From: Candidatus Daviesbacteria bacterium | GTDB taxonomy: Bacteria; Patescibacteriota; Microgenomatia; Daviesbacterales; UBA10151 | DNA length: 43,477 bases | Direction of reading: 5' to 3' | Assembly: GCA_016187035.1 (NCBI GenBank) | Contig: JACPKL010000007.1 | Location: forward strand, 1-43,477 | Part shown: piece by piece, positions 1 through 43,477 of the stretch | How positions within the stretch are numbered: the first letter of the stretch is position 1 | Layout of the letters: each line of letters opens with the position of its first letter | Position numbers and translations under genes: made by a program | The notes under the pieces: generated by a model | What the model saw: the letters and a program-made list of their open reading frames with translations, nothing else | Told to the model about the DNA's origin: nothing | Databases searched by the model: none

Positions 1-2
1 AT

Positions 3-542
3 ATGGTGACTGTTACCTTCTTTGACTCAACTGTCAAATCTACTTCAGATGCGGTTCAGTTGCGATACGCCTGGTCTCCTGACTCAGGCGCAGTAATTAA
101 TGTCCCCAACTGGTCAGAGATTAAATTCCGAGAACCGGTGGAGGTTGGAGGATTTACCTCACGTAGAGTGGAGTTAGGGCAAGGGGAAATAGAGGTAAAG
201 ATAAGAAATAACAAACCTGCTGAAAATCAGTTTGGTATAGATGCAGGTTGGTTGGGCGTAACAGCCAGCAGAACACATTTTTGGGTTAGCCAAAGTGAGG
301 ATAAGAAAGTGGCCGTGATTGGTGTTTATGAGGGAGAAGTGGAGGTTAAAACTAAAGATGGACGAACAGTTAAAGTTAAGACGGACACAGATAAGCCGGG
401 AGTGGCGGTGGTTTCCCAAAAGCTTTCTCCTGTCAAACTGGCTATTGCTGGTTTGGTGTTAGTGTTAATTATCGGCGGTACAGTTTTGATTCTAAAGAGA
501 AAGTTTGCCTCAATAGTAACAGGTAAAAAGAGATCAAAATGA
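3..542 (+). CDS. Membrane-anchored hypothetical protein, possibly FecR-like beta-rich domain; may be 5'-truncated at the window edge
   Basis: 179-aa ORF; beta-rich region (VELGQGEIEV, VIGVYEGEVEV) resembles FecR-type repeats; C-terminal TM helix followed by a basic tail. Confidence 0.55.
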   Translation: MVTVTFFDSTVKSTSDAVQLRYAWSPDSGAVINVPNWSEIKFREPVEVGGFTSRRVELGQGEIEVKIRNNKPAENQFGIDAGWLGVTASRTHFWVSQSEDKKVAVIGVYEGEVEVKTKDGRTVKVKTDTDKPGVAVVSQKLSPVKLAIAGLVLVLIIGGTVLILKRKFASIVTGKKRSK

Positions 543-561
543 GTTCAATAAAAGGCTTGTC

Positions 562-1527
562 TTATTGCTTTGCCTTTTCCTCCGGTGGTTGGTAGTCCGA
601 GTTGAAGTATTGATAAAACTGCTCAACCTCACTATAAATTCTTCTTGACTCTGCTGCTTTTGCATTGAACTGACTAACCATGTTATTAAATTGTGGAACA
701 AGATCATTATAACCATCAATATTGCCCGCATTTTGATATGCAGTTAGCTGACTTTTAAGCGTCTTAAGCTGATTGTTGAGAGTGGCGAGTTCAATATTCA
801 ATGCATCTATTCCTCTCACCCTACTGTTAAACCCTCCGTTTTTGTAAAGTTCCACAACCTTCTTACGATCTACAAAGTATTGTTTATAGTGTTCTTCCAA
901 TTCCGGTGAAAGGTTGGTGTACTCCACGCCGAACTTTGAGTGTAACTCACTGTGGATATCATCTTCTCTTTTGTTAGCTTTCTTATTGAGAATATCAATG
1001 ACAGTCTTCAAATGCGGATCGTCCTGGTGTTTTGACAACTCCTGATCCAAAAGCGCATTGAGCTGCTCTTTTTTGCTGGAACGTACTCGCTTATAGGCTT
1101 CGTGCAGCATTTCATGGACAGAGGCTGCATACTTATGATCCGCAAATTTTGAATCGTCAATTTTTAAAAGAAATATCTGCCTTCCTGCAAAAGGCCCTCT
1201 GTCAGGGCTTGGAGCAATACACGCCAGAGGTTCAGCTCCTCCTTTGACGCGACAGTATTTCACGAAGCTGTCCACATCCACCAATTGCGGATCTGCTCTA
1301 TAGAGAATAGCCTTCCCTTTGTCGGTCAGAGTATTTTTCTCTGCCAAATCTGCTATTTCGGCTGTTGGTTGATAGGTTTTCAGAAATTTTTCATCTGAAT
1401 CAAGAAGCGTTTTTACAGCAACAAAGGTAAAGATTACAATAAACAAAACTACCGGGATTGCCAGTATAATCAAGACTACCCTCAGACATCCAATACCCTT
1501 CTTCTTTTGTAATGGTTTTTGCGCCAT
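562..1527 (-). CDS. Membrane-anchored putative Zn-metallopeptidase-like protein with C-terminal coiled coil
   Basis: N-terminal basic stretch plus TM helix; HExxH motif (HEMLH); heptad-rich C-terminus. Confidence 0.65.
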   Translation of the reverse strand: MAQKPLQKKKGIGCLRVVLIILAIPVVLFIVIFTFVAVKTLLDSDEKFLKTYQPTAEIADLAEKNTLTDKGKAILYRADPQLVDVDSFVKYCRVKGGAEPLACIAPSPDRGPFAGRQIFLLKIDDSKFADHKYAASVHEMLHEAYKRVRSSKKEQLNALLDQELSKHQDDPHLKTVIDILNKKANKREDDIHSELHSKFGVEYTNLSPELEEHYKQYFVDRKKVVELYKNGGFNSRVRGIDALNIELATLNNQLKTLKSQLTAYQNAGNIDGYNDLVPQFNNMVSQFNAKAAESRRIYSEVEQFYQYFNSDYQPPEEKAKQ

Positions 1528-1590
1528 AAATACCTAATACCAGTTTAGTAATAAAAAATACAGAAAGTCAATGACTAACTTCTTCCAGCG

Positions 1591-3090
1591 CTAAATTTGT
1601 GTGTATCCAGGAAAGTAATCTGTTTTAATTTGAGATTTTCTAATTCCGTTTTCTTTAAGCATGTTTGCATAAGCTACAACCATTGGTTGAGGACCTGATA
1701 AATAATAAATAGCCTGGGTAAAATTTTTGACATACTTCCTAAGCATCCCGCAGGTAATATAACCAGTCTCTCCTTGCCAGGATTTTGGACAATCCCCGGA
1801 TATTACATAAATAATCCTTAATCCTGTTTTCTGCCGGGCCTGGGTAAAAATATCTTCAAATATAAATTCTTTAGAAGAAGCTGTGTAAAACAGTACAATA
1901 GAAAGCGAGGTATTTGTATCAAGCAAATGCTTAATTATGCTCCGAAACGGAGTAATACCGATTCCTCCGGCAATAAACACATATTGTTTATCAACTTCCT
2001 GAGGTTGAATAAAATCACCGGCTAATTTTCTAACATGAATGCTTTCTCTTACAGATAAGCTTTTAAGCGCAGACTTAAAACTGCTGGATTTTTCAGGAAT
2101 TTTGACAGCAAGAATTATCTCTTTTTCTGTTGGACTTGAGGCAATAGTAAAATACCTTCTACTCCCCCTGCTGTCTGGATGGCTGTGTGGTAAATTCCAT
2201 TCCAAGTATTGTCCTGCTTTATAATGAATTGGCTGCAAGGGTTCAAAAATAAACTCCCAAAGTGTTGGGGCAATTTCTCTTTTCTTTTTCAGCATCAGAG
2301 TATATGTGCCGCCAGATTGAACTATCCTTCCAGCCAAATTTGCAACCAGTAAAGATAATTCTAATGTATAAGGAATATTAAAGAATCTTTGTAGGATGAT
2401 AAAAATAAAAGCGGTAAAAATTCCATAATATGTTAATACAGTCTTATCTGTAGGAGAGGTAATCGGTTCAGTCAGCATTACAAAACTGAAAAAAAGTACT
2501 GAAGAAGCAAAAAAAATATTTAAATCAAATAAGAAGTTCAGATTGCTCAAACTAAGAAAAGCGAGAAAGGTCATTAAGAAAGCAAAAGTCAAATTAAATA
2601 GGTGTAGTTTACGAAGGATTATCAGTCCTCCCAAAATAACAAAAGGCGCCATATTTAAATTGCCTATCCACCAACTGGCTCCTTTGCCAAAAATAACAGC
2701 CGTTAAAAAAACAGCAAAAGCTGCAGGATTAAAGATGTGCTGCCTATGATAAGCAACAAGGTATTTAGAAGCCATTGCAAAAATAGGAGTAATTGTCAGA
2801 AAAAAGAGATTGGGAAGAAGGGGTAATGGCCCAATAATTAAAGCAAGTATGAATCCGCTAATAAATTGAGATTCATAATTTGGCTTAACATTAAAAATTA
2901 AGCCTAAAATTTGATTGGCTATAAAACAGACTGCAATAAGATAAATTCCGTCTGTCAGGATATCAAGCGGATTAAATGGTAATATATGGAAGAAACTGAG
3001 AATAACAGCAGCAGCAAATAACAACTTCAAATACCATAGCATCAAACAATACATGGTAATACCATTTAGAAATGTATCAAGCTTCTGCAT
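1591..3090 (-). CDS. Membrane oxidoreductase: RnfD/NqrB-like TM domain fused to an FNR-type FAD/NAD(P)-binding domain
   Basis: HIFNPAA and MLTEPITSP motifs typical of RnfD/NqrB; C-terminal RYFTIASSP, FIAGGIGITP and YYLSGPQPMV motifs of the ferredoxin-NADP reductase family. Confidence 0.85.
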   Translation of the reverse strand: MQKLDTFLNGITMYCLMLWYLKLLFAAAVILSFFHILPFNPLDILTDGIYLIAVCFIANQILGLIFNVKPNYESQFISGFILALIIGPLPLLPNLFFLTITPIFAMASKYLVAYHRQHIFNPAAFAVFLTAVIFGKGASWWIGNLNMAPFVILGGLIILRKLHLFNLTFAFLMTFLAFLSLSNLNFLFDLNIFFASSVLFFSFVMLTEPITSPTDKTVLTYYGIFTAFIFIILQRFFNIPYTLELSLLVANLAGRIVQSGGTYTLMLKKKREIAPTLWEFIFEPLQPIHYKAGQYLEWNLPHSHPDSRGSRRYFTIASSPTEKEIILAVKIPEKSSSFKSALKSLSVRESIHVRKLAGDFIQPQEVDKQYVFIAGGIGITPFRSIIKHLLDTNTSLSIVLFYTASSKEFIFEDIFTQARQKTGLRIIYVISGDCPKSWQGETGYITCGMLRKYVKNFTQAIYYLSGPQPMVVAYANMLKENGIRKSQIKTDYFPGYTQI

Positions 3091-3120
3091 ATAGCTATCC
3101 CTTTTTATGATATCACGAAG

Positions 3121-3152
3121 GAGGTTGGAAGCTAACTAACCCCTGGGGTTAA
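3121..3152. repeat. REP-like palindrome, family A (AACCCCTGGGGTT), preceded by a half element
   Basis: GAGGTTGGAAGCTAAC-TAACCCC-T-GGGGTTA; the arm contains the stop codon of ORF 3149..3520. Confidence 0.8.
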
Positions 3153-3520
3153 TGGCTGATAAATCTGTAGTGATTATGTAGATAATAAATGGTGCTACCT
3201 GCTGATCCTAAAATAACCCCTGATAAAATTAAACCATCTTGCACAGACCCTGGTAACTCATTAAATACTTTATGAGCAAACTTCAATCCTTCGACAGCTA
3301 GGTAAGCTCCTCCCCAAGAGGTTAATGCCACAAATCCTGCGGCTGTCAAAACTCCAGCAGTATAAACAATTGGTTTACCTGCCCTCTCTCTTAATCCCCT
3401 AGCGAAATTGGCAGATTGCTGCATAGGATTCTCACATCTGGGATCACCAATTGTAGCTGCATAAAAGGATTCTTCAACTGATAATTGCTCAAGGCCTGGT
3501 CTAGCTTCTACGTTTCTCAT
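3149..3520 (-). CDS. Hypothetical membrane protein
   Basis: 123-aa ORF with two hydrophobic segments; start overlaps the stop of the upstream ORF (TAATG coupling at 3520). Confidence 0.55.
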   Translation of the reverse strand: MRNVEARPGLEQLSVEESFYAATIGDPRCENPMQQSANFARGLRERAGKPIVYTAGVLTAAGFVALTSWGGAYLAVEGLKFAHKVFNELPGSVQDGLILSGVILGSAGSTIYYLHNHYRFISH

Positions 3521-3738
3521 TAGTTCTGTCCCCCTCCTGGGGTTGGGTCTGCTCTTTGGCCAGGTATTAAAGGATTAGGAACCGGGCCGCCTATCCAAAT
3601 ATCAGCTACAAACCCGGTTTTCGGGTTAAGTAACCCTCGTACATCAACACTAACACGAGTTATTCCTCCACCTATCTTTCTTTCTATTCTTTGGCATACT
3701 ACCGAAGCTACCGAAGATCTCTCCCTTTCCACAATCAT
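3520..3738 (-). CDS. Small hypothetical protein
   Basis: 72-aa ORF; TTGACA (3769-3774) and TGn-TATTTT (3745-3750) lie just upstream, with the -10 box 6 nt before ATG. Confidence 0.5.
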   Translation of the reverse strand: MIVERERSSVASVVCQRIERKIGGGITRVSVDVRGLLNPKTGFVADIWIGGPVPNPLIPGQRADPTPGGGQN

Positions 3739-3798
3739 ATTTGCAAAATATCATTATTTTTTCCTTCATGTCAAGAGGTAATTGTAAACCGATAGTTA

Positions 3799-4035
3799 TC
3801 AGTAGTTTTGCCGATACCCAGGGGGTGAAACGGTCCCATCAGAAGATACAACAATTCTTAAACCCTTAGGTGCTCGGGTAACCCAACTCTCATTCGGAAA
3901 AATCAGGCAAGTATTGTCTTGGCTTAATAATTCAACGGTTTTATTTCGAGCAGCAAAACGAATGTAACCCACTTTAACAGGCTCAGTAATGTTTGGATAG
4001 GACACAATATATTCGTTTGGTTCTGATTCTGGCAT
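3799..4035 (-). CDS. Small hypothetical protein
   Basis: 78-aa ORF; perfect TATAAT (4046-4051) 10 nt upstream of ATG. Confidence 0.5.
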   Translation of the reverse strand: MPESEPNEYIVSYPNITEPVKVGYIRFAARNKTVELLSQDNTCLIFPNESWVTRAPKGLRIVVSSDGTVSPPGYRQNY

Positions 4036-4061
4036 AATCCGATAGATTATACTATAAATAG

Positions 4062-5099
4062 TTAATGGTTGTAACCGATGGTGAGCAAGTCTTTATCTAA
4101 TTCTTTAAAAGAAATATTAGCAAGTCTGGTTGCTTCTTTGATGCTTTTAACCCCTCCAATCAGTAGGGGAGCATGAAAAGCATAAACTTTATCAACCACT
4201 TTTGCCTTTATAAAGCTATCTAAGACACTTCTGCCTCCTTCAACTAGCACACTAATAATTTCTTTTTGATAAAGTATATTTAGCAGTTTGGAGACTGCTA
4301 TTTTTTCATCAAAAATAATCACATCAAACCCCATTTCTTGCAGTTTTCCTAACTTGGTCTGATTAGCCAGATTAGTTGTGATGATTAAAACTTGTCTGTC
4401 ACGTAAAACTTTAGCCTGAAGAGGTATTCTAAGAGTAGAATCTAAAATAATTCTAAAAGGATCTTTAAATCCTTTAGTTCTAACTCCCAAATGCGGATCA
4501 TCAACCAAAACAGTGTTAATGCCCACACAAACTCCCTGGTATTGACCTCGCAATGTTCTGGCAAACCTTCTTGACTGCTGATTTGTAATCCACTTTGCAT
4601 CCCCTGTCTCTGTGGCTAGTTTGCCATCCAAAGAAGCTGCAAATTTAATAGCCACAAAAGGTCTTTTCTTTATATGATAAGTAAAAAATGCTTCGTTAAG
4701 CTCTCTTGCCTCCTTTTCCATCACCCCCTCTGTTATCTCAATCCCTGCCTGCTTTAGAGCAGCTATTCCCTGACCAGACACTCTTGGGTTGGGATCAATG
4801 TTTGCACAAATTACTTTACTGATACCTGCTTTAATGATTGCGGGAGCACAAGGCGGGGTTCTGCCAAAATGAACGCATGGCTCCAAATTAACATACAAGG
4901 TTGCCCCTTTGGCATTGCCTTTACATGATTTTAATGCTTCAATTTCTGCATGGGGAAAACCTGCCTTTTTATGATACCCCTCTCCAATAACAGCAGCGTC
5001 TTTTACTATAAGACTTCCCACCATGGGGTTAGGAAAAGTATGTCCCATGCCTTTTTTAGCCAAATTGATGCATTCTCTTAAATAATCTTCATCTTTCAT
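4062..5099 (-). CDS. ribD: Bifunctional riboflavin biosynthesis deaminase/reductase RibD
   Basis: PNPMVG, HAE and PCVHFGRTPPC zinc-deaminase motifs; KFAASLDGK and LVEGG reductase motifs; operon context. Confidence 0.97.
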   Translation of the reverse strand: MKDEDYLRECINLAKKGMGHTFPNPMVGSLIVKDAAVIGEGYHKKAGFPHAEIEALKSCKGNAKGATLYVNLEPCVHFGRTPPCAPAIIKAGISKVICANIDPNPRVSGQGIAALKQAGIEITEGVMEKEARELNEAFFTYHIKKRPFVAIKFAASLDGKLATETGDAKWITNQQSRRFARTLRGQYQGVCVGINTVLVDDPHLGVRTKGFKDPFRIILDSTLRIPLQAKVLRDRQVLIITTNLANQTKLGKLQEMGFDVIIFDEKIAVSKLLNILYQKEIISVLVEGGRSVLDSFIKAKVVDKVYAFHAPLLIGGVKSIKEATRLANISFKELDKDLLTIGYNH

Positions 5100-5101
5100 A
5101 A

Positions 5102-5136
5102 TTTAGCTTGCAACCTCGAAGGTTGCTGCCTAAACT
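5102..5136. repeat. REP-like palindrome, family B (CAACCTCGAAGGTTG)
   Basis: TTTAGCTT-GCAACC-TCGAA-GGTTGC-TGCCTAAACT; overlaps the ribBA stop codon. Confidence 0.9.
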
Positions 5137-6347
5137 CTGGTCAATTTGTGACCTAATTTATGCTTTTTAGCCAAAAGGTAGTTGCGGTTTATTTTATTAG
5201 GGGTAGCCTCCAAAGACACCATACTGACAACATTAATACCATACTTTTGCAGCTCTTTGACTTTTTGAGGATTGTTGGTTAACAATCTGATTTGAGTAAA
5301 ACTTAAATCTTTTAATATTTCAGCAGCTATCAGGTAATCTCGGGCGTCAATTGGCAAACCCATTTTCAAATTAGCTTCCACTGTATCTATACCCTGATCT
5401 TGCAGGAAATAAGCATGGATTTTATCAATCAGCCCTATTCCCCTACCTTCCTGATTAAGATATAGGATTAATCCACCCTCTTTACCAACTTTTTCCATGC
5501 TTTTAACAAGTTGATCTCCACAGTCACACCTTAATGAACCAAAAGTATCTCCTGTTAAGCATTTAGAATGGAGCCTGACCAGAGAACTCCCTTTAATATC
5601 TTTTGACTGTAACACCACATGTTCTAAATTCTCATGAACAGATTTGTAAACAATCATCTCAAATATTCCATATTTAGTGGGTAAAATGGAGTTAGCTTTT
5701 TTAACCACTGAAGGCGCATGGACAATTATTTGGGGATTTTTCTTGACATATCTGATTAAATCAGTAATTGCCACCATGTTAAGCTTAAATTTTTTGGCAA
5801 ATTTTACCAAAGCTGTGATGTTGGCCACTTCCCCGTTTTCCGTCAAAATTTCACACAATACCCCTACAGCAGGAAGATTTGCCAGCTTTAAAAGTTCAAT
5901 AGTGGCCTCAGTGTGGCCCTGACGCTCTACTAACCCGCCTTGTGCAGACAACAAAGGAAAAACATGGCCAGGACGGACTAAACTATCAGGTTTAGCTTTT
6001 GGATCTGCCAAAGTTTTGATGGTTAAAACCCTGTCTGAAGCAGAAATACCAAAAGAAGAGACATTTTTGCTATCCACTGAAACAGTAAAATTTACTGCTG
6101 TTTTTTCCGTATTTTCATTAGGCGCAACCATTAAAGGCAAATCAAATTGATGGATTTGTCTTTTGGTGATTGGCACACAGATCATTCCCCTGGCATATTT
6201 AAGCATAAAGTTAATTTCCCCCTCTGTAACAGCATGGGAGGATATAACCAGATCTCCCTGGTTTTCCCTATCAGGTTCATCTACCACAATCAACATCCTG
6301 CCTTTTTTTAAATCATCTATGGCCTGTTCAATAGTAGAAAATTTCAT
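5130..6347 (-). CDS. ribBA: Bifunctional DHBP synthase / GTP cyclohydrolase II
   Basis: DRENQGD, RPGHVFPL and GHTEA (RibB motifs); RLHSKCLTGD, CDCG and QEGRGIGL (RibA motifs). Confidence 0.97.
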   Translation of the reverse strand: MKFSTIEQAIDDLKKGRMLIVVDEPDRENQGDLVISSHAVTEGEINFMLKYARGMICVPITKRQIHQFDLPLMVAPNENTEKTAVNFTVSVDSKNVSSFGISASDRVLTIKTLADPKAKPDSLVRPGHVFPLLSAQGGLVERQGHTEATIELLKLANLPAVGVLCEILTENGEVANITALVKFAKKFKLNMVAITDLIRYVKKNPQIIVHAPSVVKKANSILPTKYGIFEMIVYKSVHENLEHVVLQSKDIKGSSLVRLHSKCLTGDTFGSLRCDCGDQLVKSMEKVGKEGGLILYLNQEGRGIGLIDKIHAYFLQDQGIDTVEANLKMGLPIDARDYLIAAEILKDLSFTQIRLLTNNPQKVKELQKYGINVVSMVSLEATPNKINRNYLLAKKHKLGHKLTRV

Positions 6348-6348
6348 G

Positions 6349-6777
6349 TTAGATTTTACCGATCAGCTCAATCATTTTTAAAGCAGTCAAAGCTCCTTCT
6401 ACCCCCCTGTTATCTGAAGTACCCTGCGCGCGCTCGATAGCATCTTTCAGGTCATAAACACACAACACTTCAAAAATAACCGGCAGTTCAAACTTGAAAG
6501 ATACATTCATACAGCCCCTGATACACTCATTAGCCACCTGCTCAAAGTGATAAGTTTTCCCTTTTAAAACAGCTCCAAAAACTATAATAGTATTATACTT
6601 ACCTTTTTTGGCTAATTTTTTGGCCACCAAAGGTATTTCCAAGGCTCCGGGTACCCAAAAAATATCTACCAGGCTTTCAGCTACCCCTTTTTCTTTAAGT
6701 GTTTTAAGGCAGTTTTTTACAAGGCTTTTACTTATTTCCAAATGATATCTACTGGCAATAATTGCTAATTTTTTCAT
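6349..6777 (-). CDS. ribH: 6,7-dimethyl-8-ribityllumazine synthase
   Basis: VPGALEIP and GAVLKGKTYHFE motifs; 142 aa; operon context. Confidence 0.96.
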   Translation of the reverse strand: MKKLAIIASRYHLEISKSLVKNCLKTLKEKGVAESLVDIFWVPGALEIPLVAKKLAKKGKYNTIIVFGAVLKGKTYHFEQVANECIRGCMNVSFKFELPVIFEVLCVYDLKDAIERAQGTSDNRGVEGALTALKMIELIGKI

Positions 6778-7349
6778 ATTAGTTTTTCTATATATTTTGC
6801 TAATATATCCACCTCAATATTAACCAAATCTCCTAAGTTCAGCGTGTGGAGCATTGTATTATTCCAGGTAAAGGGAACAATTCCAACAGTAAAAAAATCT
6901 TTTTTAGTGTCAATAACTGTCAAAGAGATCCCGTTTATAGCAATCGAGCCTTTTTCCACAATGTACCTGCTTAAGTTTATAGGCACAGAAAATTCGATGA
7001 TTTTGCCATTTTTGTCTTTGACTGCCCTGACAACCCTAGCTACCCCATCAATATGCCCCTGTATAATATGTCCTGACAGGAAAGTTTTTGGGGTAACAGG
7101 CAATTCCAAATTAACAATGTCATCTTTTTTTAAATTTATTAACATGGTCCTGCTTAATGTTTCAGGCATCACTTCCACAGAAAAACCATTTCTAGTTTTT
7201 CTTAAAACTGTCAAGCAAATACCGTTAACAGCAATGCTTGCACCTTTAGTTAATTTCTTACAAAGCTGGGAAGAAGCAGAGAAGACAAAAATGAACCCAT
7301 CTCTTTTTTCTAATTTTCCTAAGTTGTTGATTATGCCGGTGAACATCAT
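6774..7349 (-). CDS. ribE: Riboflavin synthase alpha chain (start revised from 7361 to ATG at 7349 or 7346)
   Basis: Canonical N-terminus MFTGII; GASIAVNGICLTV and GHIIQGHIDG motifs; the longer ORF start lies inside the riboswitch. Confidence 0.95.
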   Translation of the reverse strand: MMFTGIINNLGKLEKRDGFIFVFSASSQLCKKLTKGASIAVNGICLTVLRKTRNGFSVEVMPETLSRTMLINLKKDDIVNLELPVTPKTFLSGHIIQGHIDGVARVVRAVKDKNGKIIEFSVPINLSRYIVEKGSIAINGISLTVIDTKKDFFTVGIVPFTWNNTMLHTLNLGDLVNIEVDILAKYIEKLI

Positions 7350-7472
7350 TCTCTCTTTCATCCCGACTGTACGGTCGCTGCAGGAGTTTCACCTGCTCAT
7401 CCACGTACCAGACGGTACGCGGTCGTGGAGTTTACCACCGATTAGGATTTTCACCCAAACCCCGAAAGAACA
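7350..7472 (-). ncRNA. FMN riboswitch (RFN element)
   Basis: Minus strand reads TTCTTTCGGGGTTTGGGTGAAAATCCTAATCGGTGGTAAACTCCACGACC...CAGGTGAAACTCCTGCAGCGACCGTACAGTCGGGATGAAAGAGAG, matching RFN hallmarks; directly upstream of the riboflavin operon. Confidence 0.95.
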
Positions 7473-7478
7473 ATTAAT

Positions 7479-7507
7479 ACTATAGCCTTTTTTTGAAAAA
7501 TTATCAA
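7479..7507 (-). promoter_or_regulatory. Sigma70 promoter of the rib operon
   Basis: TTGATA (7507-7502), 17-nt spacer, TATAGT (7484-7479); predicted TSS about 7472 at the riboswitch 5' end. Confidence 0.75.
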
Positions 7508-7508
7508 C

Positions 7509-7556
7509 CAGCTTCCAACCCCAGGGGTTAAATACGTTCAAACCCCAGGAAATAGC
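7509..7556. repeat. REP-like family A elements (about 1.5 copies) downstream of RAYT-1
   Basis: AGCTTCC-AACCCC-A-GGGGTT-AAATACGTTCAAACCCCAGG immediately after the transposase stop codon. Confidence 0.85.
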
Positions 7557-7557
7557 T

Positions 7558-8226
7558 TTATTCTAAGGTTAAATGCTTTATCATTCCCAATTCCCTTTGG
7601 TAATCTGCCTGATTAAACACAAATTCCCTATATTTCTTCTCATTAATAATACCTAAAATTTGCTTAGTATCCACAAAAGGATATCTACCCTCACCTATAT
7701 AATTTAATAAAGATGACCAGGGATAACTTTCTAAATCTTTAATCTCCACTAAATAGCTGGTGGAAGGGTTTAAATGAATATATCTTGAAACATGTAAAAA
7801 CTGTTCTTCTGTAGTGATTCTGACGGTTTTGAACATTGGCTGGAACAAAGGACCGTTTCTAGCAGATTTAGCATTAAAATATTTAGCATAGCTATTCTGT
7901 AAATTACTTATAAATTTAACAATCCCGCGGTCAAGCTTTTGTTTTAGGAGAAAGTGAAAATGATTATCCATCAAGCAAAAAGCTAATATCTCTATATGCA
8001 GATGATTTTCTTTTATTAAATCATCAAAAATTTGTTTTCTTTGCTCTCTTTCTATATTTTTTAATTGAGAAAAACTAACTGGAGTATTCTTAAAACGGTA
8101 GTAATTTATCAAATCCAGGAAACGTAAAAAATCTATTGAGGTTGAAAATATCGGTATCCCTGCAACAGCCCTATTAAACACATGGTAAATTTCTGAAGTG
8201 ACTATGGGAACTTTTCTATATGGCAT
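7558..8226 (-). mobile_element. REP-associated tyrosine transposase (RAYT/TnpA-REP-like, HUH Y1 family), copy 1
   Basis: YHVFNR, FCLMDNHFHFLL (HUH), YAKYFN, RYIHLNP (catalytic Tyr) and YPWSS motifs; family A palindromes on both sides; no tnpB nearby. Confidence 0.9.
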
Positions 8227-8237
8227 AATTCAATTAT

Positions 8238-8283
8238 AACCCTGGGGTTCAAAGCTAATCAACCCCTGGGGTTTGAACGTAAC
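8238..8283. repeat. REP-like family A doublet upstream of RAYT-1
   Basis: AACCCTGGGGTTCAAAGCTAATCAACCCCTGGGGTTTGAACGTAAC; encodes the C-terminus and stop of the adjacent substrate-binding protein. Confidence 0.9.
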
Positions 8284-9661
8284 GAAGAATTTTATCCAGA
8301 AGCTTCTCTGACTTTTTCAGATAAACTATGTTGTATTTGGGGAAATATAAAAAGGTGGCAGGGGCATCTTCCAAAAGACTCTTTTGGAAATCAAAGTACT
8401 TTTGCTGCCTGTCTTCTAAAGTGATAATTTTTCTGCCATCTTCCAAATCTTTATCAGTCCTTTTAGAATCATAACCTGTTAAATTAGTTTTAGTTTGGGT
8501 GGCATGCCACAAAAAGTATTGATCTGGATCCTTAGGAATACTTTGGGTAATCAGTAAAGCTGCAAAATTTTGCGGGATACCAGATTCAATTCGAAGCTTT
8601 ATATCCAATCCTAAATCTTTCCATGAACTTATCACTTTGTTTCCCACTTCCTCTAAATTAGGAGTAGTGGTTAAAATTAGCTCTTCTTTTAGCTTTTCAT
8701 CAGATATAGAAGATTTAGCCCTTTCTAAAGCGCTTTTAGCAAGATCTATATTACCTAGATACTTTTTAGAATCTGGGTTATATGCCCAAAGGAATGAAGG
8801 ATAAGGATTATTAGCTATCTCCTCTGAATCAATTTTAGGAGTTGCATAAGCCAGTGCTTGGCGTAAAGACCTGTTTGAAAGAAGGGGGTTTTTAGTCTGA
8901 AATAAGATAGTTACCATCTTGGAATAATCAGTTTTTTGTTGAAGCTTTGTTTGGGAATTGTTTGAAAAAACTTTTGGATTAGAAATTCCCAGTAAAGCTT
9001 GAACCTCTCCTAAATTAAATCCGGTAATTCCAACTTTTTCATTAGGGTAAAAACGAACATAGATAACAGGCAGCTGGGGGTTAACACTTTTTAAAACAAT
9101 TTTAGTGATAAAGACTCGGGATTTTTCAAGTTTGGCAATTTTATATGGACCCATACCTATCATTGTTCCTCTTTTAATCACAGGCTTAGTTAATAAACTA
9201 GGTAAGGGAGAATATGGCTCTTTTAAGTTAAATTGAATTGTTTTATCATCTGGATAGGACTGTTCCAAACCAGGGATAGCAAAACCTATATCCTTTGATT
9301 TTACTTCTGAATTATCAATCCATCTTAAATTATCTTTAAGTTTAAATTTAAATACAGTTGCATCATTATTAATATCCCAACCAATTACCAGCTTCCCTTT
9401 AACTTTACCGTTCTCATCAGTTTCCACTAAAGGTTGGGAAATCAACTCAGTTACTTCTGCTGGTAGGTCATGCTCCTGGTAAGTACCAATAAACCCAATG
9501 CTAATAGAGTAAGGCTTTGAAAGTAACTTAAACTTAATTTGGGCAAAGAGAACAACTGTTACTATAAAGAAAGATACGCTGAATATTCCTTTGTGTCTTT
9601 TGATAAATTCCAGGGCAATCAAAAACCAAAGCTTAAGATGAGAATTAAATATTTTTTTCAT
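8255..9661 (-). CDS. ABC transporter substrate-binding protein, family 5 (OppA/DppA-like)
   Basis: N-terminal TM anchor; FKFKLKDNLRWID, GMGPYKI, LRQALAYA and PATFLYFP segments typical of SBP family 5. Confidence 0.8.
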   Translation of the reverse strand: MKKIFNSHLKLWFLIALEFIKRHKGIFSVSFFIVTVVLFAQIKFKLLSKPYSISIGFIGTYQEHDLPAEVTELISQPLVETDENGKVKGKLVIGWDINNDATVFKFKLKDNLRWIDNSEVKSKDIGFAIPGLEQSYPDDKTIQFNLKEPYSPLPSLLTKPVIKRGTMIGMGPYKIAKLEKSRVFITKIVLKSVNPQLPVIYVRFYPNEKVGITGFNLGEVQALLGISNPKVFSNNSQTKLQQKTDYSKMVTILFQTKNPLLSNRSLRQALAYATPKIDSEEIANNPYPSFLWAYNPDSKKYLGNIDLAKSALERAKSSISDEKLKEELILTTTPNLEEVGNKVISSWKDLGLDIKLRIESGIPQNFAALLITQSIPKDPDQYFLWHATQTKTNLTGYDSKRTDKDLEDGRKIITLEDRQQKYFDFQKSLLEDAPATFLYFPKYNIVYLKKSEKLLDKILRYVQTPGVD

Positions 9662-9663
9662 TC

Positions 9664-9879
9664 TCAGAGTAAGAGGCCGATTAAGGAAAAAATTATAAAG
9701 ACTGATGATAAAACAATAGTTGTGTAAAACAAAAGCTTCTCGGCTCCTCTTTTAGATCTATAAAAATTAAAACTCCCTCCAAAAGCAGCTCCTATTCCAG
9801 ATCCTTTTTGCTGGATAATAATTACTAAAATAAGCAAGACAGCTAAAATAATCTGAATTAAGTAAATAACTGATTTCAT
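9664..9879 (-). CDS. secG: Preprotein translocase subunit SecG
   Basis: Two TM helices with QQKGSGIGAAFGG and RSKRGAEK motifs. Confidence 0.9.
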   Translation of the reverse strand: MKSVIYLIQIILAVLLILVIIIQQKGSGIGAAFGGSFNFYRSKRGAEKLLFYTTIVLSSVFIIFSLIGLLL

Positions 9880-9898
9880 GTCTCTATTCTAACACAAT

Positions 9899-10300
9899 TT
9901 AATGAGCTAGCCACTGAAGGAAATGGGTAATAATACCTATCATGAAAGAGGCTACTACTGCTACCCAAAAAGTACTTAACCCTATAGCAGGAAGAGAGAT
10001 ACCAAAAAAATTTGCTCCTGGAAAATTATAAGGCAGCAGCTGAAAATCAGATATTATGGTAGTTAAGGCAAACAAAGCTAAAACATTAATAATCCAAGCA
10101 AATAATCCTAATGTTAATAAGTTAAGTGGTAAAAATAATATTTTCAAAAGTGGGACCAAAATAAAATTGATCAGCATAAAAGCAACTGCCCCAATCAGTA
10201 AACTCTTAATTCCCCCTGTATAGGTTAACCCTGGCAAATATCTTGTGGTGGCATAAAGGGAAACCAAATTTATGAGAAAATACCTTAGCAGAGTCTTCAT
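9899..10300 (-). CDS. 4-TM phage-holin-family (YvlD/DUF360-like) membrane protein
   Basis: PLNLLTLGLFAWIINVLAL signature; 133 aa hydrophobic. Confidence 0.85.
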   Translation of the reverse strand: MKTLLRYFLINLVSLYATTRYLPGLTYTGGIKSLLIGAVAFMLINFILVPLLKILFLPLNLLTLGLFAWIINVLALFALTTIISDFQLLPYNFPGANFFGISLPAIGLSTFWVAVVASFMIGIITHFLQWLAH

Positions 10301-11604
10301 CCTAATATTCTATCACGTAATTTTCTGTGATAGGAAATGGCAAATCTGTGGGATTCATCACGGAGTTTTTGCAGCAGCCTTAAAGATAAACTGCTCTTGG
10401 GTAATTTGATAATTTTACCTTCGGCAGGATAAAGCCACTCCCTTTTTTTGGCAAGACCAAAAACAGGAATTTGAAAATTGAAAATTGAAAATTGAAAATT
10501 TACTACTCTAGCCTGTCCCCTACCCCCATCTACTATTATTAGATCAGGGAATTGCCATTCTGTATGTTTTAACCTTCTTTTTATCATTTCTCTATGCATT
10601 CCTACATCATCTGGCCTGCCAGAAATTCTTATTTTAAATTTTCTATACTGGGATTTATCAATCTCACCAGCAATTATCACTACCATTGATCCTACCGCAT
10701 CTTTTCCGCCAATATTAGATATATCATAACCTTCAATTCTTCCAGGTAATTTATCTAAATTTAAATCTTTTTGTAGCTGCTTTAAAGCTAATTTATTTTC
10801 TTCTTCTAAAAAGTTAGGATTTTCTAAGTAAGCCTGGGCCCTATTAGTTTGAGTAAGATAAGAAATTCCATCTAACATTTTTTTTACTTGAGCAGCTTTT
10901 TCAAACTGCTGAGTCTTTGATAACTCCATCATTTCTTTTGATAATCCTGATACCAACTCTTCCTTTTTCCCTTCTAAGAATTTAGAGAATCTTTTGATAA
11001 TCTTGCTATATTCTTCTTTATTAATCATTCCTGTACACAAACCAGGGCACAATCCTAAATGATAATAGAAACAAGCTCTATGTTTAGCCTGCCCCGTACC
11101 ATACGATACTGGAGCCTGCAACCTCGAAGGTTGCAGCGTGAATTTGGGAGGGTTGCTACACCAGGGAAAAACCCTTCTAAGTTGCTTCAGAGTATTCCTT
11201 ACTGTCCTGGATGAAGGAAAAGGGCCAAAAAACTTTTTAACTGTTTTTAAATCTTTTTTCCTGATCGTGACTACTTTAGGAAACTGTTCATTTGATATAC
11301 CAATATAAAGAAAGTCTTTATCATCAGTTAATCTGATATTAAAAGGCGGAAGGTGTTTTTTAATCAAGTTAGCCTCCAGAATTAGGGCCTCTAATTCTGA
11401 TTCAGTAATATAGGTTTCAACTGAGGATATATTGGATACTAAGGCAGCAGTTCTACCATCAACATTACGGTTAAAATATGAGGAGACACGGTGATATAAA
11501 TTAATAGCTTTTCCAACATACAAAATATCTTCTTGGCTGCTTTTAAATATATAAACCCCACTTTTTTTGGGTAATTTTTCCTTGTTTAAAAAGGAAGGAA
11601 TCAT
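10297..11604 (-). CDS. uvrC: Excinuclease ABC subunit C (short form, no obvious C-terminal HhH)
   Basis: GIY-YIG region (GVYIF, LYVGKA), RIEGYDISN, PDLIIVDGGRGQ and RDESHRFA motifs. Confidence 0.95.
   Translation of the reverse strand: MIPSFLNKEKLPKKSGVYIFKSSQEDILYVGKAINLYHRVSSYFNRNVDGRTAALVSNISSVETYITESELEALILEANLIKKHLPPFNIRLTDDKDFLYIGISNEQFPKVVTIRKKDLKTVKKFFGPFPSSRTVRNTLKQLRRVFPWCSNPPKFTLQPSRLQAPVSYGTGQAKHRACFYYHLGLCPGLCTGMINKEEYSKIIKRFSKFLEGKKEELVSGLSKEMMELSKTQQFEKAAQVKKMLDGISYLTQTNRAQAYLENPNFLEEENKLALKQLQKDLNLDKLPGRIEGYDISNIGGKDAVGSMVVIIAGEIDKSQYRKFKIRISGRPDDVGMHREMIKRRLKHTEWQFPDLIIVDGGRGQARVVNFQFSIFNFQIPVFGLAKKREWLYPAEGKIIKLPKSSLSLRLLQKLRDESHRFAISYHRKLRDRILG
10471..10500. repeat. Heptamer tandem repeat (TTGAAAA)x4 inside uvrC
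   Basis: Four perfect 7-bp units; encodes NFQFSIFNFQ. Confidence 0.9.
11082..11144. repeat. Composite 63-nt family B element in frame within uvrC, containing a nested 27-nt insert
   Basis: GTTTAGCCTG-[CCCCGTACCATACGATACTGGAGCCTG]-CAACCTCGAAGGTTGCAGCGTGAATT; AGCCTG duplicated at 11086-11091 and 11113-11118. Confidence 0.85.
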
Positions 11605-11628
11605 AAGGGAAGTATTTTACTAAATTTT

Positions 11629-13524
11629 TTACCTTTTTGCTTTAACTGAAGCTTTGGCTTTGTAGATATGAGTCCCTAAAATAATAAAATAAATTATTCC
11701 CATAAGAGCAACAATACCAATGGTAATAAAGGGAAAGGTTTGAAAAATAATAAATGGTTGTACTTTTATGTCTTTGGAAAATTTCTGGCTACCAATTAAG
11801 ACAGTTATTGTATCATTAAATCTATCAAATAAAGTTTTTGTTCTGATATTAAAATCAAAAGTAGACTCACCAAAGGCTGGGATTGGACCTAAAATTTGGC
11901 TTTCTCCTCCCAGAACAATTAATTTATTGCTTTTAACTATTAAATCATCTGATGGATAAAAAGCATTACCTACATTAGAAATTTTAACTTTGATTTTTCC
12001 GGGAAATCCTGCCAAAAATGGATTGGGGCTGTCTATTTTAACATCTAAAAGAGGCGTTCCCAAAAAGTCATTTTCTGATAGGTTAACTTTAACATCACGG
12101 GTATCCTGGTTTTCAAACTTATATGAACCTGCTGGAATAGGAGATTCAGAAGAACTTCCCCTGGTAACAAAAACAAAATGGTTTAGGTCAAATTTATTAA
12201 AATAATCAACTCCCCCAGAGGTGTTCTCCCAGGTTGGATCAACCATTACCCAACCTTTTTTATCATCCCAATACTGCGGCCAGGAATGTAAAATGTCTTT
12301 TGTAAAAGAAAGAGGACGCAGGGTGGTGTTGGTGGTATAGGCATAACCATCAAGCTCTCTGGCTGGAATATTTGCAGCACGGGCAAAAGCTATAAACAAA
12401 TCAGTAAATTCCATACAAACTGCAGAATCTGGATTGTTTAACGCTGTAACTGCCCCTAACCTTTCTATATTATCCTTAAGTCTGCCTGAATCATACTTGA
12501 GAGTGTTTACTACATATTGATAAATTAATTTAACTTTATCTTCTTCTTTGGCATCAGCTAAAATTTCTTTAAGCTTAGCTTGAATTTGTGGATGGTCTTT
12601 TTCCCAATATTTAGCTGGCTGGGTATATTTTTTCCTTAAATTATTATCTAAGTTAGGTCTTTTAACTTTACTTATGGTGTATAGTTTAGAGGAACCGATC
12701 AGTTTAACATCCAATTTTTCATTTCTGTTTAATTTATACCAAGCTAAATAATTACCATCATCATCAACAGTTACATTTAAAGGTTTAGGCTCAAAACGTT
12801 GGTAAATAACATCTTGGTAAGCTGTATCTGGAGGTAGAGCAATGTTGGTTAAAATAGGTACTAAATTATTATTTTCTAAATGATAGGTCAGGTTAAAATC
12901 AAATAGCTGATTGGTGCCAAAACTAGCTGAAACTCCAGATTGTTCAAGTTGGTCTTTGTTAAAAGTTAAAAATATTTTACCACCTGATTTGGATTGAGTT
13001 TTAGGGGTAGGGGAGATGGCAGTTGGCTCACCAAATTCTACAGGGACAGAAATAGTCAGGTTATAATCTAATAAATTTTCAGAAGAAACTTTGGGAGCTC
13101 TTATCTCCCAGACCTTTCCTAAATTCTGGGCAAAATCTTTAGATTTAAATTGAAGAGTCCAGGGTAAAACTTTGTTTATACCTGCTACCTGCTGATTAAA
13201 TTTAACTGAAATAATGGTTGAGGTATTTTTTTGCTCAGGGGTAACTTGCATAATCCCTCCCCCATCAGAAGCTTTAATATCAGAAATTTGGGTTGCACCA
13301 ATAATTAACTTAAATTGATTAGCATAATATTCTGAGGTCAGGTTTGTTAAATTAATTTTTTCAGTAACTGTGGTAATACCTGATTGATCTATGTCATACA
13401 AAACATTATAAGAGGTGGCAAATTCCTCAGCAGCATAAACAGTAGACAAAGTGCAGGTTACAGTGAGCAGGAAGAACAAGATACTGTAAACTAAAACCTG
13501 TAACCTGAAGCCTCTTTTAAACAT
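11629..13524 (-). CDS. Transglutaminase-like domain membrane protein
   Basis: Catalytic-triad motifs CMEFTDLF, HSWPQYW and VDPTW; signal peptide and C-terminal TM helix. Confidence 0.9.
   Translation of the reverse strand: MFKRGFRLQVLVYSILFFLLTVTCTLSTVYAAEEFATSYNVLYDIDQSGITTVTEKINLTNLTSEYYANQFKLIIGATQISDIKASDGGGIMQVTPEQKNTSTIISVKFNQQVAGINKVLPWTLQFKSKDFAQNLGKVWEIRAPKVSSENLLDYNLTISVPVEFGEPTAISPTPKTQSKSGGKIFLTFNKDQLEQSGVSASFGTNQLFDFNLTYHLENNNLVPILTNIALPPDTAYQDVIYQRFEPKPLNVTVDDDGNYLAWYKLNRNEKLDVKLIGSSKLYTISKVKRPNLDNNLRKKYTQPAKYWEKDHPQIQAKLKEILADAKEEDKVKLIYQYVVNTLKYDSGRLKDNIERLGAVTALNNPDSAVCMEFTDLFIAFARAANIPARELDGYAYTTNTTLRPLSFTKDILHSWPQYWDDKKGWVMVDPTWENTSGGVDYFNKFDLNHFVFVTRGSSSESPIPAGSYKFENQDTRDVKVNLSENDFLGTPLLDVKIDSPNPFLAGFPGKIKVKISNVGNAFYPSDDLIVKSNKLIVLGGESQILGPIPAFGESTFDFNIRTKTLFDRFNDTITVLIGSQKFSKDIKVQPFIIFQTFPFITIGIVALMGIIYFIILGTHIYKAKASVKAKR
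13440..13507. repeat. Two degenerate heptamer-period tracts in the signal-peptide region of the transglutaminase-like gene
   Basis: CAGTAGA CAAAGTG CAGGTTA CAGTGAG CAG (13440-13470) and CTGTAAA CTAAAAC CTGTAAC CTG (13484-13507). Confidence 0.6.
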
Positions 13525-13567
13525 TCATAATATTGTAGCAAAAACAAACCTGGGAAGCTAATCTAGA

Positions 13568-13604
13568 AGTTTAGCTTGCAACCTCGAAGGTTGTATCGTA
13601 AACT
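13568..13604. repeat. REP-like family B element upstream of RAYT-2; doubles as a putative promoter
   Basis: AGTTTAGCTTG-CAACC-TCGAA-GGTTG-TATCGTAAACT; TTGCAA (13576-81), 17 nt, TAAACT (13599-604), 6 nt, ATG. Confidence 0.9.
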
Positions 13605-13610
13605 AAAATT

Positions 13611-14264
13611 ATGCCAGGAAGAATAATTCCGCTAGTAACTGGAGAGTTTTATCATATTTATAATCGAGGCAGTGAAAAAAGGGATATTTTTACTCAATCA
13701 AGGGATTATCGCAGATTTCAAAAAACCTTTTACTACTACCAATTCTTAGGTCCTAAACCAAGTTTCTCTAAATTTTCAAAACCCGACTTGAATTCTTTCA
13801 AAGCTAATCCTGATAAGAAAATTGTTGATGTGATATGTTACGCTCTTATGCCAAACCATTTCCATTTCCTGCTTCGCCAGCTTAAAGAAAATGGAATTTC
13901 AATATTTTTGAGTCAACTTTCAAATAGCTACACAAAATACTTCAATACTAAATATAAAAGAGTAGGACCTCTCCTTCAGGGAGCATTCAAAGCAGTCCTT
14001 ATAGAATCAGAGGAACAACTAATACACTTATCCCGTTATATCCACCTTAATCCAGTAGTTTCTGGGCTGACTAAAAATTTAGGTAGTTACCATTGGTCTT
14101 CTTATACAGAATATATGAGTGGTCAGACATTATACTGCTCTCCGGAAGAAATCCTTAGTCTTTATCCAACTGTCAAAAATTATCAGAAATTTGTAGAAGC
14201 TCAAATAGAGTATGGTACTACTTTGGAAATACTAAAACATAGAATAATAGCTGAAGATATCTAA
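13611..14264 (+). mobile_element. REP-associated tyrosine transposase (RAYT/TnpA-REP-like, HUH Y1 family), copy 2
   Basis: YHIYNRG, YALMPNHFHFLL (HUH), YTKYFN, RYIHLNP and YHWSSY motifs; family B palindromes on both sides. Confidence 0.9.
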
Positions 14265-14269
14265 AATTC

Positions 14270-14330
14270 GTGCGTCAACCTCGAAGGCCTTCGGCCGTGA
14301 GCCTCAGGCCGAATCGGTTGCAGGCTAAAT
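14270..14330. repeat. Family B element downstream of RAYT-2, interrupted by a 30-nt hairpin
   Basis: GCGTCAACCTCGAAGG-[CCTTCGGCCGTGAGCCTCAGGCCGAATCGG]-TTGCAGGCTAAAT. Confidence 0.85.
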
Positions 14331-14352
14331 ATAGGTGTAAACATAAATATTA

Positions 14353-14628
14353 TTATAATTGTTCAGGCCTATCTCTAAAGACTATATAGCAATGACTATC
14401 GATATTATATCTAGCCTGACTAGTATCAATGGATCCTTCACTTAATTGCCTTTGGACTTTTGGAACGTATCTCCTAAAATCTTCTTCTAATTTGGCTAAT
14501 ATGTGCAGACCTCTTCTTAATCTCCACCTGTACTCATTAGGTGCTCCCCACCTAGGTGGATCTGTTCGTCTATGGCTAGTGACATCGATTTTGTTAAGTT
14601 TTACTAAAATTTCCACTACATTACCCAT
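14353..14628 (-). CDS. Small hypothetical protein
   Basis: 91-aa ORF; extended -10 TGA-TAGAAT (14636-14641) 7 nt before ATG. Confidence 0.55.
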   Translation of the reverse strand: MGNVVEILVKLNKIDVTSHRRTDPPRWGAPNEYRWRLRRGLHILAKLEEDFRRYVPKVQRQLSEGSIDTSQARYNIDSHCYIVFRDRPEQL

Positions 14629-14659
14629 AAAAAATATTCTATCATACTATAGGGTCGTA

Positions 14660-17572
14660 TCACAAGATCTTTGTCAGATATTGACCTGTGTAGGAGGATT
14701 TGATTTTGGAAATATCTTTGGGAGTACCTTCTGCTACAATCCTACCCCCTCCTACTCCACCTTCTGGACCTAGATCAATTACCCAGTCTGTATTTTTAAT
14801 CACATCTAAATTATGCTCAATAATTATGACTGTATTGCCAAAATAAGTAAGCTTTCTTAAAATATTTAATAACCTCTCTATATCTGCAAAATGCAAGCCT
14901 GTTGTTGGCTCATCTAAAATATAAACAGTCTGGCCTGTTTGCCTTTTGGATAATTCTGCTGACAGCTTAATTCTTTGGGCTTCCCCCCCTGACAAAGTGG
15001 GAGCGCTCTGGCCCAGTTTGATATAACCTAATCCAACATCATTTAGAACCTCAAGTTTATTTTTTAAATTAGGAATATTTTCAAAAAACTTTAAAGCTTC
15101 CTCGCAAGTCATATTTAAAACCTCTGAGATATTTTTTTCTTTAAAATGAATATCCAAAGCTTCCTGGTTGTATCTTGCTCCATTACAGGCTTCACAAGTC
15201 ACATACACATCCGGCAAAAACTGCATCTCAATTTTTAATTGCCCTTCTCCCTCACATACCTCACACCTGCCCCCTTTAACATTAAAAGAAAATCTGCCTG
15301 GCCCATAACCTCTGATTTTGCTTTCCGGACTTTGAGAAAACAACTCCCTGATAAAAGTAAAGCAGGAGGTATAAGTAGCAGGATTGGATCTGGGTGTCCT
15401 GCCAATTGGGGATTGGTCTACTAGAACTACTTTATCCACAAATTCTGTGCCTGTTAAATCCTGAAAGCTACCCGGTCTTTCCTTAGACCTGTAGATTTTT
15501 TGGGCTAAAGCCTTATATAAAATATCATGGATTAAAGTTGACTTACCTGAACCTGATACTCCTGTGATGGCTATAAATTGACTTAGCGGAAAATTAACAT
15601 TAATATTTTTCAAATTATGCTCTGAGGCGCCTGTTAATTTAAGATTACCAACATTAACATAATCTCTTTTTAATTCCCCGTTAACCTTAACTTGTTTCTT
15701 ACCTGATAAATACTGCCCTGTTAAAGAATTTTTATTTTTTTTAATCTGCTCAGGAGAACCAATAGCCACAATATTACCCCCATGCCCGCCTGCACCAGGC
15801 CCGATTTCCACCATTAAGTCTGCATTTTCCATCATCTCTGCGTCATGCTCATTAACTATCACAGTATTACCTAAATCCCTAAGTCTTTTTAGTGTTTCAA
15901 TTAATCTGCTGTTGTCTCTTTGATGTAAACCAATAGATGGTTCATCCAAAACATACAAAACTCCTGAAAGTCCTGAACCTATTTGGGAAGCCAGTCTGAT
16001 TCTTTGGGATTCTCCCCCAGCTAAAGTCATAGCAGCCCTGTCTAAAGTTAAATAATCCAAACCTACATCAACTAAAAACTGCAGACGCTGGTGAATTTCC
16101 TTAATAATAGGTTGGGCAATCTGGTTTTCCCGCCCAGTCAACCCACCCTTAGGGTGTGAAGCTAACTTGTTTATCCATCCCAATGCCTCTTTAATAGATT
16201 GTGTGGTAACTTCAGCAATACTTAGCCCATCTATGATAATAGATAAGGCTTCTTCTTTAAGCCTGGCCCCGGCACATTTAGGGCAGGTTTCCCTGTACAT
16301 ATATTTTTCTATTTCACTCTTTACATAATCCGATTCTGTTTGCTGGTATCTTTCTTTTAAATAAGGCACTAAACCCTGGTATGCAGAATAAAAGTAGGTC
16401 CATCTGCCTTGTCGATTCTTTCCTTCTACTTTAAATTTCTCCTCCCCTGCTCCTTGAAGTAAAATATTCCTGGCCTTTTCTGTTAACTGACCTAATCTTG
16501 TTTTTAAGTCAAAACCATATTCTTTTCCAACAGCTTCAATCAGCCTGGAAAACCAGCTTTCTTGAGTAGCGAGCTTCGACCAGGGTAAAATCCCACCCTC
16601 AGCAATAGACAGGATCGGGTTTAATACCATATCAGGATCTATTTCCAAAAGAGAACCTAAACCATTACAAGTAAGACAAGCCCCATGAGGGGAATTAAAA
16701 GAAAACAGCCTGGGTTCTACTTCAGATAAAGCTAAATTATCCAAAGGACAGGCAAACCTTTCTGAATACAAATGATCTTCCATTTTTTTAGGGTTTTGAG
16801 GAAATTCCAATGATGCATCTTTGACTTCAGAAATTATTACAGAACCTTCACCTAATTTGACTGCTGTCTCAATACTTTGTGACAATCTTGAGGTAAAACT
16901 TTGTTCATGAATAACTTTTTTATCCAAAACTAAACGATCTACTACCACATCAATGGTATGTTTATTAGTTTTAATCAGGAATAAGTCTTCACTTAAATCC
17001 CTAATTTGTTTATCAATTCTGGCTTTAGAAAAACCCTTTTTTCTCAAATCCTCAAACAAAGATGAGTATTCCCCTTTTCTGTCTTTTACCACAGGGGCCA
17101 AAATCATAATTCTGTTTCCCTTACTTTTGACTTTTACATTTTGATTTTTGACTTGTTCTACTATCTGCTCCACACTCATCCTGGAAATTTCCCTGCCACA
17201 TTTAGGACAATGCGGGTGGCCAATCCTGGCAAAAAGAAGCCTTAAATAATCATAAATTTCAGTAGTAGTGCCAACTGTGGATCTGGGGTTATGGGATACT
17301 CCTTTTTGGTCAATAGAAATAGCAGGCGAAAGTCCCTCAATATAATCTACATCTGGTTTATCCATTATCCCCAAAAATTGCCTGGCATAAGCTGATAAGG
17401 ATTCTACATATCTTCTTTGTCCCTCAGCATATAAAGTATCAAAGGCTAAAGAGGATTTGCCTGAACCGGAAATCCCGGTAAAAACCACCAGTTTATTTTT
17501 GGGGATTTCCAAATCAATATTTTTTAAATTGTGCTCACGGGCTCCCCTAATTATTATTTTGTCGATTGCCAT
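14660..17572 (-). CDS. uvrA: Excinuclease ABC subunit A
   Basis: Two Walker A motifs ([16 protein letters not shown]), LAGGESQR and LSGGEAQR signatures, zinc fingers; 970 aa. Confidence 0.99.
16137..16166. repeat. REP-like family E element (CACCCTTAGGGTG) in frame within uvrA
   Basis: GTCAACC-CACCC-TTA-GGGTG-TGAAGCTAAC; encodes LASHPKGGL; same core as the intergenic copy at 29985-30003. Confidence 0.75.
17124..17151. repeat. Degenerate heptamer tandem repeat inside uvrA
   Basis: CTTTTGA CTTTTAC ATTTTGA TTTTTGA; encodes [10 protein letters not shown]. Confidence 0.65.
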
Positions 17573-17621
17573 ATTTTTCCCGAAAATTTAAAGTTATATT
17601 TTAACAACTTTGGCAAGATTT

Positions 17622-18221
17622 TTAAAGGGGTGATATTATTGAACTTGGTAGATCCTCTTCAGCCTCAAAAAAAGGGCCATAGGCATCATGGCCCCCATCT
17701 GAACTCAACATTTCAAAGCGTCGGACTAGTTTTCTGTTAGGATTCTTAATAGCTAAAGTTAATCTGTCCCTTAATAATCCCTCAAAAGGCCACTCCTCAA
17801 CCCCTAAAACACTCGTACCATCCCCAGCTGCTAATATCATAAGTGTTTGTGCGTGGCCATCAGGAATAATTCTCACCTCAGCAAATGTTTGCACCGGTGT
17901 ATTATCTGGTAGTAACAGAGCATCTGGGGAAACAATCCTTCTAATATCAAATCTGCCAAAAGCAATAAAGTTAGGCTGCTCAGGAGTAAAACAAGGAGAA
18001 GACCACACATAAGCTGTTTTTGGATCAAACAACCCCATTTCCTCAAGTATTCCTCTCATAAGTTGCTCTGAACGTGAAGCATGATATAAAGCCTGGTCAG
18101 AGAGAAATTCTTGTTCTAATCTTGCAATTAATCCTTTCTGTCTCTTTAATCTCCAATCACTCCAGCTGCGCCAAGCAACTCCTAGTGGTTTTATAACGGC
18201 TCCTTGGATAAGTCTTTCCAT
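17622..18221 (-). CDS. Hypothetical protein
   Basis: 199-aa ORF filling the gap upstream of uvrA; no motif recognised. Confidence 0.6.
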   Translation of the reverse strand: MERLIQGAVIKPLGVAWRSWSDWRLKRQKGLIARLEQEFLSDQALYHASRSEQLMRGILEEMGLFDPKTAYVWSSPCFTPEQPNFIAFGRFDIRRIVSPDALLLPDNTPVQTFAEVRIIPDGHAQTLMILAAGDGTSVLGVEEWPFEGLLRDRLTLAIKNPNRKLVRRFEMLSSDGGHDAYGPFFEAEEDLPSSIISPL

Positions 18222-18241
18222 AAAATGTAAATCAAAATCAC

Positions 18242-18260
18242 TCCTACCTCCGAGGTAGGA
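18242..18260. repeat. Perfect short palindrome TCCTACCTCCGAGGTAGGA (REP-like, TCCYAC subfamily)
   Basis: 8-bp stem with CCG loop; related to the hairpin at 21636-21652. Confidence 0.7.
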
Positions 18261-18280
18261 ATGTTCTTCCCAGCCGATTT

Positions 18281-18363
18281 GTCATTCCGACCAAGTCTGA
18301 CTTGGGAGGAATCTTCCATGATCGGGGAAGATTGCCACGCTCACTGTGTTCGCTCAAAGTGAC
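18281..18363. repeat. Composite GTCATT...TGAC miniature palindromic element
   Basis: GTCATTCCGA-CCAAGTC-T-GACTTGG-GAGG-AATCTTCC...GGAAGATT-GCCACGCTCAC...CGCTCAAAGTGAC; internal hairpins and terminal GTCA/TGAC. Confidence 0.7.
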
Positions 18364-18419
18364 ATTACTGGGAAATACTAATTAAGTACAGACGTAGGGT
18401 TTGTGAAGATACTTAAGAG

Positions 18420-18878
18420 ATGGTACAATTCTGCCAATTCATGGTAGAAACAGAAGAAGAATTAGGTCCAGGATTTGAACCTATAAGTCCAGAAATTAAA
18501 GAAGCGCTAGGTCATACAGATTCCCGTTTTCCAGCTTTATGGAAGAGAATAGATCAACAAATGAGAAAAACCTTTTCTATAGGCACAGACAAGAATAAGC
18601 TATCTCAATTAGCTGCGGAATGGCAAAGACTGGACGAGGAAAATGATGCAATATATCCATCTGAAGAAGAGCTTTCTCAACCATCAAGTCCTGAGGATGA
18701 AGCTGCACGAGTAGAGGAAAGTCGTGCAATATATCTATCCGCAGTAGTGCTCCCTCGACCATCAAGTCCTGAGGATAAAGCTGCACGAGCAGCTGATAAT
18801 CTTAGGGGTAGATATCCCCGACCTGCTCGGCTACAAAGGTGGGAAGCTAAACCCTTAATTCCTTTATCTGATCCCTAA
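18420..18878 (+). CDS. Hypothetical acidic protein with an internal 26-aa duplication
   Basis: 152-aa ORF; 78-bp in-frame tandem repeat; 3' end overlaps the end of uvrB convergently by 32 nt. Confidence 0.45.
   Translation: MVQFCQFMVETEEELGPGFEPISPEIKEALGHTDSRFPALWKRIDQQMRKTFSIGTDKNKLSQLAAEWQRLDEENDAIYPSEEELSQPSSPEDEAARVEESRAIYLSAVVLPRPSSPEDKAARAADNLRGRYPRPARLQRWEAKPLIPLSDP
18636..18789 (+). repeat. 78-bp tandem duplication (two diverged units)
   Basis: TGCAATATAT at 18647 and 18725; CCATCAAGTCCTGAGGAT(G/A)AAGCTGCACGAG in both units. Confidence 0.85.
18837..18851. repeat. Degenerate half REP-like element at the uvrB stop codon
   Basis: Minus strand TTTAGCTTCCCACCT; shares the TTAGCTT foot, and its TAG is the uvrB stop. 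Confidence 0.5.
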
Positions 18879-20820
18879 GTTTAGCTGCCAGTTCAAAGTC
18901 TAAAATAGCTGCTGCTTGTTTCATTTGCTGCTGCAAATTGTTAATCATCTTTGCTCTTTCTTTAACAGGTATGTCTTCCACCTTCAGATCATGTTTTCCT
19001 AAAGATTCCTCCAGCTCCTCTACTTTTTCAATCAATCTTTCTCTTAAACCTTTCTCAATAGATCTTGGAGTTATATTATGTTTTCTGTTATATTCAAGTT
19101 GATACTCTCTTCTTCTTTCCACTTCATCAATGGCTGCTTTCATGCTTTTTGTCATATTATCTGCATACATAATTACCTGACCATTAATATGCCTGGCTGC
19201 CCTGCCCATAGTTTGAATTAAAGAAGTCCTTGACCTTAAAAAGCCTTCTTTATCTGCATCCAAAATAACCACCAAAGAAACCTCAGGTAAATCCAGCCCC
19301 TCCCGAAGTAAATTAATTCCCACAATCACATCATATTCTCCCAGCCTTAAAGACTGTAAAATATCAGACCTTTCCAAAGTAGCAATATCTGAATGAAGAT
19401 AATTTACTTTAGTCCCCTTTTCTTTTAGAAATTCAGACAAATCTTCAGCCATTCTTTTGGTTAATGTGGTAATCAGCACCCTTTCACCTTTCCTAACCCT
19501 TTCTTCCACCTCTAAAGTCACATCCTGGATTTGCCCTTGGGTTGGCCTAACTGAAATTTTGGGATCAACAATGCCTGTAGGCCTTATTAATTGCTCAGCT
19601 ATATTATCTTTCCCAGCTAAACTTAGCTCATATTCATCAGGAGTGGCTGAAACATAAATAACTTTGTCTAATTTTCTTTGGAATTCGTCAAATTTAAGAG
19701 GCCTGTTATCCAGAGCAGATGGCAGCCTAAAACCAAACTCCACCAGAGTACTTTTGCGGGATCTGTCCCCATTATACATTCCCCTAATTTGTGGCAGAGT
19801 AATATGAGATTCATCAATTACCAATAAAAAATCTTTAGGAAAATATTCCATTAAAGTATATGGTGGTTCTCCACTCTTTCTGCCTTCAAAATATCTGGAA
19901 TAATTCTCAATCCCGTTACAAAAACCAAACTCTTTTATCATTTCCAAGTCATAATAAGTCCTTTGCTCAAGTCTTTGTGCTTCTAATAACTTATTTTGTT
20001 TTCTTAACTGGTTAATCCTAAATCTTAAATCTTCTGCAATTTGCTGCAAGGCTGGTTTCAATCTTTGCTCAGGAGTAATATAGTGCTTGGCAGGATATAT
20101 GGAGATAGTTTGGGGAGTAGGAGTAACAGATCCACTTATTGGATCAAGATGTGAGAGCTTTTCAATTTTATCTCCCAACAACTCAACCCTGATGGCTTGG
20201 TCTGAGTAACCAGGGAAAATATCAATAGTATCCCCTTTCACCCTGTAAGTTGCTCTTTTAAAATCAATGTCATTTCGGAGGTAGAACATTTTATTAAGCA
20301 TCTTTAATATAGCCTCAAATCCTATCCTTACTCCCTGCTTAATTTCCAAAATAGCTCCTTTATATTCCTGAGGGTTTCCTAAGTTATAAATTGCAGAAAC
20401 AGAAGCAACCACAATCACATCTTTTCTGCAAAGTAAAGAAGTGGTGGCAGATAATCTTAATTTTTCTATCTCCTCATTAATTTCTGTTTCCTTTTCTATA
20501 TAAGTATCAGAGGAAGGAACATAAGCTTCTGGCTGGTAATAATCATAATAAGAGACAAAATATTCCACAGTATTTTTAGGAAAAAGGGATCTAAACTCTT
20601 GTGTGAGCTGACCAGCCAGAGTTTTGTTGTGGGAAATAACCAAAGTAGGTTTTTGTATTTTTTCAATCACCTGGGCCACAGTAAAAGTTTTACCAGAACC
20701 AGTCACTCCCAGCAAGACTTGATGCTCTTTTCCAGCATTTATGCCAGCAACTAACTTCTCAGTAGCTTGAGGCTGATCACCAGTTGGTTTAAAATCAGAG
20801 ACAATTTGGAATTTTCCCAT
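18847..20820 (-). CDS. uvrB: Excinuclease ABC subunit B
   Basis: GVTGSGKT, VIDESH, GINLLREGLD and QTMGRAAR helicase motifs; C-terminal UVR domain. Confidence 0.99.
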   Translation of the reverse strand: MGKFQIVSDFKPTGDQPQATEKLVAGINAGKEHQVLLGVTGSGKTFTVAQVIEKIQKPTLVISHNKTLAGQLTQEFRSLFPKNTVEYFVSYYDYYQPEAYVPSSDTYIEKETEINEEIEKLRLSATTSLLCRKDVIVVASVSAIYNLGNPQEYKGAILEIKQGVRIGFEAILKMLNKMFYLRNDIDFKRATYRVKGDTIDIFPGYSDQAIRVELLGDKIEKLSHLDPISGSVTPTPQTISIYPAKHYITPEQRLKPALQQIAEDLRFRINQLRKQNKLLEAQRLEQRTYYDLEMIKEFGFCNGIENYSRYFEGRKSGEPPYTLMEYFPKDFLLVIDESHITLPQIRGMYNGDRSRKSTLVEFGFRLPSALDNRPLKFDEFQRKLDKVIYVSATPDEYELSLAGKDNIAEQLIRPTGIVDPKISVRPTQGQIQDVTLEVEERVRKGERVLITTLTKRMAEDLSEFLKEKGTKVNYLHSDIATLERSDILQSLRLGEYDVIVGINLLREGLDLPEVSLVVILDADKEGFLRSRTSLIQTMGRAARHINGQVIMYADNMTKSMKAAIDEVERRREYQLEYNRKHNITPRSIEKGLRERLIEKVEELEESLGKHDLKVEDIPVKERAKMINNLQQQMKQAAAILDFELAAKLRDQIKELRV

Positions 20821-20852
20821 CCTTAAATTTTACCACGAAAAAGACCCGATGA

Positions 20853-20890
20853 TTGTAGCCTGCAACCTCGAAGGTTGCAGCGTAAACTAA
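20853..20890. repeat. REP-like family B element between uvrB and the pilin-like gene
   Basis: TTGTAGC-CTGCAACC-TCGAA-GGTTGCAG-CGTAAACTAA. Confidence 0.9.
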
Positions 20891-20905
20891 GACAGAAGGG
20901 TTTAT

Positions 20906-21571
20906 TTATTGATCCAGGAATTTAAAGGTGGAAAGGATTTGGTCCATTAATTTTTCATCTGTGCCATATATGCTATGAAAAATAAACGCATGATTTTTCG
21001 CAACCATAAGAATTTCAAAAAATTCTTCCTCCCCGGGATTTGGCCCAGGATCTGAGCGTCTATCCCGTCTGTCCTGGATTTTATACCAAAGCACATCATT
21101 ACCAGCAATCTTAAAATCTTTTGAGATAAGCGTAGCTTTATTTGTGACTGAATAACCATAGTCCTTCTTAACCATGGCAACTACTTCTTCAAGGGTGCCT
21201 GAAAATGGAACAGTCTTAAGAAAGTAGGCCGCGTCATAGTGAGGACTGTTTCCTGGAAAATTGACCACTTCATTATCCTCAGTTCCGTCTACTGTATAAG
21301 TATTACCTCCATCTGGACCTTTTACGTAGTAAGGGTACCTTTTACCATTAGGGTAACTAATTTCAAATCCAATCTTAGTATTTTTATAGATACCCCAACT
21401 AGCAATTCCATTAGCGGTTGGATTAGAAGTTGGGGTAGGTTGGGAAGTGGTGGTTGGGGAAGTAGGCTGGGATCTTTGGGTGCCTAGGTAATATGCCCCA
21501 CCAACTATGCCAGTTATTAGGATAGCTCCAAGTAAGATTAAAACTGGTGTAAAGCCTTTTTGATTAATCAC
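20906..21571 (-). CDS. Membrane-anchored surface protein with a prepilin-like N-terminus (start revised to GTG at 21571)
   Basis: NQKGF followed by a hydrophobic helix and a Pro/Thr linker; extended -10 TGA-TATACT (21579-84) 7 nt before this GTG. Confidence 0.7.
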   Translation of the reverse strand: MINQKGFTPVLILLGAILITGIVGGAYYLGTQRSQPTSPTTTSQPTPTSNPTANGIASWGIYKNTKIGFEISYPNGKRYPYYVKGPDGGNTYTVDGTEDNEVVNFPGNSPHYDAAYFLKTVPFSGTLEEVVAMVKKDYGYSVTNKATLISKDFKIAGNDVLWYKIQDRRDRRSDPGPNPGEEEFFEILMVAKNHAFIFHSIYGTDEKLMDQILSTFKFLDQ

Positions 21572-21633
21572 TAAATTCAGTATATCACTTTTTCCTAAAG
21601 TCAATATTTAGGTGTATTGATGGAATGTTTGAA

Positions 21634-21658
21634 TTCCCACATTCCATGTGGGAGCTAC
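21634..21658 (-). repeat. REP-like hairpin with a GTAG foot
   Basis: Minus strand GTAGCT-CCCACAT-GGA-ATGTGGG-AA; perfect 7-bp stem. Confidence 0.75.
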
Positions 21659-21677
21659 GAAAAGAGTTTTTACTTAA

Positions 21678-21715
21678 AGTTTGTGCGGTAACCTTCGAGG
21701 TTGCAGTGTGTAAAT
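21678..21715 (-). repeat. REP-like family B element in reverse orientation
   Basis: AGTTTGTGCGGT-AACC-TTCGA-GGTT-GCAGTGTGTAAAT. Confidence 0.8.
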
Positions 21716-21743
21716 ATTAGGATTTTGATATAGTTTTACCTAG

Positions 21744-21773
21744 TTGACATATTTCGGGTTTTATTGGTAGAGT
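21744..21773 (+). promoter_or_regulatory. Sigma70 promoter of lexA
   Basis: TTGACA (21744-49), 18-nt spacer, TGn-TAGAGT (21768-73). Confidence 0.75.
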
Positions 21774-21786
21774 ATATGGTGTTAAT

Positions 21787-21876
21787 ATGCCTATTACTTT
21801 ATACCGCAGACAAAAACAAATATTGGGCTTTACTGTCGAAGACAGGAAGACCAAAAAGGATATATTATGCCTATAA
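21787..21876 (+). other. 29-codon upstream ORF whose first 15 codons encode the same peptide as the LexA N-terminus (recoded duplicate)
   Basis: Translates to MPITLYRRQKQILGFTVEDRKTKKDILCL*; out of frame with lexA (80-nt offset); stop lies inside lexA codons 3-4. Confidence 0.85.
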
Positions 21877-22484
21877 CGCTTTATCGACGCCAAAAGCAAA
21901 TTTTGGGATTCATCAAACAATATATTGAAAAATATGGTTATTCCCCAACGCTGGGTGAAATAGCTGAAGCAATTGGTGTTTCTTCTTTGGCCACAGTCCA
22001 TGAACATCTGCAGGCTTTAGCTCATAAAGGAGTTATTAAAAGATTTGAAGGAGCAGTCAGGGGAATTGAAGTTTTAGACCAAAAAATTTCCAATGCTTTA
22101 CAGGGAATTGAATTGCCTATTTTAGGATTTATTGCTGCCGGCCAGCCAATCATGACTTATACTGATCCTGATGCTACTGTTAAAGTTGCCCCTTCTATGG
22201 TCTCTGGCAAAAAAAGGTCCTATGTTTTACAGGTTAAAGGAGATTCCATGATTGAGGAAGGAATATTAGATGGAGATTATGTGATTATTGAGGAACAGAA
22301 TACAGCTCATGACGGAGATATTGTAGTAGCTCTTTTAGATAATGGTTTGGCTACTTTAAAAAGATTTTTCAGAGAGCCAAATAGGATCAGACTTGAGCCA
22401 GCCAATTCTTCTATGGCTCCAATGTATGCTACAGATGTAAAGATTCAGGGAAAATGTGTCGGGGTAATTAGAAGGTTTCAGTAA
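21867..22484 (+). CDS. lexA: SOS transcriptional repressor LexA
   Basis: wHTH region (YSPTLGEIAEAIG), IAAGQP cleavage site, VKGDSM serine, ATLKRF lysine. Confidence 0.97.
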   Translation: MPITLYRRQKQILGFIKQYIEKYGYSPTLGEIAEAIGVSSLATVHEHLQALAHKGVIKRFEGAVRGIEVLDQKISNALQGIELPILGFIAAGQPIMTYTDPDATVKVAPSMVSGKKRSYVLQVKGDSMIEEGILDGDYVIIEEQNTAHDGDIVVALLDNGLATLKRFFREPNRIRLEPANSSMAPMYATDVKIQGKCVGVIRRFQ

Positions 22485-22485
22485 G

Positions 22486-22905
22486 TCATTTTTTGGAAAG
22501 CTTTTTCTTCTGCTCTCTGGTAATTTCTTTTTCTTTTTCAACTAATTGTTCTTCAGCCTTTTTTTTGCCTCTAAATAAATTGTAGACATTGAATGTAGGA
22601 AGGCCTGCTAAAACAATAAATCCAATAATATCCTTGCCTTGTAAAATCAACCACCCTCCTATTAAAACTAGTAGGATAGTTATGGCAGAAGCATAATCTC
22701 TGCCTCTTTTCTCATTTTTAATATTTGCCTCAACAATTTCCCTTTCAAGTTTTTGTCTATGTTTAGCTTGCTGTTCAGCTAAAGAAATAATCCTATTTAT
22801 TGAACCTGGACGAATTCTTTCATAATGATCCAACACACGGGGATTTGGGAATGTAGCCAAAAAAGGCTCTTTATTCTTAGTCTGTAGTGTTTTTAATCGT
22901 GACAT
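22486..22905 (-). CDS. DUF2335-like membrane protein
   Basis: PNPRVLDHYERIRPGSINRIISLAEQQAKHRQ segment plus two TM helices. Confidence 0.75.
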   Translation of the reverse strand: MSRLKTLQTKNKEPFLATFPNPRVLDHYERIRPGSINRIISLAEQQAKHRQKLEREIVEANIKNEKRGRDYASAITILLVLIGGWLILQGKDIIGFIVLAGLPTFNVYNLFRGKKKAEEQLVEKEKEITREQKKKLSKK

Positions 22906-23119
22906 ATTTTTCTTGAGCAGATGCTTGAAATTTTAATACTGAATTAGCTAAATCTAATCCTACAATTGACCAATCTCTGATTAGCTGCTGATTATCATTT
23001 TTGTTGCCTAACCCAGTCCCATAATATATATCAAGTGTACTAAATATATCAATAGTCCTGATTAATCCTTTTAAAAAGGAGGGGTATGAATATAAAGAGG
23101 AAGAAACGAAAGTTGACAT
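22877..23119 (-). CDS. Small hypothetical protein, probable partner of the DUF2335-like gene
   Basis: 80 aa; overlaps the downstream start; SFLKG...ID and DWSIVGLDL segments resemble small proteins I recall preceding DUF2335 genes (unverified). Confidence 0.5.
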   Translation of the reverse strand: MSTFVSSSLYSYPSFLKGLIRTIDIFSTLDIYYGTGLGNKNDNQQLIRDWSIVGLDLANSVLKFQASAQEKYVTIKNTTD

Positions 23120-23195
23120 AATTTAGTTGTATTGTATTGTAAACCACTCTGTCAAGGATTGTATAAGAAAAAGTTAACTGGTATACTATTTTTTT

Positions 23196-23843
23196 ATGCA
23201 TTTTGATTTGGTTTCTTTGATTAAAACCTTTGGACTTTTAGGAGTTTTTATTATTGTCTTTGTAGAGTCAGGTCTTTTAATTGGCTTTTTCTTTCCAGGA
23301 GATTCTCTTTTATTTACAGCTGGCTTTTTGGCCTCACAAGATGTATTTAATATATATATCTTAGCTATAGGTTGTTTTATTGCTGCAGTAACAGGAGACT
23401 CAATTGGTTACTACATTGGCCATAAATGGGGCAGAAAACTATTTCATAAGGAAGATTCCATTTTTTTCCATAAAGACCATTTGTTAAAAGCACAAGCCTT
23501 TTATGAAAAACATGGAGGTAAAACCATTATTTTAGCCCGTTTTATGCCAATAATAAGAACATTTGCACCAGTTGTTGCTGGTATTGGCTCTATGAGATAC
23601 CCCAACTTTTTATTTTATAATCTTGTGGGAGGATTTTTATGGGCAGTTTGTGTAACTTTAGCCGGTTACTTTTTGGGCCAAGTAATTCCTGCTGAGGTGG
23701 CAGATAAATATATAATTATAATTACTTTAGCAATTATCCTGCTTTCTATTTCTCCGGGTTTGTATCATGCTTTAAAAAATAAAGAATCCAGAGCTAAAAC
23801 TTTTAAACTCTGCTCCCTGCTTTTTAGGAAATTATATCCTTAA
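23196..23843 (+). CDS. DedA/VTT family membrane protein
   Basis: ESGLLIGFFFPGDSLLF and ARFMPIIRTFAP motifs. Confidence 0.93.
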   Translation: MHFDLVSLIKTFGLLGVFIIVFVESGLLIGFFFPGDSLLFTAGFLASQDVFNIYILAIGCFIAAVTGDSIGYYIGHKWGRKLFHKEDSIFFHKDHLLKAQAFYEKHGGKTIILARFMPIIRTFAPVVAGIGSMRYPNFLFYNLVGGFLWAVCVTLAGYFLGQVIPAEVADKYIIIITLAIILLSISPGLYHALKNKESRAKTFKLCSLLFRKLYP

Positions 23844-23848
23844 GCAAT

Positions 23849-24592
23849 ATGTTATATATCATCCCAACCCCTATTGGTAATCTAAAAGATATTACTTTAA
23901 GGGCATTGGAGGTTTTACAAAGCGTTGATGGAATTGTTTGTGAAGATACCAGAAGAACTGCCCAGCTTCTTACCCACTACCAAATCAAAAAAAACCTGCT
24001 TGTTTTAAATGATTATAATGAAACAAAAATTTTCCCACAGATAATTGAGAGATTAAAAACCGAAGAGAACTTAGCTTTAGTCTCTGACGCAGGTACTCCA
24101 CTTATTTCTGATCCAGGATATAAACTGATCAGGGAATGTATCAGGGAAGGAATTATGATTGACTCACTTCCTGGACCATCTTCTGTGGTTACAGCTTTAA
24201 CACTCTCAGGGTTACCACCTGATAAATTTTTCTTTTTAGGCTACCCACCAGAGAAAGGTGGACAAAGAATAAAACTCTTCCAAAGTTTGTGCGTCAACCT
24301 GGAAGGTTGCAACGTAAATCCGGCGCCAGATAGGTGCTGGGTAAACTTGGGAACTATTGTAATGTTTGTCTCACCCTATAAGCTAATGAGAACTTTAGAA
24401 GATTTACAAAAAGTCTTTGGGGATATTGATGTTGTTCTAGCTCATGAATTAACTAAAATCCACCAAAGCGTGGAAAGTAAATTAATCAGCCAGTGGCTTA
24501 AGGATTTAAAATATCCAAAGGGAGAATATGTTCTGCTTTTCAGGCTAACCCCTGGGGTTCAAAGCTATTCAACCCCTGGGGTTGGAACGTAA
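23849..24592 (+). CDS. rsmI: 16S rRNA (cytidine-1402-2'-O)-methyltransferase RsmI, carrying REP-derived insertions
   Basis: LYIIPTPIGNLKDIT, CEDTR, LVSDAGTPLISDPG and ELTKIH motifs. Confidence 0.93.
   Translation: MLYIIPTPIGNLKDITLRALEVLQSVDGIVCEDTRRTAQLLTHYQIKKNLLVLNDYNETKIFPQIIERLKTEENLALVSDAGTPLISDPGYKLIRECIREGIMIDSLPGPSSVVTALTLSGLPPDKFFFLGYPPEKGGQRIKLFQSLCVNLEGCNVNPAPDRCWVNLGTIVMFVSPYKLMRTLEDLQKVFGDIDVVLAHELTKIHQSVESKLISQWLKDLKYPKGEYVLLFRLTPGVQSYSTPGVGT
24283..24348. repeat. 66-nt in-frame tandem of two REP-like hairpins inside rsmI
   Basis: AAGTTTGTGCGT-CAACC-TGGAA-GGTTG-CAACGTAAAT followed by CCGGCGCC-AGATA-GGTGCTGG-GTAAACTT; encodes about SLCVNLEGCNVNPAPDRCWVNL. Confidence 0.85.
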
Positions 24593-24594
24593 AA
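24545..24594. repeat. REP-like family A doublet at a convergent gene junction
   Basis: CTAACCCCTGGGGTTCAAAGCTATTCAACCCCTGGGGTTGGAACGTAAAA; near-identical to 8238-8283. Confidence 0.92.
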
Positions 24595-26068
24595 TTAACC
24601 TTTTTTCTGCTTGGTGTAACAACTCATGAACTCCTTGGGTTTCATATTTTTCTAAAATTAATCCATATACCCCTTTTTCTATTAAATATTCCAAAACTTC
24701 AGGATATAGGTTTAAACTTCCTAAAGCTATAAAAGGAATTTTAGATTTGTGAAGTAATTTCAAGCTGTCCTCCAAAAATTTTAATAATCCCTTAACTTCA
24801 TTTTTGTAAGAGGTTAATTCCTGCTGGGTGTTGTCAAACCCATTAAGATAAGATATTAACTCGTCAAGATTTAAAATAATCCCATCTAACCCTGCAGTCA
24901 AATAGTCTTCTAAATTAAGGATATTTTCTGGCAAACTTGCCTCCATCCAAATTTGTAAAGAATTTTTTCTCATTAGCTTCTTAACAGCTAATTCTCTTTT
25001 AATTTTAATAAGCTCAGATACATTTCTGATAAAGGGGATTCCAATATGTACATTCATTAGACCCTTTTTGTGCCTGACAAAATCTAAGGCATCTATTAAA
25101 GGGTTAAGTAAGCTTTTTTGGTGGATCAATCTTAATGCTCCCCTGATTTTACCCATTCCCTCAGATTTATCTGACAGCTTTACTAAAATAGGGGACGGGT
25201 GAAAAGCTAAGGATGCTTCAACTATTCTAAAAATTAAGTGATCAAAAGAATCCCGAGGTTTATCAAGATCAAGAATTTTCCCAGAATCTATGTAAATTCC
25301 ATCTACATCTTTTTCAATCACCATTCCTGAAGACAAATCCAAAAATACTTTGACTGTACTTCTTGGCTTTACTGTCCCTGTTTGTCTACCTGGTACAAAC
25401 CTGGTTTGGGATGAATATGCTGGAGTAACAGGAGTATAGGGTTTCAGGCCAACCAGCTTAATCCCATGATCATAGGTCCACTCATATTCATGAGGGATAA
25501 ATAGTTTTTTGTTAGCAAGCCTGACAATATTATCTAATTTCTTTAAATCATTAGGGTGCAGTTTACCAAACTTAATATTTATCACACTGTCCCATTGTAA
25601 AGGATCAAAAAACACCACTCCTTGGCTTTCTATTTTTTTAATAAAAATCACCACTTGAGAAGATAAGTTTTGGGTAATACCAGGATAAAACCCATCTTGC
25701 CAGATCCTTGTTTTAACTTCCTCAAGCCAAACATTGAGAAGCTTTTGCCAAAGATCTTTGGTTGATTTAAAAACTTCTTTATTTAAGAAAAATTTCTTAT
25801 GATGTCCGGTCTCTTCTTGCAAAATTTCCGGCACAGGTATAGATGCCAACTCTTTTTTGACTAAACTTAAGCTTTGCTCAAAAACTTCTTTTTTATCAAA
25901 GTTAAAGTGTTCTAAGATGGTTTTTAATTTAAATTCCGGAGCACTAACCACAATTCCATTACCAACAGGAAAATCTGCTCTGGCTAATTTTCCCAATGCC
26001 ACAGACAACTGGCCAAAAATCAGGCTGTCTTGATCAGTTAAGGATTTAATAGGCAGAATTTCCATCAT
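24569..26068 (-). CDS. Degenerate PEP-utilising-enzyme-like protein (PPDK/PEP synthase N-terminal remnant plus C-terminal TIM-barrel-like domain)
   Basis: LGKLARADFPVGNGIV N-terminal motif; IRGALRL, IPFIR, WMEASLP and LNLDEL resemble the PEP-utilizer C-terminal domain; no phospho-His domain recognised. Confidence 0.65.
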   Translation of the reverse strand: MMEILPIKSLTDQDSLIFGQLSVALGKLARADFPVGNGIVVSAPEFKLKTILEHFNFDKKEVFEQSLSLVKKELASIPVPEILQEETGHHKKFFLNKEVFKSTKDLWQKLLNVWLEEVKTRIWQDGFYPGITQNLSSQVVIFIKKIESQGVVFFDPLQWDSVINIKFGKLHPNDLKKLDNIVRLANKKLFIPHEYEWTYDHGIKLVGLKPYTPVTPAYSSQTRFVPGRQTGTVKPRSTVKVFLDLSSGMVIEKDVDGIYIDSGKILDLDKPRDSFDHLIFRIVEASLAFHPSPILVKLSDKSEGMGKIRGALRLIHQKSLLNPLIDALDFVRHKKGLMNVHIGIPFIRNVSELIKIKRELAVKKLMRKNSLQIWMEASLPENILNLEDYLTAGLDGIILNLDELISYLNGFDNTQQELTSYKNEVKGLLKFLEDSLKLLHKSKIPFIALGSLNLYPEVLEYLIEKGVYGLILEKYETQGVHELLHQAEKRLILRSNPRG

Positions 26069-26562
26069 AGTGGGGTAAGCTGAATAATATCCCCTATTTT
26101 TATATCTAGTCTTTGAACAGCGCCAGAGTTTAACTCTAAAACTTTATCAACAGCAATATTAGCTGAATAAACTGGTAAAGAAGAGTCAGGGATATCAGCA
26201 GGTTGAGGCTGGATATTGGTTAAAATATCTACTATCCTATTTTCCCTAATCCAGACAAAATCCAGGGGAAAACTTAATCCCTTCATCCAAAAGGGGTGTC
26301 TGTCAGCTTTATCAAAAATAAAAAGCATGCCTTCATTTTCAGGCAAGCTGCTTCTACCGCCTAAACCCTTACTTCTTTTTGAAGGAGTATCAATTAGTTC
26401 AACTTTAACTTGTGTTACTCCAATCTTCAAATTAGCATATTTAGCAGCTTGAGGAAAAAAGGGAATATCTATAGTTTTATTACTGCTTTCTGCTTGATAA
26501 AAGACCAATGCTGCTGCAATGACTAAGAGTAATAGTACTAATTGGATAATAAACTTTTTCAT
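26065..26562 (-). CDS. DUF192 domain protein
   Basis: RSKGLGGR, EGMLFIF, FWMKGLSFPLDFVWI and VLELNSG motifs. Confidence 0.9.
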   Translation of the reverse strand: MKKFIIQLVLLLLVIAAALVFYQAESSNKTIDIPFFPQAAKYANLKIGVTQVKVELIDTPSKRSKGLGGRSSLPENEGMLFIFDKADRHPFWMKGLSFPLDFVWIRENRIVDILTNIQPQPADIPDSSLPVYSANIAVDKVLELNSGAVQRLDIKIGDIIQLTPL

Positions 26563-26583
26563 CTAATTTCAGTTTACCATAAC

Positions 26584-27177
26584 CTAACATCTTCCCCAGA
26601 GTCCCTTTTTAAACTGTCTTGCTTCTTTTTCTGCTTGTAAAAATTGTTCATTATATTTTACATCTGGAGGATATGTATAAACTTTAGCAAAACCTTCCCT
26701 AACTAAATAATCATTAACAAAAAGCAAGCTGCCATCCTCTAAAGAAAGAAAAACTAATCTTAATAATCTGCCATATTTATCAGTCTCTGAAACATCTTTT
26801 TGAAGATAAACCACCTTACCTGTTAACAGGCTTTTAGTCTCATTTGAGGCCTCTTTACCAAAACAGCCAACAGGTCTTCTTGGATCAACAGTTTCAGGAG
26901 TATCTATACCTATCAGCCTGACAGTTTTTTCTCCATTTACTTTAATAGTATCTCCATCAACTACCTGGGTAACCAGGGCTTTCTCCCCTTCTATTCCTAA
27001 AGCAGAAGAAGAGGTGGCCTCAACAGAAGGTCTAGGGGAATTTGAGGCTAAATCCTGAGGTTCAAAGCTATTCAACCCCTGGGGTTGAAAGCTAAGTTGT
27101 GAAAACCAAAGTAGTCCAAAACCTAAAGTTATTATTAAAATACTGGTAAAAGTTAAGAATTTAGTATTAGAAAACAT
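26584..27177 (-). CDS. Membrane-anchored thermonuclease (SNase-like)
   Basis: VVDGDTI, VRLIGIDTPE, DKYGRLL and KGLWG motifs. Confidence 0.93.
   Translation of the reverse strand: MFSNTKFLTFTSILIITLGFGLLWFSQLSFQPQGLNSFEPQDLASNSPRPSVEATSSSALGIEGEKALVTQVVDGDTIKVNGEKTVRLIGIDTPETVDPRRPVGCFGKEASNETKSLLTGKVVYLQKDVSETDKYGRLLRLVFLSLEDGSLLFVNDYLVREGFAKVYTYPPDVKYNEQFLQAEKEARQFKKGLWGRC
27048..27096. repeat. REP-like family A doublet in frame in the nuclease linker
   Basis: CTAAATCCTGAGGTTCAAAGCTATTCAACCCCTGGGGTTGAAAGCTAAG; encodes LSFQPQGLNSFEPQDL. Confidence 0.88.
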
Positions 27178-28133
27178 TAGTTGCTAAAATTTTGGGTAAA
27201 CATCATCCCATATGTTCCCCCATCCATGACACCAATACCAATCCTCCCGTAATCCTGGGATAAAATATTTGCCCTATGGCCTTCTGAATTCATCAAACCT
27301 TTATGTGCTGCCTCCAATGAAGGGGCATAAGCTAAATTCTCACCAATCACTGAAAAATCCACCTCAGCCTCTGCTGCCCTATCAGCTACAGTTTTTCCCT
27401 CAGGTGAATAATGGGAAAAATAACCTCTTTTAAACATATCAGTACTGTGGGACCTTCCAACCCCTCTTAATTTTTCATCAAATGCTAATGCTTTTAAACC
27501 TATTTTAGTTCTTTCCCCATTAACTAGACTAACCATACCTCTCTCTGCTTCCTCATCAACCTTAAACTCTGTGGTTTGAAATCCTAAATTAATCTTTTGG
27601 TCTGTTTTAGGCTTGATAGTTAAAAAAGTCAAGCTGTCATTGCTAATTCCTCCAAAGATATTTTTTACTGGCTGTTCTAAAGCATAAGCATTTTTTAAAA
27701 TCTGGCTGCCTAAATTAGAATTTAAAACTGCTTTTTTAATAACAGGCTGGATAGGAAAAGTTGCTATCATTACTAAAATAAACGCTGTAAAAATTAAACC
27801 CCTAAGTATTGCCGGAATAATTGATAAATAGTCAAGGTGGGTAAATTTAAGTTTTGGAAGCTTAGGTAAAAATATTCTGATTAGCAGGAAAAAGATTATC
27901 TCTGATAAAAACCACACAACCATGAAACCTAACACCAAAGATAAACCATGAGGAATTTTAAATTGGGTTTCAATTAGTTTTGCCTGTAAATTATAGTAGC
28001 TAAAAGACAGGATAAAAGCCAGTAAAAAAGAGGTAAAATCCAAAGTTTCCAAAACTAAAGAGTGAGTTAAAGATTCTAAAGCAAACAGGATTAAAATAAT
28101 GATTATAACTAAATCCACCCAATTAGCTTGCAC
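27177..28133 (-). CDS. CvpA-family membrane domain fused to a CAP (SCP-like) domain
   Basis: N-terminal CvpA-like TM region; HSTDMFKRGYFSH, GENLA and LMNSEGHRANIL CAP motifs; GTG start 6 nt after TATAAT. Confidence 0.88.
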   Translation of the reverse strand: MQANWVDLVIIIILILFALESLTHSLVLETLDFTSFLLAFILSFSYYNLQAKLIETQFKIPHGLSLVLGFMVVWFLSEIIFFLLIRIFLPKLPKLKFTHLDYLSIIPAILRGLIFTAFILVMIATFPIQPVIKKAVLNSNLGSQILKNAYALEQPVKNIFGGISNDSLTFLTIKPKTDQKINLGFQTTEFKVDEEAERGMVSLVNGERTKIGLKALAFDEKLRGVGRSHSTDMFKRGYFSHYSPEGKTVADRAAEAEVDFSVIGENLAYAPSLEAAHKGLMNSEGHRANILSQDYGRIGIGVMDGGTYGMMFTQNFSN

Positions 28134-28147
28134 ATGCTAATTATACC

Positions 28148-29920
28148 CTAAAATAAATCTGATTTACGGATCCTGATGCTTTTGGGGGTTACTTCCACAA
28201 GCTCAGTATCATTGATATATTCTAAAGAGTCCTCCAGATCCATATATTTTGGGGTATCAAAATGTTCAGAAGTTCCTTCCCCTGATGAACGGTGGTTGGT
28301 TTGGGCTTTTTCCTTGCAAACATTAACGCTGATATCATTAGACCTGGCATTTGCCCCAATTACCTGCCCTTTATAAACAGCAACACCTGGTCCTAAAAAT
28401 AAAGTCCCTCTGTCCTGGACTCCTATTAATCCGTATAACTTGGTGGTTCCATTTTCATGGACAACCAAAGAACCGTTCTCTCTGGTAAAAAATGTATCAT
28501 TATCTTTATTAAACTCATAAAAATTAGTATTAATTATTCCCAAACCTTTGGTATCAGTAATAAATTCACCTCTATAACCTAAAAGCTCTTTAGTGGCAAT
28601 AATAAACTCCAAAGATACAATGCCCTCGCTGTTTGACATATCCTGAAATTTTGCATGCCTTAAACCCATTTTCTGCATTACCACTCCCTGGTACTCCTGC
28701 GGGATTTCTATATAAACTTTTTCATAAGGGGTTAAAGTTTTACCATTTTCAATTTTTTCGATAACTTGGGGCCTGGATACCTGGAATTCATAGCCTTCCC
28801 GTCTCATCCTTTCAATTAAAATTGCCAGATGCAGTTCACCCCTGCCTGAAACAGTCCAGCCTCCCGGAGTATTTTCCACTTTTAAAGCCACGTCATCTTC
28901 CATTGCTTTCATTAATCTTTCCTGAATCTGACGGGATGTTTTAAATTTTCCTTCTATTCCTGCAAAAGGAGAAGTATTTACTTCAAAAGTTATCTTAATG
29001 GTAGGCTCCTCAATAGCTAAAAGAGGCAAGGCAGGGGTATCTAGGCAGTCAGTGATTGTTTCCCCGATCGTGATATCCGGTACTCCGGAAATAGCAGCTA
29101 TGTCTCCGCTTAAAACTTCTGAGCGTTCAACTTTTTCCAGACCTTCAAAGGTAATCAGACCGGTTAAACGGAATTTATTTTTTAACCCGTCCCTTTGGAT
29201 ATGAATAATTTCCTCATTTTTATTTATTTTACCGTTAATAATCCTGCCTGTGGCTATCCTGCCTTTGAAATTATCAAAGATAACGGAAGTAATCAGCATC
29301 TGTAAAGGCTTATCAGGATTACCCTGGGGAGGTGGGATGTGTTTTAAAATTGCCTCAAAAATTGGTGTGATATCTTTCATAAGACTTAGGTCAGGGTTTT
29401 CCCCGGCCAGTCCAAGCTTGGCAGAGGAGTAGACAACAGGAAAATAGGCAGCAGATTCATCTGCACCCAAATCCAGGAATAAATCAAAAGTTTTATCTAT
29501 CACATAATTTACCCTGGCATCAGGACAGTCAATTTTATTAATAACAACAATAATTTTAAGGCCCATTTTAAGAGCCTGTTTTAAAACAAACCTGGTTTGA
29601 GGCATCGGCCCTTCTTTAGCATCAACCAGCAGCAAGCAGCCATCTACCAGCTTTAACACTCTTTCCACTTCCCCTCCAAAATCTGCATGGCCAGGGGTAT
29701 CAACAATATTAATTTTGGTATCCTGGTATTTAACTGAGGCATTTTTGGAAAAAATAGTGATTCCCCTTTCTTTCTCAAGTTCATTGCTGTCCATAATTAA
29801 AGAAGAATCAGATAACTGCTTACTTAACTTGGTTTGGGTTTGTCTGAGCAGGGCATCTACTAAAGTAGTTTTGCCGTGGTCAACATGAGCAATAATAGCC
29901 ACATTTCTTAAATTATTCAT
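28148..29920 (-). CDS. typA: Translational GTPase TypA/BipA
   Basis: AHVDHGKTT, ERGITI, DTPGHADFGGEVER and GRGELHLAILIERMRREGYE motifs. Confidence 0.97.
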   Translation of the reverse strand: MNNLRNVAIIAHVDHGKTTLVDALLRQTQTKLSKQLSDSSLIMDSNELEKERGITIFSKNASVKYQDTKINIVDTPGHADFGGEVERVLKLVDGCLLLVDAKEGPMPQTRFVLKQALKMGLKIIVVINKIDCPDARVNYVIDKTFDLFLDLGADESAAYFPVVYSSAKLGLAGENPDLSLMKDITPIFEAILKHIPPPQGNPDKPLQMLITSVIFDNFKGRIATGRIINGKINKNEEIIHIQRDGLKNKFRLTGLITFEGLEKVERSEVLSGDIAAISGVPDITIGETITDCLDTPALPLLAIEEPTIKITFEVNTSPFAGIEGKFKTSRQIQERLMKAMEDDVALKVENTPGGWTVSGRGELHLAILIERMRREGYEFQVSRPQVIEKIENGKTLTPYEKVYIEIPQEYQGVVMQKMGLRHAKFQDMSNSEGIVSLEFIIATKELLGYRGEFITDTKGLGIINTNFYEFNKDNDTFFTRENGSLVVHENGTTKLYGLIGVQDRGTLFLGPGVAVYKGQVIGANARSNDISVNVCKEKAQTNHRSSGEGTSEHFDTPKYMDLEDSLEYINDTELVEVTPKSIRIRKSDLF

Positions 29921-29963
29921 GACAGGATATTATACAGGAAATCTCCCCAAACTGCCAGTATTT

Positions 29964-30012
29964 GGGTGTGAAGCTAATACCTTAACACACCCTTAGGGTG
30001 TGTATCGTATCT
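29964..30012. repeat. REP-like family E elements between typA and pflA
   Basis: GGGTGTGAAGCTAATACCTTA-ACACACCC-TTA-GGGTGTGT-ATCGTATCTA; perfect 8-bp stem at 29985-30003. Confidence 0.85.
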
Positions 30013-30736
30013 ATCTTATATAGACTTCGTTGAAGTATTTTTTGAAGATGTCATAGGCTTGTTGGACTTCTTTTTTTGTTGGGACCTTGGTGTTTTCTAA
30101 GGGATTTTTAATTCCCAGCTCTTTATATTTATAAAACCCATAGGTATGAAAAGGGAGGATTTCCACTCTTTGGATATTGGTATATTTGGTAAAATGCTGT
30201 GCCCATTTATATAAAAACTCTTCCTGGTTAGTGAGATTTGGGACCAGAACATATCTAAGCCACATTGGTTTTTTGATTTTTAAAAGATATTCTGCAAACT
30301 TTAAAACGTTTATATTACCTGCACCGGTTACTTTTTGATGCCAGATAGGATCAATATGCTTGACATCCAAAAGCACCAGGTCAGTAACCTCTAAAAGCAT
30401 TTTTGTATCTTCATCCAAAATAGAACCATTAGTATCCAGGGTAGTATTAAACCCGTTATTTTGTGCTTTGGTAAATAAATCAATTAATTCCTGCCTTTGT
30501 AAAAGAGGCTCCCCTCCTGAAACAGTTAATCCTCCTTTGTTTTTAAAATAAGGCTTTTGTTTGTTTAACAGAAGTAAAATATCTTCAGACTGCATTTGGT
30601 TTCCACCTTTACCGGTTTGGGTATCAGGATTATGGCAATAAAGGCATCTGAAATTACAGCCCTGTAAGAATATCACTAATCTGATTCCTGGCCCTTCATG
30701 AGTGCCCAGAGTTTCTATAGAATGAACCTGCAGCAT
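30011..30736 (-). CDS. pflA: Pyruvate formate-lyase activating enzyme (radical SAM); start probably ATG at 30736
   Basis: HEGPGIRLVIFLQGCNFRCLYCHNPDT (CxxxCxxC) and SGGEPLLQ motifs; adjacent to pflB. Confidence 0.95.
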   Translation of the reverse strand: MLQVHSIETLGTHEGPGIRLVIFLQGCNFRCLYCHNPDTQTGKGGNQMQSEDILLLLNKQKPYFKNKGGLTVSGGEPLLQRQELIDLFTKAQNNGFNTTLDTNGSILDEDTKMLLEVTDLVLLDVKHIDPIWHQKVTGAGNINVLKFAEYLLKIKKPMWLRYVLVPNLTNQEEFLYKWAQHFTKYTNIQRVEILPFHTYGFYKYKELGIKNPLENTKVPTKKEVQQAYDIFKKYFNEVYIR

Positions 30737-30740
30737 GATT

Positions 30741-32996
30741 TTACATTGATTCAAAAAAGGTTCTGGCTAATACTTCCTGCTGGTGTTCCCTGGATAATTT
30801 AACAAAATTAACAGCATAACCTGAAACCCTGATAGTCAGCTGCGGATAGTCTTGAGGATGCTCCATAGCCTTAAGTAAAGTATCTTTATTTAAAACATTT
30901 ACATTTAAATGGTGCCCTTTTTTTTGAAAATAGCCATCCAAAAGTGAAACCAAATTTTCTACCTGCTCTTTAGAAGTTGATCCCAAAGCTCTGGGCACAA
31001 TGGAAAAAGTATTGGAAATACCATCCCTGGCATGTAGATAATTTAGTTTTGCCACAGAATTAAGCGAGGCAATAGCTCCTTTACTGTCCCTGCCATGCAT
31101 CGGGTTTGCTCCCGGTGCAAAAGGCTCTCCTGCTAACCTACCATCAGGAGTGGCTCCTGTTTTTTTGCCATACATCACATTTGAGGTGATGGTTAAAACA
31201 GATAGTGTTGGGCTAGCTTGACGGTAAATATGATGTTTTTTGAGCTCTTTATAAAAAACATCAACCAGCTCTTTAGCTAGCTGGTCTACTTTATCATCAT
31301 CATTGCCGAATTTAGGGAAATCCCCCTCTATTTCAAATCTTTTAGTTATTCCCTCCTTATCTCTTAAGGCTTTTACCTTGGCATATTTGATAGCAGACAA
31401 AGAATCAGCCACCACTGATAAACCTGCCACCCCAAAGGCCATCAATCTATCAAGTTTGGTATCCAAAAGTGCCATTTGGGCACGTTCATAGTAATATTTA
31501 TCATGCATATAATGGATTATATTCACAGTATCTACATAAACCCTAGCAACCTCAGCTAAAGTTTTCCTAAACTCCTCCATCACTTCATCAAAATCTAAAA
31601 TATCTTTTTTTAAAGGCTTTATGCCTTCAACCAAAACAACCCCTGAATTTTCATCCCTGCCTTCATTTAAAGCTAAAAGCAAAGTTTTACCAAGATTACA
31701 CCTTGCTCCAAAAAACTGCATCTGGCTGCCGCTTATATTTTGAGAAACACAGCAGCTAATACCATAATCATCACATACAGCCAAATCCCTCATCAGATCA
31801 TCATTCTCATACTGGATTGAGGAAGTATCTATGGAAACCTTGGCAGCAAATTCCTTAAAATCTTGAGGTAAGCGTTCAGACCAAAGCACTGTTAAATTTG
31901 GTTCAGGGGCAGGGCCTAAATTATAAAGAGACTGCAGAAAACGGTAGGTAGTTCGTGTTACTTTTGTTCTCCCATCTAAAAACATCCCTGCTAGACTTTC
32001 AGTTAACCAGGTTGGGTCACCGGCAAATATTTTGTCATATTCACTCATCCTCAGTTGCCTGACCAGCCTTAATTTGATAATAAACTGGTCTATTAACTCC
32101 TGGGCCTGGCTTTCTGTTAATTTGCCTTCTTTAATGTCTTTTTCAATATATACATCAAAAAACCCACTCACATTCCCCAAGCTCATAGCAGCTCCATCTT
32201 GTTCTTTTAAAGCAGCCAGATAAGCAAAATAAGTCCATTGGATAGCTTCTCTACTATTATTAGCAGGTTTAGAAATATCAAATTTATAAGATAAGGCCAT
32301 TTCCTTAAGCATGTCCAAAGCCTTTATTTGGTCACTGACTTCTTCACGCAGCCTAGTCAACTCATCTGTCATCACACCAGCCAACTTATTTAAATCTTTT
32401 TGTTTTTCTTCTATTAAACGGTCCACTCCATATAAAGCTACCCTTCTGTAGTCCCCAATAATCCTGCCCCTGGCATAATTATCCGGTAAGCCTGTAATTA
32501 CCCCTGAAGTCCTGAATTTTCTCATTTGTTGGGTATAAGCATCAAAAATCCCATCATTATGGCTCTTTCTAAATTTTTCAAAAATTTCTTTAATTTTAGG
32601 AGCTAAAGTTTTTCCATGATCTTCACAAGCCTGCTCTACCACTCTAATTCCCCCAAAAGGTTTCGCAGCTCTTTTTAAAGGCTGGTCTGTTTGTAAACCC
32701 ACTATTAGTTCCAGCTCTTTTTTAATATAACCAGGCTTATGGCTTATAACAGTAGAGATAGTTTCAGTATCAATATCTAAAACACCACCAGCTTGAAATT
32801 CTTTTTCAAGCAAAATTTTACAAAGTCGCCATAACTTTTTAGTTTTTTCAGAAGGGCCTTCCAAAAAGTCAGGTTTATTAGCATAAGGGGTTAAGTTTAA
32901 GTACAAAAAATCCCTAATATCAATACTATCTTCCCATTTACCTTTTTTAAATGGTCTACGTTTTGCGGTAGCAAAAGGCAAGCCCTGTTTATCCAT
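30741..32996 (-). CDS. pflB: Pyruvate formate-lyase (formate C-acetyltransferase)
   Basis: [17 protein letters not shown], active-site ISCCVS and glycyl-radical motif IRVSGYAV. Confidence 0.97.
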
Positions 32997-33049
32997 AAAA
33001 GCGTTACAATGATATCACTAACTCTTCTTTAGTCGCAACTACTCTACTA

Positions 33050-34228
33050 CTAAAGGGCTTTAATGGTTAATACGGTCGGGGATCTAAGTATGGAATGGTT
33101 AGAAAGAACAATCTTTCTATATACATTCATATACTCTTTAGCCATCTTATCTGCTGAAAATGATTTTTCTACAAGACTACGGCAATTTTGGCGCATTTTT
33201 TGATATTCTTTCTCTGGCATTGAATAAATTTTCTCTATTGCCTCACACAATCCATCAATACCGGTTTTTTTAATTACCCAATCCCCACGGATGTCCGTTT
33301 CTGCCGGGTTGACAATAAATCCTGTTTTTCCGTCTTTAACAATTTCAGGTACAGAACCTCTTGCAAAAGCTACTACTGGTGTGCCACAAGCCATAGATTC
33401 AATTAACACCAATCCAAACGGCTCTTCCCATTGTATTGGGAAAAGGAAGAGTCTGCCCAATTGATAGTGGTTAACCAGCTCGAATCTATCTTTATCAAAT
33501 TCAATAAAAACATCCTGTGAAGGCATTAAATCTTTTAAATCCGCGACCTGTTTATTAAGCCATGCAATATGTTCCTGCTTTTTGAGGGGAAAAATCCTGG
33601 CTTTTCTTTGTATTTTTTTTAATATCTGGAATACGATATTTAACCCTTTATCGGGAACTCCTCTGCCCGCCCAAATTATACTTTCCCCGCCTTTTGAATC
33701 AAATTTAAAAGTTTCTGTCTCTATGCCATGATAGATTGTTCCTGCATAGTTTAGGTCGGGGAAAAAATTTCTTTGGGCATTACTGATAGAAACAAAAGAT
33801 ACATTTTTATAACTGCTGAAAAGAGAAAAATATTTATCAATATATTCGGCTTCCTGTGTATAGTGAAGCGTAATTAATAACGGTTTTTTTACAAAAGGAG
33901 CAAACGGGAGAGCAATATCCCCGTCTCCAATATTGATATGATACAAATCAAAATTGTCCTGCTTTGAAAAAGCCCTGGAAATTAGCGCCAGCTCAAAAAT
34001 AACATGCTTGTCCTTTTGAATAATACTTTTATCCAAAATAGCAGGATGATAATCTATGCTTTCAATTTTAACCGGTAAATTGGAATCTCCTGAGGCGAAT
34101 GCGGTTATATCCAAATTTTTATCAGCTTTAGCCAAATTATTAATCAAGATATGGTCAAAGATTTCCGTTCCTTTCTTAACATCCTTGGTAATACTGACAA
34201 AATTAGAGCAGATGATGGCAATTTTCAT
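33050..34228 (-). CDS. Glycosyltransferase family 4 (GT-B)
   Basis: EEPFGLVLIESMACGTPVVA signature; ATGA coupling with the upstream gene. Confidence 0.92.
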   Translation of the reverse strand: MKIAIICSNFVSITKDVKKGTEIFDHILINNLAKADKNLDITAFASGDSNLPVKIESIDYHPAILDKSIIQKDKHVIFELALISRAFSKQDNFDLYHINIGDGDIALPFAPFVKKPLLITLHYTQEAEYIDKYFSLFSSYKNVSFVSISNAQRNFFPDLNYAGTIYHGIETETFKFDSKGGESIIWAGRGVPDKGLNIVFQILKKIQRKARIFPLKKQEHIAWLNKQVADLKDLMPSQDVFIEFDKDRFELVNHYQLGRLFLFPIQWEEPFGLVLIESMACGTPVVAFARGSVPEIVKDGKTGFIVNPAETDIRGDWVIKKTGIDGLCEAIEKIYSMPEKEYQKMRQNCRSLVEKSFSADKMAKEYMNVYRKIVLSNHSILRSPTVLTIKAL

Positions 34229-36447
34229 ATATTAACAATAATTTTTAAAAGTTCCGCTGACCATCTGTAAATATTATAATTTTTAATCACTTCTCTCATT
34301 CTTCTCATTTTCTTTGTTTGTTCTAAGGGTGATAATTCTAAGGCTGTTTTTATTGCCTCTGCTGTTTGTTCCCCATTATAAGGATTAATTATTAATGCAT
34401 CCTTAAGCTCTCTGACTGCCCCTGTAAATTGGCTTAAAATAAGTACGCCTTTATTATCATTCCTGGCTGTTACAAATTCTTTTGCCACCAAATTCATCCC
34501 GTCATGCAAAGAAGTCACTAAACAAACATTCGCCAGTTTATAAAACTGATAAATTTCCTCCTGGGTATGGTGTCTTTTAAAAAGGATAATCGGCTTCCAG
34601 CTGTTTTTCCTAAAAAGATTATTAACTCTTTCTACTTCCTTTTCTACAGCTTCGGTGAATTTTTGATATTCCTTTATTTTGCTTCTTGAGGGAGCAGCAA
34701 TTTGTATAAAGGTAAAATTACCAATGTAGGCGGGGTATTTTTTGAGAAAAATCTCTATTGCTTTGAGCCTTTCCAGAATACCCTTAGTGTAATCCAATCG
34801 GTCAACTCCAACACCAATATATTTTGTTTTGATGTTCAAACTCTTTAAAAGCTTTCTAGGGTCAAAATTAGCACTTTTTTCCTTAGAAGGGTTAGGGAAA
34901 GCAATGCTTATCGGGAATGGTTTAACGAAAGATATATGTTCGTTTCTGGTTACTGTAAGTTGTTCAAAATCAAGAAGCGATTCAATCTCCCTGCTGACTG
35001 TTTCAATAAAGTTATTGCAGTGTAGTTGAGTCTGAAAACCAACCAAATCTGCCCCTAATATTCCGTCTATAATTTCCTTTTTCCAGGGACATACACTGAA
35101 AGATTCAGAGTTAGGCCAAGGGATATGCCAGAATATTCCAACGCTTGCATCAGGTCTTGAGTTTTTTATCATTCTGGGTACTAAGGCAAGCTGGAAATCC
35201 TGAATTAGGACAATAGGTCGCTCTATATTTTTTATTTCAGACAAAATAGTTTGCGCAAATTTGCCGTTTACTTTTTTATATTCCTCCCAGTCTTCTTTTT
35301 TAAAAGTAGGACGGGTATAGGCTATATGACAAAGAGGCCATAAACCTTCATTGGAAAAGCCGTAGTAGTATCCGGCTTCTTCTTTTTCAGTAAGCCAGAT
35401 TCTTTTGAGGGTGTATTTGGGTTCATCAGGAGGTACTTTTAACTTATCGTTTTGATCAACTGTTAGTTTATCCCCGTCACCGCTTCCCTGGGCAATCCAC
35501 ATTCCTCCACAGGCCTGCATGATTGGCTCAATTGCAGTTACCATACCGCTTGCTGGGATATAATAATTAATAGTTCGTCCCTTTTTTGTGTGAATATACG
35601 GTTCTCTGTTAGATACCATAAAAATAGTCCTGTCTTTTAAAACATCCTTGATAAATACTTTTAAGCGTTGTTCTGTCCAGGGGGAGTCTAATTTTTGAAG
35701 TCCCAACTTTGCTTCCTCGTTTGCTGTAATTCTTGCTTCCATCAGGCTTCCTCTGATATTTGAAATTTCTTTAATGAGCGGTCTGAAAAAAAAGTTAGTA
35801 GATAAACTGGGAGATTTTTGTTCCAAGTCTCCTCTTCTGGCTGATTTTAAAAATTTTACTAAGCCTCGTATAGGTTCATAGATGAGCCAGCGGATAATAA
35901 GCAGGATTGCTATAGATATCAAAGATGCTTGGATAAACAGCCTTAAAAGATTGCTCTTCCAAATTTCGTTTAATCTGGTATCAATATAGCTGGCATCTTG
36001 AGCAATCATTAGCGCGCCCACTACATTTCCTTGATCATGCAGCGGGGTGGCTAAAAGATACATTTTTTCATTAGTTAATTCTACAAAATCCCCATTTACC
36101 GCATCTGAATCCATAGCTTCTTCAGCAATTTTTTGGGTTTTTAACACATTTGCAATCAGACTCGAGGAGGTTGCAATAGTCTCTCCCTTATTGTCGTAAA
36201 TAACCATACCAGCCAATCTTTGTTTATCTTCGAACTTATCAATCAATTTCTGTAATTGCTGATCTGATTTGTTAATAAAATTCGGCTGGACTGTTTCTTT
36301 TAAACTCTCAGCAAGTAGTATGGATCTCTGCTCCAGGCCCTCTTTCAGTCTTTGCTCCTCCTGTTGAACCTGGGTTAAAGTGAACGCTACTACGATAAAA
36401 CTGATAATGACTATGATTACAAAAACTGCGGCAAAAATTTGTTTCAT
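34225..36447 (-). CDS. otsA: Trehalose-6-phosphate synthase (GT20) with an N-terminal membrane sensor-like (Cache/HAMP-like) module
   Basis: VSNREPY, FWHIPWP, GVDRLDYTKG and HDGMNLVAKE motifs; two TM helices around an extracytoplasmic domain in the first ~250 aa. Confidence 0.9.
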   Translation of the reverse strand: MKQIFAAVFVIIVIISFIVVAFTLTQVQQEEQRLKEGLEQRSILLAESLKETVQPNFINKSDQQLQKLIDKFEDKQRLAGMVIYDNKGETIATSSSLIANVLKTQKIAEEAMDSDAVNGDFVELTNEKMYLLATPLHDQGNVVGALMIAQDASYIDTRLNEIWKSNLLRLFIQASLISIAILLIIRWLIYEPIRGLVKFLKSARRGDLEQKSPSLSTNFFFRPLIKEISNIRGSLMEARITANEEAKLGLQKLDSPWTEQRLKVFIKDVLKDRTIFMVSNREPYIHTKKGRTINYYIPASGMVTAIEPIMQACGGMWIAQGSGDGDKLTVDQNDKLKVPPDEPKYTLKRIWLTEKEEAGYYYGFSNEGLWPLCHIAYTRPTFKKEDWEEYKKVNGKFAQTILSEIKNIERPIVLIQDFQLALVPRMIKNSRPDASVGIFWHIPWPNSESFSVCPWKKEIIDGILGADLVGFQTQLHCNNFIETVSREIESLLDFEQLTVTRNEHISFVKPFPISIAFPNPSKEKSANFDPRKLLKSLNIKTKYIGVGVDRLDYTKGILERLKAIEIFLKKYPAYIGNFTFIQIAAPSRSKIKEYQKFTEAVEKEVERVNNLFRKNSWKPIILFKRHHTQEEIYQFYKLANVCLVTSLHDGMNLVAKEFVTARNDNKGVLILSQFTGAVRELKDALIINPYNGEQTAEAIKTALELSPLEQTKKMRRMREVIKNYNIYRWSAELLKIIVNI

Positions 36448-36702
36448 CAGAATTCATTTTATCATTTTTAGGAAATTGGGACGAATTTCGAGTATTTCTA
36501 AGGGGGTGATAATTGAGAATGTTACCAACAGACTGGATGAGTTTATCAAATCATTATTCTTGTTTAGTAACGGGTATTTTCTGTATAATGAACAAGTTCT
36601 TGCTATGCAATAAAGCACAATAACTATTTTTAATTAAAATGGCAGAAAATAAGATTAGAAAACTTGGAAAAAGGAAAAAACACAGCATTGAAGCTTTAAG
36701 AT

Positions 36703-37857
36703 ATGAATAAGCAAAGCTTTTCTTCGAATAAAAATATATTTATTGGGCTAGCATTAGCGGTATTTATAGGCATACTTATCAGGGGGGCTTCTAAAGGAGT
36801 TGATAGAGCTCAATTTACTCAAGAAAGGCAAGAAGATATAGAAATAATCGCTGAAAACCTCAACATCCCTTGGGAAGCAGCTTTTTTACCGGATAATGAA
36901 ATTTTGATAACAGAAAGGCCTGGGACATTACTTCTTCTTAAAAACAAACAAAAAATTCCTATTTCTGGCGTTGAACATATTGGAGAGGGTGGGCTGTTAG
37001 GTTTGGCAATTCATCCTAATTTTTCCAGTAATCATTGGATTTATCTTTACTATACGTATCAGATAAATGGAGAAACCTATAATAAGATAGTGCGTTTTGA
37101 GTATAGTGTGGTCGAACTTGCTGTTGCTTGTCTCGATAACAAACCTGACTGTAATTCTGCAGCAACGCCTCGTTTAGCACTAAGTAAAATAATTGTTGAT
37201 AAGATACCTGCAACACCAAACCATAACGGCGGTAGAATCAAATTTGGTCCGGATGGCTATTTGTATATTACAACCGGAGATGCCCAAAATCCGTCCCAGG
37301 CTCAAAATATAAATAGTTTTGCTGGAAAGGTTTTAAGAGTTACGGATGGAGGAAACCCTGCTCCTGGAAATCCTTTTAGCTCCCTAATTTATTCTTATGG
37401 CCATCGTAATTCTCAAGGACTGGCTTGGGATGATAAAGGACGTCTCTGGGCTACGGAGCACGGGCGTTCTGGTGTGCAATCTGGTTTTGATGAATTAAAC
37501 CTTATCGAGAAGGGTAAAAATTATGGTTGGCCAGTTATTCAAGGCGATCAAACAAAAGAAGATATGGTTAATCCAGTTATTCAATCAGGGGAAGATATAA
37601 CTTGGGCACCGGCGGGGGCAGTATTTTATGAGGGAAGTATCTTTTTTGGCGGACTTCGCGGTGAAGCGCTTTTTGAATATAAAATCGCCGATAAAGGCTT
37701 AAAAAGACATTTTCAAGGGCAATTTGGCCGCATTAGAGCAGTAGTTCTTGGTCCTGATAACTATCTGTATATCACTACCAGTAATACTGATGGCAGGGGA
37801 AATCCAAAAGAAAATGACGATAAGTTAATCAAAATTAATCCTAAGGTTTTAAAGTAA
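36703..37857 (+). CDS. PQQ-dependent sugar (glucose/sorbosone) dehydrogenase family protein
   Basis: PWEAAFLP, ITERPG, HNGGRIKFGPDGYLYITTGD, SYGHRNSQGLAW and GRIRAV motifs. Confidence 0.92.
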   Translation: MNKQSFSSNKNIFIGLALAVFIGILIRGASKGVDRAQFTQERQEDIEIIAENLNIPWEAAFLPDNEILITERPGTLLLLKNKQKIPISGVEHIGEGGLLGLAIHPNFSSNHWIYLYYTYQINGETYNKIVRFEYSVVELAVACLDNKPDCNSAATPRLALSKIIVDKIPATPNHNGGRIKFGPDGYLYITTGDAQNPSQAQNINSFAGKVLRVTDGGNPAPGNPFSSLIYSYGHRNSQGLAWDDKGRLWATEHGRSGVQSGFDELNLIEKGKNYGWPVIQGDQTKEDMVNPVIQSGEDITWAPAGAVFYEGSIFFGGLRGEALFEYKIADKGLKRHFQGQFGRIRAVVLGPDNYLYITTSNTDGRGNPKENDDKLIKINPKVLK

Positions 37858-37864
37858 TACTGAT

Positions 37865-39922
37865 ATGTTGCAATTAAATTTTATTCCTCTCAAGAAAATT
37901 ACAGTTGTCATTGTTATTTTAGCAGGTGTCTTCTTGTCGAACTTATCATCTCAAAAGGATAACACCAGACCAGAAGACAATAATTTAGGAGGACCTCAGG
38001 AAGAACTCCACCTTCTTTCAATTGAATATATGCGTAAGCAATCTTATCCGGGAAGCGAGATCACTATCGAGCAAACTCTACCTCCCGGCAGTAATTACAG
38101 CCAGTACATTGCTTCCTACAAATCTGATGGTTTGAAAATTTACGCCCTGCTTACTGTGCCTCAGGACGATAACAGAAAATATCCTGTTATCGTTTTTAAT
38201 CATGGCTATATTCAACCAGCACAATATCGAACCACTGAACGTTATACAGATTATGTCGATGTTTTTGCCAGAAATGGTTATATCGTTTTCAAGCCTGATT
38301 ACCGTGGGCATGGTAATTCTGAAGGAAAAGCAGAGGGAGGGTATGGTTCTAATGCCTATACGATTGATATTTTGAATGCTTTAAGCTCTATGAAAAAGTA
38401 CAAGGATGCAGACCCAGAAAAAATTGGCATGTGGGGACACTCAATGGGAGGAAGTATTACTTTGCGCTCAATGGTTATTTCAAAAGACATTAAAGTCGGC
38501 GTAATTTGGGCAGGGGTAGTTGGTTCGTATGCAGATATTTTGAATAACTGGAGACGGCGCGCACCAGCTCATATCAATCACCCCGGTTCTTCTTGGAGAC
38601 AAGAGTTAATAGAAAAGTATGGTACACCGGAAGAAAATCAGAAGTTTTGGGACTCTATATCTGCAAATTCGTATCTTAATGATATATCAGGACCAATGCA
38701 ACTTCATCACGGCACTGCTGATGAAAGCGTTCCTCTGCAATTCTCTGAAAAACTTAGTAGCGACTTAAAAGGTTTAAGTAAAACAGTCGAACTTTTCACA
38801 TATGAGGGAGATAATCACAACATTTCAAATAATTTCAATATAGCAATACAGAAGTCAGTTGAATTTTTTAACAAGTACTTAAAGTATCGTAGTTTTTCTA
38901 ATTTTAATAATGATTCGGAAAACTCTGCTGTAAATATCGCCTTACCTACTTCTACCACCTTCCCAACAGTAAATCTAATTCAACCCACTCAAAGCAAAAT
39001 TCTGCCAACTGATTATCATGTTTTCCAGAAATTTAACAACTGTGGGCCAGCTGCTCTTTCAATGACACTTCGTTTTTATGGCATTAATGTCAGCCAAGCT
39101 GAGTTAGGGCAAGCCCTTAGGCCTTATCAAGTGCCAAATGGTGATAACGATGATAAATCAGTAACTTTAGAGGAGATGGCAGACAAAGCTAGGGAATACA
39201 GTCTTGTCCCGTACCATAGACCTAATGGAGATATCGAAAAAATTAAGCTTTTTATTACTTACGACATTCCAGTTATTGCCAGAACTTGGACTAAAGTTAA
39301 TGAAGATATAGGCCACTACAGAGTAGTTAAAGGATATGATGATACTAATAGTCAAATTATCCAAGATGATTCTCTGCAAAATAAAAATCTCTGGTTTGAC
39401 TATGACACCTTCAATACCATCTGGGAAAAATTTAACTTTGAATACCTTGTTTTGGTATCTCAAGAAAAGAAGAAAATAGCTGAAGCAATTTTAGGAGAGG
39501 ACTTCAACATCAAGAAAGCTTGGCAAAAAGCAGCGCAGAATGCGCAGAGACAGCTGGTAGTAAATCCTGATGATATTTATTCACGCTTTAATCTATCTGT
39601 AGCTTTTTACAATACAGGGCAGTATCAACAATCTGTTGAGGAATTCGAAAAGGTAGAAGATGCGCTTCCCTTCAGAACTCTCTGGTATCAGATAGAACCA
39701 ATTCAAGCATATTATCAGCTGGAGAATTATGAAAGAGTGCTTCAGACAACTAATAAAGTTTTGAGTAGTTACAATAGAGCTTTTTCAGAGCTTTACATCT
39801 TGCGCGGAAAGATTTACCAAAAACAAGGAAATATTGAAGCTGCGCGGAATGAATTTGAAAAAGCTGTCTATTACAATAAGAGTCTCAAAGACGCACAACA
39901 AGCACTAAATTCTATCACGTAA
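37865..39922 (+). CDS. Secreted fusion: alpha/beta-hydrolase (S9-like) + C39-like cysteine peptidase + TPR
   Basis: GHSMGG nucleophile, HGTADESV and EGDNH triad motifs; QKFNNCGPA and GHYRVVKGYD C39-like motifs; TPR-like C-terminus. Confidence 0.85.
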   Translation: MLQLNFIPLKKITVVIVILAGVFLSNLSSQKDNTRPEDNNLGGPQEELHLLSIEYMRKQSYPGSEITIEQTLPPGSNYSQYIASYKSDGLKIYALLTVPQDDNRKYPVIVFNHGYIQPAQYRTTERYTDYVDVFARNGYIVFKPDYRGHGNSEGKAEGGYGSNAYTIDILNALSSMKKYKDADPEKIGMWGHSMGGSITLRSMVISKDIKVGVIWAGVVGSYADILNNWRRRAPAHINHPGSSWRQELIEKYGTPEENQKFWDSISANSYLNDISGPMQLHHGTADESVPLQFSEKLSSDLKGLSKTVELFTYEGDNHNISNNFNIAIQKSVEFFNKYLKYRSFSNFNNDSENSAVNIALPTSTTFPTVNLIQPTQSKILPTDYHVFQKFNNCGPAALSMTLRFYGINVSQAELGQALRPYQVPNGDNDDKSVTLEEMADKAREYSLVPYHRPNGDIEKIKLFITYDIPVIARTWTKVNEDIGHYRVVKGYDDTNSQIIQDDSLQNKNLWFDYDTFNTIWEKFNFEYLVLVSQEKKKIAEAILGEDFNIKKAWQKAAQNAQRQLVVNPDDIYSRFNLSVAFYNTGQYQQSVEEFEKVEDALPFRTLWYQIEPIQAYYQLENYERVLQTTNKVLSSYNRAFSELYILRGKIYQKQGNIEAARNEFEKAVYYNKSLKDAQQALNSIT

Positions 39923-39946
39923 GCAATAACTTGTTCAAGAGTAGGG

Positions 39947-40270
39947 TTACAAAAAGTTAGTAATTTTCTCTGCAAAAGCTTGAGCAAAATCAATGGTTTC
40001 AGATCGATCATTAAGTATTTTCTCCAATTCACCTTCAGTTCTATCAATGAGAACTTTAACAACTTGCGCTTTAGGTCGAGAAAATAAGGACTTAAGCTCT
40101 GATCCTTTAATTACTGGTAGTTCAAGTCGAAAGAGATCCTCGTAGACAGCAACAAATCCAATTTGATGCTTAAAGGAGAATAAAACTGTACCAAATTTCT
40201 TTACTAAATCAGGTAGCTCTTTCTCTAATTTTTCTACGTCTTCATCATTTGCAATAACGTAAGCCTCCAT
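39947..40270 (-). CDS. Hypothetical protein or C-terminal gene fragment
   Basis: 107-aa ORF; the same frame stays open ~45 codons further upstream with no ATG, suggesting a truncated gene. Confidence 0.4.
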   Translation of the reverse strand: MEAYVIANDEDVEKLEKELPDLVKKFGTVLFSFKHQIGFVAVYEDLFRLELPVIKGSELKSLFSRPKAQVVKVLIDRTEGELEKILNDRSETIDFAQAFAEKITNFL

Positions 40271-40388
40271 ATCAGAATATTTTGTTGCTTTATAACTATC
40301 CTCATCACATATATCATCCTGTGACCCCGATGATATCTTAAACAGACTGCGGGAATTCTTTGATTTATTCCTTACTGACGGCCTAAAC

Positions 40389-40859
40389 TCAGAATTTGCT
40401 TACGTTTTTCTTTAGAAAAAGGCAAGCTCTGCTTATACTCACAATCTTCAACACTTCCCGATAAAATAATGCTTCAGCAGCAATTAGCTTTTTCCTGTCC
40501 TCAGTTAATTTTGTTCTGTTTTTCTGATTCATGTAGGAGGCGTAGAAAAAGATACTATCCACCGGAACTAATTTTTTGATTTCTTGGATAAGGAAACTAA
40601 ATGAAAGATATTTATTCGGCCCAAACAACTCATTCTGTCCGGCAAATAAATTTGTGCCGTCAATATAAAGATGAGTTCCCTTTTTAATATTTTTAGATTT
40701 TGATTCTTTTTTCTGAATACGATCTAAAATCATTTTATCAGTAATATTTAAACCATGACTTTTGGCGATTGATAAAATTGCACTATGCATCTCATCCTCG
40801 GAAACAGGAGTATAGCCTAATTCACTTTTGGAATCATCAAGGTAATAATAGCTAGACAT
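40389..40859 (-). pseudogene. Truncated NYN (LabA/DUF88, PIN-like) domain gene, N-terminal half only
   Basis: HLYIDGTNLF and FFYAS NYN motifs present; downstream KGVD- and SGDSD-type acidic motifs absent; extended -10 TGC-TAGAAT 6 nt before ATG. Confidence 0.65.
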
Positions 40860-40907
40860 GAACTTATTCTAGCATTTATAGGAAGAAAATATATTTTCGA
40901 TCCTCGT

Positions 40908-41103
40908 GGCCAGCCTCGACTAGACGTCGAGTCTAGGCGGGCCAAGATGAATCACCAGAATAGTTTACCTCTTCGAGTCTGAGCGATGAGGCTGAAAGCC
41001 TCAGAGTCGATGACCTGAGCACTTCGATAAACTCAGTGTAAACTTGTCGAAGGGCTCCCTAACAATAAGGCCTGCCCTGAGCAAACGAAGTGAGTCGAAT
41101 GGG
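40908..41103. repeat. Cluster of four GC-rich palindromic elements, two of them nested (CCTGAGC...GTCGAAGG class)
   Basis: CTAGAC-GTCGA-GTCTAG (40920-36); TGAGGCT-GAA-AGCCTCA (40987-41003) inside CTTCGAGTCTGAGC...GAGTCGA; CCTGAGC[ACTTCGATAAACTCAGTGTAAAC]TTGTCGAAGGG (41014-54); GCCCTGAGC...GTCGAATGGG (41074-103). Confidence 0.8.
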
Positions 41104-41198
41104 TACTTTCACCACAAGTATCATTCGGTAAAATTTAGTATAGCACACACATTCTGCTATTTTTTGATGTAAAATGGAATAAGTATTCCTTTTGAAAT

Positions 41199-42983
41199 AT
41201 GAATAAGGAATTTTCAGAAATACTTTTAGGATTTAAAAGAACTCTTAAGTTAATGGAAAGGCCGGAAAAGGTCTCGTTAATTGTAGCTTCTTTTTTAATG
41301 CTTGTTGCGGGTGTTTTAACTAACCTTCCTGCTCTAATACTGGGTAGATTAGTAGATAAAGTAGTAAGTGCAACTTCCTTTCAATTCAATTTAGCTGTTC
41401 CGTTTATTGGCTTAATCATAGTGATAATTATTATTCGTGAAGCGTTGACTATTGTGAGAAAGTATCTCGTTGAAAATATTGCTACTCAGACCGAGAAAAA
41501 ACAAACAGTTGCAGTTATAAACCACCTTCTTAGAACTGATATATCAGTTATCAACCAGCAGCAGATTGGTTCTTTACATGGAAGAATTTTCCGTTCAATT
41601 CAAGGCTTAGTACGTATTATTAAATTGGGATTCCTTGAGTTTCTCCCCACTATTTTTAGTGCGGGGGCAGCTCTTGTTATAGCTCTTTCTCAAAAACCGA
41701 TATTAGCAACAGTAATGGCACTAGTCATACCAACTGGATTATATATCATTATCAAACAGGTATCTTCACAAAAAGGTATCCGCGTTTTTCTTTTAAGAGG
41801 AAAAGAGAAAATTGATGGAACAGTGGTTGAGATGCTGGGCGGTATAGAAACAGTAAGAGTTCTGAATACGACATCACAAGAAGTAGAAAAAGTTGAAACT
41901 GTTGCCGAAGAGCTACGAAAAAGAGAAATAAAACACCATATTTTTATGGCCTTGTTTGATTCTGGTAAATACCTAAATGAAGGGTTTTTCTATATCATAG
42001 TAATTAGTTTATCTATTCTTTTATCGGCTCAAGGGATAATTTCGCGAGGAGATATTCTTGTTTACTCAATTCTTTTTCTAAGCATAACTGGTCCCTTAAG
42101 AGAAATTCACAGAATACTTGACCAAGCGCACGAAAGCTCTATTTTAGTAAATGATTTATATGGTTTACTAAATGAGCCGCTTGATGAATCATTTAGGGCA
42201 ATACCAGAAAGCAAAGTCAAGGGCTCTTCAACACAATTAAATACTGCTATTTCAATCAAAAACCTTTATTTTTCTTTTCCCAATAAATCCTTAAAAGATT
42301 TAAGTAATATAAATCTTAAAATCGATTATGGAGAAAAGATTGGAATTGCCGGAGCTTCTGGCTGTGGCAAAACCACTCTTATAAGAATATTACTCAGGCT
42401 GCTACATAATTATTCAGGGGAAGTTTATCTTTTCGGTAGGGATCTTAACGGTATTTCAAGAGAAGAAATAGCAGAGAAGATTGCTTACGTTCCACAAAAA
42501 ACTTATATATTTTCCGGAACTATAAAAGAAAATATTCTTTATGGGTGTATGAGAAAAAATATTAAACAGGAAGAAATTCTTGAAGCCGCCAAAAAAGCAA
42601 ATATTTACGATGAAATTATACGCTCTTTAGGTGGTTTTGAAGGAAAAGTTACTGAAAATGGTAATAACTTAAGTGGTGGTCAAAAACAAAGACTGGTTAT
42701 TGCACGGTTAATTTTGAAATCACCCAAAGTTTTTATATTTGATGAAGCGACGTCTGCCCTAGATAATTCAAATGAAATCGCAATACAAAGAAATGTTGAG
42801 CGATTATTTAAGGATAAAACTATAATTACAATAGCGCATAGATTAACCACACTAAAAAATAGCGACAGAATTTTGGTTTTTGACAAAGGTAAAATAGTGC
42901 AGGAAGGAACATTCAATCAACTTGCTAATCAAAAAGGATTGTTTCAGGATTTTCTAAAACAAAGAGAACCGATTGCAGTTTAG
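41199..42983 (+). CDS. ABC exporter, fused permease and ATP-binding domains (MsbA/ABCB-like)
   Basis: TM domain followed by GASGCGKT, LSGGQKQR, IFDEATSALD and IAHRL motifs. Confidence 0.95.
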   Translation: MNKEFSEILLGFKRTLKLMERPEKVSLIVASFLMLVAGVLTNLPALILGRLVDKVVSATSFQFNLAVPFIGLIIVIIIIREALTIVRKYLVENIATQTEKKQTVAVINHLLRTDISVINQQQIGSLHGRIFRSIQGLVRIIKLGFLEFLPTIFSAGAALVIALSQKPILATVMALVIPTGLYIIIKQVSSQKGIRVFLLRGKEKIDGTVVEMLGGIETVRVLNTTSQEVEKVETVAEELRKREIKHHIFMALFDSGKYLNEGFFYIIVISLSILLSAQGIISRGDILVYSILFLSITGPLREIHRILDQAHESSILVNDLYGLLNEPLDESFRAIPESKVKGSSTQLNTAISIKNLYFSFPNKSLKDLSNINLKIDYGEKIGIAGASGCGKTTLIRILLRLLHNYSGEVYLFGRDLNGISREEIAEKIAYVPQKTYIFSGTIKENILYGCMRKNIKQEEILEAAKKANIYDEIIRSLGGFEGKVTENGNNLSGGQKQRLVIARLILKSPKVFIFDEATSALDNSNEIAIQRNVERLFKDKTIITIAHRLTTLKNSDRILVFDKGKIVQEGTFNQLANQKGLFQDFLKQREPIAV

Positions 42984-43257
42984 CTTTAGAGATACAGGAT
43001 TATTCCTTCGTAAAAGTTTACTTTTACTCTCCTCCCAAACGCTTAACCTAAAATAACTTAATTCTTAATAAAGTGAGGTGGTGGTTTAAGATGTTACCAC
43101 TGGAAATAATCAAGCAATGTTAGTTCGATAAAATTCGTATGAAGCTCCTGACGAGGTCTTAGCCAGACTTCCAGAATTCTTCAGATTATTCCTGTCTGAC
43201 GGTCTATTGCCAGAGTTGGTTTATGCTTTAGGTCTAAAAAATGTATAAGTATGCATA

Positions 43258-43476
43258 TTAGCCTTTTTTAACTTTTGCAAACTTTAGAATTTGGTCTTTC
43301 TTTAAGATTAGATAAGAAGAACAGTTTTTCTGAAGAGCACGACTGATAAAATTCTCAAACCCAACATAGATAATTTCTTTCTTCTCGTCTTTAGCGGTTT
43401 GTATGGCCGGTAATAAATCAGTGTCCGAAGAAATCAGATAGAATTTATTGAATTCGTTTTTAATTGATCCCCGAAC
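43258..43476 (-). CDS. NYN (LabA/DUF88) domain protein, C-terminal part; gene runs off the window end (not in the supplied ORF track)
   Basis: Hand translation VRGSIKNEFNKFYLISSDTDLLPAIQTAKDEKKEIIYVGFENFISRALQKNCSSYLILKKDQILKFAKVKKG*; LISSDTDLLPAI matches the NYN SGDSDF motif. Confidence 0.8.
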   Translation of the reverse strand, partial: VRGSIKNEFNKFYLISSDTDLLPAIQTAKDEKKEIIYVGFENFISRALQKNCSSYLILKKDQILKFAKVKKG

Positions 43477-43477
43477 A

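Follow-up and report, generated by a model that had tools for sequence, protein, structure and literature searches.

A multi-family REP/RAYT-type system in the genome of a Candidatus Daviesbacteria bacterium

Two RAYT genes and their flanking hairpins

The window analysed here, a stretch of 43,477 nt from a Candidatus Daviesbacteria genome, carries two genes for RAYT-type enzymes, RAYT-A and RAYT-B, together with hairpin units of several families. The host is a groundwater bacterium of the candidate phyla radiation (CPR), a group of bacteria with tiny genomes; its own genome measures 1.04 Mb, in an assembly that is 85% complete. This genome contains six related RAYT-like genes for single-strand-DNA transposases, all six with their own flanking repeat: hairpin families A, B, C, F and I, and one inverted-repeat family. 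The features of the window are as follows.

3114..3152, plus strand: dispersed REP-A unit at the 3' end of ORF 3149-3520
5103..5135, plus strand: dispersed intergenic REP-B unit, with the foot on both strands
7509..7553, minus strand: downstream REP-A doublet of RAYT-A (perfect hairpin 7517-7529, degenerate unit 7541-7553)
7558..8226, minus strand: RAYT-A gene, HUH/Y1 enzyme of 222 aa
8233..8281, plus strand: upstream REP-A doublet of RAYT-A (degenerate unit 8237-8249, perfect hairpin 8261-8273)
11111..11142, plus strand: REP-B unit in frame in uvrC (10297-11604, minus strand), the hairpin forming residues 158-162
13570..13604, plus strand: upstream REP-B unit of RAYT-B (foot TTAGCTTG, hairpin 13579-13593, then TATCGTAAACT)
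13611..14264, plus strand: RAYT-B gene, 217 aa, 42% identity to RAYT-A
14270..14328, plus strand: downstream long B variant of RAYT-B, 59 nt, in which a nested GGCC hairpin interrupts the B stem
16142..16166, plus strand: REP-C unit in frame in uvrA (14660-17572, minus strand), stem at 16144
18242..18260, plus strand: solo REP-F hairpin
20855..20886, plus strand: dispersed intergenic REP-B unit with a GTAGCCTG foot
21636..21657, plus strand: stem D, followed by AGCTA
21680..21712, minus strand: dispersed intergenic REP-B unit with one mismatch
24286..24340, plus strand: REP-B unit (one mismatch) and stem E, inside rsmI (23849-24592)
24547..24591, plus strand: dispersed REP-A doublet of two perfect hairpins between convergent genes
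27050..27094, plus strand: in-frame REP-A doublet at residues 31-43, in the N-terminal region of a staphylococcal-nuclease homologue (26584-27177, minus strand)
29965..30008, plus strand: dispersed intergenic REP-C doublet (half-site GGTGTGAAGCTA and hairpin 29985-30001)

RAYT-A and RAYT-B encode HUH/Y1 enzymes. Both proteins match the Pfam family Y1_Tnp (38.9 bits for RAYT-A), and their NCBIfam REP_Tyr_transpos scores of 47 and 52 bits, respectively, are below the cut-off of 80. The HUH residues H89/H91 and Y149 of RAYT-A do not vary among 30 homologues. The AF2 model of RAYT-A (pLDDT 91.7) has as its top PDB match in predicted fold 4er8, the E. coli TnpA-REP with a REP hairpin bound, followed by the IS608 and ISDra2 TnpA structures. 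At the sequence level it resembles 4er8 only weakly (E = 0.03).

As described in the first-pass annotation, RAYT-A is bracketed by A hairpins, in doublets at 8237-8281 and 7509-7553, the downstream one inverted relative to the upstream one. In the upstream doublet, a foot CAAAGCTA lies between the degenerate unit and the hairpin and a foot TGAACGTA follows the hairpin; the SBP5 gene takes its stop codon from this doublet, which also contains a promoter-like TTGATT-18-TATAAT on the minus strand. RAYT-B is likewise bracketed by B hairpins, with the unit at 13570-13604 upstream and the long variant at 14270-14328 downstream in inverted orientation. The upstream unit reads as a -35 box TTGCAA (13576-13581), a 17-nt spacer and a -10 box TAAACT (13599-13604), with the ATG 6 nt further on. 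A second copy of the 59-nt long variant, 96.6% identical and with unrelated flanks, is located at C10:79135, and its occurrence at two unrelated loci points to mobility.

Hairpin families, their foot and their distribution

Families A and B are enriched. In the window, AACCCCTGGGGTT occurs with at most one mismatch at 3138, 7517, 8261, 24547, 24571 and 27074 (6 loci vs 0.04 expected from shuffles), and CAACCTCGAAGGTTG occurs exactly at 5111, 11119, 13579 and 20863 and with one mismatch at 21689 (minus strand) and 24295 (6 loci vs 0.00 expected). Genome-wide enrichment is borne out by 18 perfect copies of the A 13-mer AACCCCWGGGGTT, compared with about 0.01 expected from base composition. Hairpin positions in the first-pass annotation were right to within a few bases, where chance predicts about none, and its "about 20 elements" correspond to 15 main hairpins and about five degenerate partner units in the window. 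An A locus is indeed present near its position 27048, but 27050-27062 is the degenerate partner and the perfect copy starts at 27074; the A element placed at 24545 exists as a doublet, at 24547 and 24571. In degenerate A units, G-T pairs outnumber A-C pairs by 28 to 2, an excess that marks a strand-specific structure.

The pairing of RAYT genes with stem families is one-to-one for all six genes. The cognates of the C and F stems, RAYT-C and RAYT-F, are encoded on contigs C1 and C10, respectively, and the sixth RAYT-like gene lies between inverted repeats of GGGGACGGTCCT, which has four more copies in the genome. All six flanking repeats also recur away from their genes, with about 3 to 19 loci in each family, far fewer than the more than 100 copies of classical REPs. 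Stems D (21636) and E (24320) both exist as previously noted; each is single-copy in the 1.04-Mb genome, and they therefore do not represent repeat families. Stem D is possibly a relic unit, because CCACAT stems flank RAYTs in two relatives (G005 and G039). No RAYT gene was found in the 85%-complete assembly for family H (25 loci) or for the small CACCTGGAAGGTGT family.

Of the 53 hairpins, 39 (74%) have a TAGC or TACG foot no more than 12 nt away, compared with 13.5% of random positions and 7.5% of unrelated GC hairpins. The sharing of a foot among family-specific stems is thus statistically real, and it is also conserved among paralogues from five further genomes of the class. Of 32 RAYT genes in this and related Microgenomates genomes, 23 are preceded by a match to TAGCTTGAC (at most two mismatches). 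Its earlier description as (T/G)TAGCT on one side and CGTAA on the other does not hold, as these are a single foot, TTA(GC/CG)N, seen on opposite strands or in successive units. The canonical GT[AG]G foot is absent from these elements.

Among 58 hairpin loci, 28 fall into the approximately 7% of the genome left non-coding by a crude ORF map and 9 more are located at gene 3' ends, where they supply stop codons; others are in frame inside uvrA, uvrC, rsmI, dinB and further genes. The doublet at 24547..24591 provides both rsmI and a PEP-utiliser-like gene with their final codons and stop codons, and the unit at 24286..24340 adds about 16 residues to the rsmI product. Compared with Geobacillus UvrA (2r6f), the uvrA product has six additional residues, ASHPKG, contributed by REP-C. 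REP-B in uvrC sits in a variable-length loop and is absent from the closest orthologue, while relative G001 carries at the same loop its own REP, CAATCCsGGATTG (whose cognate RAYT is L109), demonstrating independent insertions. A search for a near-identical strain for comparison found none.

Related genomes and known systems

Stems track the RAYT phylogeny, and related RAYTs of other genomes have related stems: RAYT clades share AACCCC stems (support 100/97), xxACCT stems with a cga or gaa loop (97/92) and CCACCC/CACCCC stems (98/90). The gene neighbourhood of SBP5 and RAYT-A is retained at L001 and L003, where the RAYT is 69-78% identical, and the RAYT genes appear to be vertically inherited and single-copy. 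Two families in relative G005, whose genome is complete, have just 1-2 copies besides the gene flanks.

The closest known kind of system is the proteobacterial REPtron of E. coli (PDB 4er8), Pseudomonas fluorescens SBW25, Stenotrophomonas maltophilia and Marinomonas. As in REPtrons, a single-copy HUH/Y1 gene lies between inverted palindromes that are also dispersed and mostly extragenic, a genome can hold several RAYTs with a REP family each, a short conserved motif accompanies a variable hairpin, REP ends provide stop codons, and copies occur in frame in uvrA and other repair genes (PMC6006769, PMC3733652, PMC8266576). The differences are a foot of TAGC(TTGA) or TACG, 2-4 nt from the stem, instead of GT[AG]G; copy numbers in the tens rather than hundreds; tandem units of perfect hairpin, foot and degenerate hairpin rather than REPIN-type inverted doublets; clustering of copies near the parent gene; a CPR host; and protein motifs (NHFH, FQ/LQ, YIHLNP, WSS) that are not those of subclasses 2.2 or 2.5.

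By their motifs, the proteins would belong to TnpAY1 subclass 2.1 (TIRYT-like), which corresponds to the TIRtrons/TIRYT of Di Nocera 2013, subclass 2.1 of Quentin 2018 and Group 1 RAYTs of Bertels 2017. Like the TIRtron enzymes, these proteins are about 220-240 aa long and have the signature NH[YF]H, FQ and Y[IV]HLNP, with a conserved SS in the tail. Further similarities are flanking inverted repeats at a fixed distance from the gene, a G-rich motif (GGGGACGGTCCT in the sixth paralogue, GGTGTCAA or GGGGTTCA in the others; published GGGGWSAS), moderate repeat abundance (about 12 occurrences for Group 1 flanking 16-mers), and repeats that are sometimes self-complementary and arranged as dimers. 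Unlike subclass 2.1, reported in the literature as being without REPs, five of the six paralogues here have a dispersed GC-rich hairpin with a foot. The short in-frame palindromes in loops of conserved proteins resemble Rickettsia palindromic elements and intragenic REPs; in contrast to these, the cognate enzyme gene of the families here can be identified within the genome itself, and their copies are mostly extragenic.

Proposed origin and mobilisation of the hairpin units

Considering the observed anatomy, pairing, enrichment, fold, co-variation of stems with the RAYT tree and independent insertions, we regard it as probable that the window holds two of six REPtron/TIRtron units whose enzymes would bind, cut and copy their own hairpin families. 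Each unit consists of an HUH/Y1 single-strand-DNA enzyme gene bracketed by composite elements in inverted orientation, with the family-specific perfect hairpin outermost, then the conserved foot (TAGCTTGA or TACG-type) and a degenerate hairpin copy on the gene side. By analogy with TnpA-REP of E. coli, Stenotrophomonas and Marinomonas, each enzyme would bind its own family's hairpin, folded in one strand of the DNA; stem and loop would confer paralogue specificity and the adjacent foot would provide a guide or cleavage context. Cutting and rejoining of single-stranded DNA would copy short units or 20-60 nt doublets to new sites. Those retained would mainly be copies that landed directly behind a stop codon or that kept the reading frame within a protein loop tolerant of insertions, and copies would build up preferentially in the tens of kb around the parent gene. 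For most RAYT genes, the upstream foot doubles as the -35 box of a predicted sigma-70 promoter, which would give a leaderless RAYT mRNA.

This last role leads to the tentative alternative that the foot is conserved as the RAYT promoter with a leaderless start and is not read by the enzyme, dispersed copies being passive baggage. Among the 32 RAYT upstream regions, 24 align on TTGACA (96-100% per position), with -10 positions T (71%), A (75%) and T (83%) at exactly 17-nt spacing and the start codon 6-8 nt after the -10. A predicted TTGACA-N17-TAnnnT promoter with the foot as its -35 box could by itself explain part of the gene-adjacent conservation, and the exact 8-mer TAGCTTGA has no genome-wide enrichment. 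However, the foot is also present in inverted copies downstream of genes and beside dispersed hairpins facing no gene (e.g., 5103-5135), the TACG form seen at such sites does not resemble a -35 box, family A lacks TTGACA yet retains TAGCT/TACGT, and the enzyme reads a conserved hairpin-adjacent motif in characterised REPtrons (PMC8266576). The promoter and enzyme-read roles of the foot are compatible.

It is improbable that the units are ordinary autonomous IS200-like elements, selfish and horizontally transferred, in which the gene travels with its hairpin ends and the short copies are MITE-like debris, rather than resident single-copy RAYTs. The Pfam family is named "Transposase IS200 like", public annotation of such proteins is "transposase" only, relatives hold up to 13 RAYT-type copies per 1-Mb genome, and the HUH/Y1 fold is common to IS608 and ISDra2, as, presumably, is recognition of single-stranded sub-terminal hairpins. 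In IS200/IS605 elements, the cleavage site is set by a guide motif beside the hairpin. Group 1 is the most IS-like RAYT group (PMC5581495). However, identical multi-copy elements are absent here, the other five paralogues sharing just 38-49% identity with RAYT-A; the proteins carry the class 2 (RAYT-type) Y motif YIHLNP rather than Y---Q (PMC6006769 Table 1); RAYT-A keeps its SBP5 neighbour; the ORF list of the window contains no TnpB-size ORF beside either gene; RAYT protein clusters nearly always have one member on one contig; and short hairpin units, not the gene, are multiplied. Less probable still is that the hairpins are host terminators or mRNA-stabilising stem-loops functionally unconnected to the transposase genes, even though many copies directly follow stop codons, one A hairpin was caught by a terminator-like scan and REPs elsewhere stabilise mRNA (PMC3733652). 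The hairpins lack T-runs and Rfam matches, terminator-like sites are not enriched (5 found vs 5.1 expected), the same 13-15-mers turn up repeatedly at unrelated loci and in frame within genes, own-family bracketing and the stem-RAYT co-variation tie them to the enzymes, and the G-T-stabilised strand, judged by eye, is antisense to the upstream gene in four of five A copies at gene 3' ends. After insertion, copies may take on a secondary host role.

Our literature search found no description of a REP/RAYT system in the CPR or in the enzyme subgroup concerned. In Proteobacteria, multiple REP/RAYT families with a constant foot and variable stems are the textbook model (PMC6006769, PMC8266576). 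The multi-family system proposed for this CPR genome is supported by our analysis: it is real and of a known kind, and what is new is not the concept of several families with a constant foot and variable stems, but the host group and the enzyme subclass.

Hairpin families and their cognate RAYT-like genes

The hairpins that the first-pass annotation had described around the RAYT-like genes RAYT-A (7558-8226, minus strand) and RAYT-B (13611-14264, plus strand) proved to be real. Family A (AACCCCTGGGGTT, at most one mismatch) occurs in the window at 3138, 7517, 8261, 24547, 24571 and 27074, against a shuffle expectation of 0.04 matches, while family B (CAACCTCGAAGGTTG) occurs exactly at 5111, 11119, 13579 and 20863 and with one mismatch at 21689 (minus strand) and 24295, and shuffles contain none. 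With six loci of each family, the reading of these repeats as chance palindromes was rejected. Stem C was found at 16144 and 29985. The hairpin at 18242, thought to be related by stem only, is there as reported and is a solo member of family F, whereas the stems D (21636) and E (24320) each occur once only in the whole assembly (contig C4, the window, being one of 13 contigs; 1.04 Mb, 84.6% complete), and they are thus not repeat families. The tetranucleotides flanking all 623 GC-rich hairpins were uninformative, as chance hairpins dominate this set. The hairpins might also be read as terminators; an Rfam search returned no family for them, its sole match in the window being an FMN riboswitch, and this reading was rejected. 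A tRNA search of the window returned none. The riboswitch (RF00050, 88 bits; 7346-7473, minus strand) lies directly 3' of the downstream REP of RAYT-A and precedes the riboflavin-type ORFs 6774-7361 and 6349-6777.

Both RAYT-A and RAYT-B, which share 42% identity, match the Pfam Y1_Tnp family, and their scores against NCBIfam REP_Tyr_transpos (47.1 and 51.6 bits) are below the curated cut-off of 80. In an alignment of 30 homologues, H89, H91, Y149, N153 and a serine of the WSS motif are invariant, and the motifs NHFH (HuH) and YIHLNP identify HUH/Y1 enzymes with the catalytic tyrosine in a Y---NP context. The AlphaFold model built from this alignment (mean pLDDT 91.7) has as its best match among solved structures 4er8, the E. 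coli TnpA-REP protein with its REP hairpin, and the transposases of IS608 and ISDra2 come next; similarity to 4er8 by sequence only is marginal (E = 0.03). The genome encodes six RAYT paralogues, which are 38-49% identical to RAYT-A. The motifs in the alignment read NHFH/NHYH/NHIH, LFQ/LLQ, YIHLNP and WSS, at a length of 215-222 aa.

One-to-one pairing of enzymes and stems, a check proposed with the original observation, holds for all six genes, each of which has its own flanking repeat.

RAYT-like genes of the assembly and their flanking repeats (contig and position)
C4:7558, RAYT-A, flanked by family A
C4:13611, RAYT-B, flanked by family B
C1:240497, flanked by family C (CACCCTWAGGGTG)
C10:69373, flanked by family F (CTACCTCSGAGGTAG)
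C1:14324, flanked by family I (CCACCCTTGGGGTGG)
C1:228661-229308, sixth RAYT-like gene, between inverted GGGGACGGTCCT repeats; a further four copies are located in the same 42 kb (C1:211284-252986)

The palindromes that bracket a gene are inverted, as in REPtrons (REP/RAYT units), except at RAYT-C, where two hairpins are in direct orientation. Family H (CACCTYSRAGGTG), with 25 loci, resembles the window families in layout, its units carrying either a GGCTTTGA foot or an A-rich spacer, and is located on contigs C5, C6, C8, C9 and C10 (for example C5:20600-20639, C5:39295-39334 and C6:9825); 21 of its 25 copies are inside long ORFs, one of them encoding a 4510-aa protein. No RAYT gene for family H or for the small CACCTGGAAGGTGT family was found in the 84.6%-complete assembly. 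A further small family, in which ACACCTGGAAGGTGT precedes CAAGCTA (on the other strand, TAGCTTGACACC), was observed at C1:3837, C1:5868 and C8:146658 with no adjoining RAYT gene.

Unit anatomy, the shared foot and predicted promoters

Family A units read TTACGT-tca-AACCCCAGGGGTT-ga-TTAGCT-ttg-AACCCCAGGaat, with a foot 5' of each hairpin, and this composite layout of a perfect hairpin, a foot and a degenerate second hairpin is common to families A, C and F. In family B, one hairpin is footed on both strands (TTAGCYTG ... CAGCGTAA). The two distinct feet of the first-pass annotation therefore reduce to one: the foot is real, but since it is read 5' of each hairpin in units that are either composite or footed on both strands, both sequences represent a single motif, TTA(GC/CG)N. 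In its fuller form the foot is TTAGC(T/C) or TTACG(T/C/A), located 2-4 nt from the stem, and 39 of 53 hairpins have TAGC or TACG no more than 12 nt away, compared with 13.5% of random positions and 7.5% of unrelated GC-rich hairpins. The exact 8-mer TAGCTTGA has 51 copies genome-wide, within the range of its permutations, and the foot is therefore meaningful only beside hairpins. The canonical GT[AG]G foot was not found, GTAGCC occurring once, at 20855. Mispairs in the degenerate A units are G-T in 28 cases and A-C in two, and thus one strand of these units should fold better than the other, an indirect sign that the enzyme may bind and cleave its cognate REP on one strand.

Near the RAYT genes, the foot coincides with a candidate promoter. 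Of 32 RAYT genes in this Candidatus Daviesbacteria genome and in related Microgenomates genomes, 23 have an upstream match to TAGCTTGAC with at most two mismatches, and at most loci it ends at a fixed distance of 29-34 nt ahead of the start codon. When 24 upstream regions were aligned on TTGACA, a 17-nt spacer, formed by the degenerate hairpin, was followed by T (71%), A (75%), three unconserved positions and T (83%), with the start codon 6-8 nt beyond this -10-like element. We infer that the TTGACA-aligned element is an active sigma-70 promoter, which would give a leaderless mRNA. The predicted promoters in the window are as follows.

13576-13581 (TTGCAA) and 13599-13604 (TAAACT), predicted promoter of RAYT-B
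8262-8233, TTGATT-18-TATAAT, predicted promoter of RAYT-A

The prediction is based on the cross-locus alignment and not on a sigma-70 consensus scan of 7400-14400, which gave 27 sites compared with 26.3 in shuffles, no excess.

Placement of the repeats and their history in related genomes

To the extent that a crude ORF map with over-called coding sequence (93%) allows, 58 hairpin loci were classed by position: 28 are in the non-coding 7% of the genome, an enrichment of about 7-fold, nine are at the 3' ends of genes, where the foot's TAA or TAG closes the reading frame, and about ten are truly internal and in frame. Each family has only about 3 to 19 loci. The internal copies in the window are listed here, together with what each adds to its host protein.

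11111-11142, family B in uvrC; the hairpin encodes residues 158-162, part of a loop whose length among orthologues is 3-28 residues, and the insert is absent from the closest orthologue
16142-16166, family C in uvrA; six added residues (ASHPKG) relative to Geobacillus UvrA
family B unit plus stem E in rsmI; about 16 added residues relative to E. coli RsmI
family A doublet in the N-terminal part of the gene for a nuclease homologue

Outside the window, murT, dinB and the genes of a gatA-like amidase and a Wzy-type ligase contain internal copies; in the homologue of dinB (Pol IV; C10:45859-47148) there are two in-frame units, H near residue 120 and F near residue 315. Copies cluster by their own gene: the 43-kb contig C4 holds 6 of 13 B and 6 of 19 A copies, contig C10 holds 7 of 13 F copies, and all six copies of the sixth family are within 42 kb. 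Unit orientation follows no consistent rule relative to local GC skew and majority gene strand, with C1, C5 and C10 in agreement and C4 different. Contig C8 ends inside a REP-A doublet (C8:176086-176127); such repeats are a probable cause of some breaks in the assembly.

Of 41 genomes of the class, 31 encode homologues, in as many as 13 divergent copies per genome, and at least 1432 protein clusters, named 'transposase' only, match at E <= 1e-10. The same palindrome is present on both sides of the gene in most of about 70 homologous loci, as counted from the search output, from the CPR and other phyla. In the maximum-likelihood tree, RAYTs that group together have common stems: AACCCC in RAYT-A and its 60-78% identical relatives (support 100/97), xxACCT with a cga or gaa loop in the RAYT-B clade (97/92), and CCACCC/CACCCC in the RAYT-I clade (98/90). 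RAYT and REP thus co-evolve, with all six pairs matched and stems common within well-supported clades across genomes. The neighbour of RAYT-A, the SBP5 gene, is kept beside it in two genomes of its stem clade, and RAYT-A thus behaves as a resident gene and not as a hopping insertion sequence.

Three comparisons concern how the repeats arrived. A 59-nt long B variant with a nested GGCC hairpin, located 3' of RAYT-B (14270-14328), recurs with 96.6% identity between unrelated flanks at C10:79135-79193. The uvrC loop that holds REP-B here contains, in genome G001 (locus L087), a doublet of that genome's own REP (CAATCCsGGATTG with AGCT feet), which also flanks its RAYT gene (L109), and other palindromes are present in this loop in G008 (L088) and G012 (L090). 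The uvrA loop that holds REP-C here contains a GTCATTGCGAGCGAAGCGA-type repeat (peptide VIASEAKQS) in G005 (L128) and G008 (L126). The B-variant twin, the uvrC loop and the uvrA loop point to independent insertion events. Differing palindromic inserts were observed between FPWC and CFYYH of uvrC in at least four genera, and this loop is a hot spot of recurrent insertion or of tolerance. In the complete genome G005, two families have merely 1-2 copies beyond the gene flanks, and family spread therefore varies between genomes. Searches for a closely related strain found none: no contig on record encodes exactly RAYT-A, and a 30-mer from uvrC had no match among metagenome contigs.

Relation to known systems and proposed mechanism

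Among 'domesticated' transposases that keep a population of tiny repeats, those of REP/RAYT systems have been studied best, and to our knowledge almost everything known about them comes from Proteobacteria. Classical REPs have more than 100 copies, while copy numbers here are in the tens; the foot in this genome also differs from GT[AG]G, and tandem units take the place of REPIN-type inverted doublets. Like the present system, proteobacterial REPtrons come in multiple REP/RAYT families, combine variable stems with a constant motif, donate stop codons and have copies in frame within repair genes (PMC6006769, PMC3733652); in particular, Di Nocera et al. described REP ends that supply stop codons and intragenic REPs that favour excision-repair genes (PMC3733652). 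By motifs only, the RAYTs fit TnpAY1 subclass 2.1 (Group 1, TIRYT), with NHFH, FQ/LQ, YIHLNP, WSS and about 220 aa, compared with the subclass signature of NH[YF]H, FQ, Y[IV]HLNP, a tail with conserved SS and a median of 238 aa (Table 1 of PMC6006769). Quentin et al. reported subclass 2.1 to be without REP-like sequences (PMC6006769), and Bertels et al. reported about 12 occurrences of the 16-mers flanking Group 1 genes. To the TIRYT terminal inverted repeats GGGGWSAS, the motifs GGGGACGG, GGTGTCAA and GGGGTTCA of this genome correspond only approximately. Full-text searches of the literature found no paper on REP/RAYT in CPR bacteria. The REP/RAYT logic is therefore known, and what is new is the streamlined 1-Mb CPR host, the subclass reported without REPs, and the different foot.

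We read the system as REPtron-type, from the fold, anatomy and co-variation and by analogy with characterised enzymes (PMC8266576). Every enzyme would bind the folded, single-stranded form of its own hairpin, with the stem and loop as the source of specificity and the adjoining foot as a guide or cleavage context, and through cutting and rejoining of DNA would copy short units. Autonomous IS200 copies were rejected as a reading, since the paralogues are divergent and carry Y---NP, not Y---Q; the near-identical whole copies and frequent tnpB of IS200/IS605 elements are missing here, and the neighbours are SBP5, the FMN riboswitch and unrelated ORFs. A promoter role could account for some of the conservation of the foot near genes, and is in part a rival to its proposed role in enzyme recognition.

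A broader reading, which we advance tentatively and consider rather doubtful as a whole, is that subclass-2.1-like Y1 enzymes of Microgenomates, and probably of the wider CPR, form a large and so far undescribed radiation of genuine REP mobilisers, in which a 1-Mb genome may encode up to 13 divergent paralogues and each is tied to its own stem. Three features would set such a system apart from proteobacterial REPtrons: the foot would double as the promoter of a leaderless RAYT mRNA, so that every copied unit carries half a promoter, copying would be mainly local, and the same surface loops of excision-repair and translesion proteins (UvrA, UvrC, DinB) would be repeatedly colonised. Such colonisation would hint at a mechanistic link of REP insertion with repair-associated single-stranded DNA.

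The six enzyme/repeat pairs of one genome, with six related enzymes, six distinct but related substrates and one common foot, form a natural specificity panel for the reading of hairpin and foot by Y1 enzymes. CPR annotation is affected as well, as the units create stop codons and add 6-20 residues to conserved proteins (UvrA, UvrC, RsmI), and the units are likely to break CPR assemblies, as where C8 ends inside an A unit.

Follow-up and report, generated by a model that had tools for sequence, protein, structure and literature searches.

A probable leaderless promoter resting partly on the REP doublet of a RAYT-like gene in a Patescibacteria genome

How does a tamed transposase gene that sits between copies of its own palindrome, close behind another gene, come to be transcribed? 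The question is raised by RAYT-1 of an ultra-small bacterium, a gene on the minus strand (7558 to 8226) of the window, by which we mean the whole 43,477-nt stretch of DNA analyzed here. The gene encodes 222 amino acids plus a stop codon, and the translation contains an HUH motif (HFHF) and a Y-motif (RYIHLNP). The protein matches PF01797 (Y1_Tnp) with an E value of 1e-9, and 23 homologs show little or no variation at H89, H91, Y149, N153, and P154. Against the NCBIfam equivalog for REP-associated tyrosine transposases (NF047646), RAYT-1 scores 47.1 bits and does not reach the cut-off of 80; it is a RAYT-like member of a distant class and not the gammaproteobacterial equivalog. A PDB sequence search with RAYT-1 returned no match, and it was the fold search that supplied a relative: the top Foldseek match of the AlphaFold model (pLDDT 89.2) is 4ER8_A, in which E. 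coli TnpA-REP is bound to a REP hairpin (E value of 1e-7 and TM of 0.69 on the target), with the TnpA proteins of ISDra2 and IS608 ranking below it (E ~1e-4). The modeled fold thus appears nearer to TnpA-REP than to the IS200/IS605 TnpA enzymes. The gene is flanked by inverted doublets of a palindrome that we call family A (arms 7513-7549 and 8241-8277, 81% complementary). A solute-binding protein (SBP) gene lies directly upstream of RAYT-1 or its ortholog in the genome studied (G000) and at loci L003 and L151, and nearby in genome G007, which suggests a gene fixed in its chromosomal place by vertical inheritance rather than a multicopy insertion sequence. The exact RAYT-1 protein was found in no other record.

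The sequence-only reading of positions 8227-8283 (minus strand, cgttacGTTCAAACCCCAGGGGTTGATTAGCTTTGAACCCCAGGGTTATAATTGAATTATGCC) had proposed that the RAYT-1 promoter is assembled from the family A doublet, and its motif positions are correct by both the sequence and a promoter scan, which scores the site 10/12: TTGATT at 8262-8257, 18 nt, TATAAT at 8238-8233, 6 nt, and the ATG at 8226. The hairpin anatomy was also described accurately, with the -35 box in the outer arm, the foot and most of the inner hairpin as spacer, and the -10 box at the inner edge. The outer family A REP, TCAAACCCCAGGGGTTGA (8259-8276, minus strand), has the core AACCCCAGGGGTT (8273-8261) and an extended stem with one bulged A, and the end of its extended 3' arm supplies the TTGA of the -35 hexamer (8257-8262). 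This hexamer matches at 4/6 with TTG present and overlaps the SBP stop codon TAG (8257-8255). The 18-nt spacer, agctttgaaccccagggt (8239-8256), consists of the foot AGCTTTG and most of the slightly degenerate inner REP, AACCCCAGGGTT (8238-8249), whose final T doubles as the first base of the -10 hexamer. The -10 hexamer (8233-8238) matches at 6/6 and lies outside the REP consensus; it has a G at -14, so that the extended -10 element is half present, with GG and not TG preceding the hexamer. Between it and the ATG stand the 6 nt TGAATT (8227-8232), which contain no Shine-Dalgarno sequence. The ATG (8226-8224) is the first possible start of RAYT-1, an in-frame TGA lying two codons 5' of it. By every computational mark, the site looks like a sigma-70-type leaderless promoter with a transcription start at about 8226. 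Another -35 box, drawn from the foot of the inner REP (TTGAAC, 8252-8247) as in the canonical family layout described below, was considered and rejected as unproductive: the corresponding -10 would be AATTAT or ATTATG lying across the ATG, with no further in-frame start before a GTG at codon 16.

Hexamer matches of this kind are not significant in themselves, since a scan of 3 kb of this 36% GC DNA found 5 promoter-like sites and shuffled versions gave 10.7. What makes the RAYT-1 site significant is its position. We used the 889 long ORFs of the 1.04-Mb, 13-contig genome, as delivered by a crude ORF caller rather than a trained gene finder, and found that TANNNT hexamers peak in starting at -12 from called ATGs (118 of the 889 genes versus ~30 at other offsets); strong -10 variants show the same peak (60 versus ~9), and the TATAAT of RAYT-1 sits exactly on it. 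The Shine-Dalgarno signal is very weak genome-wide. Among genes with a divergent neighbor 15-80 nt upstream, 62-64% have the hexamer at -12 to -14, which, taken with the -12 peak and the weak Shine-Dalgarno signal, suggests that leaderless mRNAs are the normal mode of expression in this organism; they appear, at least, to be the main one. Matches of at least 10/12 with a gap of 5-8 nt occur at 4.2% of gene starts versus 0.07-0.09% of internal ATGs, and TATAAT at a gap of 6 nt, the modal gap genome-wide and that of 33 of 75 RAYT loci treated below, precedes 10 of the 889 starts and none of 11,398 internal ATGs. The logo of the leaderless genes shows an extended -10 element, TGnTAnnnT, and a weak TTG near -35. 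In Actinobacteria and Deinococcus, leaderless promoters likewise place the -10 hexamer 6-7 nt before the start and have no Shine-Dalgarno sequence; RAYT-1, with its -10 box 6 nt before the ATG and no Shine-Dalgarno sequence, resembles them, and differs in that its host has a Patescibacteria/CPR genome. For this group, the literature searched held only passing mentions of leaderless transcription and no description of it.

An internal control for promoter recognition lies ~750 nt downstream of the RAYT-1 promoter, where an FMN riboswitch (7473-7346, minus strand; Rfam, 88 bits) is preceded by TTGATA-17-TATAGT (7507-7479), ending 5 nt before the aptamer. This promoter directly follows the 3' family A doublet of RAYT-1 (7510-7556, plus strand), which is inverted relative to the 5' doublet and whose -35 equivalent is TTAAAT (3/6). 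The riboswitch heads riboflavin genes with ORFs of 195, 142, and 405 aa (7361-5130).

The gene upstream, encoding an SBP_bac_5 solute-binding protein (8255-9661, minus strand), ends 28 nt from RAYT-1 and overlaps the outer REP, from which its C-terminal VQTPGVD and stop codon are read (8255-8283). In the window, the protein ends in ...RYVQTPGVD*, and the L151 ortholog, around positions 340-372 of that locus, ends in ...LQVQTPGVD*, both with the TAG inside the -35/foot segment; the L003 protein ends in ...DLQLPKP*, 92 nt before the RAYT start and ahead of its REP, and that of G007 in ...KILSL*. At L082 (G007:C39, 2281-2919), in the genome that is the closest relative, the SBP gene and RAYT-1 ortholog are separated by an extra ORF of 212 aa, which G000, L003, and L151 do not have. 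The outer hairpin was flagged as terminator-like, with the tail GATTAGCTTT, and the RNA of the doublet folds at -18.9 kcal/mol (z -2.2). A strong intrinsic terminator was rejected for this hairpin, given a core stem of only 5 bp and a poor T tract; a role for the doublet as a 3' stabilizer or weak terminator of the SBP mRNA is plausible from its predicted structure.

This arrangement invites the view that the boxes are a chance resemblance and that RAYT-1, having no promoter of its own, is expressed solely by read-through from the SBP gene. The shared strand, the short intergenic gap, and the lack of a strong terminator all fit such a view, as does the ease with which AT-rich DNA yields hexamer matches. 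Matches as good as this one, however, stand before only 0.08% of internal ATGs, no Shine-Dalgarno sequence is available for internal initiation, the boxes are conserved in L151, and the layout recurs in unrelated contexts, at all six paralogs and most of the 75 loci described below. We consider exclusive read-through very unlikely, and note that read-through may still be an additional source of RAYT mRNA.

We then asked how much of the promoter belongs to the repeat. The family A core, AACCCCWGGGGTT, has 18 perfect copies in the genome, and the reversed control has none. Sixteen family A doublets could be oriented, the RAYT-proximal copy and 15 others. The slot corresponding to the -35 box reads TTGA(A/T)T in the RAYT-proximal doublet and in nine of the 15 others (TTAAAT or similar in the rest), and the -35 box is therefore repeat consensus. 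The -10 slot reaches 6/6 in the RAYT-proximal doublet only; in all 15 others it scores at most 4/6 and is typically TTAGCC-like, which is the next foot, so the -10 box lies outside the repeat and only its first T belongs to it. The proposal that the promoter is assembled from the family A doublet accordingly holds for the -35 box and the whole spacer but not for the -10 box. No dispersed REP of any family in G000 is followed by a -10 box and an ATG that opens an ORF of at least 50 aa, and the idea that REPs serve as mobile promoters for other genes was rejected for this genome on that ground. The most promoter-like dispersed family A doublet (C10:82151-82200) reads TTGAAT-17-TATATA and has no ATG-initiated ORF of at least 50 aa at leaderless distance. 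Core counts track the enzyme, with 18 in G000, nine in G007 (78% ortholog), and two in G027 (57%); four other genomes checked, where any paralog is more distant (55% identity or less) or no match was found, hold zero or one family A core. The family A population is largest in G000, which is consistent with an expressed enzyme there.

A tblastn search found six RAYT paralogs in G000, 33-56% identical and each with its own palindrome family. They start at C1:241165, C1:14959, C1:229308, C10:69373, and window positions 8226 and 13611; relatives G001 and G028 have up to 10 paralogs in genomes of ~1 Mb. The stem differs from paralog to paralog, and the foot TAGC-TTG is constant in all. Each of the six has a -35/-10 pair in leaderless position, with 8-11 of 12 hexamer positions matched: TTGATT-18-TATAAT-6-ATG in RAYT-1 (R1), TTGCAA-17-TAAACT-6-ATG in RAYT-2 (R2), TTGACA-17-TATCAT-6-GTG in R3, TTGACA-17-TATGCT-8-ATG in R4, TTGACA-17-CATAGT-7-ATG in R5, and TTGACA-17-TTTAGT-6-ATG in R6. 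Four of the six score at least 10/12 versus the 4.2% background (binomial ~4e-5). The sequence-only reading had RAYT-1 following the same logic as RAYT-2 with a different stem family, and this is true in a loose sense only. In R2, TTGCAA and TAAACT both lie within the family B consensus, unlike the -10 box of R1, and the -35 box of R2, as in the canonical layout, is formed from the foot and the 5' arm of the gene-nearest REP, whereas that of R1 comes from the 3' arm of the outer REP. Two further observations were made in the region of RAYT-2 and beyond: its 3' family B REP (14270-14330) is apparently split by a GC-rich hairpin, GGCCTTCGGCCGTGAGCCTCAGGCCGAATCGG, and at 18636-18791 two tandem 78-nt copies, 83% identical, probably lie inside a coding region.

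To the six loci of G000 we added 69 from 36 related genomes, giving 75 paralog loci in 37 genomes; the criteria were a little looser than in the genome-wide search, which makes comparison between the two approximate. A perfect TTGACA is present at 58 of the 75 loci, and 61 score at least 9/12. The -10 box has A2 and T6 in 70, the spacer is 17 nt in 55, and the gap to the start is 6-9 nt in 72. These promoters adjoin the 5' REP or sit inside it. In the canonical layout, the outer REP hairpin is followed by 5-8 nt ending in TAGC or TAGG and then by TTGACAC(C), which opens the cognate inner REP; this REP, often only a half, occupies the first portion of the spacer, and TAnnnT and then ATGCC complete the arrangement. 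In families C, D, and E, the gene-proximal copy has TTGACA and most dispersed copies have TTCACA, CGGACA, ATGACA, ATGAGA, or GCTACA instead, although two dispersed family C copies keep TTGACA. Such a difference between the copy near the gene and the mostly altered dispersed copies is what one would expect of selection acting on the box beside the gene and nowhere else. At RAYT loci of more distant Patescibacteria (L013, L015, L016, L018, L019, L027, L031, L073, and others), too, the spacer is filled by a hairpin, and T(T/A/G)GACA lies in its 5' arm. Taken together, the alignments indicate that a leaderless promoter adjacent to or overlapping a REP is a conserved feature of RAYT genes, and that the -35 boxes of the predicted RAYT promoters are, as a class, the best to be found in these genomes. 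Apparent GTG starts, deduced from alignment only, occur in leaderless position in R3 (C1:241165) and at L083, L088, L090, L091, L112, L121, L123-L125, L127, and L137; a GTG start is unusual for a leaderless mRNA, which normally needs AUG.

It might be argued that TATAAT with its G at -14 suffices, and that TTGATT is incidental, the REP adding nothing to initiation. The genome-wide leaderless logo holds little -35 information (0.14 bits at best), the TTGA(A/T)T of RAYT-1 is plain REP consensus that also stands in nine of 15 dispersed doublets driving nothing, and the long-form orthologs described below use other weak -35 boxes (TTGAAA, TTGTAA). Against such a -10-only promoter, RAYT-1 does not have the T of TGn that most promoters with a weak -35 box in this genome carry. 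Promoters with the G but not the T of this element have a -35 box of at least 4/6 in 67% of cases and TTG in 52%, with a background of 14% for at least 4/6. As a genome-wide rule, compensation between TG and the -35 box did not show in the mean -35 score (Mann-Whitney p 0.6), and only the TTG frequency differs (0.32 versus 0.18). The box of L151 is improved to TTGACT at the ideal 17-nt spacing, and the RAYT class has the perfect boxes counted above. We judge a promoter of the -10 box alone to be unlikely; with typical promoters of G000 carrying so little -35 information, the REP-borne box may nevertheless contribute little.

Orthologs of RAYT-1 show how the promoter came to lie where it does. 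A family A doublet is present at L001/L082 (78% aa identity), L003 (69%), L152/153 (67-68%), L002 (60%), and L083 (56%), and at these six orthologous loci the promoter lies beyond the doublet on its downstream side, in unique DNA of ~35 nt. The boxes of this long form are TTGAAA or TTGTAA, 17 nt, TAATAT, TATTAT, or TACTAT, and 6-7 nt before the start, those of L152/153 being less clear; they score 8-9/12, versus 10/12 for R1. Relative to the six, R1 does not have 29 nt downstream of the doublet. The same short form is found in L151, a metagenome ortholog (71% aa identity), whose sequence GTTCAAACCCCAGGGGTTGACTAGGCTTGAACCCCAGGATATTATTAGGTTATG reads TTGACT-17-TATTAT-6-ATG inside the doublet, its substitutions preserving or improving the boxes. 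An assembly artifact at the repeat was considered and rejected, as L151 comes from another metagenome and has the same junctions; the short form appears not to be private to G000. Since L002 and L083 branch earlier and are both long, the short form is probably derived. In a maximum likelihood protein tree, the order of R1, L151, L152, L001, and L003 is not separated, and the tree leaves undecided whether R1 and L151 are sisters; the two structural characters common to R1 and L151 suggest one event. In a MAFFT alignment, the TATAAT of R1 could derive either from the old -10 box or from sequence beside the old -35 box.

The sequence-only reading had expected a comparison with orthologous loci to be informative and had suggested a conserved design rather than chance. 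The comparison gave a divided answer: L151 has the same doublet-embedded layout, but L001/L082, L003, L002, L083, and L152/153 place the promoter 3' of the doublet. What stands against chance is the position of the boxes, their recurrence at all six paralogs and at 61 of 75 loci, and L151; the embedding in the doublet is not part of any fixed design, because six orthologous loci do without it. The overlap of promoter and doublet in R1 is best read as a derived compaction, not an obligatory layout.

The same 29-nt loss could be taken to mean that the locus is decaying, in that the deletion killed the ancestral promoter and left RAYT-1 silent or nearly so, the hexamers being a remnant (TATAAT of the old -10 box, or TTGAAT at 8233-8228 of the old -35 box). 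R1 indeed is without the 29 nt that hold the -35 box and spacer in six orthologous loci, and the alignment is ambiguous as to which old box survives. Yet the ORF is intact with its HUH and Y motifs conserved, the short form is common to an ortholog at 71% identity and so has persisted with an intact gene, the R1 promoter at 10/12 is no worse than those of the long-form orthologs, and family A REPs are more numerous in G000 than in any other genome checked. A silent locus is, in our view, extremely unlikely.

The reading that we prefer, to which we assign a probability of about 0.7, is that RAYT-1 has its own housekeeping (sigma-70-type) promoter on the REP doublet and is expressed from a leaderless mRNA beginning at the A of ATG 8226, to within ~1 nt. 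RNA polymerase with the housekeeping sigma factor would bind TTGATT and TATAAT and start at this A, and the 70S ribosome would begin translation at the 5'-terminal AUG, as is predicted for a large fraction of the genes in G000. The -35 box would be formed from the end of the outer REP 3' arm and the foot, with the inner REP and foot filling the 18-nt spacer, so that the promoter overlies the hairpins that RAYT-1 is expected to recognize as well as the SBP stop codon and REP-encoded tail. The doublet would in this way do three jobs within 50 nt, as SBP tail and stop, as structured 3' end of the SBP mRNA, and as -35 box and spacer for RAYT. In evolutionary terms, the 29-nt loss would have taken the old -35 box and spacer, and TTGA(T/C)T of the REP would have replaced them. 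RAYT-type enzymes bind their REP hairpins (4ER8; PMC3333891), and RAYT bound to the proximal doublet could therefore occlude the promoter, a form of autoregulation. Both the use of the boxes by RNA polymerase and the contribution of the REP-borne -35 box are inferred here from sequence; the overlap would free RAYT-1 from reliance on read-through and possibly allow RAYT binding to limit its expression. In sum, the layout reported by the sequence-only reading is confirmed, its interpretation is partly supported, and the promoter is very probably real.

The locus appears to be a partly conserved variant of the known REP-RAYT system, for which our comparison set comprised E. coli TnpA-REP/YafM with its BIMEs (PMC3333891, 4ER8), the Pseudomonas REPIN-RAYT, and the TIRYT/TnpA-Y1 class 2 (PMC3733652, PMC6006769). 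Like a REPtron, it has one Y1 HUH gene between inverted cognate palindromes, a palindrome dispersed in the genome, vertical inheritance marked by the same neighbor gene, several enzyme/repeat pairs per genome, and 4ER8 as best fold. It differs in the score of RAYT-1 (47 against the 80-bit cut-off), in its number of paralogs (six in 1 Mb, with relatives reaching 10), and in a promoter that can be read, leaderless, on the 5' REP. No definition of the native tnpA-REP promoter was found in the REP-RAYT literature examined; Ton-Hoang et al. use the word "promoter" only for a para expression construct, and Di Nocera et al. (PMC3733652) note that RAYT genes can be overlapped by their flanking repeats and that repeats "may function as promoters", a matter left "not tackled". 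At the left end of IS200 (PMC4513863), transcription starts at about nt 40, just 3' of a subterminal hairpin at nt 12-34 that also blocks impinging transcription, and the still-undefined IS200 promoter must therefore overlap the hairpin site of its enzyme. IS200, however, is a mobile multicopy element with a long structured 5' UTR that hides the Shine-Dalgarno sequence and with an antisense sRNA, whereas the RAYT-1 gene is fixed in place and is predicted to have no leader. Repeat-borne or "mobile" promoters have been described (Matus-Garcia et al. 2012, PMC3488235, as cited in PMC8049555), and the same paper quotes the speculation of Bertels and Rainey (2011) that REPINs act as promoters for which RAYTs are the transcription factor. 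Family A resembles mobile promoters in that a dispersed repeat bears a promoter box. It is unlike them in that dispersed copies have at best a -35 box, without a good -10 box, and drive no leaderless ORF; only the gene-proximal copy appears promoter-competent.

The fusion of a perfect TTGACA with the cognate inner REP at 58 of 75 loci leads us to a broader and tentative proposal, one we hold as possible but doubtful. A dual code may be written in the REP foot and the first bases of the stem, which read TAGC-TTG-ACAC in most families and GGGGTTGA(T/A)T-AGC in family A: the segment would serve as the tag and hairpin for RAYT recognition or cleavage and also as the -35 box of the leaderless promoter of the RAYT gene itself. 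If so, RAYT binding or cutting of the gene-proximal REP would compete with RNA polymerase, giving negative feedback that would hold the enzyme at the very low level on which stable REP populations depend, and each dispersed REP would bring a ready-made -35 box to its place in the genome. No definition of RAYT transcription and its low-level control was found in the literature examined, and a feedback of this sort, shared throughout a CPR family, would be the first regulatory circuit to be defined for a RAYT.

Because mRNAs in these CPR genomes are predicted to be leaderless, the RAYT promoter can be read straight from the sequence. A promoter placed on the hairpin substrate of the enzyme itself offers a testable model of autonomy from neighboring transcription and of possible autoregulation. 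The R1 locus would be an evolutionary snapshot of this arrangement, in which 29 nt were lost, the -35 role was taken over by a REP, and the tail and stop codon of the SBP were borrowed from the same REP, and it indicates how far coding sequence, repeat, and promoter may be overlaid in a 1-Mb genome.

Follow-up and report, generated by a model that had tools for sequence, protein, structure and literature searches.

Two palindromic DNA units, probably inserted one into the other, in the inter-cysteine loop of a Daviesbacteria uvrC gene

Two selfish palindromic DNA units probably entered a single spot of one Candidatus Daviesbacteria uvrC gene in succession and are both translated, a reading to which we assign a probability of about 75%. 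In the first step, a family B REP unit would have entered the UvrC loop that separates the first two cysteines of the four-cysteine motif, adding 33 nt or 11 codons (an FTLQPSRLQAK-type peptide). This unit would have been mobilized by the neighbouring RAYT, a HUH/Y1 single-strand transposase whose gene lies 2 kb away and is itself flanked by REPs. In the second step, a mini-hairpin of a family that we term H would have entered the REP at the junction of foot and core stem, duplicating 7 bp (AGCCTGC) and adding 27 nt or 9 codons (PVSYGTGQA), through the action of a putative enzyme that cut with a 7-nt stagger and filled in the ends. Selection would have retained only stop-free, whole-codon events in a tolerant loop, which would also explain the presence of at least four other palindrome families in the loops of relatives.

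The nested insert and its place in UvrC

The window (the whole stretch of DNA analysed, 43,477 nt) that carries the nested insert comes from Candidatus Daviesbacteria, a host with a tiny genome, represented here by an assembly of 1.04 Mb that is 85% complete. Its uvrC-like reading frame (Table 1) is intact and encodes 435 aa, and Pfam searches and alignment place the product in the UvrC family, with the GIY-YIG, UVR and RNase H-like endonuclease domains and the four-cysteine motif all present. The C-terminal HhH2 tail is absent from UvrC across the whole clade (lengths 399–455 aa). Invariant columns include Y18, Y29, R39, E77, N89, C149, C178, C186 and C190, the catalytic residues are conserved, and the four cysteines are invariant in 107 UvrC sequences. 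By analogy with E. coli UvrC, we take these cysteines to be the ligands of a [4Fe-4S] cluster, which would place the palindrome-bearing loop between two of the expected ligands. The original prediction had put the insert just before the cysteine cluster; it lies instead inside the motif, between its first and second members, Cys149 (codon 11158–11160) and Cys178 (codon 11071–11073). In an AlphaFold2 model of the window's UvrC built from 107 sequences (mean pLDDT 84.5), the inserted residues, 156–172, score below 50, and the loop is accordingly predicted to be disordered; solved structures cover UvrC residues 10–98 and 271–433.

Table 1 Features of the uvrC–RAYT region of the window
Feature	Position	Strand	Remarks
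uvrC-like gene	10297..11604	−	ORF and Pfam: GIY-YIG, UVR and UvrC RNase H-like domains
Hypervariable loop, Cys149–Cys178 coding stretch	11071..11160	−	28 residues in the window
Family B REP, left foot GTTTAGCCTGC	11082..11092	+	Last 7 nt (11086–11092, AGCCTGC) are duplication copy 1
Inner 20-nt unit CCCGTACCATACGATACTGG, H family	11093..11112	+	18/20 identical to consensus CCCGTACCATACGGTACAGG; translated as PVSYGTG
Duplication copy 2, AGCCTGC	11113..11119	+	Canonical REP copies have a single AGCCTGC
Family B core hairpin CTGCAACC-TCGA-AGGTTGCAG with diverged right foot CGTGAATT	11116..11144	+	Core the same as in other copies in the genome
Family B REP	13569..13603	+	Directly upstream of the RAYT start codon
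RAYT-like Y1 transposase gene	13611..14264	+	2 kb from uvrC
Family B REP	14265..14330	+	Directly downstream of RAYT; interrupted by a different 30-nt hairpin, CCTTCGGCCGTGAGCCTCAGGCCGAATCGG (14288–14317)

The canonical family B unit, GTTTAGCCTGCAACCTCGAAGGTTGCAGCGTAAAC, is 35 nt long and occurs in about 12 copies genome-wide; the uvrC copy is split after the foot, as had been predicted. On the plus strand, 11082–11144 reads GTTTAGCCTG (11082–11091), CCCCGTACCATACGATACTGGAGCCTG (27 nt, 11092–11118) and then CAACCTCGAAGGTTGCAGCGTGAAT, the last segment, 3′ of CCCCGTACCATACGATACTGGAGCCTG, being CAACCTCGAAGGTTGCAGCGTGAATT. The original prediction had located a duplicated AGCCTG correctly at 11086–11091 and 11113–11118, but the repeat is 7 bp rather than 6 (AGCCTGC, 11086–11092 and 11113–11119); a 7-nt match between the end of the insert and the bases preceding it has a chance of about 6e-5. 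Similarly, 27 nt were indeed added, but as a 20-nt unit (11093–11112) plus a 7-nt duplication rather than as a single 27-nt element, and the composite, which had been sized at 63 nt, is in frame but adds 60 nt (20 codons) relative to orthologues, 33 nt from the REP and 27 nt from the inner unit, because the 63 nt include about 3 nt of native sequence. The proposed inner hairpin is convincing as sense-strand RNA (10 bp with two G·U pairs and one bulge; −16.5 kcal/mol, z = −3.8, 0/200 shuffles) but not as DNA. Two arm positions are G·U in the RNA, and a stable DNA hairpin was not supported, the single-stranded DNA giving z values of 0.04 (plus strand) and −1.15 (minus strand).

Within the 85%-complete, 1.04-Mb assembly, no second copy of the 27-mer was found, even at 6 mismatches, and no donor copy of the exact 20-mer. 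Two other origins for this stretch were considered and rejected. YGTGQAKHRA is not a native loop homologous to the SGTGNKRA of one REP-free relative (L002), as REP-only orthologues run from LQA directly into KHR. Nor was the inner unit derived from a family A element: the apex GTACCATACGGTAC of two family A copies (C6 42853 and C6 6924) is just another H copy and no specific donor.

The original prediction had proposed comparing uvrC alleles for empty, single and double states, and all three were found among 108 orthologues, in which the stretch between FPWC and CFYYH spans 6–41 residues. REP-free loops measure 6–13 aa (for example, SGGRKA, or SGTGNKRA in L002). The REP-only state is represented by 13 proteins with loops of 16–19 aa, typically 19 aa and of the SNPPKFSLQPSRLQAKHRG type (for example, SSPPKFSLQPSRLQAKHRG in P0011 and NNPPKFTQQPSRLQAKQRG in P0110); at the DNA level, uvrC carries a perfect 35-nt REP (GTTTAGCTTGCAACCTTCGAGGTTGCAAGCTAAAC) in the matching position and frame in L036 and a near-canonical one in L037. 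REP plus H is confined to the window (1/108 orthologues), whose 28-aa loop reads SNPPKFTLQPSRLQA[PVSYGTGQA]KHRA. The loop of L038, also REP-free, encodes only SNPPKFRA (AAA TTT AGG GCC) and keeps the REP-foot TTTAG, and may reflect secondary loss of the REP between TAG repeats. In P0020 (41 aa), a family B REP is followed in tandem by a different, long palindrome.

Taken at the level of sequence comparison, the insertion of the REP is shown by the orthologues, and that of the inner unit by the REP-only orthologues together with the intact REPs of the same genome. The predicted pair of successive in-frame insertions by different repeat families is therefore supported by the REP-free and REP-only states and by the existence of the H family. 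Two findings had been named as speaking against it, orthologues of equal loop length and an inner element that has no other copy; loop lengths are as varied as given above, and H copies are present in many genomes. The order and date of the insertions are read from distant relatives, because the databases contain no nearer genome: a collection of 5.8 billion proteins yielded no UvrC more than 75% identical to that of the window. The series REP-free, REP, REP plus H offers a rare direct reading of the order of a nested insertion.

The family B REP, its RAYT and other palindromes in the loop

The outer unit belongs to a dispersed repeat. With up to one core mismatch allowed, 11 family B copies were found in the source genome and none with a reversed-pattern control, and the core CTGCAACCTCGAAGGTTGCAG recurs within the window, in which no recurrence is expected by chance. 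Across the family, 14 of 96 genomes contain the core, in 1–11 copies each, with zero control matches. The neighbouring transposase ORF scored 23.9 bits against Pfam Y1_Tnp (cut-off 23) and 51.6 bits against NCBIfam REP_Tyr_transpos, under the cut-off of 80, and on these scores its assignment to the RAYT family is marginal. Family B REPs flank the RAYT also in L040 and L038, and the gene order RAYT, transglutaminase-like gene, uvrC, holin-like gene, SecG, SBP is conserved in relatives. In G006, G009 and G049, cores come in pairs separated by about 700 nt, as would fit a RAYT-sized gene flanked on both sides; G006 has its pair on C22, the contig that also carries uvrC, at a distance of about 2 kb from that gene. 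Both the uvrC REP and the REP downstream of the RAYT are interrupted, and REP hairpins are thus recurrent targets of insertion. The hairpin nested in the latter has a direct repeat of 2 bp, compared with 7 bp in uvrC.

The Daviesbacteria uvrC loop is a sink not only for the family B REP but for at least four other, unrelated families. One (AGCTTCCAATCCCGG...CCGGGATTGGAAAGCT) occupies the loop in L003 and L013 and has at least four copies in G001; another encodes KYRFxN...IQFRK, its hairpin being weak in the one copy read as DNA (L005); a third consists of GTTTTT...AAAAC palindromes. At the protein level, nine proteins share the loop pattern S(A/T)SQGxALRA, and we conjecture from back-translation that the underlying DNA is palindromic (TCTCAAGG/CCTTGAGA). 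When the loop is left out of the UvrC tree, the loop types prove to be scattered over it, and well-supported sister pairs have wholly different loops. The distribution of REP-bearing UvrCs requires nine changes on this tree, and their monophyly is rejected (AU test, p = 0.023), indicating that they form more than one clade.

The uvrC REP also follows the REP variant of its own genome. In L040, the closest relative (75%), the uvrC REP stem is TACACCT/AGGTGTA rather than TGCAACCT/AGGTTGCA, a difference of three fully compensated pairs, and the same variant, CCACCTCTAAGGTGT (stem ACACC/GGTGT), is found in uvrC and at both flanks of the RAYT. When six uvrC REPs are compared, 79% of cells pair, a share that falls to 44% or less once the partners are slid, and both sides have changed in 6 of the 16 pairs. 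The uvrC REP is thus no passive relic but has been re-inserted, or converted, from the local pool, and its match with the RAYT-flanking variant of each genome indicates that the REP pool and the coding sequence continue to exchange material.

The H family and how its members arrive

The inner unit belongs to a family of mini-hairpins with the consensus CCCGTACC-ATAC-GGTACAGG, or variants of it, and the general form CCYGTACC-NNNN-GGTACRGG. In the search for further copies that the original prediction had proposed, the 20-mer gave 32 matches at up to 3 mismatches in 24 of 96 family genomes, compared with a single control match, and led to a 20-nt hairpin to which the unit in uvrC is 18/20 identical. 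A degenerate exact pattern was matched in 14 of 401 genomes of the class (5/30 in the family and 9/371 elsewhere) and in none of the controls, and the exact consensus, when 185,579 species genomes were searched, in 18 contigs against an expectation of about one. By record title, these contigs are nearly all CPR (Daviesbacteria, Curtissbacteria, Woykebacteria, Saccharibacteria and Peregrinibacteria). The titles of five read uncultured Gammaproteobacteria; one of these contigs resembles G107 of the Daviesbacteria family, and we suspect that the five are mislabelled. The contexts of H are mutually unrelated and include 23S rRNA, RNase P RNA, cobalamin, FMN and SAM riboswitches and group I introns, as well as terminators and family A elements. 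H also lies in one other coding sequence, where it is translated as PVPNGTG (a protein of G007) in the same frame as PVSYGTG in uvrC. The common forms keep one C·A (or G·U) mismatch on whichever strand is transcribed, which we read as pointing to descent from one DNA sequence rather than to convergent RNA design.

The 8-nt arms, CCYGTACC and GGTACRGG, span the whole unit and so constitute terminal inverted repeats, as in MITEs, but at 20 nt H falls short of the MITE range of 50–500 bp. MITEs also share their termini with a cognate transposase; among the matches to the two 8-mers listed for the source genome, there was no obvious IS with H termini, nor was any pair noticed to bracket a gene. 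That H is the footprint of an IS was suggested by the only metagenome match of the inner 19-mer (23 nt exact, in L043), which adjoins an ISNCY transposase. This candidate was rejected: the inverted repeats of that IS, at about 122–152 and 1435–1465, have different ends, and the H match is about 23 nt outside it.

Flanking repeats bear on how H arrives. At 7 of 58 distinct H copies, the flanking heptamers match at 6 or more of 7 positions, compared with 0.3 expected from offset controls; they include AGCCTGC (uvrC), GCGCGGT/ACGCGGT and several GCGAAGC/GCTTCGC. An eighth case, L045, has GCTTGC abutting H on both sides and ranks low in the heptamer table because its repeat is offset by one base. 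This enrichment suggests insertion at staggered cuts, although GCGAAGC/GCTTCGC may itself be repeated in these genomes, so that part of it could be context. The clearest example is that of uvrC, since AGCCTGC stands only once in every other family B copy and in the orthologous REPs, and the uvrC REP provides the only filled/empty pair with an orthologous empty site for an H duplication. A search of the congeneric G042 for the orthologous empty site of L045 gave no match beyond the adjacent tRNA. HUH/Y1 transposition normally leaves no target duplication. From this and from the heptamer enrichment, we infer that the outer and inner units arrived by different mechanisms.

For the uvrC event, we favour staggered-cut insertion (of about 7 nt), with a serious if rather unlikely rival in template switching or short-patch gene conversion, by which the 20-mer would have been copied in from another H locus and the 7-nt repeat would be the microhomology of the switch back. 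In favour of this rival, about 85% of H copies have no flanking repeat, and the direct repeats at nested hairpins vary, from 7 bp in uvrC to 2 bp at 14288–14317. Within the genus g79, moreover, hairpins of RNase P RNA, H included, are swapped at helix tips without duplication: in G093, H stands in place of an ancestral helix hairpin, a replacement that copy choice or gene conversion fits better than transposition does, and P3 ends in an H-like tip in some species and in an altogether different one in their sisters. Against such copying in uvrC, the assembly contains no H donor adjacent to AGCCTGC, and the 20-nt boundaries of H stay constant next to unrelated repeats of 6–7 nt (AGCCTGC, GCGCGGT and GCTTGC), much as a fixed stagger would leave them. 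A more far-reaching version of the insertion reading, which we put forward tentatively and with more doubt than belief, is that H is a mobile DNA unit of just 20 nt, below the size of any bacterial transposable element so far described. It would spread across the CPR, entering permissive protein loops as well as hairpins (REPs and, in rRNA, RNase P RNA and riboswitches, the tips of helices) with a 7-bp target duplication, and could overwrite resident hairpins, its C·A/G·U asymmetry marking common DNA descent. If true, this would imply that the host or the element has an enzyme able to integrate oligonucleotides in hairpin form.

The remaining alternatives concern the insert as a whole. That the loop hairpins are kept because they are useful, whether as mRNA structures that tune the translation or stability of uvrC or in the form of a peptide that modulates the Fe–S region, seems to us quite unlikely. 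Compensatory changes do maintain the hairpin, some palindrome is present in more than half of the orthologues, and a published excess of REPs in UvrABCD, RecBCD and PolI genes has prompted speculation about functional effects (PMC3733652); however, re-insertion or conversion from each genome's REP pool explains the compensation equally well, the peptide is predicted to be disordered, and the presence of at least five unrelated families and many REP-free loops in sister taxa argues that no particular sequence or length is required. It is very improbable that the composite of REP and H came first and that a deletion between the 7-bp repeats then removed H from the REP-only relatives: such direct repeats are good substrates for slippage deletion, and L038 (KFRA) may itself have lost its REP between TAG repeats, but H is present in only 1 of 108 orthologues, the window is nested on the tree among the REP-only P0002, P0003 and P0008, and AGCCTGC is unduplicated in every other family B copy of the genome. 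An artefact of assembly or binning seems scarcely credible as the source of the 27 nt, even for a single metagenome-assembled genome in a region rich in repeats, as the frame is kept, the 7-bp junctions are clean, the H family is present in many independent assemblies, and repeat artefacts normally collapse or chimerize and rarely add a foreign 20-mer.

Relation to known palindromic elements

The outer unit behaves much like the REPs of REP/RAYT (REPtron) systems (Nunvar 2010, PMC2817692; Bertels & Rainey 2011, PMC3116915). It is a multicopy short palindrome within the 20–40 nt of such imperfect repeats (35 nt, 11 dispersed copies), it flanks a Y1 (HUH) transposase gene in the window and in the similar layout of L040, the neighbourhood is conserved in three relatives, and occasional whole-codon copies lie inside genes. 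It differs from these systems in its very low copy number (1–11 per genome), its CPR host and its foot, which has the consensus GTTTAG(C) in place of a terminal GTAG or CGTC, GTAG occurring only in the copy at 20853. It differs also in that one protein loop has been re-occupied by several families and in that the REP has been targeted by a second hairpin that duplicates 7 bp. REPs are known as landing sites for IS elements (PMC3733652; ISPpu9, PMC8450116), and here, too, a palindromic repeat has received a second mobile element, but the invader is a 20-nt hairpin rather than an IS that encodes a transposase.

Rickettsia palindromic elements (RPEs; Ogata et al. 2000, cited in PMC3733652 and PMC1779305) offer a parallel in behaviour: they too are in-frame selfish palindromes in housekeeping and RNA genes of a reduced genome, tolerated in surface loops. 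The likeness ends there, since RPEs are alphaproteobacterial elements of about 100–150 bp, falling into RPE-1 to RPE-8 in Rickettsia, whereas the units described here measure 33–35 nt and 20 nt, are nested and have unrelated sequences. Yeast mitochondrial GC clusters, hairpins flanked by 2–3-nt repeats that merge and shuffle (PMC4478555), resemble H, as do other mitochondrial hairpin elements, in being tiny hairpins with short direct repeats reminiscent of target duplications and in encoding no enzyme. Unlike these organellar elements, H is bacterial and 20 nt long, with flanks of about 7 nt.

In-frame REPs in repair genes have been published, with an excess of intragenic REPs in UvrABCD, RecBCD and PolI genes (Di Nocera et al. 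2013, PMC3733652), and so have the corresponding RPEs in Rickettsia. Our search of the available library found no description of family B REP or H elements in CPR bacteria. New here are the CPR setting, the re-use of one UvrC inter-cysteine loop by many families, the tracking of genome-specific REP variants and the nested 20-nt unit with its 7-bp duplication.

Being nearly restricted to the CPR, common to unrelated structured RNAs and enriched in 7-nt flanking repeats, H provides a testable handle on the movement of mini-hairpins. Palindromic inserts of this kind inflate and diversify the protein loops and RNA helices of CPR bacteria, and matter for annotation and for the alignments on which phylogenies are built. 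More broadly, selfish palindromes colonize essential genes repeatedly in reduced CPR genomes, the visible copies being those that fell into loops able to absorb them.

Hairpins nested in the family B and family A repeats

The family B REP (a 35-nt palindromic repeat) downstream of RAYT, the Y1 transposase gene, is interrupted by a 30-nt hairpin, CCTTCGGCCGTGAGCCTCAGGCCGAATCGG, which splits its 3′ arm, is bordered by GG on either side and differs from the inner unit of the REP in uvrC. Alongside the uvrC case, it is the second example of an insertion nested within a family B REP. The same genome, G000, contains dozens of copies of a large repeat, family A, with the layout GTCATTGCGAGG-variable hairpin-CGTGGCAATCTTCC...GGAAGATTCCTCG-variable hairpin-CGGAATGAC, and the inner hairpin is different in each copy. 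Two copies use GTACCATACGGTAC, the apex of H, a 20-nt mini-hairpin family.

Coordinates of repeats, hairpins and loops
Feature	Position	Context
Family A copy (example)	C6:42840-42960	genome G000
Family A copy (example)	C6:6830-6940	genome G000
Family A copy (example)	C5:113450-113530	genome G000
Family B REP, interrupted	window 14265-14330	directly 3′ of RAYT stop codon
Inserted 30-nt hairpin	window 14288-14317	RAYT-downstream REP
H-like cap GTACC-AGAC-GGTAC	window 7405-7418	on FMN riboswitch upstream of ribE
23-mer	L043 77-99	Ga0208902_1039220
ISNCY-family insertion sequence	L043 122-1465	
uvrC loop of P0035	L041 2307-2390	
Shortest SNPPK-type loop	L038 3441-3490	

H at other loci

A 23-mer identical to that of the window, TGCCCCGTACCATACGATACTGG, which shares both deviations of the window from the H consensus, occurs on a metagenome contig of higher GC (L043); it lies outside an ISNCY-family insertion sequence, 23 nt from the inverted repeat. 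Within a single genus, g79 (L076-L092), RNase P RNA ranges from 258 to 367 nt, and its helix tips (P3 and a second peripheral hairpin) carry wholly unlike hairpins in sister species. H is present twice in the RNase P RNA of G093 (L078), where one copy replaces the common CCGAG-ATCATG-CTCGG. The FMN riboswitch with the H-like cap in the window is capped in G095 (L065) by a fuller H copy.

UvrC and its loop

Across the whole clade (window 10297-11604 and all orthologues), UvrC is 399-455 aa long and lacks the C-terminal helix-hairpin-helix domain, in contrast to UvrC of E. coli and Thermotoga. In the orthologue P0035, the loop holds a perfect 12-nt tandem duplication (TACAGTAGAGCC twice), giving the peptide YSRAYSRA. 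This duplication is another route for loop growth at the same uvrC site. SNPPKFRA, the shortest of the SNPPK-type loops, has as its coding sequence CCTAAATTTAGG, a perfect palindrome of 12 nt, and still contains TTTAG from the REP foot. Instead of having always been empty, the site may be one from which a REP was lost, leaving this footprint.

Follow-up and report, generated by a model that had tools for sequence, protein, structure and literature searches.

A REP-derived sequence as the predicted leaderless promoter of the RAYT-2 gene in a Daviesbacteria genome

The gene designated RAYT-2 lies in a 43,477-nt stretch of DNA (contig JACPKL010000007.1 of assembly GCA_016187035.1, Candidatus Daviesbacteria), hereafter the window. 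The genome comprises 1.04 Mb in 13 contigs, with a G+C content of 36%, and 765 long ORFs were called in it. The RAYT-2 protein matches PF01797 (Y1_Tnp, IS200-like) above the cut-off. Its sole NCBIfam match, to model NF047646 (REP_Tyr_transpos), scores 51.6 bits (E = 8.6e-14) and does not reach the curated cut-off of 80, which makes the protein a distant relative of the curated RAYT model rather than an equivalog. In a profile built from 20 relatives, H83 and H85 (HFH, residues 83-85) and Y143 (RYIHLNP) are invariant. A search of the PDB with the single sequence returned nothing meaningful, and the profile was required to reach E. coli TnpA-REP (4er8, E = 0.005), its best match among solved structures; ISDra2 TnpA was matched as well (E = 0.0075). 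Orthologues keep the MPGR N-terminus. Relatives of the protein are present in 81 of the 96 genomes of the family, usually several per genome, and the genomes that hold them are labelled as members of the Microgenomates group of Patescibacteria (Levybacteria, Daviesbacteria). Two Logan DNA contigs of ~1 kb each also encode the protein, and both stop at the REP that follows the gene.

RAYT-2 is bordered on each side by a family B REP (Table 1), as are its orthologues. Its two neighbours, a transglutaminase-like gene identified by PF01841 and uvrA, are both on the opposite strand, so that the first is divergent from RAYT-2 and the second convergent with it. At least 19 further genomes of the family keep this arrangement, as expected of a vertically inherited gene and not of a hopping insertion sequence. 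The six Y1 paralogues of the genome share only 35-56% identity, each having a different hairpin, and an ordinary multi-copy IS200 was ruled out by this divergence together with the synteny. At some loci, extra genes have been inserted upstream, and there the REP remains attached to the RAYT gene. The intergenic region 5' of RAYT-2 measures 86 nt, the left half of which is occupied by a predicted leaderless promoter of the transglutaminase-like gene. Its TGnTACAAT block (attgtaRcaaa on the + strand) is kept in syntenic orthologues, and its -35 box is only 14 nt from that predicted for RAYT-2, which places the two promoters back to back. On the other side of the gene, the downstream REP is split at 14288-14317 by a G+C-rich hairpin of ~30 nt (CCTTCGGCC...GGCCGAA), apparently a member of a different palindrome class that was inserted into a REP arm. 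The ~325 nt between this REP and the uvrA stop codon (14335-14660) hold no convincing gene, only overlapping low-complexity ORFs of 91 and 114 aa, and have no Rfam match. Across the window, an Rfam scan matched a single family, the FMN riboswitch (RF00050, 88 bits; 7346-7473, - strand), and returned nothing at the RAYT-2 locus.

Table 1. Features of the RAYT-2 locus, in coordinates of the window
Feature	Position	Strand	Details
Divergent leaderless promoter of the transglutaminase-like gene (predicted)	13525..13561	-	TTAGCT-18-TGCTACAAT-7-ATG; TTAGCT at 13561-13556, 18 nt, TGC-TACAAT at 13540-13532, 7 nt, ATG at 13524
Family B REP palindrome upstream of RAYT-2	13568..13604	+	AGTTTAGCTTGCAACCTCGAAGGTTGTATCGTAAACT; degenerate copy of the dispersed consensus
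Predicted -35 hexamer TTGCAA	13576..13581	+	TT contributed by the foot and GCAA by the left arm
Inner hairpin GCAACCT-CGA-AGGTTGT	13578..13594	+	Spans the -35 and part of the 17-nt spacer; fold
17-nt spacer	13582-13598	+	CCTCGAAGGTTGTATCG
Predicted -10 hexamer TAAACT	13599..13604	+	Right foot of the REP
6-nt gap AAAATT	13605-13610	+	Between TAAACT and ATG
ATG start codon, predicted transcription start (leaderless mRNA)	13611..13613	+	
RAYT-2 ORF	13611..14264	+	217 aa, Y1/HUH tyrosine transposase-like; PF01797 match
Downstream family B REP	14270..14334	-	Feet inverted relative to the upstream copy; ~30-nt hairpin insert; repeat D16; fold

An earlier reading of this DNA, made from sequence only, had laid out the segment before RAYT-2 as TTGCAA, 17 nt, TAAACT, 6 nt and ATG, and this description is exact to the base. 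The same reading drew the -35 box from the left foot and arm of the REP and the -10 box from its right foot, with the hairpin in the spacer. The single-stranded fold of the REP bears this out, since it joins AGTTTA to TAAACT and GCAACCT to AGGTTGT (-6.2 kcal/mol, z = -3.0). Each hexamer agrees with the consensus at four of six positions, and the resulting 8/12 falls under the 9/12 threshold of a consensus promoter scan, which omits the site for this reason. No TGn extension precedes the -10 box, and in such a case some -35 contact is normally needed. An SD-like motif is likewise absent from the 86 nt before the ATG. Because a comparable layout is shared by 4.4% of the long ORFs of this genome, and by 0.3% of all its ATG triplets, a single instance is unremarkable by itself. 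Taken alone, the geometry is weak evidence, and the case rests on context and comparison.

The first such context is the genome itself. The sequence-only reading stated that many genes here share a leaderless layout with 6 nt between the -10 box and the start codon, and this holds. TANNNT ends 6 nt before the start codon in 14.5% of the 765 long ORFs, against a background of ~4%, and the peak is sharp at exactly 6 nt, with shoulders at 7-9 nt. Few of these ORFs are preceded by an SD-like tetramer. When the 111 genes with a gap of 6 nt are aligned, 91% of which start with ATG, a TG appears at -15/-14 (the extended -10) along with a weak TTG at -35 to -33. The TANNNT peak, in conjunction with TGn and TTG, indicates that the organism uses a sigma70-type signal. 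The -35 information in the promoters of the genome is small, ~0.1 bit per column, compared with the strong TAnnnT and TGn. Roughly one fifth or more of the long ORFs are leaderless by sequence, with TGnTAnnnT ending 6-8 nt before ATG, and this layout may be a general mode of expression in this Microgenomates-type genome. In place of the consensus scan, we used a position weight matrix (PWM) trained on 212 leaderless-gene sites, with the RAYT genes left out. The RAYT-2 site scores 7.5 bits, about the median of the training set (mean 7.0), and ranks within the top 3.5% of 55,876 TANNNT sites. It is also the best + strand site of the 86-nt intergenic region, and it conforms to the sigma70-type leaderless layout, in which the boxes are 16-18 nt apart and the -10 ends 6-8 nt before the start.

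The second-best + strand PWM site of the intergenic region, TAATCT at 13559-13564 (6.6 bits), lends itself to another reading. Here, the promoter would lie further upstream (TAGCAA-17-TAATCT, ending at 13564), the hairpin would sit in a leader of ~40 nt and, once transcribed, modulate stability or translation, and the hexamers within the REP would be coincidental. Precedent exists in IS200, where tnpA is controlled by RNA hairpins in the leader. Nevertheless, orthologues do not conserve TAATCT as TAnnnT (they have CAATCT, CAATCA or TAATCC), and the site coincides with the -35 box of the divergent promoter (TTRGCT) on the other strand. For these two reasons, TAATCT is unlikely to be the real promoter. 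Control through a 5' UTR is also at odds with the lack of an SD-like sequence before the ATG and with the distance from REP to ATG, which is held at 6-8 nt across lineages and which a UTR model does not need. Moreover, at loci where the upstream neighbours differ, the REP alone travels with the gene. We consider IS200-style control of RAYT-2 through its 5' UTR to be very unlikely.

Conservation of the 17-nt spacing upstream of RAYT orthologues had been put forward in the sequence-only reading as a check on the promoter. Among 30 orthologous loci, which are phylogenetically non-independent, 22 keep TTG(C/A)(A/C)A-17-TAnnnT with exactly 17 nt, mostly 6-8 nt before the ATG; since 17 nt is also imposed by the geometry of the REP, this constancy within the clade that carries the hairpin in the spacer is not independent evidence of a promoter. 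About a quarter of the orthologues depart from the exact pattern (L010, L012, L022, L025, L033): the REP directly adjoins the ATG in some, others have a degenerate -10, and a single one has a longer gap. Two types of stem occur among orthologues, TTGCAACCT...AGGTTGC and TTGACACCT...AGGTGT. In 21 orthologous copies, two stem pairs (columns 12-26 and 13-25) show covariation (A-T/C-G versus C-G/A-T), with a score that lies above all 500 shuffles and amounts to roughly one evolutionary event. The covarying pairs fall inside the -35 hexamer (TTGCAA/GGTTGC versus TTGACA/GGTGT). The feet are more informative. The left foot is poorly conserved, whereas the right foot, TAAACT, is strongly so. TAnnnT is retained even where complementarity to the left foot has been lost, and right-foot variants such as TAGAAT, TAATAT and TAAAAT approach TATAAT without compensating changes on the left. 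This pattern fits a putative -10 box rather than a structural palindrome.

The upstream copy may also be compared with other members of its own repeat family. The repeat core, GCAACCTCGAAGGTTG, is matched 10 times in the window, compared with 0.2 matches expected, and about 13 family B elements occur genome-wide. In these 13, the perfectly palindromic CTGCAA is found in eight and TTGCAA in four. TTGNNN-17-TANNNT is present in just two, namely the RAYT-2 copy and a copy at 5108, and only the RAYT-2 copy has an ORF at leaderless distance. Dispersed family B REPs were considered as promoters of other genes and rejected, as no dispersed copy combines both boxes with a start at leaderless distance. 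Seven related genomes contain just 2-8 copies of the repeat, two of them flanking the RAYT gene, and copies that are not upstream mostly have CTG. All 10 RAYT-adjacent copies with this stem have TTG, in contrast to the CTG of most others (approximate Fisher p = 9e-5, with copies that are phylogenetically non-independent). The RAYT-2 copy reads TTGCAA...TATCG where dispersed copies read CTGCAA...CAGCG, and it folds less stably as single-stranded DNA (-6.2 kcal/mol, versus -9.2 and -8.3 for dispersed copies). Since its right arm is degenerate, the other strand no longer has a mirror-image -35. We infer from these comparisons that the RAYT-adjacent REP has become specialised for promoter use, through T for C at the first -35 position and a weakened, asymmetric palindrome. 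The putative RAYT-2 promoter thus seems to be REP-derived and to have drifted toward promoter function, away from the ideal hairpin.

Repeats of this and other kinds also occur inside genes. A family B copy at 11112-11146 lies in frame within the UvrC ORF (10297-11604, - strand) and leaves it unbroken, and the uvrC gene that bears it still shows GIY-YIG, UVR and RNase H domains. Further REP-like hairpins are found inside ORFs, for instance at 16144 (uvrA) and 24292. Hairpins of the form CACCT-NNN-AGGTG occur on contigs C5, C6, C8 and C9. Many are REPIN-like, being arranged as inverted doublets with a spacer of ~14 nt (aaaaatgc...tta), as in C5:14787-14830 and C5:20600-20643. Other hairpins of this form precede GGCTTTGACTCC or GGCTTTCTCGAGAGTCCAC modules, and a number of them seem to lie within long ORFs.

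The same arrangement recurs with unrelated repeats. Four of the five other Y1 genes of the genome are preceded by a REP hairpin, TTGACA or TTGATT, 17-18 nt, TAnnnT (TTTAGT in one of the four) and 6-8 nt to ATG or GTG; hairpin and boxes are both missing from the fifth (C1 228787). In three paralogues, a perfect TTGACA closely follows the hairpin and the spacer itself contains none, yet the 17-nt spacing is still held. Within the window, RAYT-1 (7558-8226, - strand) is arranged likewise around another repeat, family A (AACCCCAGGGGTT): its upstream region (8227-8283) contains TTGATT, 18 nt that cover a second partial hairpin, TATAAT, 6 nt and ATG. Many loci from other classes of Patescibacteria also have a hairpin 5' of TTGACA and a 17-nt spacing filled by unrelated sequences. 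In genomes labelled as Parcubacteria and Saccharibacteria, a CACTTGG... hairpin family is located in the spacer, for example in TTGGAC-17-TAATAT-6-ATG. Many of the metagenome-assembled records behind loci L052-L131 bear the title 'uncultured Gammaproteobacteria bacterium' and a single record that of 'Nanoarchaeia archaeon'; on records with RAYT loci of the Patescibacteria type, such titles seem to be taxonomic misassignments.

In 103 distinct RAYT upstream regions from Patescibacteria, the full layout, TTG-17-TANNNT-6..8-start, is present in 47%, versus the 4.4% of long ORFs in this genome noted above (Fisher p = 3e-28), and TANNNT at a gap of 6-8 nt is present in 65%, versus 28% of ordinary genes (p = 6e-13); the 103 loci are phylogenetically related, so that both p-values overstate independence. 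Even so, substrate recognition by itself does not readily explain why the layout recurs with such different stems and spacers.

Two readings give the boxes less weight. In one, TAAACT by itself would drive initiation at the ATG, and TTGCAA would be kept solely as a REP tag or arm recognised by the RAYT protein, so that the REP would overlap the promoter and make up just part of it. The low -35 information of promoters in this genome is compatible with this, as is the fact that TAGC-TTG-ACACC belongs to dispersed REP units in other families of the genome. TTGACA is also far stronger upstream of RAYT genes than upstream of ordinary genes, which suggests a second constraint. Indeed, TTG(A/C)(C/A)ACC appears in the dispersed REP consensus of some families, so that recognition by RAYT could conserve a strong -35. 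On the other hand, the RAYT-2 site does not have the TGn extension that would relieve the usual need for a -35 contact, CTG, the form of most dispersed copies of this family, is replaced by TTG in the copies next to RAYT genes, and the paralogues without a hairpin in the spacer nevertheless keep exactly 17 nt from TTGACA to TAnnnT. A promoter that depends on the -10 box only is, on balance, unlikely.

In the other, the boxes would be a by-product of an AT-rich palindrome that happens to resemble a promoter, RAYT-2 would be barely expressed or reached by read-through, and conservation of the repeat would reflect recognition of the REP by its RAYT. The match of 8/12 and the omission of the site by the consensus scan agree with this, palindromic AT-rich feet readily yield TAnnnT, and conservation of a REP beside its RAYT gene is expected from published work on RAYTs. 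However, with both neighbours on the opposite strand, read-through into RAYT-2 is unlikely. Nor does substrate recognition by itself account for the 6-8 nt held before the ATG, for TAnnnT being kept in the absence of left-foot complementarity, or for the same geometry around spacers that contain no hairpin. We regard this reading as highly improbable.

The reading that we favour, and hold to be probably correct, is that RAYT-2 is expressed as a leaderless mRNA from a sigma70-type promoter made of the REP that flanks it upstream. In this model, TTGCAA, from the foot and left arm, would serve as the -35 box, the spacer of 17 nt would consist of the hairpin with its right arm, and the -10 box would be the right foot, TAAACT. 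RNA polymerase would initiate at the RAYT-2 ATG, with transcription beginning at, or no more than 1-2 nt from, the A of the ATG. The proposal that the REP is the promoter of RAYT-2 is accordingly upheld in its architecture by orthologues, paralogues, distant RAYTs and the signature of the genome, and as to function it stays a prediction. The further claim, that the substrate of the enzyme is also its promoter, stands in part: a REP-derived sequence does overlap the predicted promoter, but the copy is degenerate and asymmetric and folds more weakly than dispersed copies.

That claim had been extended to autoregulation by cruciform extrusion or by RAYT binding or nicking, a proposal that is purely conjectural. 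Y1/HUH enzymes act on single-stranded hairpins and not on duplex promoters, and a stem of 7 bp, with feet that do not match, lends itself poorly to extrusion. Being degenerate and weaker in its fold, the RAYT-2 copy may be a poorer substrate for RAYT as well as a poor candidate for cruciform extrusion. That binding of RAYT to the hairpin, at times when the region is single-stranded, might feed back on its own expression is a speculation we find doubtful. A broader version would hold that, across Patescibacteria, RAYT genes use leaderless promoters that are their own REP substrate, with the hairpin either in the spacer or abutting the -35 box. The promoter would become single-stranded during replication, transcription-driven opening or extrusion, RAYT would sense the single-stranded hairpin, and feedback would tie its dosage to the state of the REP. 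We think it rather unlikely that all of this applies.

To our knowledge, the expression and regulation of RAYT genes are essentially uncharted, and the question of what REP-RAYT systems do is an old one. That RAYT genes are flanked by their own REPs is well described. The RAYT-2 locus resembles the REP-RAYT and REPIN-RAYT systems (E. coli TnpA-REP, the RAYTs of Pseudomonas) in its Y1/HUH protein, in a gene flanked by a dispersed palindromic repeat, in having several diverged paralogues, each with its own hairpin family, and in being syntenic and vertically inherited. It differs in that the protein is very diverged from the curated model, copy numbers of the repeat are tiny (~13 here, 2-8 in related genomes), and repeats are also found in frame inside genes. 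Within the literature that was searched, no paper places a RAYT promoter inside the flanking REP, and general speculation is all that it offers. Bertels and Rainey, as cited in PMC8049555, speculated that REPINs are promoters and RAYT a transcription factor, and the idea of such a pair also appears in PMC3337134. Di Nocera and colleagues raised the possibility that REP-like repeats act as promoters and left the question open (PMC3733652).

The left ends of IS200/IS605 elements offer a second comparison, in that the promoter of a Y1 transposase lies within a terminal region that bears a subterminal hairpin. In the IS200 family, the tnpA promoter is in the left end and the hairpin precedes it, an order that resembles the second layout described here, with the hairpin directly 5' of TTGACA. 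The tnpA gene of ISDra2 is likewise expressed from a promoter that the element itself carries (PMC2806898); no promoter map is given in the papers on ISDra2 and TnpB. At RAYT-2, by contrast, the hairpin is inside the promoter spacer and not beside the promoter, and the gene occupies one fixed locus in conserved synteny, unlike an insertion sequence present in many copies. The transcript is also predicted to be leaderless, whereas IS200 has a stem that sequesters the ribosome-binding site and an antisense RNA; if RAYT-2 is leaderless, these RNA-level controls cannot apply to it.

Among DDE insertion sequences such as IS1, IS30 and IS911, the transposase promoter is located in the terminal inverted repeat, and the resulting autoregulation is textbook knowledge. 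By analogy, DNA recognised by the transposase-like protein would overlap its promoter at RAYT-2 as well, which could allow autoregulation. The two cases differ, however, in that DDE enzymes bind duplex DNA, while RAYT is an HUH enzyme specific for single-stranded hairpins, and operator-style repression on duplex DNA is not expected of it. Repeat-borne promoters, such as the Correia elements of Neisseria and other 'mobile promoters', likewise consist of short dispersed palindromic repeats with -35- and -10-like boxes. In this genome, though, the RAYT-adjacent copy is the only one in which TTG and TAnnnT occur together with a start codon spaced as in leaderless genes, and dispersed copies mostly miss one box and precede no genes.

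Because a transposase promoter inside its own end sequence is already textbook elsewhere, the advance is incremental and does not define a new category. What appears to be new is the combination of a predicted leaderless transcript, a hairpin inside the promoter spacer and a domesticated RAYT gene, conserved across a candidate phylum. The analysis also points to the leaderless promoter with an extended -10 box as a major way in which genes are expressed in this uncultured genome of the Microgenomates type. If the broader version were true, dispersal of REPs would seed latent promoter halves, which selection would silence by the change of TTG to CTG and by loss of TAnnnT, and the idea of REPINs as promoters and RAYT as their regulator would gain a concrete, testable form. 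This locus and its ~100 relatives provide a precise and conserved promoter model, in which the repeat and the predicted expression signal of the gene would be the same DNA.

What the first reader, a model, noticed from the sequence alone, without database searches (positions are those of the whole stretch)
21787..21914. Synonymously recoded duplicate of the first 15 lexA codons, 80 nt upstream of lexA
Seen: ATGCCTATTACTTTATACCGCAGACAAAAACAAATATTGGGCTTT (21787) and ATGCCTATAACGCTTTATCGACGCCAAAAGCAAATTTTGGGATTC (21867) both encode MPITLYRRQKQILGF. By my count 10 of 15 codons differ and none changes an amino acid. A 35-nt spacer separates them, with a CTGTC-GAA-GACAG hairpin and an AAAGGA SD-like motif. 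The upstream copy follows the promoter and reads on as a 29-aa ORF ending inside lexA. Interpretations (inference): (a) the scar of allele replacement or integration by a foreign lexA; (b) a maintained leader peptide coupling translation; (c) less likely, a -1 slip at C-AAA-AAG giving a LexA with a doubled N-terminus; (d) a strain-chimeric assembly.
Basis: partly seen in the sequence, partly recalled or inferred. Interest (0 to 1): 0.72.

Follow-up and report, generated by a model that had tools for sequence, protein, structure and literature searches.

The report
Doubled, silently recoded lexA gene start
In one tiny uncultured (Daviesbacteria-like) bacterium, the DNA-damage repressor gene lexA has two starts that encode the same 15 amino acids with different codons. 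Most likely an 80-base, foreign-looking patch (a hairpin plus a substitute gene start) was inserted into the original gene, turning the old start into a short upstream reading frame.

Summary
Copy 1 (21787-21831) and copy 2 (21867-21911) both encode MPITLYRRQKQILGF. They differ at 12 bases in 10 codons, and all differences are silent. An independent Logan assembly reproduces the stretch base for base.

Nothing similar was found at about 220 related lexA loci, in three gap-limited pattern scans of 185,579 species genomes, or elsewhere in this genome.

- **Copy 1 is the ancestral start.** The promoter-to-copy-1 block lines up at 78-82% identity with relatives' lexA starts, which lie 6-13 nt after the -10 box. 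Its codon choice is typical of this genome.
- **Copy 2 looks foreign.** Its 15 codons are strongly atypical (z -3.1), while lexA codons 16-205 look native (z +2.7).
- **A hairpin sits at the junction.** A 13-bp hairpin (-11.5 kcal/mol) straddles the copy 1/spacer boundary.

Best reading (about 0.6): an insertion of at least 80 nt (21832-21911), carrying a hairpin, an SD-like motif and an imported substitute start, arrived by recombination with diverged lexA DNA. The old start survives as a 29-codon uORF that ends 10 nt inside lexA. A selected leader peptide, a frameshift fusion and misassembly are less likely.

A mirror-image case at the uvrB 3' end of a relative suggests a recurrent class.

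The parts
21726..21735 (+). Conserved upstream motif TGATATAGTT (family consensus TGATnTAnnT) just 5' of the -35 box. It may be a regulatory or operator element. It is not part of the duplication.
   Evidence: Column consensus of 86 non-redundant relatives anchored on TTGACA.
21744..21773 (+). lexA promoter: -35 TTGACA (21744-21749), an 18-nt spacer holding the family-invariant TTCGGGTT..TTGG, and -10 TAGAGT (21768-21773).
   Evidence: Best sigma-70-like site in the region, 10 of 12 matches. It is conserved in 86 relatives as TTGACAnnTTCGGGTTnTnTTTGGTAnnGT.
21787..21831 (+). Copy 1: the ancestral lexA start (codons 1-15), 13 nt after the -10 box. It is now the head of a uORF.
   Evidence: The promoter-to-copy-1 block (88 nt) aligns colinearly at 78-82% identity with relatives' promoter-to-lexA-start. 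Relatives place the lexA ATG 6-13 nt after the -10 box. Codon choice is typical of this genome (z -0.13, P 0.43).
21787..21876 (+). uORF of 29 codons (MPITLYRRQKQILGF-TVEDRKTKKDILCL). Its TAA stop lies 10 nt inside lexA, and lexA is in the -1 frame relative to it.
   Evidence: ORF list and sequence. That it is translated is inferred from orthology of its ATG to working lexA starts in relatives.
21823..21854 (+). 13-bp imperfect hairpin TTGG-G-CTTT-A-CTGTC / GAA / GACAG-GAAG-A-CCAA. It straddles the copy 1/spacer junction and ends 2 nt before the SD-like motif.
   Evidence: -11.5 kcal/mol, z -4.0, 0 of 200 shuffles as stable. It is in the top 0.9% of 35-nt windows of this genome.
21832..21866 (+). 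35-nt spacer. It is unique in the genome and the family. Read in the lexA frame it gives CRRQEDQKGYI, which weakly resembles LexA residues 6-16.
   Evidence: No second copy in the genome. A 28-mer with up to 3 mismatches is absent from the 95 other family genomes. No significant match to the leaders of 105 and then 200 relatives. The LexA-like reading has P of about 0.005-0.007, post hoc, and none of 19 leadered relatives shows it.
21856..21860 (+). SD-like AAGGA, 6 nt before the lexA ATG.
   Evidence: Read from the sequence. SD-like motifs are only weakly enriched genome-wide (18% versus 12% at random), so its role is inferred.
21867..21911 (+). Copy 2: the substitute first 15 codons of the working lexA gene, with foreign-looking codon choice (ACG, CGA, CGC, CTT, AAG, TTC).
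   Evidence: Codon-usage z -3.1, reached by 0.6-0.7% of genome windows. Only 0.24% of random synonymous encodings of this peptide score as low, and only 3% of 200 orthologous starts score as low.
21832..21911 (+). Inferred inserted patch of at least 80 nt (spacer plus substitute start). Removing it in silico joins copy 1 in frame to codon 16 and gives the same LexA protein.
   Evidence: Inference from the sharp codon-usage switch (z -3.1 for codons 1-15, +2.7 for codons 16-205) and from copy 1 lying at the ancestral position. The right-hand boundary is not resolved and could lie up to about codon 50.
21867..22484 (+). lexA, 205 aa, intact. It has an N-terminal winged-helix domain, an S24 peptidase domain, the AAG cleavage site, the GDSM serine and the LKRF lysine.
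   Evidence: Pfam PF01726 plus PF00717. 75-93% identical to Daviesbacteria LexA proteins. It is the only lexA in the assembly.

Best explanation
The ancestral lexA of this lineage was a leaderless or near-leaderless gene whose ATG lay 13 nt after the -10 box. That start is copy 1.

A short piece of diverged lexA 5' DNA was then recombined into the gene after codon 15. The piece is at least 80 nt (21832-21911). It carries a 35-nt stretch that completes a hairpin, an AAGGA motif, and its own version of codons 1-15.

The right-hand joint lies in homologous lexA sequence, so the new start runs in register into the native gene body. The left-hand joint is illegitimate.

This could have happened in two ways. 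One is homology-facilitated illegitimate recombination after DNA uptake. The other is ordinary double recombination with a donor that already carried such a stub-hairpin-substitute-start arrangement.

The two copies are silent recodings of each other because each evolved as a real lexA start in a different lineage. The short frame itself need not be under selection.

Consequences (inferred):
- The old start is still read, giving a 29-residue peptide.
- Ribosomes melt the hairpin, run over the new ribosome-binding site and ATG, and stop 10 nt inside lexA.
- LexA is therefore made from the new start, either directly or by termination-reinitiation.
- Autoregulation at the conserved promoter is untouched.
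For: **Shown**
- The feature is real and independently assembled.
- Copy 1 with its promoter and 13-nt leader is colinear at 78-82% identity with relatives' lexA starts. Among 95 relatives with a recognisable promoter, the lexA ATG lies 35-43 nt from the -35 box in 55 of them.
- Codon usage switches sharply. Copy 1 has z -0.13, copy 2 codons 1-15 have z -3.1 (0.6% of genome windows), and lexA codons 16-205 have z +2.7. Copy 2 is in the lowest 3% even among 200 orthologous starts, and those that score lower come from GC-richer relatives.
- The arrangement is absent, intact or decayed, from about 220 lexA starts. Three double-start pattern scans of 185,579 species genomes found nothing, while a single-motif control found at least 119 hits.
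- The copy 1 to copy 2 distance (12 of 45) equals the distance between genera (mean 9.9). It exceeds twice the window's terminal branch (0.1 substitutions per site). Divergence in place would therefore have to predate the split from relatives that lack the duplication.
- The lexA leader is very changeable in this family. Leader class changes at least 31 times on a tree of 94 sequences.
- comEC is present, so a DNA-uptake route exists.
- A mirror-image recoded gene end plus hairpin exists at the uvrB 3' end in relative L194.

**Known from the literature**
- Homology-facilitated illegitimate recombination joins foreign DNA by one homologous and one illegitimate end (abstract of PMC3240628; PMC5361080).
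Against: - No donor was found. The spacer matches no leader among 200 relatives, no lexA leader carrying that hairpin in 185,579 species, and no viral contig.
- Only 4 of 200 relatives encode the identical 15-mer, so the donor must have been a fairly close relative, or the identity is selected.
- The codon-usage and hairpin statistics were chosen after looking at the data.
- The left joint shows only a 1-nt microhomology.
- This genome is the sole member of its genus, so an old duplication on its own branch kept by selection is not excluded.
- No reads, transcripts or ribosome data could be examined.
Confidence: 0.6

Rival explanations
1. This is a dedicated miniature mobile cassette. A small hairpin element travels together with a recoded substitute gene end. 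It inserts into the first or last codons of conserved genes without killing them, and spreads through the flanking gene homology. The lexA case would be one member of a recurrent, unpublished class in CPR bacteria. This is a sub-case of the best explanation in which the insertion is element-driven rather than accidental.
For: - The layout matches: old start, strong hairpin at the junction (z -4.0), then a foreign-looking substitute start.
- A second case found here independently: the uvrB 3' end in L194 is present twice, with 11 aa the same, 9 silent differences and a hairpin between the copies.
- Hairpin repeats are active in this genome and family, and sit in lexA leaders of five relatives.
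- Many earlier scan notes report the same layout at other genes. These are leads only, not evidence.
Against: - The lexA hairpin and spacer are singletons. There is no second copy in the genome, none in the 95 other family genomes at up to 3 mismatches in 28 nt, and none at any lexA in 185,579 species.
- The L194 hairpin is unrelated in sequence and is also a singleton among the loci held.
- No recombinase is linked to the site.
- No other recoded duplicate exists in this genome.
Confidence: 0.2
2. This is a selected leader peptide or translational-coupling device. An old duplication in place of the lexA start is kept because translation of the leaderless uORF loads ribosomes, opens the hairpin next to the ribosome-binding site, and hands ribosomes to lexA. 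Both copies would be held by purifying selection.
For: - Twelve silent and zero replacement differences.
- The uORF ATG sits where relatives start lexA.
- The hairpin ends 2 nt before AAGGA, and the uORF stop overlaps the lexA start by 10 nt.
- SD-like motifs are weak in this genome, so coupling could matter.
- Both copies keep the variable residue Gly14, which only a few relatives have.
- The spacer looks faintly like a decayed third copy in the lexA frame (P about 0.006). If that is real and of equal age, it contrasts with the intact copy 1.
Against: - There is no conservation in any of about 220 relatives, including the closest at 92-93% identity.
- There is no reason why all 15 residues of a DNA-binding helix should be needed in a leader peptide.
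- Long residence in this genome should have given copy 2 typical codon usage, but it has z -3.1.
- The copy divergence exceeds twice the terminal branch length.
- The hairpin does not sequester the SD motif or the ATG, and the 151-nt leader as a whole is not unusually structured (z -0.6).
- There is no Rfam match.
Confidence: 0.13
3. This arose from serial tandem duplication of a 48-nt unit (codons 1-16, starting exactly at the leaderless +1). A CTTTA-microhomology deletion then put copy 1 out of frame and left the middle copy (the spacer) to decay.
For: - The arithmetic fits: 46 nt + 34 nt = the observed 80-nt spacing.
- In the lexA frame the spacer reads LYCRRQEDQKGYI directly before the ATG, against LexA LYRRQKQILGFI (P 0.005-0.007).
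- None of 19 control leaders shows such a reading.
Against: - There is no nucleotide-level similarity of the spacer to either copy (P 0.14-0.23).
- The test was made after noticing the resemblance.
- It does not explain the foreign codon usage of copy 2.
- It needs selection on copy 1, which has no support from relatives.
Confidence: 0.05
4. This is an artefact (a chimeric assembly of two strains), or a programmed -1 frameshift that makes a LexA with a doubled N-terminus.
For: The lexA frame is open back to 21786 (open frame 232 aa), and a C-AAA-AAG sits in the uORF. The MAG is only 84.6% complete.
Against: - An independent Logan contig, seen in 2 samples, is identical over 3.6 kb.
- The copies share at most 8 consecutive bases at aligned positions, so no graph path can mis-join them.
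- There is no true X XXY YYZ heptamer and no structure after the putative slip site.
- An open frame of 27 codons has roughly 0.14 probability by chance (my estimate).
Confidence: 0.03

Closest known systems
Integrative elements that carry a surrogate end of their target gene (e14 prophage in E. coli icd, leaving the icdC fragment)
   Same: The insert brings its own copy of the gene end, so the gene stays intact. The displaced original end remains next door as a fragment. The two copies differ mainly by silent changes (PMC13626634).
   Different: Here the insert is about 80 nt and has no integrase or any other gene. It sits at the 5' end rather than the 3' end. The displaced fragment is only 35 nt away, keeps the promoter and is probably still translated. 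There is no identical core repeat at the two joints.
Homology-facilitated illegitimate recombination and the 'orphan' fragments left by displacement in T6SS, Rhs and CDI loci
   Same: Incoming diverged DNA is anchored by homology on one side and joined illegitimately on the other. The resident piece is displaced, not deleted (PMC3240628 abstract; PMC5361080). comEC is present here.
   Different: The known cases move whole genes or toxin tips at 3' ends. Here only about 80 nt at a housekeeping repressor's 5' end is involved. No donor is known, and the left joint shows only a 1-nt microhomology.
Regulatory leader peptides and translationally coupled uORFs (ermC, tnaC, secM; termination-reinitiation at overlapping stop and start codons)
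   Same: A short ORF upstream of the gene, a hairpin between them, and a uORF stop that overlaps the downstream start.
   Different: The uORF is not conserved in any relative, and its sequence copies the gene's own N-terminus. The hairpin does not mask the ribosome-binding site. No stalling motif or alternative fold was found.
REP, MITE or Rickettsia-palindromic-element-type hairpin repeats inserted in or beside genes
   Same: A small hairpin lies at the insertion joint. This genome and its relatives are full of such hairpins, some of them in lexA leaders.
   Different: Those elements are multi-copy families and do not bring a replacement gene end. The lexA hairpin is a singleton.

Membership tests
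LexA repressor (the gene itself) | N-terminal LexA DNA-binding domain plus S24 peptidase domain, an Ala-Gly cleavage site, and a Ser/Lys dyad | tested here: met
   PF01726 and PF00717 on the product. AAG, GDSM and LKRF are visible in the translation. 75-93% identical to LexA of Daviesbacteria.
Regulatory leader peptide / attenuator | Leader ORF conserved among relatives | tested here: not met
   About 220 lexA starts have no upstream copy, intact or decayed (best 7 of 15, which is noise level). The three closest relatives have single starts.
Regulatory leader peptide / attenuator | RNA structure that masks the downstream ribosome-binding site or forms alternative folds | tested here: not met
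   The hairpin 21823-21854 ends before AAGGA. The 151-nt leader has z -0.6. No Rfam family matches.
Regulatory leader peptide / attenuator | Translation of the uORF changes expression of the downstream gene | not testable with these tools
   This needs a reporter assay or ribosome profiling. The organism is uncultured.
Surrogate-gene-end integrative element (e14/icd type) | Insert supplies a diverged replacement of the gene end, and the original end is displaced | tested here: met
   Copy 1 is at the ancestral position with native codon usage. Copy 2 has foreign-looking usage and joins a native-looking gene body.
Surrogate-gene-end integrative element (e14/icd type) | Insert encodes an integrase or recombinase and is bounded by identical att core repeats | tested here: not met
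   The insert is about 80 nt with no ORF of its own. The longest stretch the two copies share at aligned positions is 8 nt, and it lies at the head of each copy, not at the joints.
Homology-facilitated illegitimate recombination scar | A foreign segment with one joint in homology and one without | tested here: inconclusive
   The right side runs in register into lexA. The left joint (TTT|ACTGTC) shares 1 nt with the native continuation. Foreignness is supported only by codon usage. No donor was found.
Multi-copy hairpin repeat (REP/MITE) | Several related copies in the genome or in relatives | tested here: not met
   Single copy in the 1.04-Mb genome. None in the 95 other genomes of the family at up to 3 mismatches in 28 nt.
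Programmed -1 ribosomal frameshift | Slippery X XXY YYZ heptamer in the zero frame with a downstream stimulatory structure | tested here: not met
   The uORF codons contain no such heptamer. C-AAA-AAG lacks the first X, and the only hairpin lies upstream of it.
Diversity-generating retroelement (template/variable repeat pair) | Differences confined to adenines of one copy | tested here: not met
   The 12 differences involve T, C and A in both copies.
Simple tandem duplication | Flanks of the repeat unit also duplicated at the nucleotide level | tested here: not met
   The spacer shows no significant nucleotide similarity to either copy or to the adjacent lexA coding sequence (P 0.14-0.23). It also does not resemble the 35 nt before copy 1 (10 of 35, my count).

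The most novel reading that the evidence does not exclude
The lexA double start is one instance of an undescribed class of gene-free 'insert-and-rescue' mini-cassettes in ultra-small (CPR) bacteria. In this class a short hairpin travels with a recoded substitute copy of the first or last codons of a conserved gene. It enters by recombination through the gene's own homology, and it leaves the original gene end as a stub that is still translated. Here the stub would make lexA translation depend on a leaderless uORF.
Probability: 0.25. Interest if true: 0.75.

Novelty: new variant of a known kind. Interest (0 to 1): 0.5.

Why it matters
- **A warning about silent-only differences.** This case shows how a perfect "purifying selection" signature (12 silent and 0 replacement differences) can arise without any selection on the short frame. 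Two orthologous gene starts from different lineages were simply placed side by side. That matters for uORF and leader-peptide discovery.
- **A rare snapshot of gene-start evolution.** It catches a leaderless gene being converted into a gene with a leader and a ribosome-binding site, with the old start kept as a uORF. In this family the lexA leader has changed class dozens of times.
- **A possible new mobile class.** If the hairpin plus substitute gene end proves to be a recurrent, mobile arrangement, it would be a new and extremely small way for DNA to live inside essential genes of reduced genomes. A second case at uvrB in a relative and many unverified scan notes point that way. It would also mark recombination between CPR lineages.
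- **A candidate expression change.** For LexA itself, a coupled uORF could change how much repressor is made from the autoregulated promoter.

Tried and rejected

**Donor search (nothing found)**
- The spacer versus leaders of 105 and then 200 relatives was not above shuffles.
- The hairpin-plus-lexA-start pattern in 185,579 species genomes gave 0 hits.
- Viral contigs gave only LexA-like proteins at 34-39% identity and no exact junction match.
- The best LexA hit in 5.8 billion proteins is 93% identical.

**Other double starts (nothing found)**
- Three gap ranges covering 42-132 nt between ATGs gave 0 hits, while the single-motif control found at least 119.
- A lenient peptide scan of 223 starts found nothing.

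**Own genome**
- There is no other recoded duplicate. The runner-up pair on contig C10 lies in frames full of stops.
- There is no second lexA.

**Ideas rejected**
- DGR-type mutagenesis: the differences are not specific to adenines.
- A second promoter inside the spacer (AAGACA-16-TATATT): it scores 9 of 12 at chance frequency, and its -10 box abuts the ATG.
- Longer LexA gene calls of 212-222 aa in databases: most are over-extensions that read the promoter's TTGACA as a TTG start (MTxSG...), and none is a duplicate.
- Homology of the spacer to the CCTGAG...GTCGAAGG leader element of L002, L004, L079, L182 and L187: the alignment is unconvincing, and GTCGAAGAC is not enriched.

**Uninformative**
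- Nucleotide distance cannot say which copy is native, because silent sites are saturated across the family.
Full report
**What is there**

The window is the whole contig C4 of a 1.04-Mb, 13-contig, 84.6%-complete genome. Its LexA is 75-93% identical to proteins that depositors name LexA of Candidatus Daviesbacteria, in the Microgenomates/Patescibacteria.

Between a divergent 232-aa gene and lexA lies one strong promoter, TTGACA-18-TAGAGT at 21744-21773. Thirteen bases later the sequence ATGCCTATTACTTTATACCGCAGACAAAAACAAATATTGGGCTTT begins (21787-21831). Eighty bases after that ATG, the sequence ATGCCTATAACGCTTTATCGACGCCAAAAGCAAATTTTGGGATTC begins (21867-21911) and continues as an intact 205-aa lexA.

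Both stretches encode MPITLYRRQKQILGF. Ten codons differ at 12 bases, and none changes a residue. Similarity stops dead at codon 16. The upstream copy reads on for 14 more codons and stops at TAA 21874-21876, which is 10 nt inside lexA.

**Is it more than chance, and is it real?**

- Only 21-24% of single substitutions in these codons are silent. Twelve silent out of twelve therefore has a probability near 1e-8, and no run out of 300,000 simulations reached it.
- In a scan of the whole genome for peptide-identical direct repeats within 600 nt, this pair ranks first. All other high-ranking pairs are in-frame repeats inside repeat proteins, or lie in frames full of stops.
- The copies are as different as two random encodings of the same peptide. 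The expectation is 9.3 base differences and 12 were observed, which is saturation.
- A contig built independently by Logan from run SRR12113424, and reported in two samples, is identical to the window over 3,631 nt including both copies. The longest stretch the copies share at aligned positions is 8 nt, so an assembly graph has nothing to mis-join. I treat misassembly as very unlikely.

**What relatives show**

I collected lexA loci from four sources:
- 30 genomes of the same family;
- 80 metagenome contigs;
- about 119 further genome contigs;
- the three closest proteins in a 5.8-billion-protein collection.

In all of them lexA begins MP(I/V)TLY(R/K)RQ, and none has a second copy upstream. 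A lenient search of the 400 nt before 223 starts found at most 7 of 15 matching residues, which is noise level. Three pattern scans of 185,579 species genomes for two such starts 42-132 nt apart found nothing. The single motif alone found at least 119 loci, which served as a positive control.

The promoter is strikingly conserved, with consensus TTGACAnnTTCGGGTTnTnTTTGGTAnnGT. In most relatives the lexA ATG follows the -10 box by only 6-13 nt. In other words, lexA is leaderless or nearly so: the distance from the -35 box to the ATG is 35-43 nt in 55 of 95 relatives.

Copy 1 sits exactly there. The 88 nt from the -35 box to the end of copy 1 align colinearly, at 78-82% identity, with the same block of relatives such as L019, L033, L041, L065, L003 and L046. 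Copy 1 is therefore the ancestral lexA start in its ancestral place.

**Which part is the newcomer?**

Nucleotide distances cannot answer this. Silent sites are saturated across the family: orthologous starts differ by 9.9 ± 2.7 bases on average, and the two copies differ by 12.

Codon choice can answer it. I scored each stretch against this genome's own codon usage and corrected for the peptide:

| Stretch | Codon-usage z | Note |
|---|---|---|
| Copy 1 | -0.13 | ordinary |
| lexA codons 16-205 | +2.7 | better than average |
| Copy 2, codons 1-15 | -3.1 | reached by 0.6-0.7% of genome windows |

Only 0.24% of random synonymous encodings of this peptide score as low as copy 2. The switch happens between about codons 10 and 15. 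Copy 2 uses ACG, CGA and CGC, which each make up 4-5% of their synonymous sets here. Even among 200 orthologous starts only 3% score as low, and those come from GC-richer relatives.

The simplest reading is that the native gene was copy 1 followed directly by codon 16. A patch of at least 80 nt (21832-21911), made of the spacer plus a substitute start, came from elsewhere. Joining 21831 to 21912 in silico restores an in-frame gene for the identical protein.

**The hairpin and the spacer**

The small CTGTC-GAA-GACAG stem is the core of a 13-bp imperfect hairpin at 21823-21854. Its left arm includes the last 9 nt of copy 1. It has a free energy of -11.5 kcal/mol and z -4.0, with 0 of 200 shuffles as stable. 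It lies in the top 0.9% of 35-nt windows of a genome that is rich in hairpin repeats. It ends 2 nt before AAGGA, which is itself 6 nt before the lexA ATG.

The wider 151-nt leader is not unusually structured (z -0.6), and no Rfam family matches.

The spacer is unique by every search:
- it has no second copy in the genome;
- no copy of a 28-mer at up to 3 mismatches occurs in the 95 other genomes of the family;
- it has no significant match to relatives' leaders;
- no lexA in 185,579 species has that hairpin in its leader;
- there is no viral match.

One oddity remains. Read in the lexA frame, the spacer gives (LY)CRRQEDQKGYI directly before the ATG, which resembles LexA LYRRQKQILGFI. The probability is 0.005-0.007 against shuffles, and none of 19 relatives with leaders shows anything similar. 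At the nucleotide level there is no significant similarity (P 0.14-0.23). I noticed this resemblance before testing it, so I treat it as unexplained rather than established.

**How it most likely arose**

Each copy evolved as a real lexA start under LexA's own constraints, but in different lineages. Recombination then put them side by side. That accounts for silent-only differences without any selection on the uORF.

Divergence in place is less likely, for three reasons:
- The copies differ by more than twice the length of this genome's terminal branch in a lexA tree (0.1 substitutions per site). The duplication would then have to predate the split from close relatives that have a plain single start.
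- Long residence in this genome should have given copy 2 ordinary codon usage.
- The mechanism for the alternative is established. Homology-facilitated illegitimate recombination joins incoming DNA by one homologous and one illegitimate end (PMC3240628 abstract). It has been proposed to explain displaced 'orphan' fragments in T6SS and Rhs loci (PMC5361080).

The genome encodes ComEC, so a DNA-uptake route exists. Alternatively, a donor that already had stub-hairpin-substitute start could pass the 80 nt on by ordinary recombination in the flanking lexA homology. That would explain why only the patch looks foreign.

Points against this account:
- No donor was found.
- Only 4 of 200 relatives encode the identical 15-mer, so the donor must have been fairly close in protein terms.
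- The genome is the only member of its genus, so an old event on its own branch that was kept by selection is not excluded.

**How it most likely works now (inference)**

The promoter, and whatever operator it contains, is unchanged. The transcript should start about 6-8 nt before the copy 1 ATG. That is where relatives with a 42-nt distance from the -35 box to the ATG start their real lexA without any SD motif. The uORF is therefore probably translated.

Ribosomes would unwind the hairpin, pass over AAGGA and the lexA ATG, and terminate 10 nt inside lexA. This geometry is typical of termination-reinitiation coupling. SD-like motifs are only weakly enriched before genes in this genome (18% versus 12% at random, with crude start calls). 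The new start may therefore depend partly on that coupling.

A -1 frameshift fusion has no support. There is no X XXY YYZ site and no structure downstream of C-AAA-AAG.

**Context in the family**

The region between the lexA promoter and the ATG changes often. On a tree of 94 lexA genes, built without the first 15 codons, leader class (leaderless, short or long) changes at least 31 times.

Five relatives (L002, L004, L079, L182, L187) share a hairpin-type element ending ...GGARTCGAAGG directly before the ATG. The same vocabulary occurs in this window at about 40960-41100. In L025 a 21-nt hairpin inserted at the leaderless ATG leaves an 8-codon uORF that stops 1 nt before lexA.

In L194 the uvrB 3' end is present twice. 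The first is an in-frame ...AARLRDQIKELSI-stop. Then come 29 nt containing the hairpin AAAGGCGAG-GCT-CGCCCTTT. Then comes an out-of-frame AARLRDQIKELGLIR-stop. The two share 11 identical residues and differ by 9 silent changes. That hairpin is also a singleton among the loci held.

**Relation to earlier notes of this scan**

After I had reached the recombination-scar reading, a word search showed many earlier, unverified notes from other CPR genomes. They describe a small hairpin next to a silently recoded, foreign-looking substitute gene end at the starts of typA, lepA, uvrB, pth, pilT, fusA, polA and a NYN-domain gene, and at the ends of uvrA/uvrB, rpoC/rpsG and recA.

These notes made me look harder at the hairpin and scan relatives for more cases. 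I count only what I tested here: the codon-usage switch, the junction hairpin, the L194 case, and the negative result that the lexA hairpin is not a repeated element. A dedicated mobile cassette therefore remains a possibility (about 0.2-0.25), not the conclusion.

**Comparison with what is known**

The arrangement works like an integrative element that carries a surrogate gene end. The classic example is e14 in E. coli icd, which leaves the icdC fragment and a trail of silent differences (PMC13626634). But this insert has no integrase, no att core and no genes. It is about 80 nt long and sits at a 5' end. It therefore fails the membership test for that family.

It also resembles a scar of homology-facilitated illegitimate recombination, but no donor is known. 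It is not a conserved leader peptide, a multi-copy hairpin repeat, a DGR pair or a frameshift site. Each of those failed a defining test.

**Verdict**

This is a real, statistically robust and so far unique feature. Most probably it is a recombination-derived patch that replaced the start of a leaderless lexA and stranded the old start as a uORF. I rate it a new variant of a known kind, with moderate interest (0.5). It would be higher if the recurrent-cassette reading or a coupling function were shown.

Noticed in passing
L194, about 1011-1105 (gene on the - strand): The uvrB 3' end is present twice in a relative. First comes an in-frame ...AARLRDQIKELSI-stop, then 29 nt containing the hairpin AAAGGCGAG-GCT-CGCCCTTT, then an out-of-frame AARLRDQIKELGLIR-stop. 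The two share 11 residues and differ by 9 silent changes. This is the mirror image of the lexA case. The hairpin is a singleton among the loci held.
   Followed up: partly
window 21726-21773, and the same block in 86 relatives: The lexA promoter is conserved far beyond its -35 and -10 boxes. The spacer TTCGGGTT..TTTGG is almost invariant, and a TGATnTAnnT motif precedes the -35 box. These are likely to include the undescribed LexA operator of this lineage.
   Followed up: no
L002-L238 lexA loci: lexA is leaderless or near-leaderless in most Daviesbacteria-like relatives, with the ATG 6-13 nt after the -10 box. Leader class changes at least 31 times on a tree of 94 genes.
   Followed up: partly
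L002, L004, L079, L182, L187 (the 36-58 nt before the lexA ATG); window about 40960-41100: A shared leader element, GTACTATAGTCCTGAGyGA..GAAAGGArTCGAAGG, sits directly before the lexA ATG in five relatives, and L002 has an extra 21-nt hairpin nested inside it. The same CCTGAGC.../GAGTCGAA hairpin vocabulary forms a cluster near the end of this window. The GTACTATAGT at the leaderless position might be a decayed 4-codon stub of ATGCCTATTACT.
   Followed up: partly
L025, the 30 nt before the lexA ATG: An ATG at the leaderless position is followed by a 21-nt hairpin insert, giving an 8-codon uORF (MVRLRSPL) whose TAA lies 1 nt before the real lexA ATG. This is another way the old start becomes a uORF.
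   Followed up: no
window 21828-21866, lexA frame: The spacer reads LYCRRQEDQKGYI in the lexA frame directly before the ATG, which resembles LexA residues 5-16. P is about 0.006 post hoc, and none of 19 control leaders shows it. There is no nucleotide-level similarity. It could be a decayed third copy or a coincidence.
   Followed up: partly
database proteins P0004, P0029, P0086, P0091, P0100, P0104: Public gene calls of LexA at 216-222 aa are over-extensions. The caller reads the promoter's TTGACA..TTCGGGTT in frame as a TTG start, giving MT(V/S/P/A)SG(F/L/C)....
   Followed up: yes
whole genome G000: SD-like motifs are only weakly enriched before long ORFs (18% versus 12% at random positions, using crude start calls). 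This suggests that much initiation in this genome does not depend on SD motifs.
   Followed up: no
L112-L191 record titles: Many contigs that carry clearly Daviesbacteria-type lexA genes are deposited as 'uncultured Gammaproteobacteria' or 'Pseudomonadales' MAGs. This looks like a labelling problem in those records.
   Followed up: no

Follow-up and report, generated by a model that had tools for sequence, protein, structure and literature searches.

Two layered palindromic hairpins, probably tolerated REP DNA, in the reading frame of rsmI from a Daviesbacteria genome

The window analysed here is the whole stretch of 43,477 nucleotides from contig JACPKL010000007.1 of a Candidatus Daviesbacteria genome (GCA_016187035.1). 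It carries rsmI, a gene that has two adjoining hairpins within its coding sequence and a palindromic doublet at its 3' end. The features of the gene are as follows, with the evidence for each in brackets.

23849..24592 (+): rsmI, 16S rRNA (cytidine1402-2'-O)-methyltransferase, 247 aa (Pfam PF00590, TIGR00096, E. coli RsmI 5HW4)
24284..24319 (+): hairpin 1, a REP of the family B type, 36 nt, codons 146-157, SLCVNLEGCNVN (repeat families D17, I7, I10 and I11; pattern match)
24314..24319 (+): GTAAAT, the 3' foot of hairpin 1 and first copy of a 6-nt direct duplication (sequence; alignment to the empty-site allele L081)
24320..24340 (+): hairpin 2, a nested 21-nt hairpin, CCGGCGCCAGATAGGTGCTGG, codons 158-164 (fold; alignment to L081)
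24341..24346 (+): GTAAAC, second copy of the duplicated foot (alignment to L081)
24538..24592 (+): family A REP doublet, AACCCCTGGGGTT twice (repeat families D1 and D3; ORF ends)

With regard to the protein, RsmI of the window matches PF00590 (TP_methylase) with 89.4 bits in Pfam and TIGR00096 with 208.8 bits, above the curated equivalog cut-off of 167.9, aligns with E. coli RsmI (5HW4) with E = 2.7e-49, and retains all 57 invariant columns (57/57) of a 97-sequence family alignment. The match to TIGR00096 spans profile positions 1-219 of 275, and the C-terminal helical domain is missing. This absence extends to the whole Daviesbacteria family, in which the relatives stop at ...LLFRL/M* after about 225 aa. 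In E. coli, the C-terminal helical domain contacts h23b and is essential (PMC13037946).

Codons 146-167 of rsmI (nt 24284-24349) contain the two hairpins, in frame and devoid of stops, and encode SLCVNLEGCNVNPAPDRCWVNL, a peptide of 22 residues with three Cys located between RIKLFQ and GTIVMFVSPY. An in-frame, Cys-rich block of two hairpins had been reported at this place by the initial annotation, and its description was confirmed apart from its limits (24283-24348), which were off by one base. The block folds as two adjoining hairpins closed by AAGTTT/AAACTT, with an MFE of -32.7 kcal/mol and z = -4.07, and none of 200 shuffled sequences folded equally well.

An exact 30-nt copy of hairpin 1 is present on another contig from the same metagenomes, so that repeat-induced joins are conceivable and the block could be an assembly or binning artefact produced by misassembly across the repeat. 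In the Logan contigs of four runs, positions 24100-24500 (or up to 24484/24489) are covered with no other letters, no gaps and no joints, and the contigs spanning the whole block measure 1.6 to 3.6 kb; the four runs belong to one groundwater study, and the source sample is possibly among them. Because the contigs of these four runs agree without difference, gap or joint, an artefact is very unlikely, the block being identical in four separate metagenome assemblies. The intact reading frame, as well as the hairpins found at the same site in relatives from other studies, argue in the same direction.

Hairpin 1 reads AGTTTGTGCGTC-AACCT-GGA-AGGTT-GCAACGTAAAT and was assigned to the window repeat families D2/D17 and I7-I11. 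Its identity as a member of family B (consensus AGTTTAGCYTGCAACCTCGAAGGTTGCAGCGTAAACT), proposed at the outset, is supported by both repeat-family and strict-pattern matches; the second palindromic repeat family of the window, family A, corresponds to AACCCCTGGGGTT pairs. There are about 12 family B core copies in the 1.04-Mb genome, six of which lie within the window, and the left arm TTTGTGCGTCAACCT is common to hairpin 1 and the copy at C2:9505. A strict foot-stem-foot pattern (TTTR-N6-MACCY-N3-RGGTK-N6-YAAA), for which the reversed pattern served as a control, matches hairpin 1 at 24286-24318 and is found in eight copies in the window's genome (G000), compared with none for the control. 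Of 41 related genomes, 15 contain the pattern (control, 0): 14 of the 25 genomes of the same family, with 2-8 copies each, and only one genome outside the family. Nor is the type of hairpin 1 specific to the window genome within rsmI itself, since the same RsmI loop holds REP-type hairpins in many genera.

Hairpin 1 has an inner stem of 6 bp, a zone of internal mismatches and a foot that is paired, and its length falls within the 20-40 nt expected of a REP palindrome. Its copies are dispersed, as REPs are, in a number that is low compared with proteobacterial REPs. The sequence GTG-CGTC-AACC is read in the rsmI copy, in C2:9505 and in the copy at 14270, and GTAGCC in the copy at 20856; most copies read TTTAGC or ACGTAAA, and there is no uniform GTAG/CGTC tag. 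The mostly extragenic location of REPs is not observed here: the rsmI copy is intragenic, and 19 of the 39 REP-like hairpins of this genome are located within open frames of 120 codons or more. The frame that gives H/N-L/P-x-G occurs twelve times, a Q-P-S-R frame six times and the third frame twice, and the host genes in the window include uvrC and an SNase-like gene.

Two genes for RAYT-like enzymes, and a further composite repeat inside uvrC, are found elsewhere in the window.

7558..8226 (-): second RAYT-like gene, with family A REP doublets at 7510-7556 and 8228-8282 (repeats D1 and I2-I4)
11082..11146 (-): in-frame family B REP inside uvrC, with its own nested 21-nt hairpin and a 6-nt duplication, AGCCTG (sequence; ORF context)
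13611..14264 (+): RAYT-like Y1 (HUH) transposase gene, with family B REPs at 13570-13606 and 14270-14330 (the latter a composite copy)

The product of 13611-14264 scores 23.9 bits with Pfam Y1_Tnp (cut-off 23) and 51.6 bits with NCBIfam REP_Tyr_transpos, for which the cut-off is 80; that of 7558-8226 scores 38.9 bits with Y1_Tnp and 47.1 bits with the NCBIfam RAYT model (NF047646), under the cut-off of 80. Judged by these profile scores, the two Y1 enzymes are best described as putative distant RAYT-like relatives. Each Y1/HUH gene is bordered on both sides by REP copies, which is the layout of a REPtron, and the gene flanked by family B is located 10 kb from hairpin 1 of rsmI. The proposal that the hairpins are RAYT-linked REPs was thus retained as far as position is concerned, family B bordering the Y1_Tnp gene at 13611-14264, and the link to the enzyme is one of association. 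The RAYT-like enzymes would mobilise the hairpins as single-stranded DNA.

Hairpin 2 differs in its history from hairpin 1. Positions 24320-24340, together with 24341-24346, were cleanly inserted into the 3' foot of hairpin 1, adding 27 nt or nine codons. When these 27 nt are removed, the sequence reads ...AACGTAAA(C/T)TTGGGAACT, which matches in alignment L081, the rsmI locus of a 73%-identical relative (P0006) and an exact empty site for hairpin 2. The allele of this relative is CAAAGTTTG-AGGCTACACCTGGAAGGTGTC-AACGTAAAC-TTGGGAACT, and that of the window is CAAAGTTTG-TGCGTCAACCTGGAAGGTTGC-AACGTAAAT-(CCGGCGCCAGATAGGTGCTGG-GTAAAC)-TTGGGAACT, where the parentheses enclose the insertion. Hairpin 2 is missing from L081 and also from the loci L082 and L002. 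Its stem includes three G-U/G-T pairs on the + strand. The feet and loop of the REP are identical between the window and L081, and seven positions of the stems carry paired differences, so that the difference between the two REPs looks like a stem replacement.

Searches for further copies of hairpin 2 at up to 5 mismatches found none in the genome, which is 85% complete. Two small hairpins, at C2:6559 and C2:16500, are about 75% like hairpin 2 and have the form CCCG(C/T)ACC-AGAC-GGTGCAGG; the family to which they belong has four to six members and is only loosely like hairpin 2. The composite repeat in uvrC is arranged in the same way. This gene (10297-11604, - strand; Pfam UvrC_RNaseH_dom and GIY-YIG) carries the peptide FTLQPSRLQAP in the REP region, and its nested 21-nt hairpin starts with CC and ends with CTGG. 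The chemistry of IS608 is not known to leave a target duplication, and a 6-nt direct duplication is not a known footprint of HUH/Y1 chemistry. Because HUH/Y1 enzymes are expected to act without target duplications, the mover of hairpin 2 may be other than an HUH/Y1 enzyme.

The comparison of the whole block with relatives is constrained by sampling, as the window genome is the sole member of its genus in the genome collection, and a search of 5.8 billion proteins gave 76% identity for the closest RsmI. In this collection, no same-genus relative provides an empty-site allele for the whole block, and because no close same-genus relative is available, an empty site is demonstrable only for hairpin 2. 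The search for an empty allele, suggested by the initial annotation, was therefore successful for hairpin 2, whose site is empty in the 73%-identical L081, and yielded no empty allele for the block as a whole.

Alignment of rsmI DNA from other genera revealed hairpins that match those of the window in position and frame. Among the loop peptides of the 120 best RsmI homologues, 41 are of the H/N-L/P-x-G hairpin type and 29 of the ILDREHN type. In all classified hairpin alleles, with no exceptions, His is accompanied by a codon starting with G after the Gly, and Asn by a codon starting with T; this covariation of His (CAC) and Asn (AAC) is a C-G versus A-T stem base pair visible through the protein. 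The loop DNA was compared in 79 of the 96 species of the family, and in 79 of 79 the loop segment is a multiple of three, ranging from 39 to 90 nt. The following classes of alleles were found.

Native allele: 54 nt (R + 16 + T), 18 codons, in most more distant family members, MFE about 0 to -7 kcal/mol
Short alleles: 39-42 nt
REP-type single alleles: 60 nt, 20 codons
TCGA-type alleles: 57-60 nt, with CATTATATTCTCGAYCGAGAAYATAATG as the underlying palindrome
REP doublets: 72-90 nt; the one in G098 is a true inverted doublet
GC-rich hairpin allele: in G105, a clean 30-nt insertion compared with its congener G107

In addition, a HLGGESDRTPGE allele is observed at the rsmI loop of G095. The palindrome CATTATATTCTCGAYCGAGAAYATAATG gives rise to the ILDREHN loops and is itself a dispersed repeat, found in 33 of 96 genomes compared with two hits for the control. 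As judged from the alleles, the occupation of one RsmI loop by at least three palindrome families across a CPR family, with turnover within a genus, can be considered demonstrated.

These lengths bear on the origin of the block, which had been taken for a single 22-codon insertion. This view has to be abandoned in favour of two layers, of which only the second, comprising hairpin 2 (27 nt, 9 codons), is cleanly inserted. Since REP-free relatives have 18 codons in the loop and single-REP alleles 20, hairpin 1, the first layer, replaces about ten native codons, for a net gain of two codons and not 12. An origin of hairpin 1 by insertion alone, from either the 54-nt native or the 39-42-nt short alleles, was rejected, as these lengths are incompatible with 60 nt; given this misfit, a replacement, or an insertion plus a deletion, is assumed. 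An equally long loop of unrelated DNA in relatives lacking the REPs had been named as the observation that would count against an insertion, and it was encountered in part: REP-free relatives do have 18 native codons here, but hairpin 2 is a clean insertion.

The hairpin alleles could descend from a single ancient insertion of the first layer in the ancestor of a Daviesbacteria subclade, followed by vertical inheritance and many losses. Position, frame, orientation and feet (S-L-R-L-H-L-x-G-V-K-L-N) are common to most hairpin alleles, and the feet and loop shared by the window and L081 fit such a descent. In an RsmI tree built with the loop masked, the allele classes are clustered, with 24 changes compared with 34.2 for shuffled labels and none of 500 shuffles as low, which also favours common inheritance. 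The same classes are not monophyletic, however, and the well-supported branches force at least four changes of REP state; good support is limited to 13 of the 117 branches, too few for a count of independent gains on this tree. Furthermore, genus g79 alone contains native, short, REP, REP-doublet, TCGA-type and GC-hairpin alleles, that is, all allele types inside one genus. The rsmI REP copy of G008 is identical at 33 of 33 positions to a copy 9.4 kb away, and the TCGA-type copy of G018 is identical at 21 of 21 positions to another copy in that genome, which speaks against a single old insertion. The near-perfect stem pairing, in spite of flanks diverged to about 70% protein identity, and the seven paired stem differences between the window and L081 in the presence of identical feet, point the same way. 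A single ancient origin is therefore possible, although we consider it doubtful.

The conservation of pairing itself was quantified in 13 REP-type rsmI DNA copies. For the six pairs of the inner stem, 77 of 78 cells are paired, and four of these positions show more than one type of pair. When 15 positions of the stem are considered, pairing is seen in 151 of 195 cells, compared with 130.6 +/- 3.1 in shuffles (maximum 142). Such compensatory changes, which keep the stem in 13 lineages and, at the protein level, in every hairpin allele, would be expected if the hairpin were a selected cis-acting structure of the rsmI mRNA or DNA, serving as a pause, stability or regulatory element or as a kept RAYT binding site, with the peptide as a by-product. 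The three G-U pairs of hairpin 2, which form solely on the sense strand, and the sharing of one loop by three unrelated hairpin families, are also consistent with this explanation. It is nevertheless improbable. Most more distant family members have the 18-codon unstructured native loop, and thus no hairpin is required there; the same hairpins occur in many unrelated genes and in intergenic DNA; the identity of rsmI copies with other copies of the same genome indicates copying and not local selection; and searches at the rsmI block for an Rfam family, a terminator or a promoter found none.

In the AlphaFold2 model of the protein, obtained with the 97-sequence alignment (mean pLDDT 79), residues 146-152 form the end of helix 137-152, and residues 152-168 a low-confidence loop before strand 169-174, with pLDDT values below 50 at 152-159 and 162-164. 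The insert site corresponds to the alpha6-beta7 connection of the core domain in E. coli nomenclature, where E. coli RsmI (5HW4) has a 16-residue gap relative to RsmI of the window. In the structure of E. coli RsmI bound to the 30S subunit, K148 and K150, just before alpha6, and H173, just after beta7, contact 16S rRNA (PMC13037946). Judging from the topology, the loop would sit at the end of the alpha6/beta7 pair that is farther from the rRNA. Zhao et al. (2016) reported that alpha4-alpha6 and beta5-beta8, together with their loops, constitute the RsmI dimer interface (PMC5053481), and the alpha6-beta7 loop may accordingly contact the partner subunit. The surface loop predicted by the initial annotation corresponds to a low-confidence loop in the model, and it may be other than a harmless surface loop, as the alpha6-beta7 connection is among the elements listed for the dimer interface (PMC5053481).

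These structural elements leave room for the idea that the peptide has been recruited for a function, either as a metal or redox site formed by its Cys or as an additional point of contact, be it within the RsmI dimer or to the 30S subunit. There are three Cys per 22 residues, the alpha6-beta7 elements join the dimer contacts in E. coli (PMC5053481), and, because Daviesbacteria RsmI is missing the C-terminal domain essential in E. coli, a replacement contact is conceivable. In contrast, the Cys derive from TGC codons imposed by the TTTGTGC foot and the GGTTGC stem, and none is found in His-type alleles. The loop sequence is not conserved across alleles, its recurrence being limited to palindrome-dictated residues; the insert is modelled by AlphaFold2 with low confidence and without a fold; and hairpin 2 is restricted to the window lineage. 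We regard recruitment as highly improbable.

The reading that best accounts for these data, to which we assign a probability of about 80%, is that the block represents selfish REP DNA, built in two layers, that is translated and tolerated within a permissive loop of RsmI. A family B REP would have lodged in frame in the alpha6-beta7 loop of the core domain, where the first layer (24284-24319) would stand in for about ten native codons and have a stem that evolves by compensatory substitutions. The second layer (24320-24346) would be a younger, lineage-specific insertion into the 3' foot of the first, consisting of the 21-nt hairpin and the 6-nt foot duplicate. The insert would most likely be translated as a floppy loop and tolerated by the enzyme; both its translation and the preservation of methyltransferase activity are probable. 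A search for RNA runs containing the stretch found none. The repeated occupation of the loop may reflect both its permissiveness and the ability of a resident REP to attract, or to be overwritten by, other REPs. In a more radical version, the loop would be a true landing and overwriting site, in which resident REPs are recognised, stems are swapped with the feet kept, and other hairpins invade, among them 21-nt hairpins that enter the feet with a 6-nt duplication. This version is unlikely; if true, it would imply an undescribed insertion mechanism for tiny hairpins, editing coding sequence in frame.

The tolerated-insert reading has precedents. Di Nocera, De Gregorio and Rocco (2013) described GTAG-/CGTC-tagged REPs, some of which lie in frame in known genes (PMC3733652). 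In that study, REPs within genes are frequently hosted by DNA-repair and RNA-related enzymes, dimers that code for 20-30 residues make up more than half of these inserts, and two Xanthomonas species have different REPs at about the same recB site (PMC3733652). Like these REPtron REPs, the Daviesbacteria repeats are short imperfect palindromes, dispersed, single or paired, bordering a Y1 'RAYT' gene, and in some cases in frame (PMC3733652). They differ from them in their CPR (Patescibacteria) host, in the presence of about a dozen copies per family per 1-Mb genome, in that about half of the copies are intragenic, and in their feet, which read TTTAGC, ACGTAAA or GCACAAA instead of a fixed GTAG, with CGTC in only some copies. 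The occupation of one loop by at least three families, in dozens of genera, is a further difference. No description of REPs in CPR bacteria was found in a full-text search of the literature.

The comparison with Rickettsia palindromic elements, made by the initial annotation, is apt, as in both cases palindromic repeats lie in frame in a conserved protein gene. These elements (Ogata et al. 2000, as cited in PMC3733652 and PMC3184786) are inserted without loss of frame into conserved genes for proteins, and are presumed to be translated and to be tolerated in surface regions. The likeness to our hairpins is one of behaviour only; the host is a different one, and the units here measure 21-36 nt and have a RAYT-like gene associated with their family. 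RPE-1 elements measure about 100-150 bp and are not known to have a transposase.

With regard to REPINs, adjoining REPs have been found to act as a unit, in populations that persist and evolve with a single-copy RAYT (Bertels and Rainey 2011; PMC8049555). The true inverted doublet in the rsmI loop of G098 resembles this organisation, whereas the pair in the window is a REP with a different, smaller hairpin nested in its foot and not an inverted pair. Similarly, a hairpin-recognising Y1 enzyme as the presumed mover, and hairpins with conserved feet, are reminiscent of IS200/IS605 elements (TnpA, Y1 HUH), from which the 6-nt direct duplications flanking hairpin 2 and the nested hairpin of uvrC set the present case apart. 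The kind of event is therefore already known from Rickettsia RPEs and from intragenic REPs (PMC3733652); what is added here is the two-layer anatomy, the clean empty site of hairpin 2 with its 6-nt duplication, and the occupation of one loop by several families.

These observations show that, in ultra-small CPR genomes with scant intergenic space, REP-type selfish DNA is largely intragenic, and that one loop of a conserved rRNA-modifying enzyme has been rewritten repeatedly with the frame unbroken. The alleles provide a natural map of the tolerance of RsmI for 10-30 extra residues. They also call for caution in annotation and phylogenetics, as 'motifs' such as HLEGV and ILDREHN are dictated by DNA palindromes and not by protein function. 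The 27-nt nested insertion with its 6-nt duplication, for its part, offers a small, testable hint on how such hairpins move.

A second contribution of palindromic DNA to the same protein is found at the 3' end of the gene, where the family A doublet at 24538-24592 encodes the final 15 codons and the stop of rsmI, and also the last codons of the convergent gene at 24569-26068 on the - strand.

Nesting of one palindrome within another characterises several family B REPs of this genome, and family A doublets also contribute coding sequence. The window features concerned are as follows:

11082-11146, minus strand: family B REP lying in frame in uvrC and split by a 21-nt hairpin, CCCCGTACCATACGATACTGG
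14270-14330: composite family B REP, with a 30-nt inner hairpin, CCTTCGGCCGTGAGCCTCAGGCCGAATCGG, within the REP loop
24538-24592: family A REP doublet, the source of the last 15 codons of rsmI (TPGVQSYSTPGVGT) and of its stop codon
26584-27177, minus strand: SNase-like nuclease gene, with a family A REP doublet at 27041-27095

In uvrC, copies of a directly duplicated 6-nt sequence, AGCCTG, stand on either side of the nested hairpin, and the layout of REP and nested hairpin is the same as that of hairpin 2, nested in hairpin 1, in the rsmI loop. The composite family B REP occurs in four copies in the genome, one in the window and the others at C2:5879, C10:79153 and C10:45716, and is thus itself copied as such. 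With regard to hairpin 1, an exact 30-nt copy of the segment 24282-24311 is present on another contig of the four groundwater metagenome runs (X1-X4), differing in both flanks and depth, and belongs either to an unassembled part of the window's genome or to a second organism carrying the same REP.

The rsmI loop of relatives harbours other palindromes. A second dispersed family, CATTATATTCTCGAYCGAGAAYATAATG, encodes the loop with the motif 'ILDREHN' that many RsmI proteins of Daviesbacteria carry (loci L008, L009, L022, L027, L030, L033-L035, L042 and L046). It was detected in 33 of 96 genomes, with a maximum of 18 matches per genome, and its middle pair covaries (T-A, A-T, G-C); none was found in the window's own genome. 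Comparison of loci L029 and L031, from two genomes of the same genus (G105 and G107, respectively), revealed in L029 a 30-nt GC-rich hairpin, CCCGGCCTCGCTCCGCAAAGCGGGGCGGGC, cleanly inserted, in frame, into the native loop allele. In the loop of L026 (genome G098), a true inverted REP doublet, CACCTGGAAGGTG ... CACCTTCCAGGTG, is present in frame; it forms a long stem of 13 bp (MFE -27.7) and resembles a REPIN. Double H-L-x-G peptides similar to that of G098 are carried by the homologous proteins P0065 and P0076.

The activity of E. coli RsmI requires a 42-residue C-terminal domain, according to a 2026 cryo-EM study (PMC13037946). Daviesbacteria RsmI proteins (window 23849-24592 and relatives L002-L020) comprise about 220-230 residues and lack this domain; the TIGR00096 match spans positions 1-219 of the 275 in the profile. 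The C-terminus of the relatives reads ...LLFRL/M*, and that of the window protein derives from the family A doublet, whose opposite strand supplies the final codons of a convergent PEP-utilizer-like gene. The doublet of the SNase-like gene is likewise in frame, near the N-terminus, where it encodes the peptide LSFQPQGLNSF.
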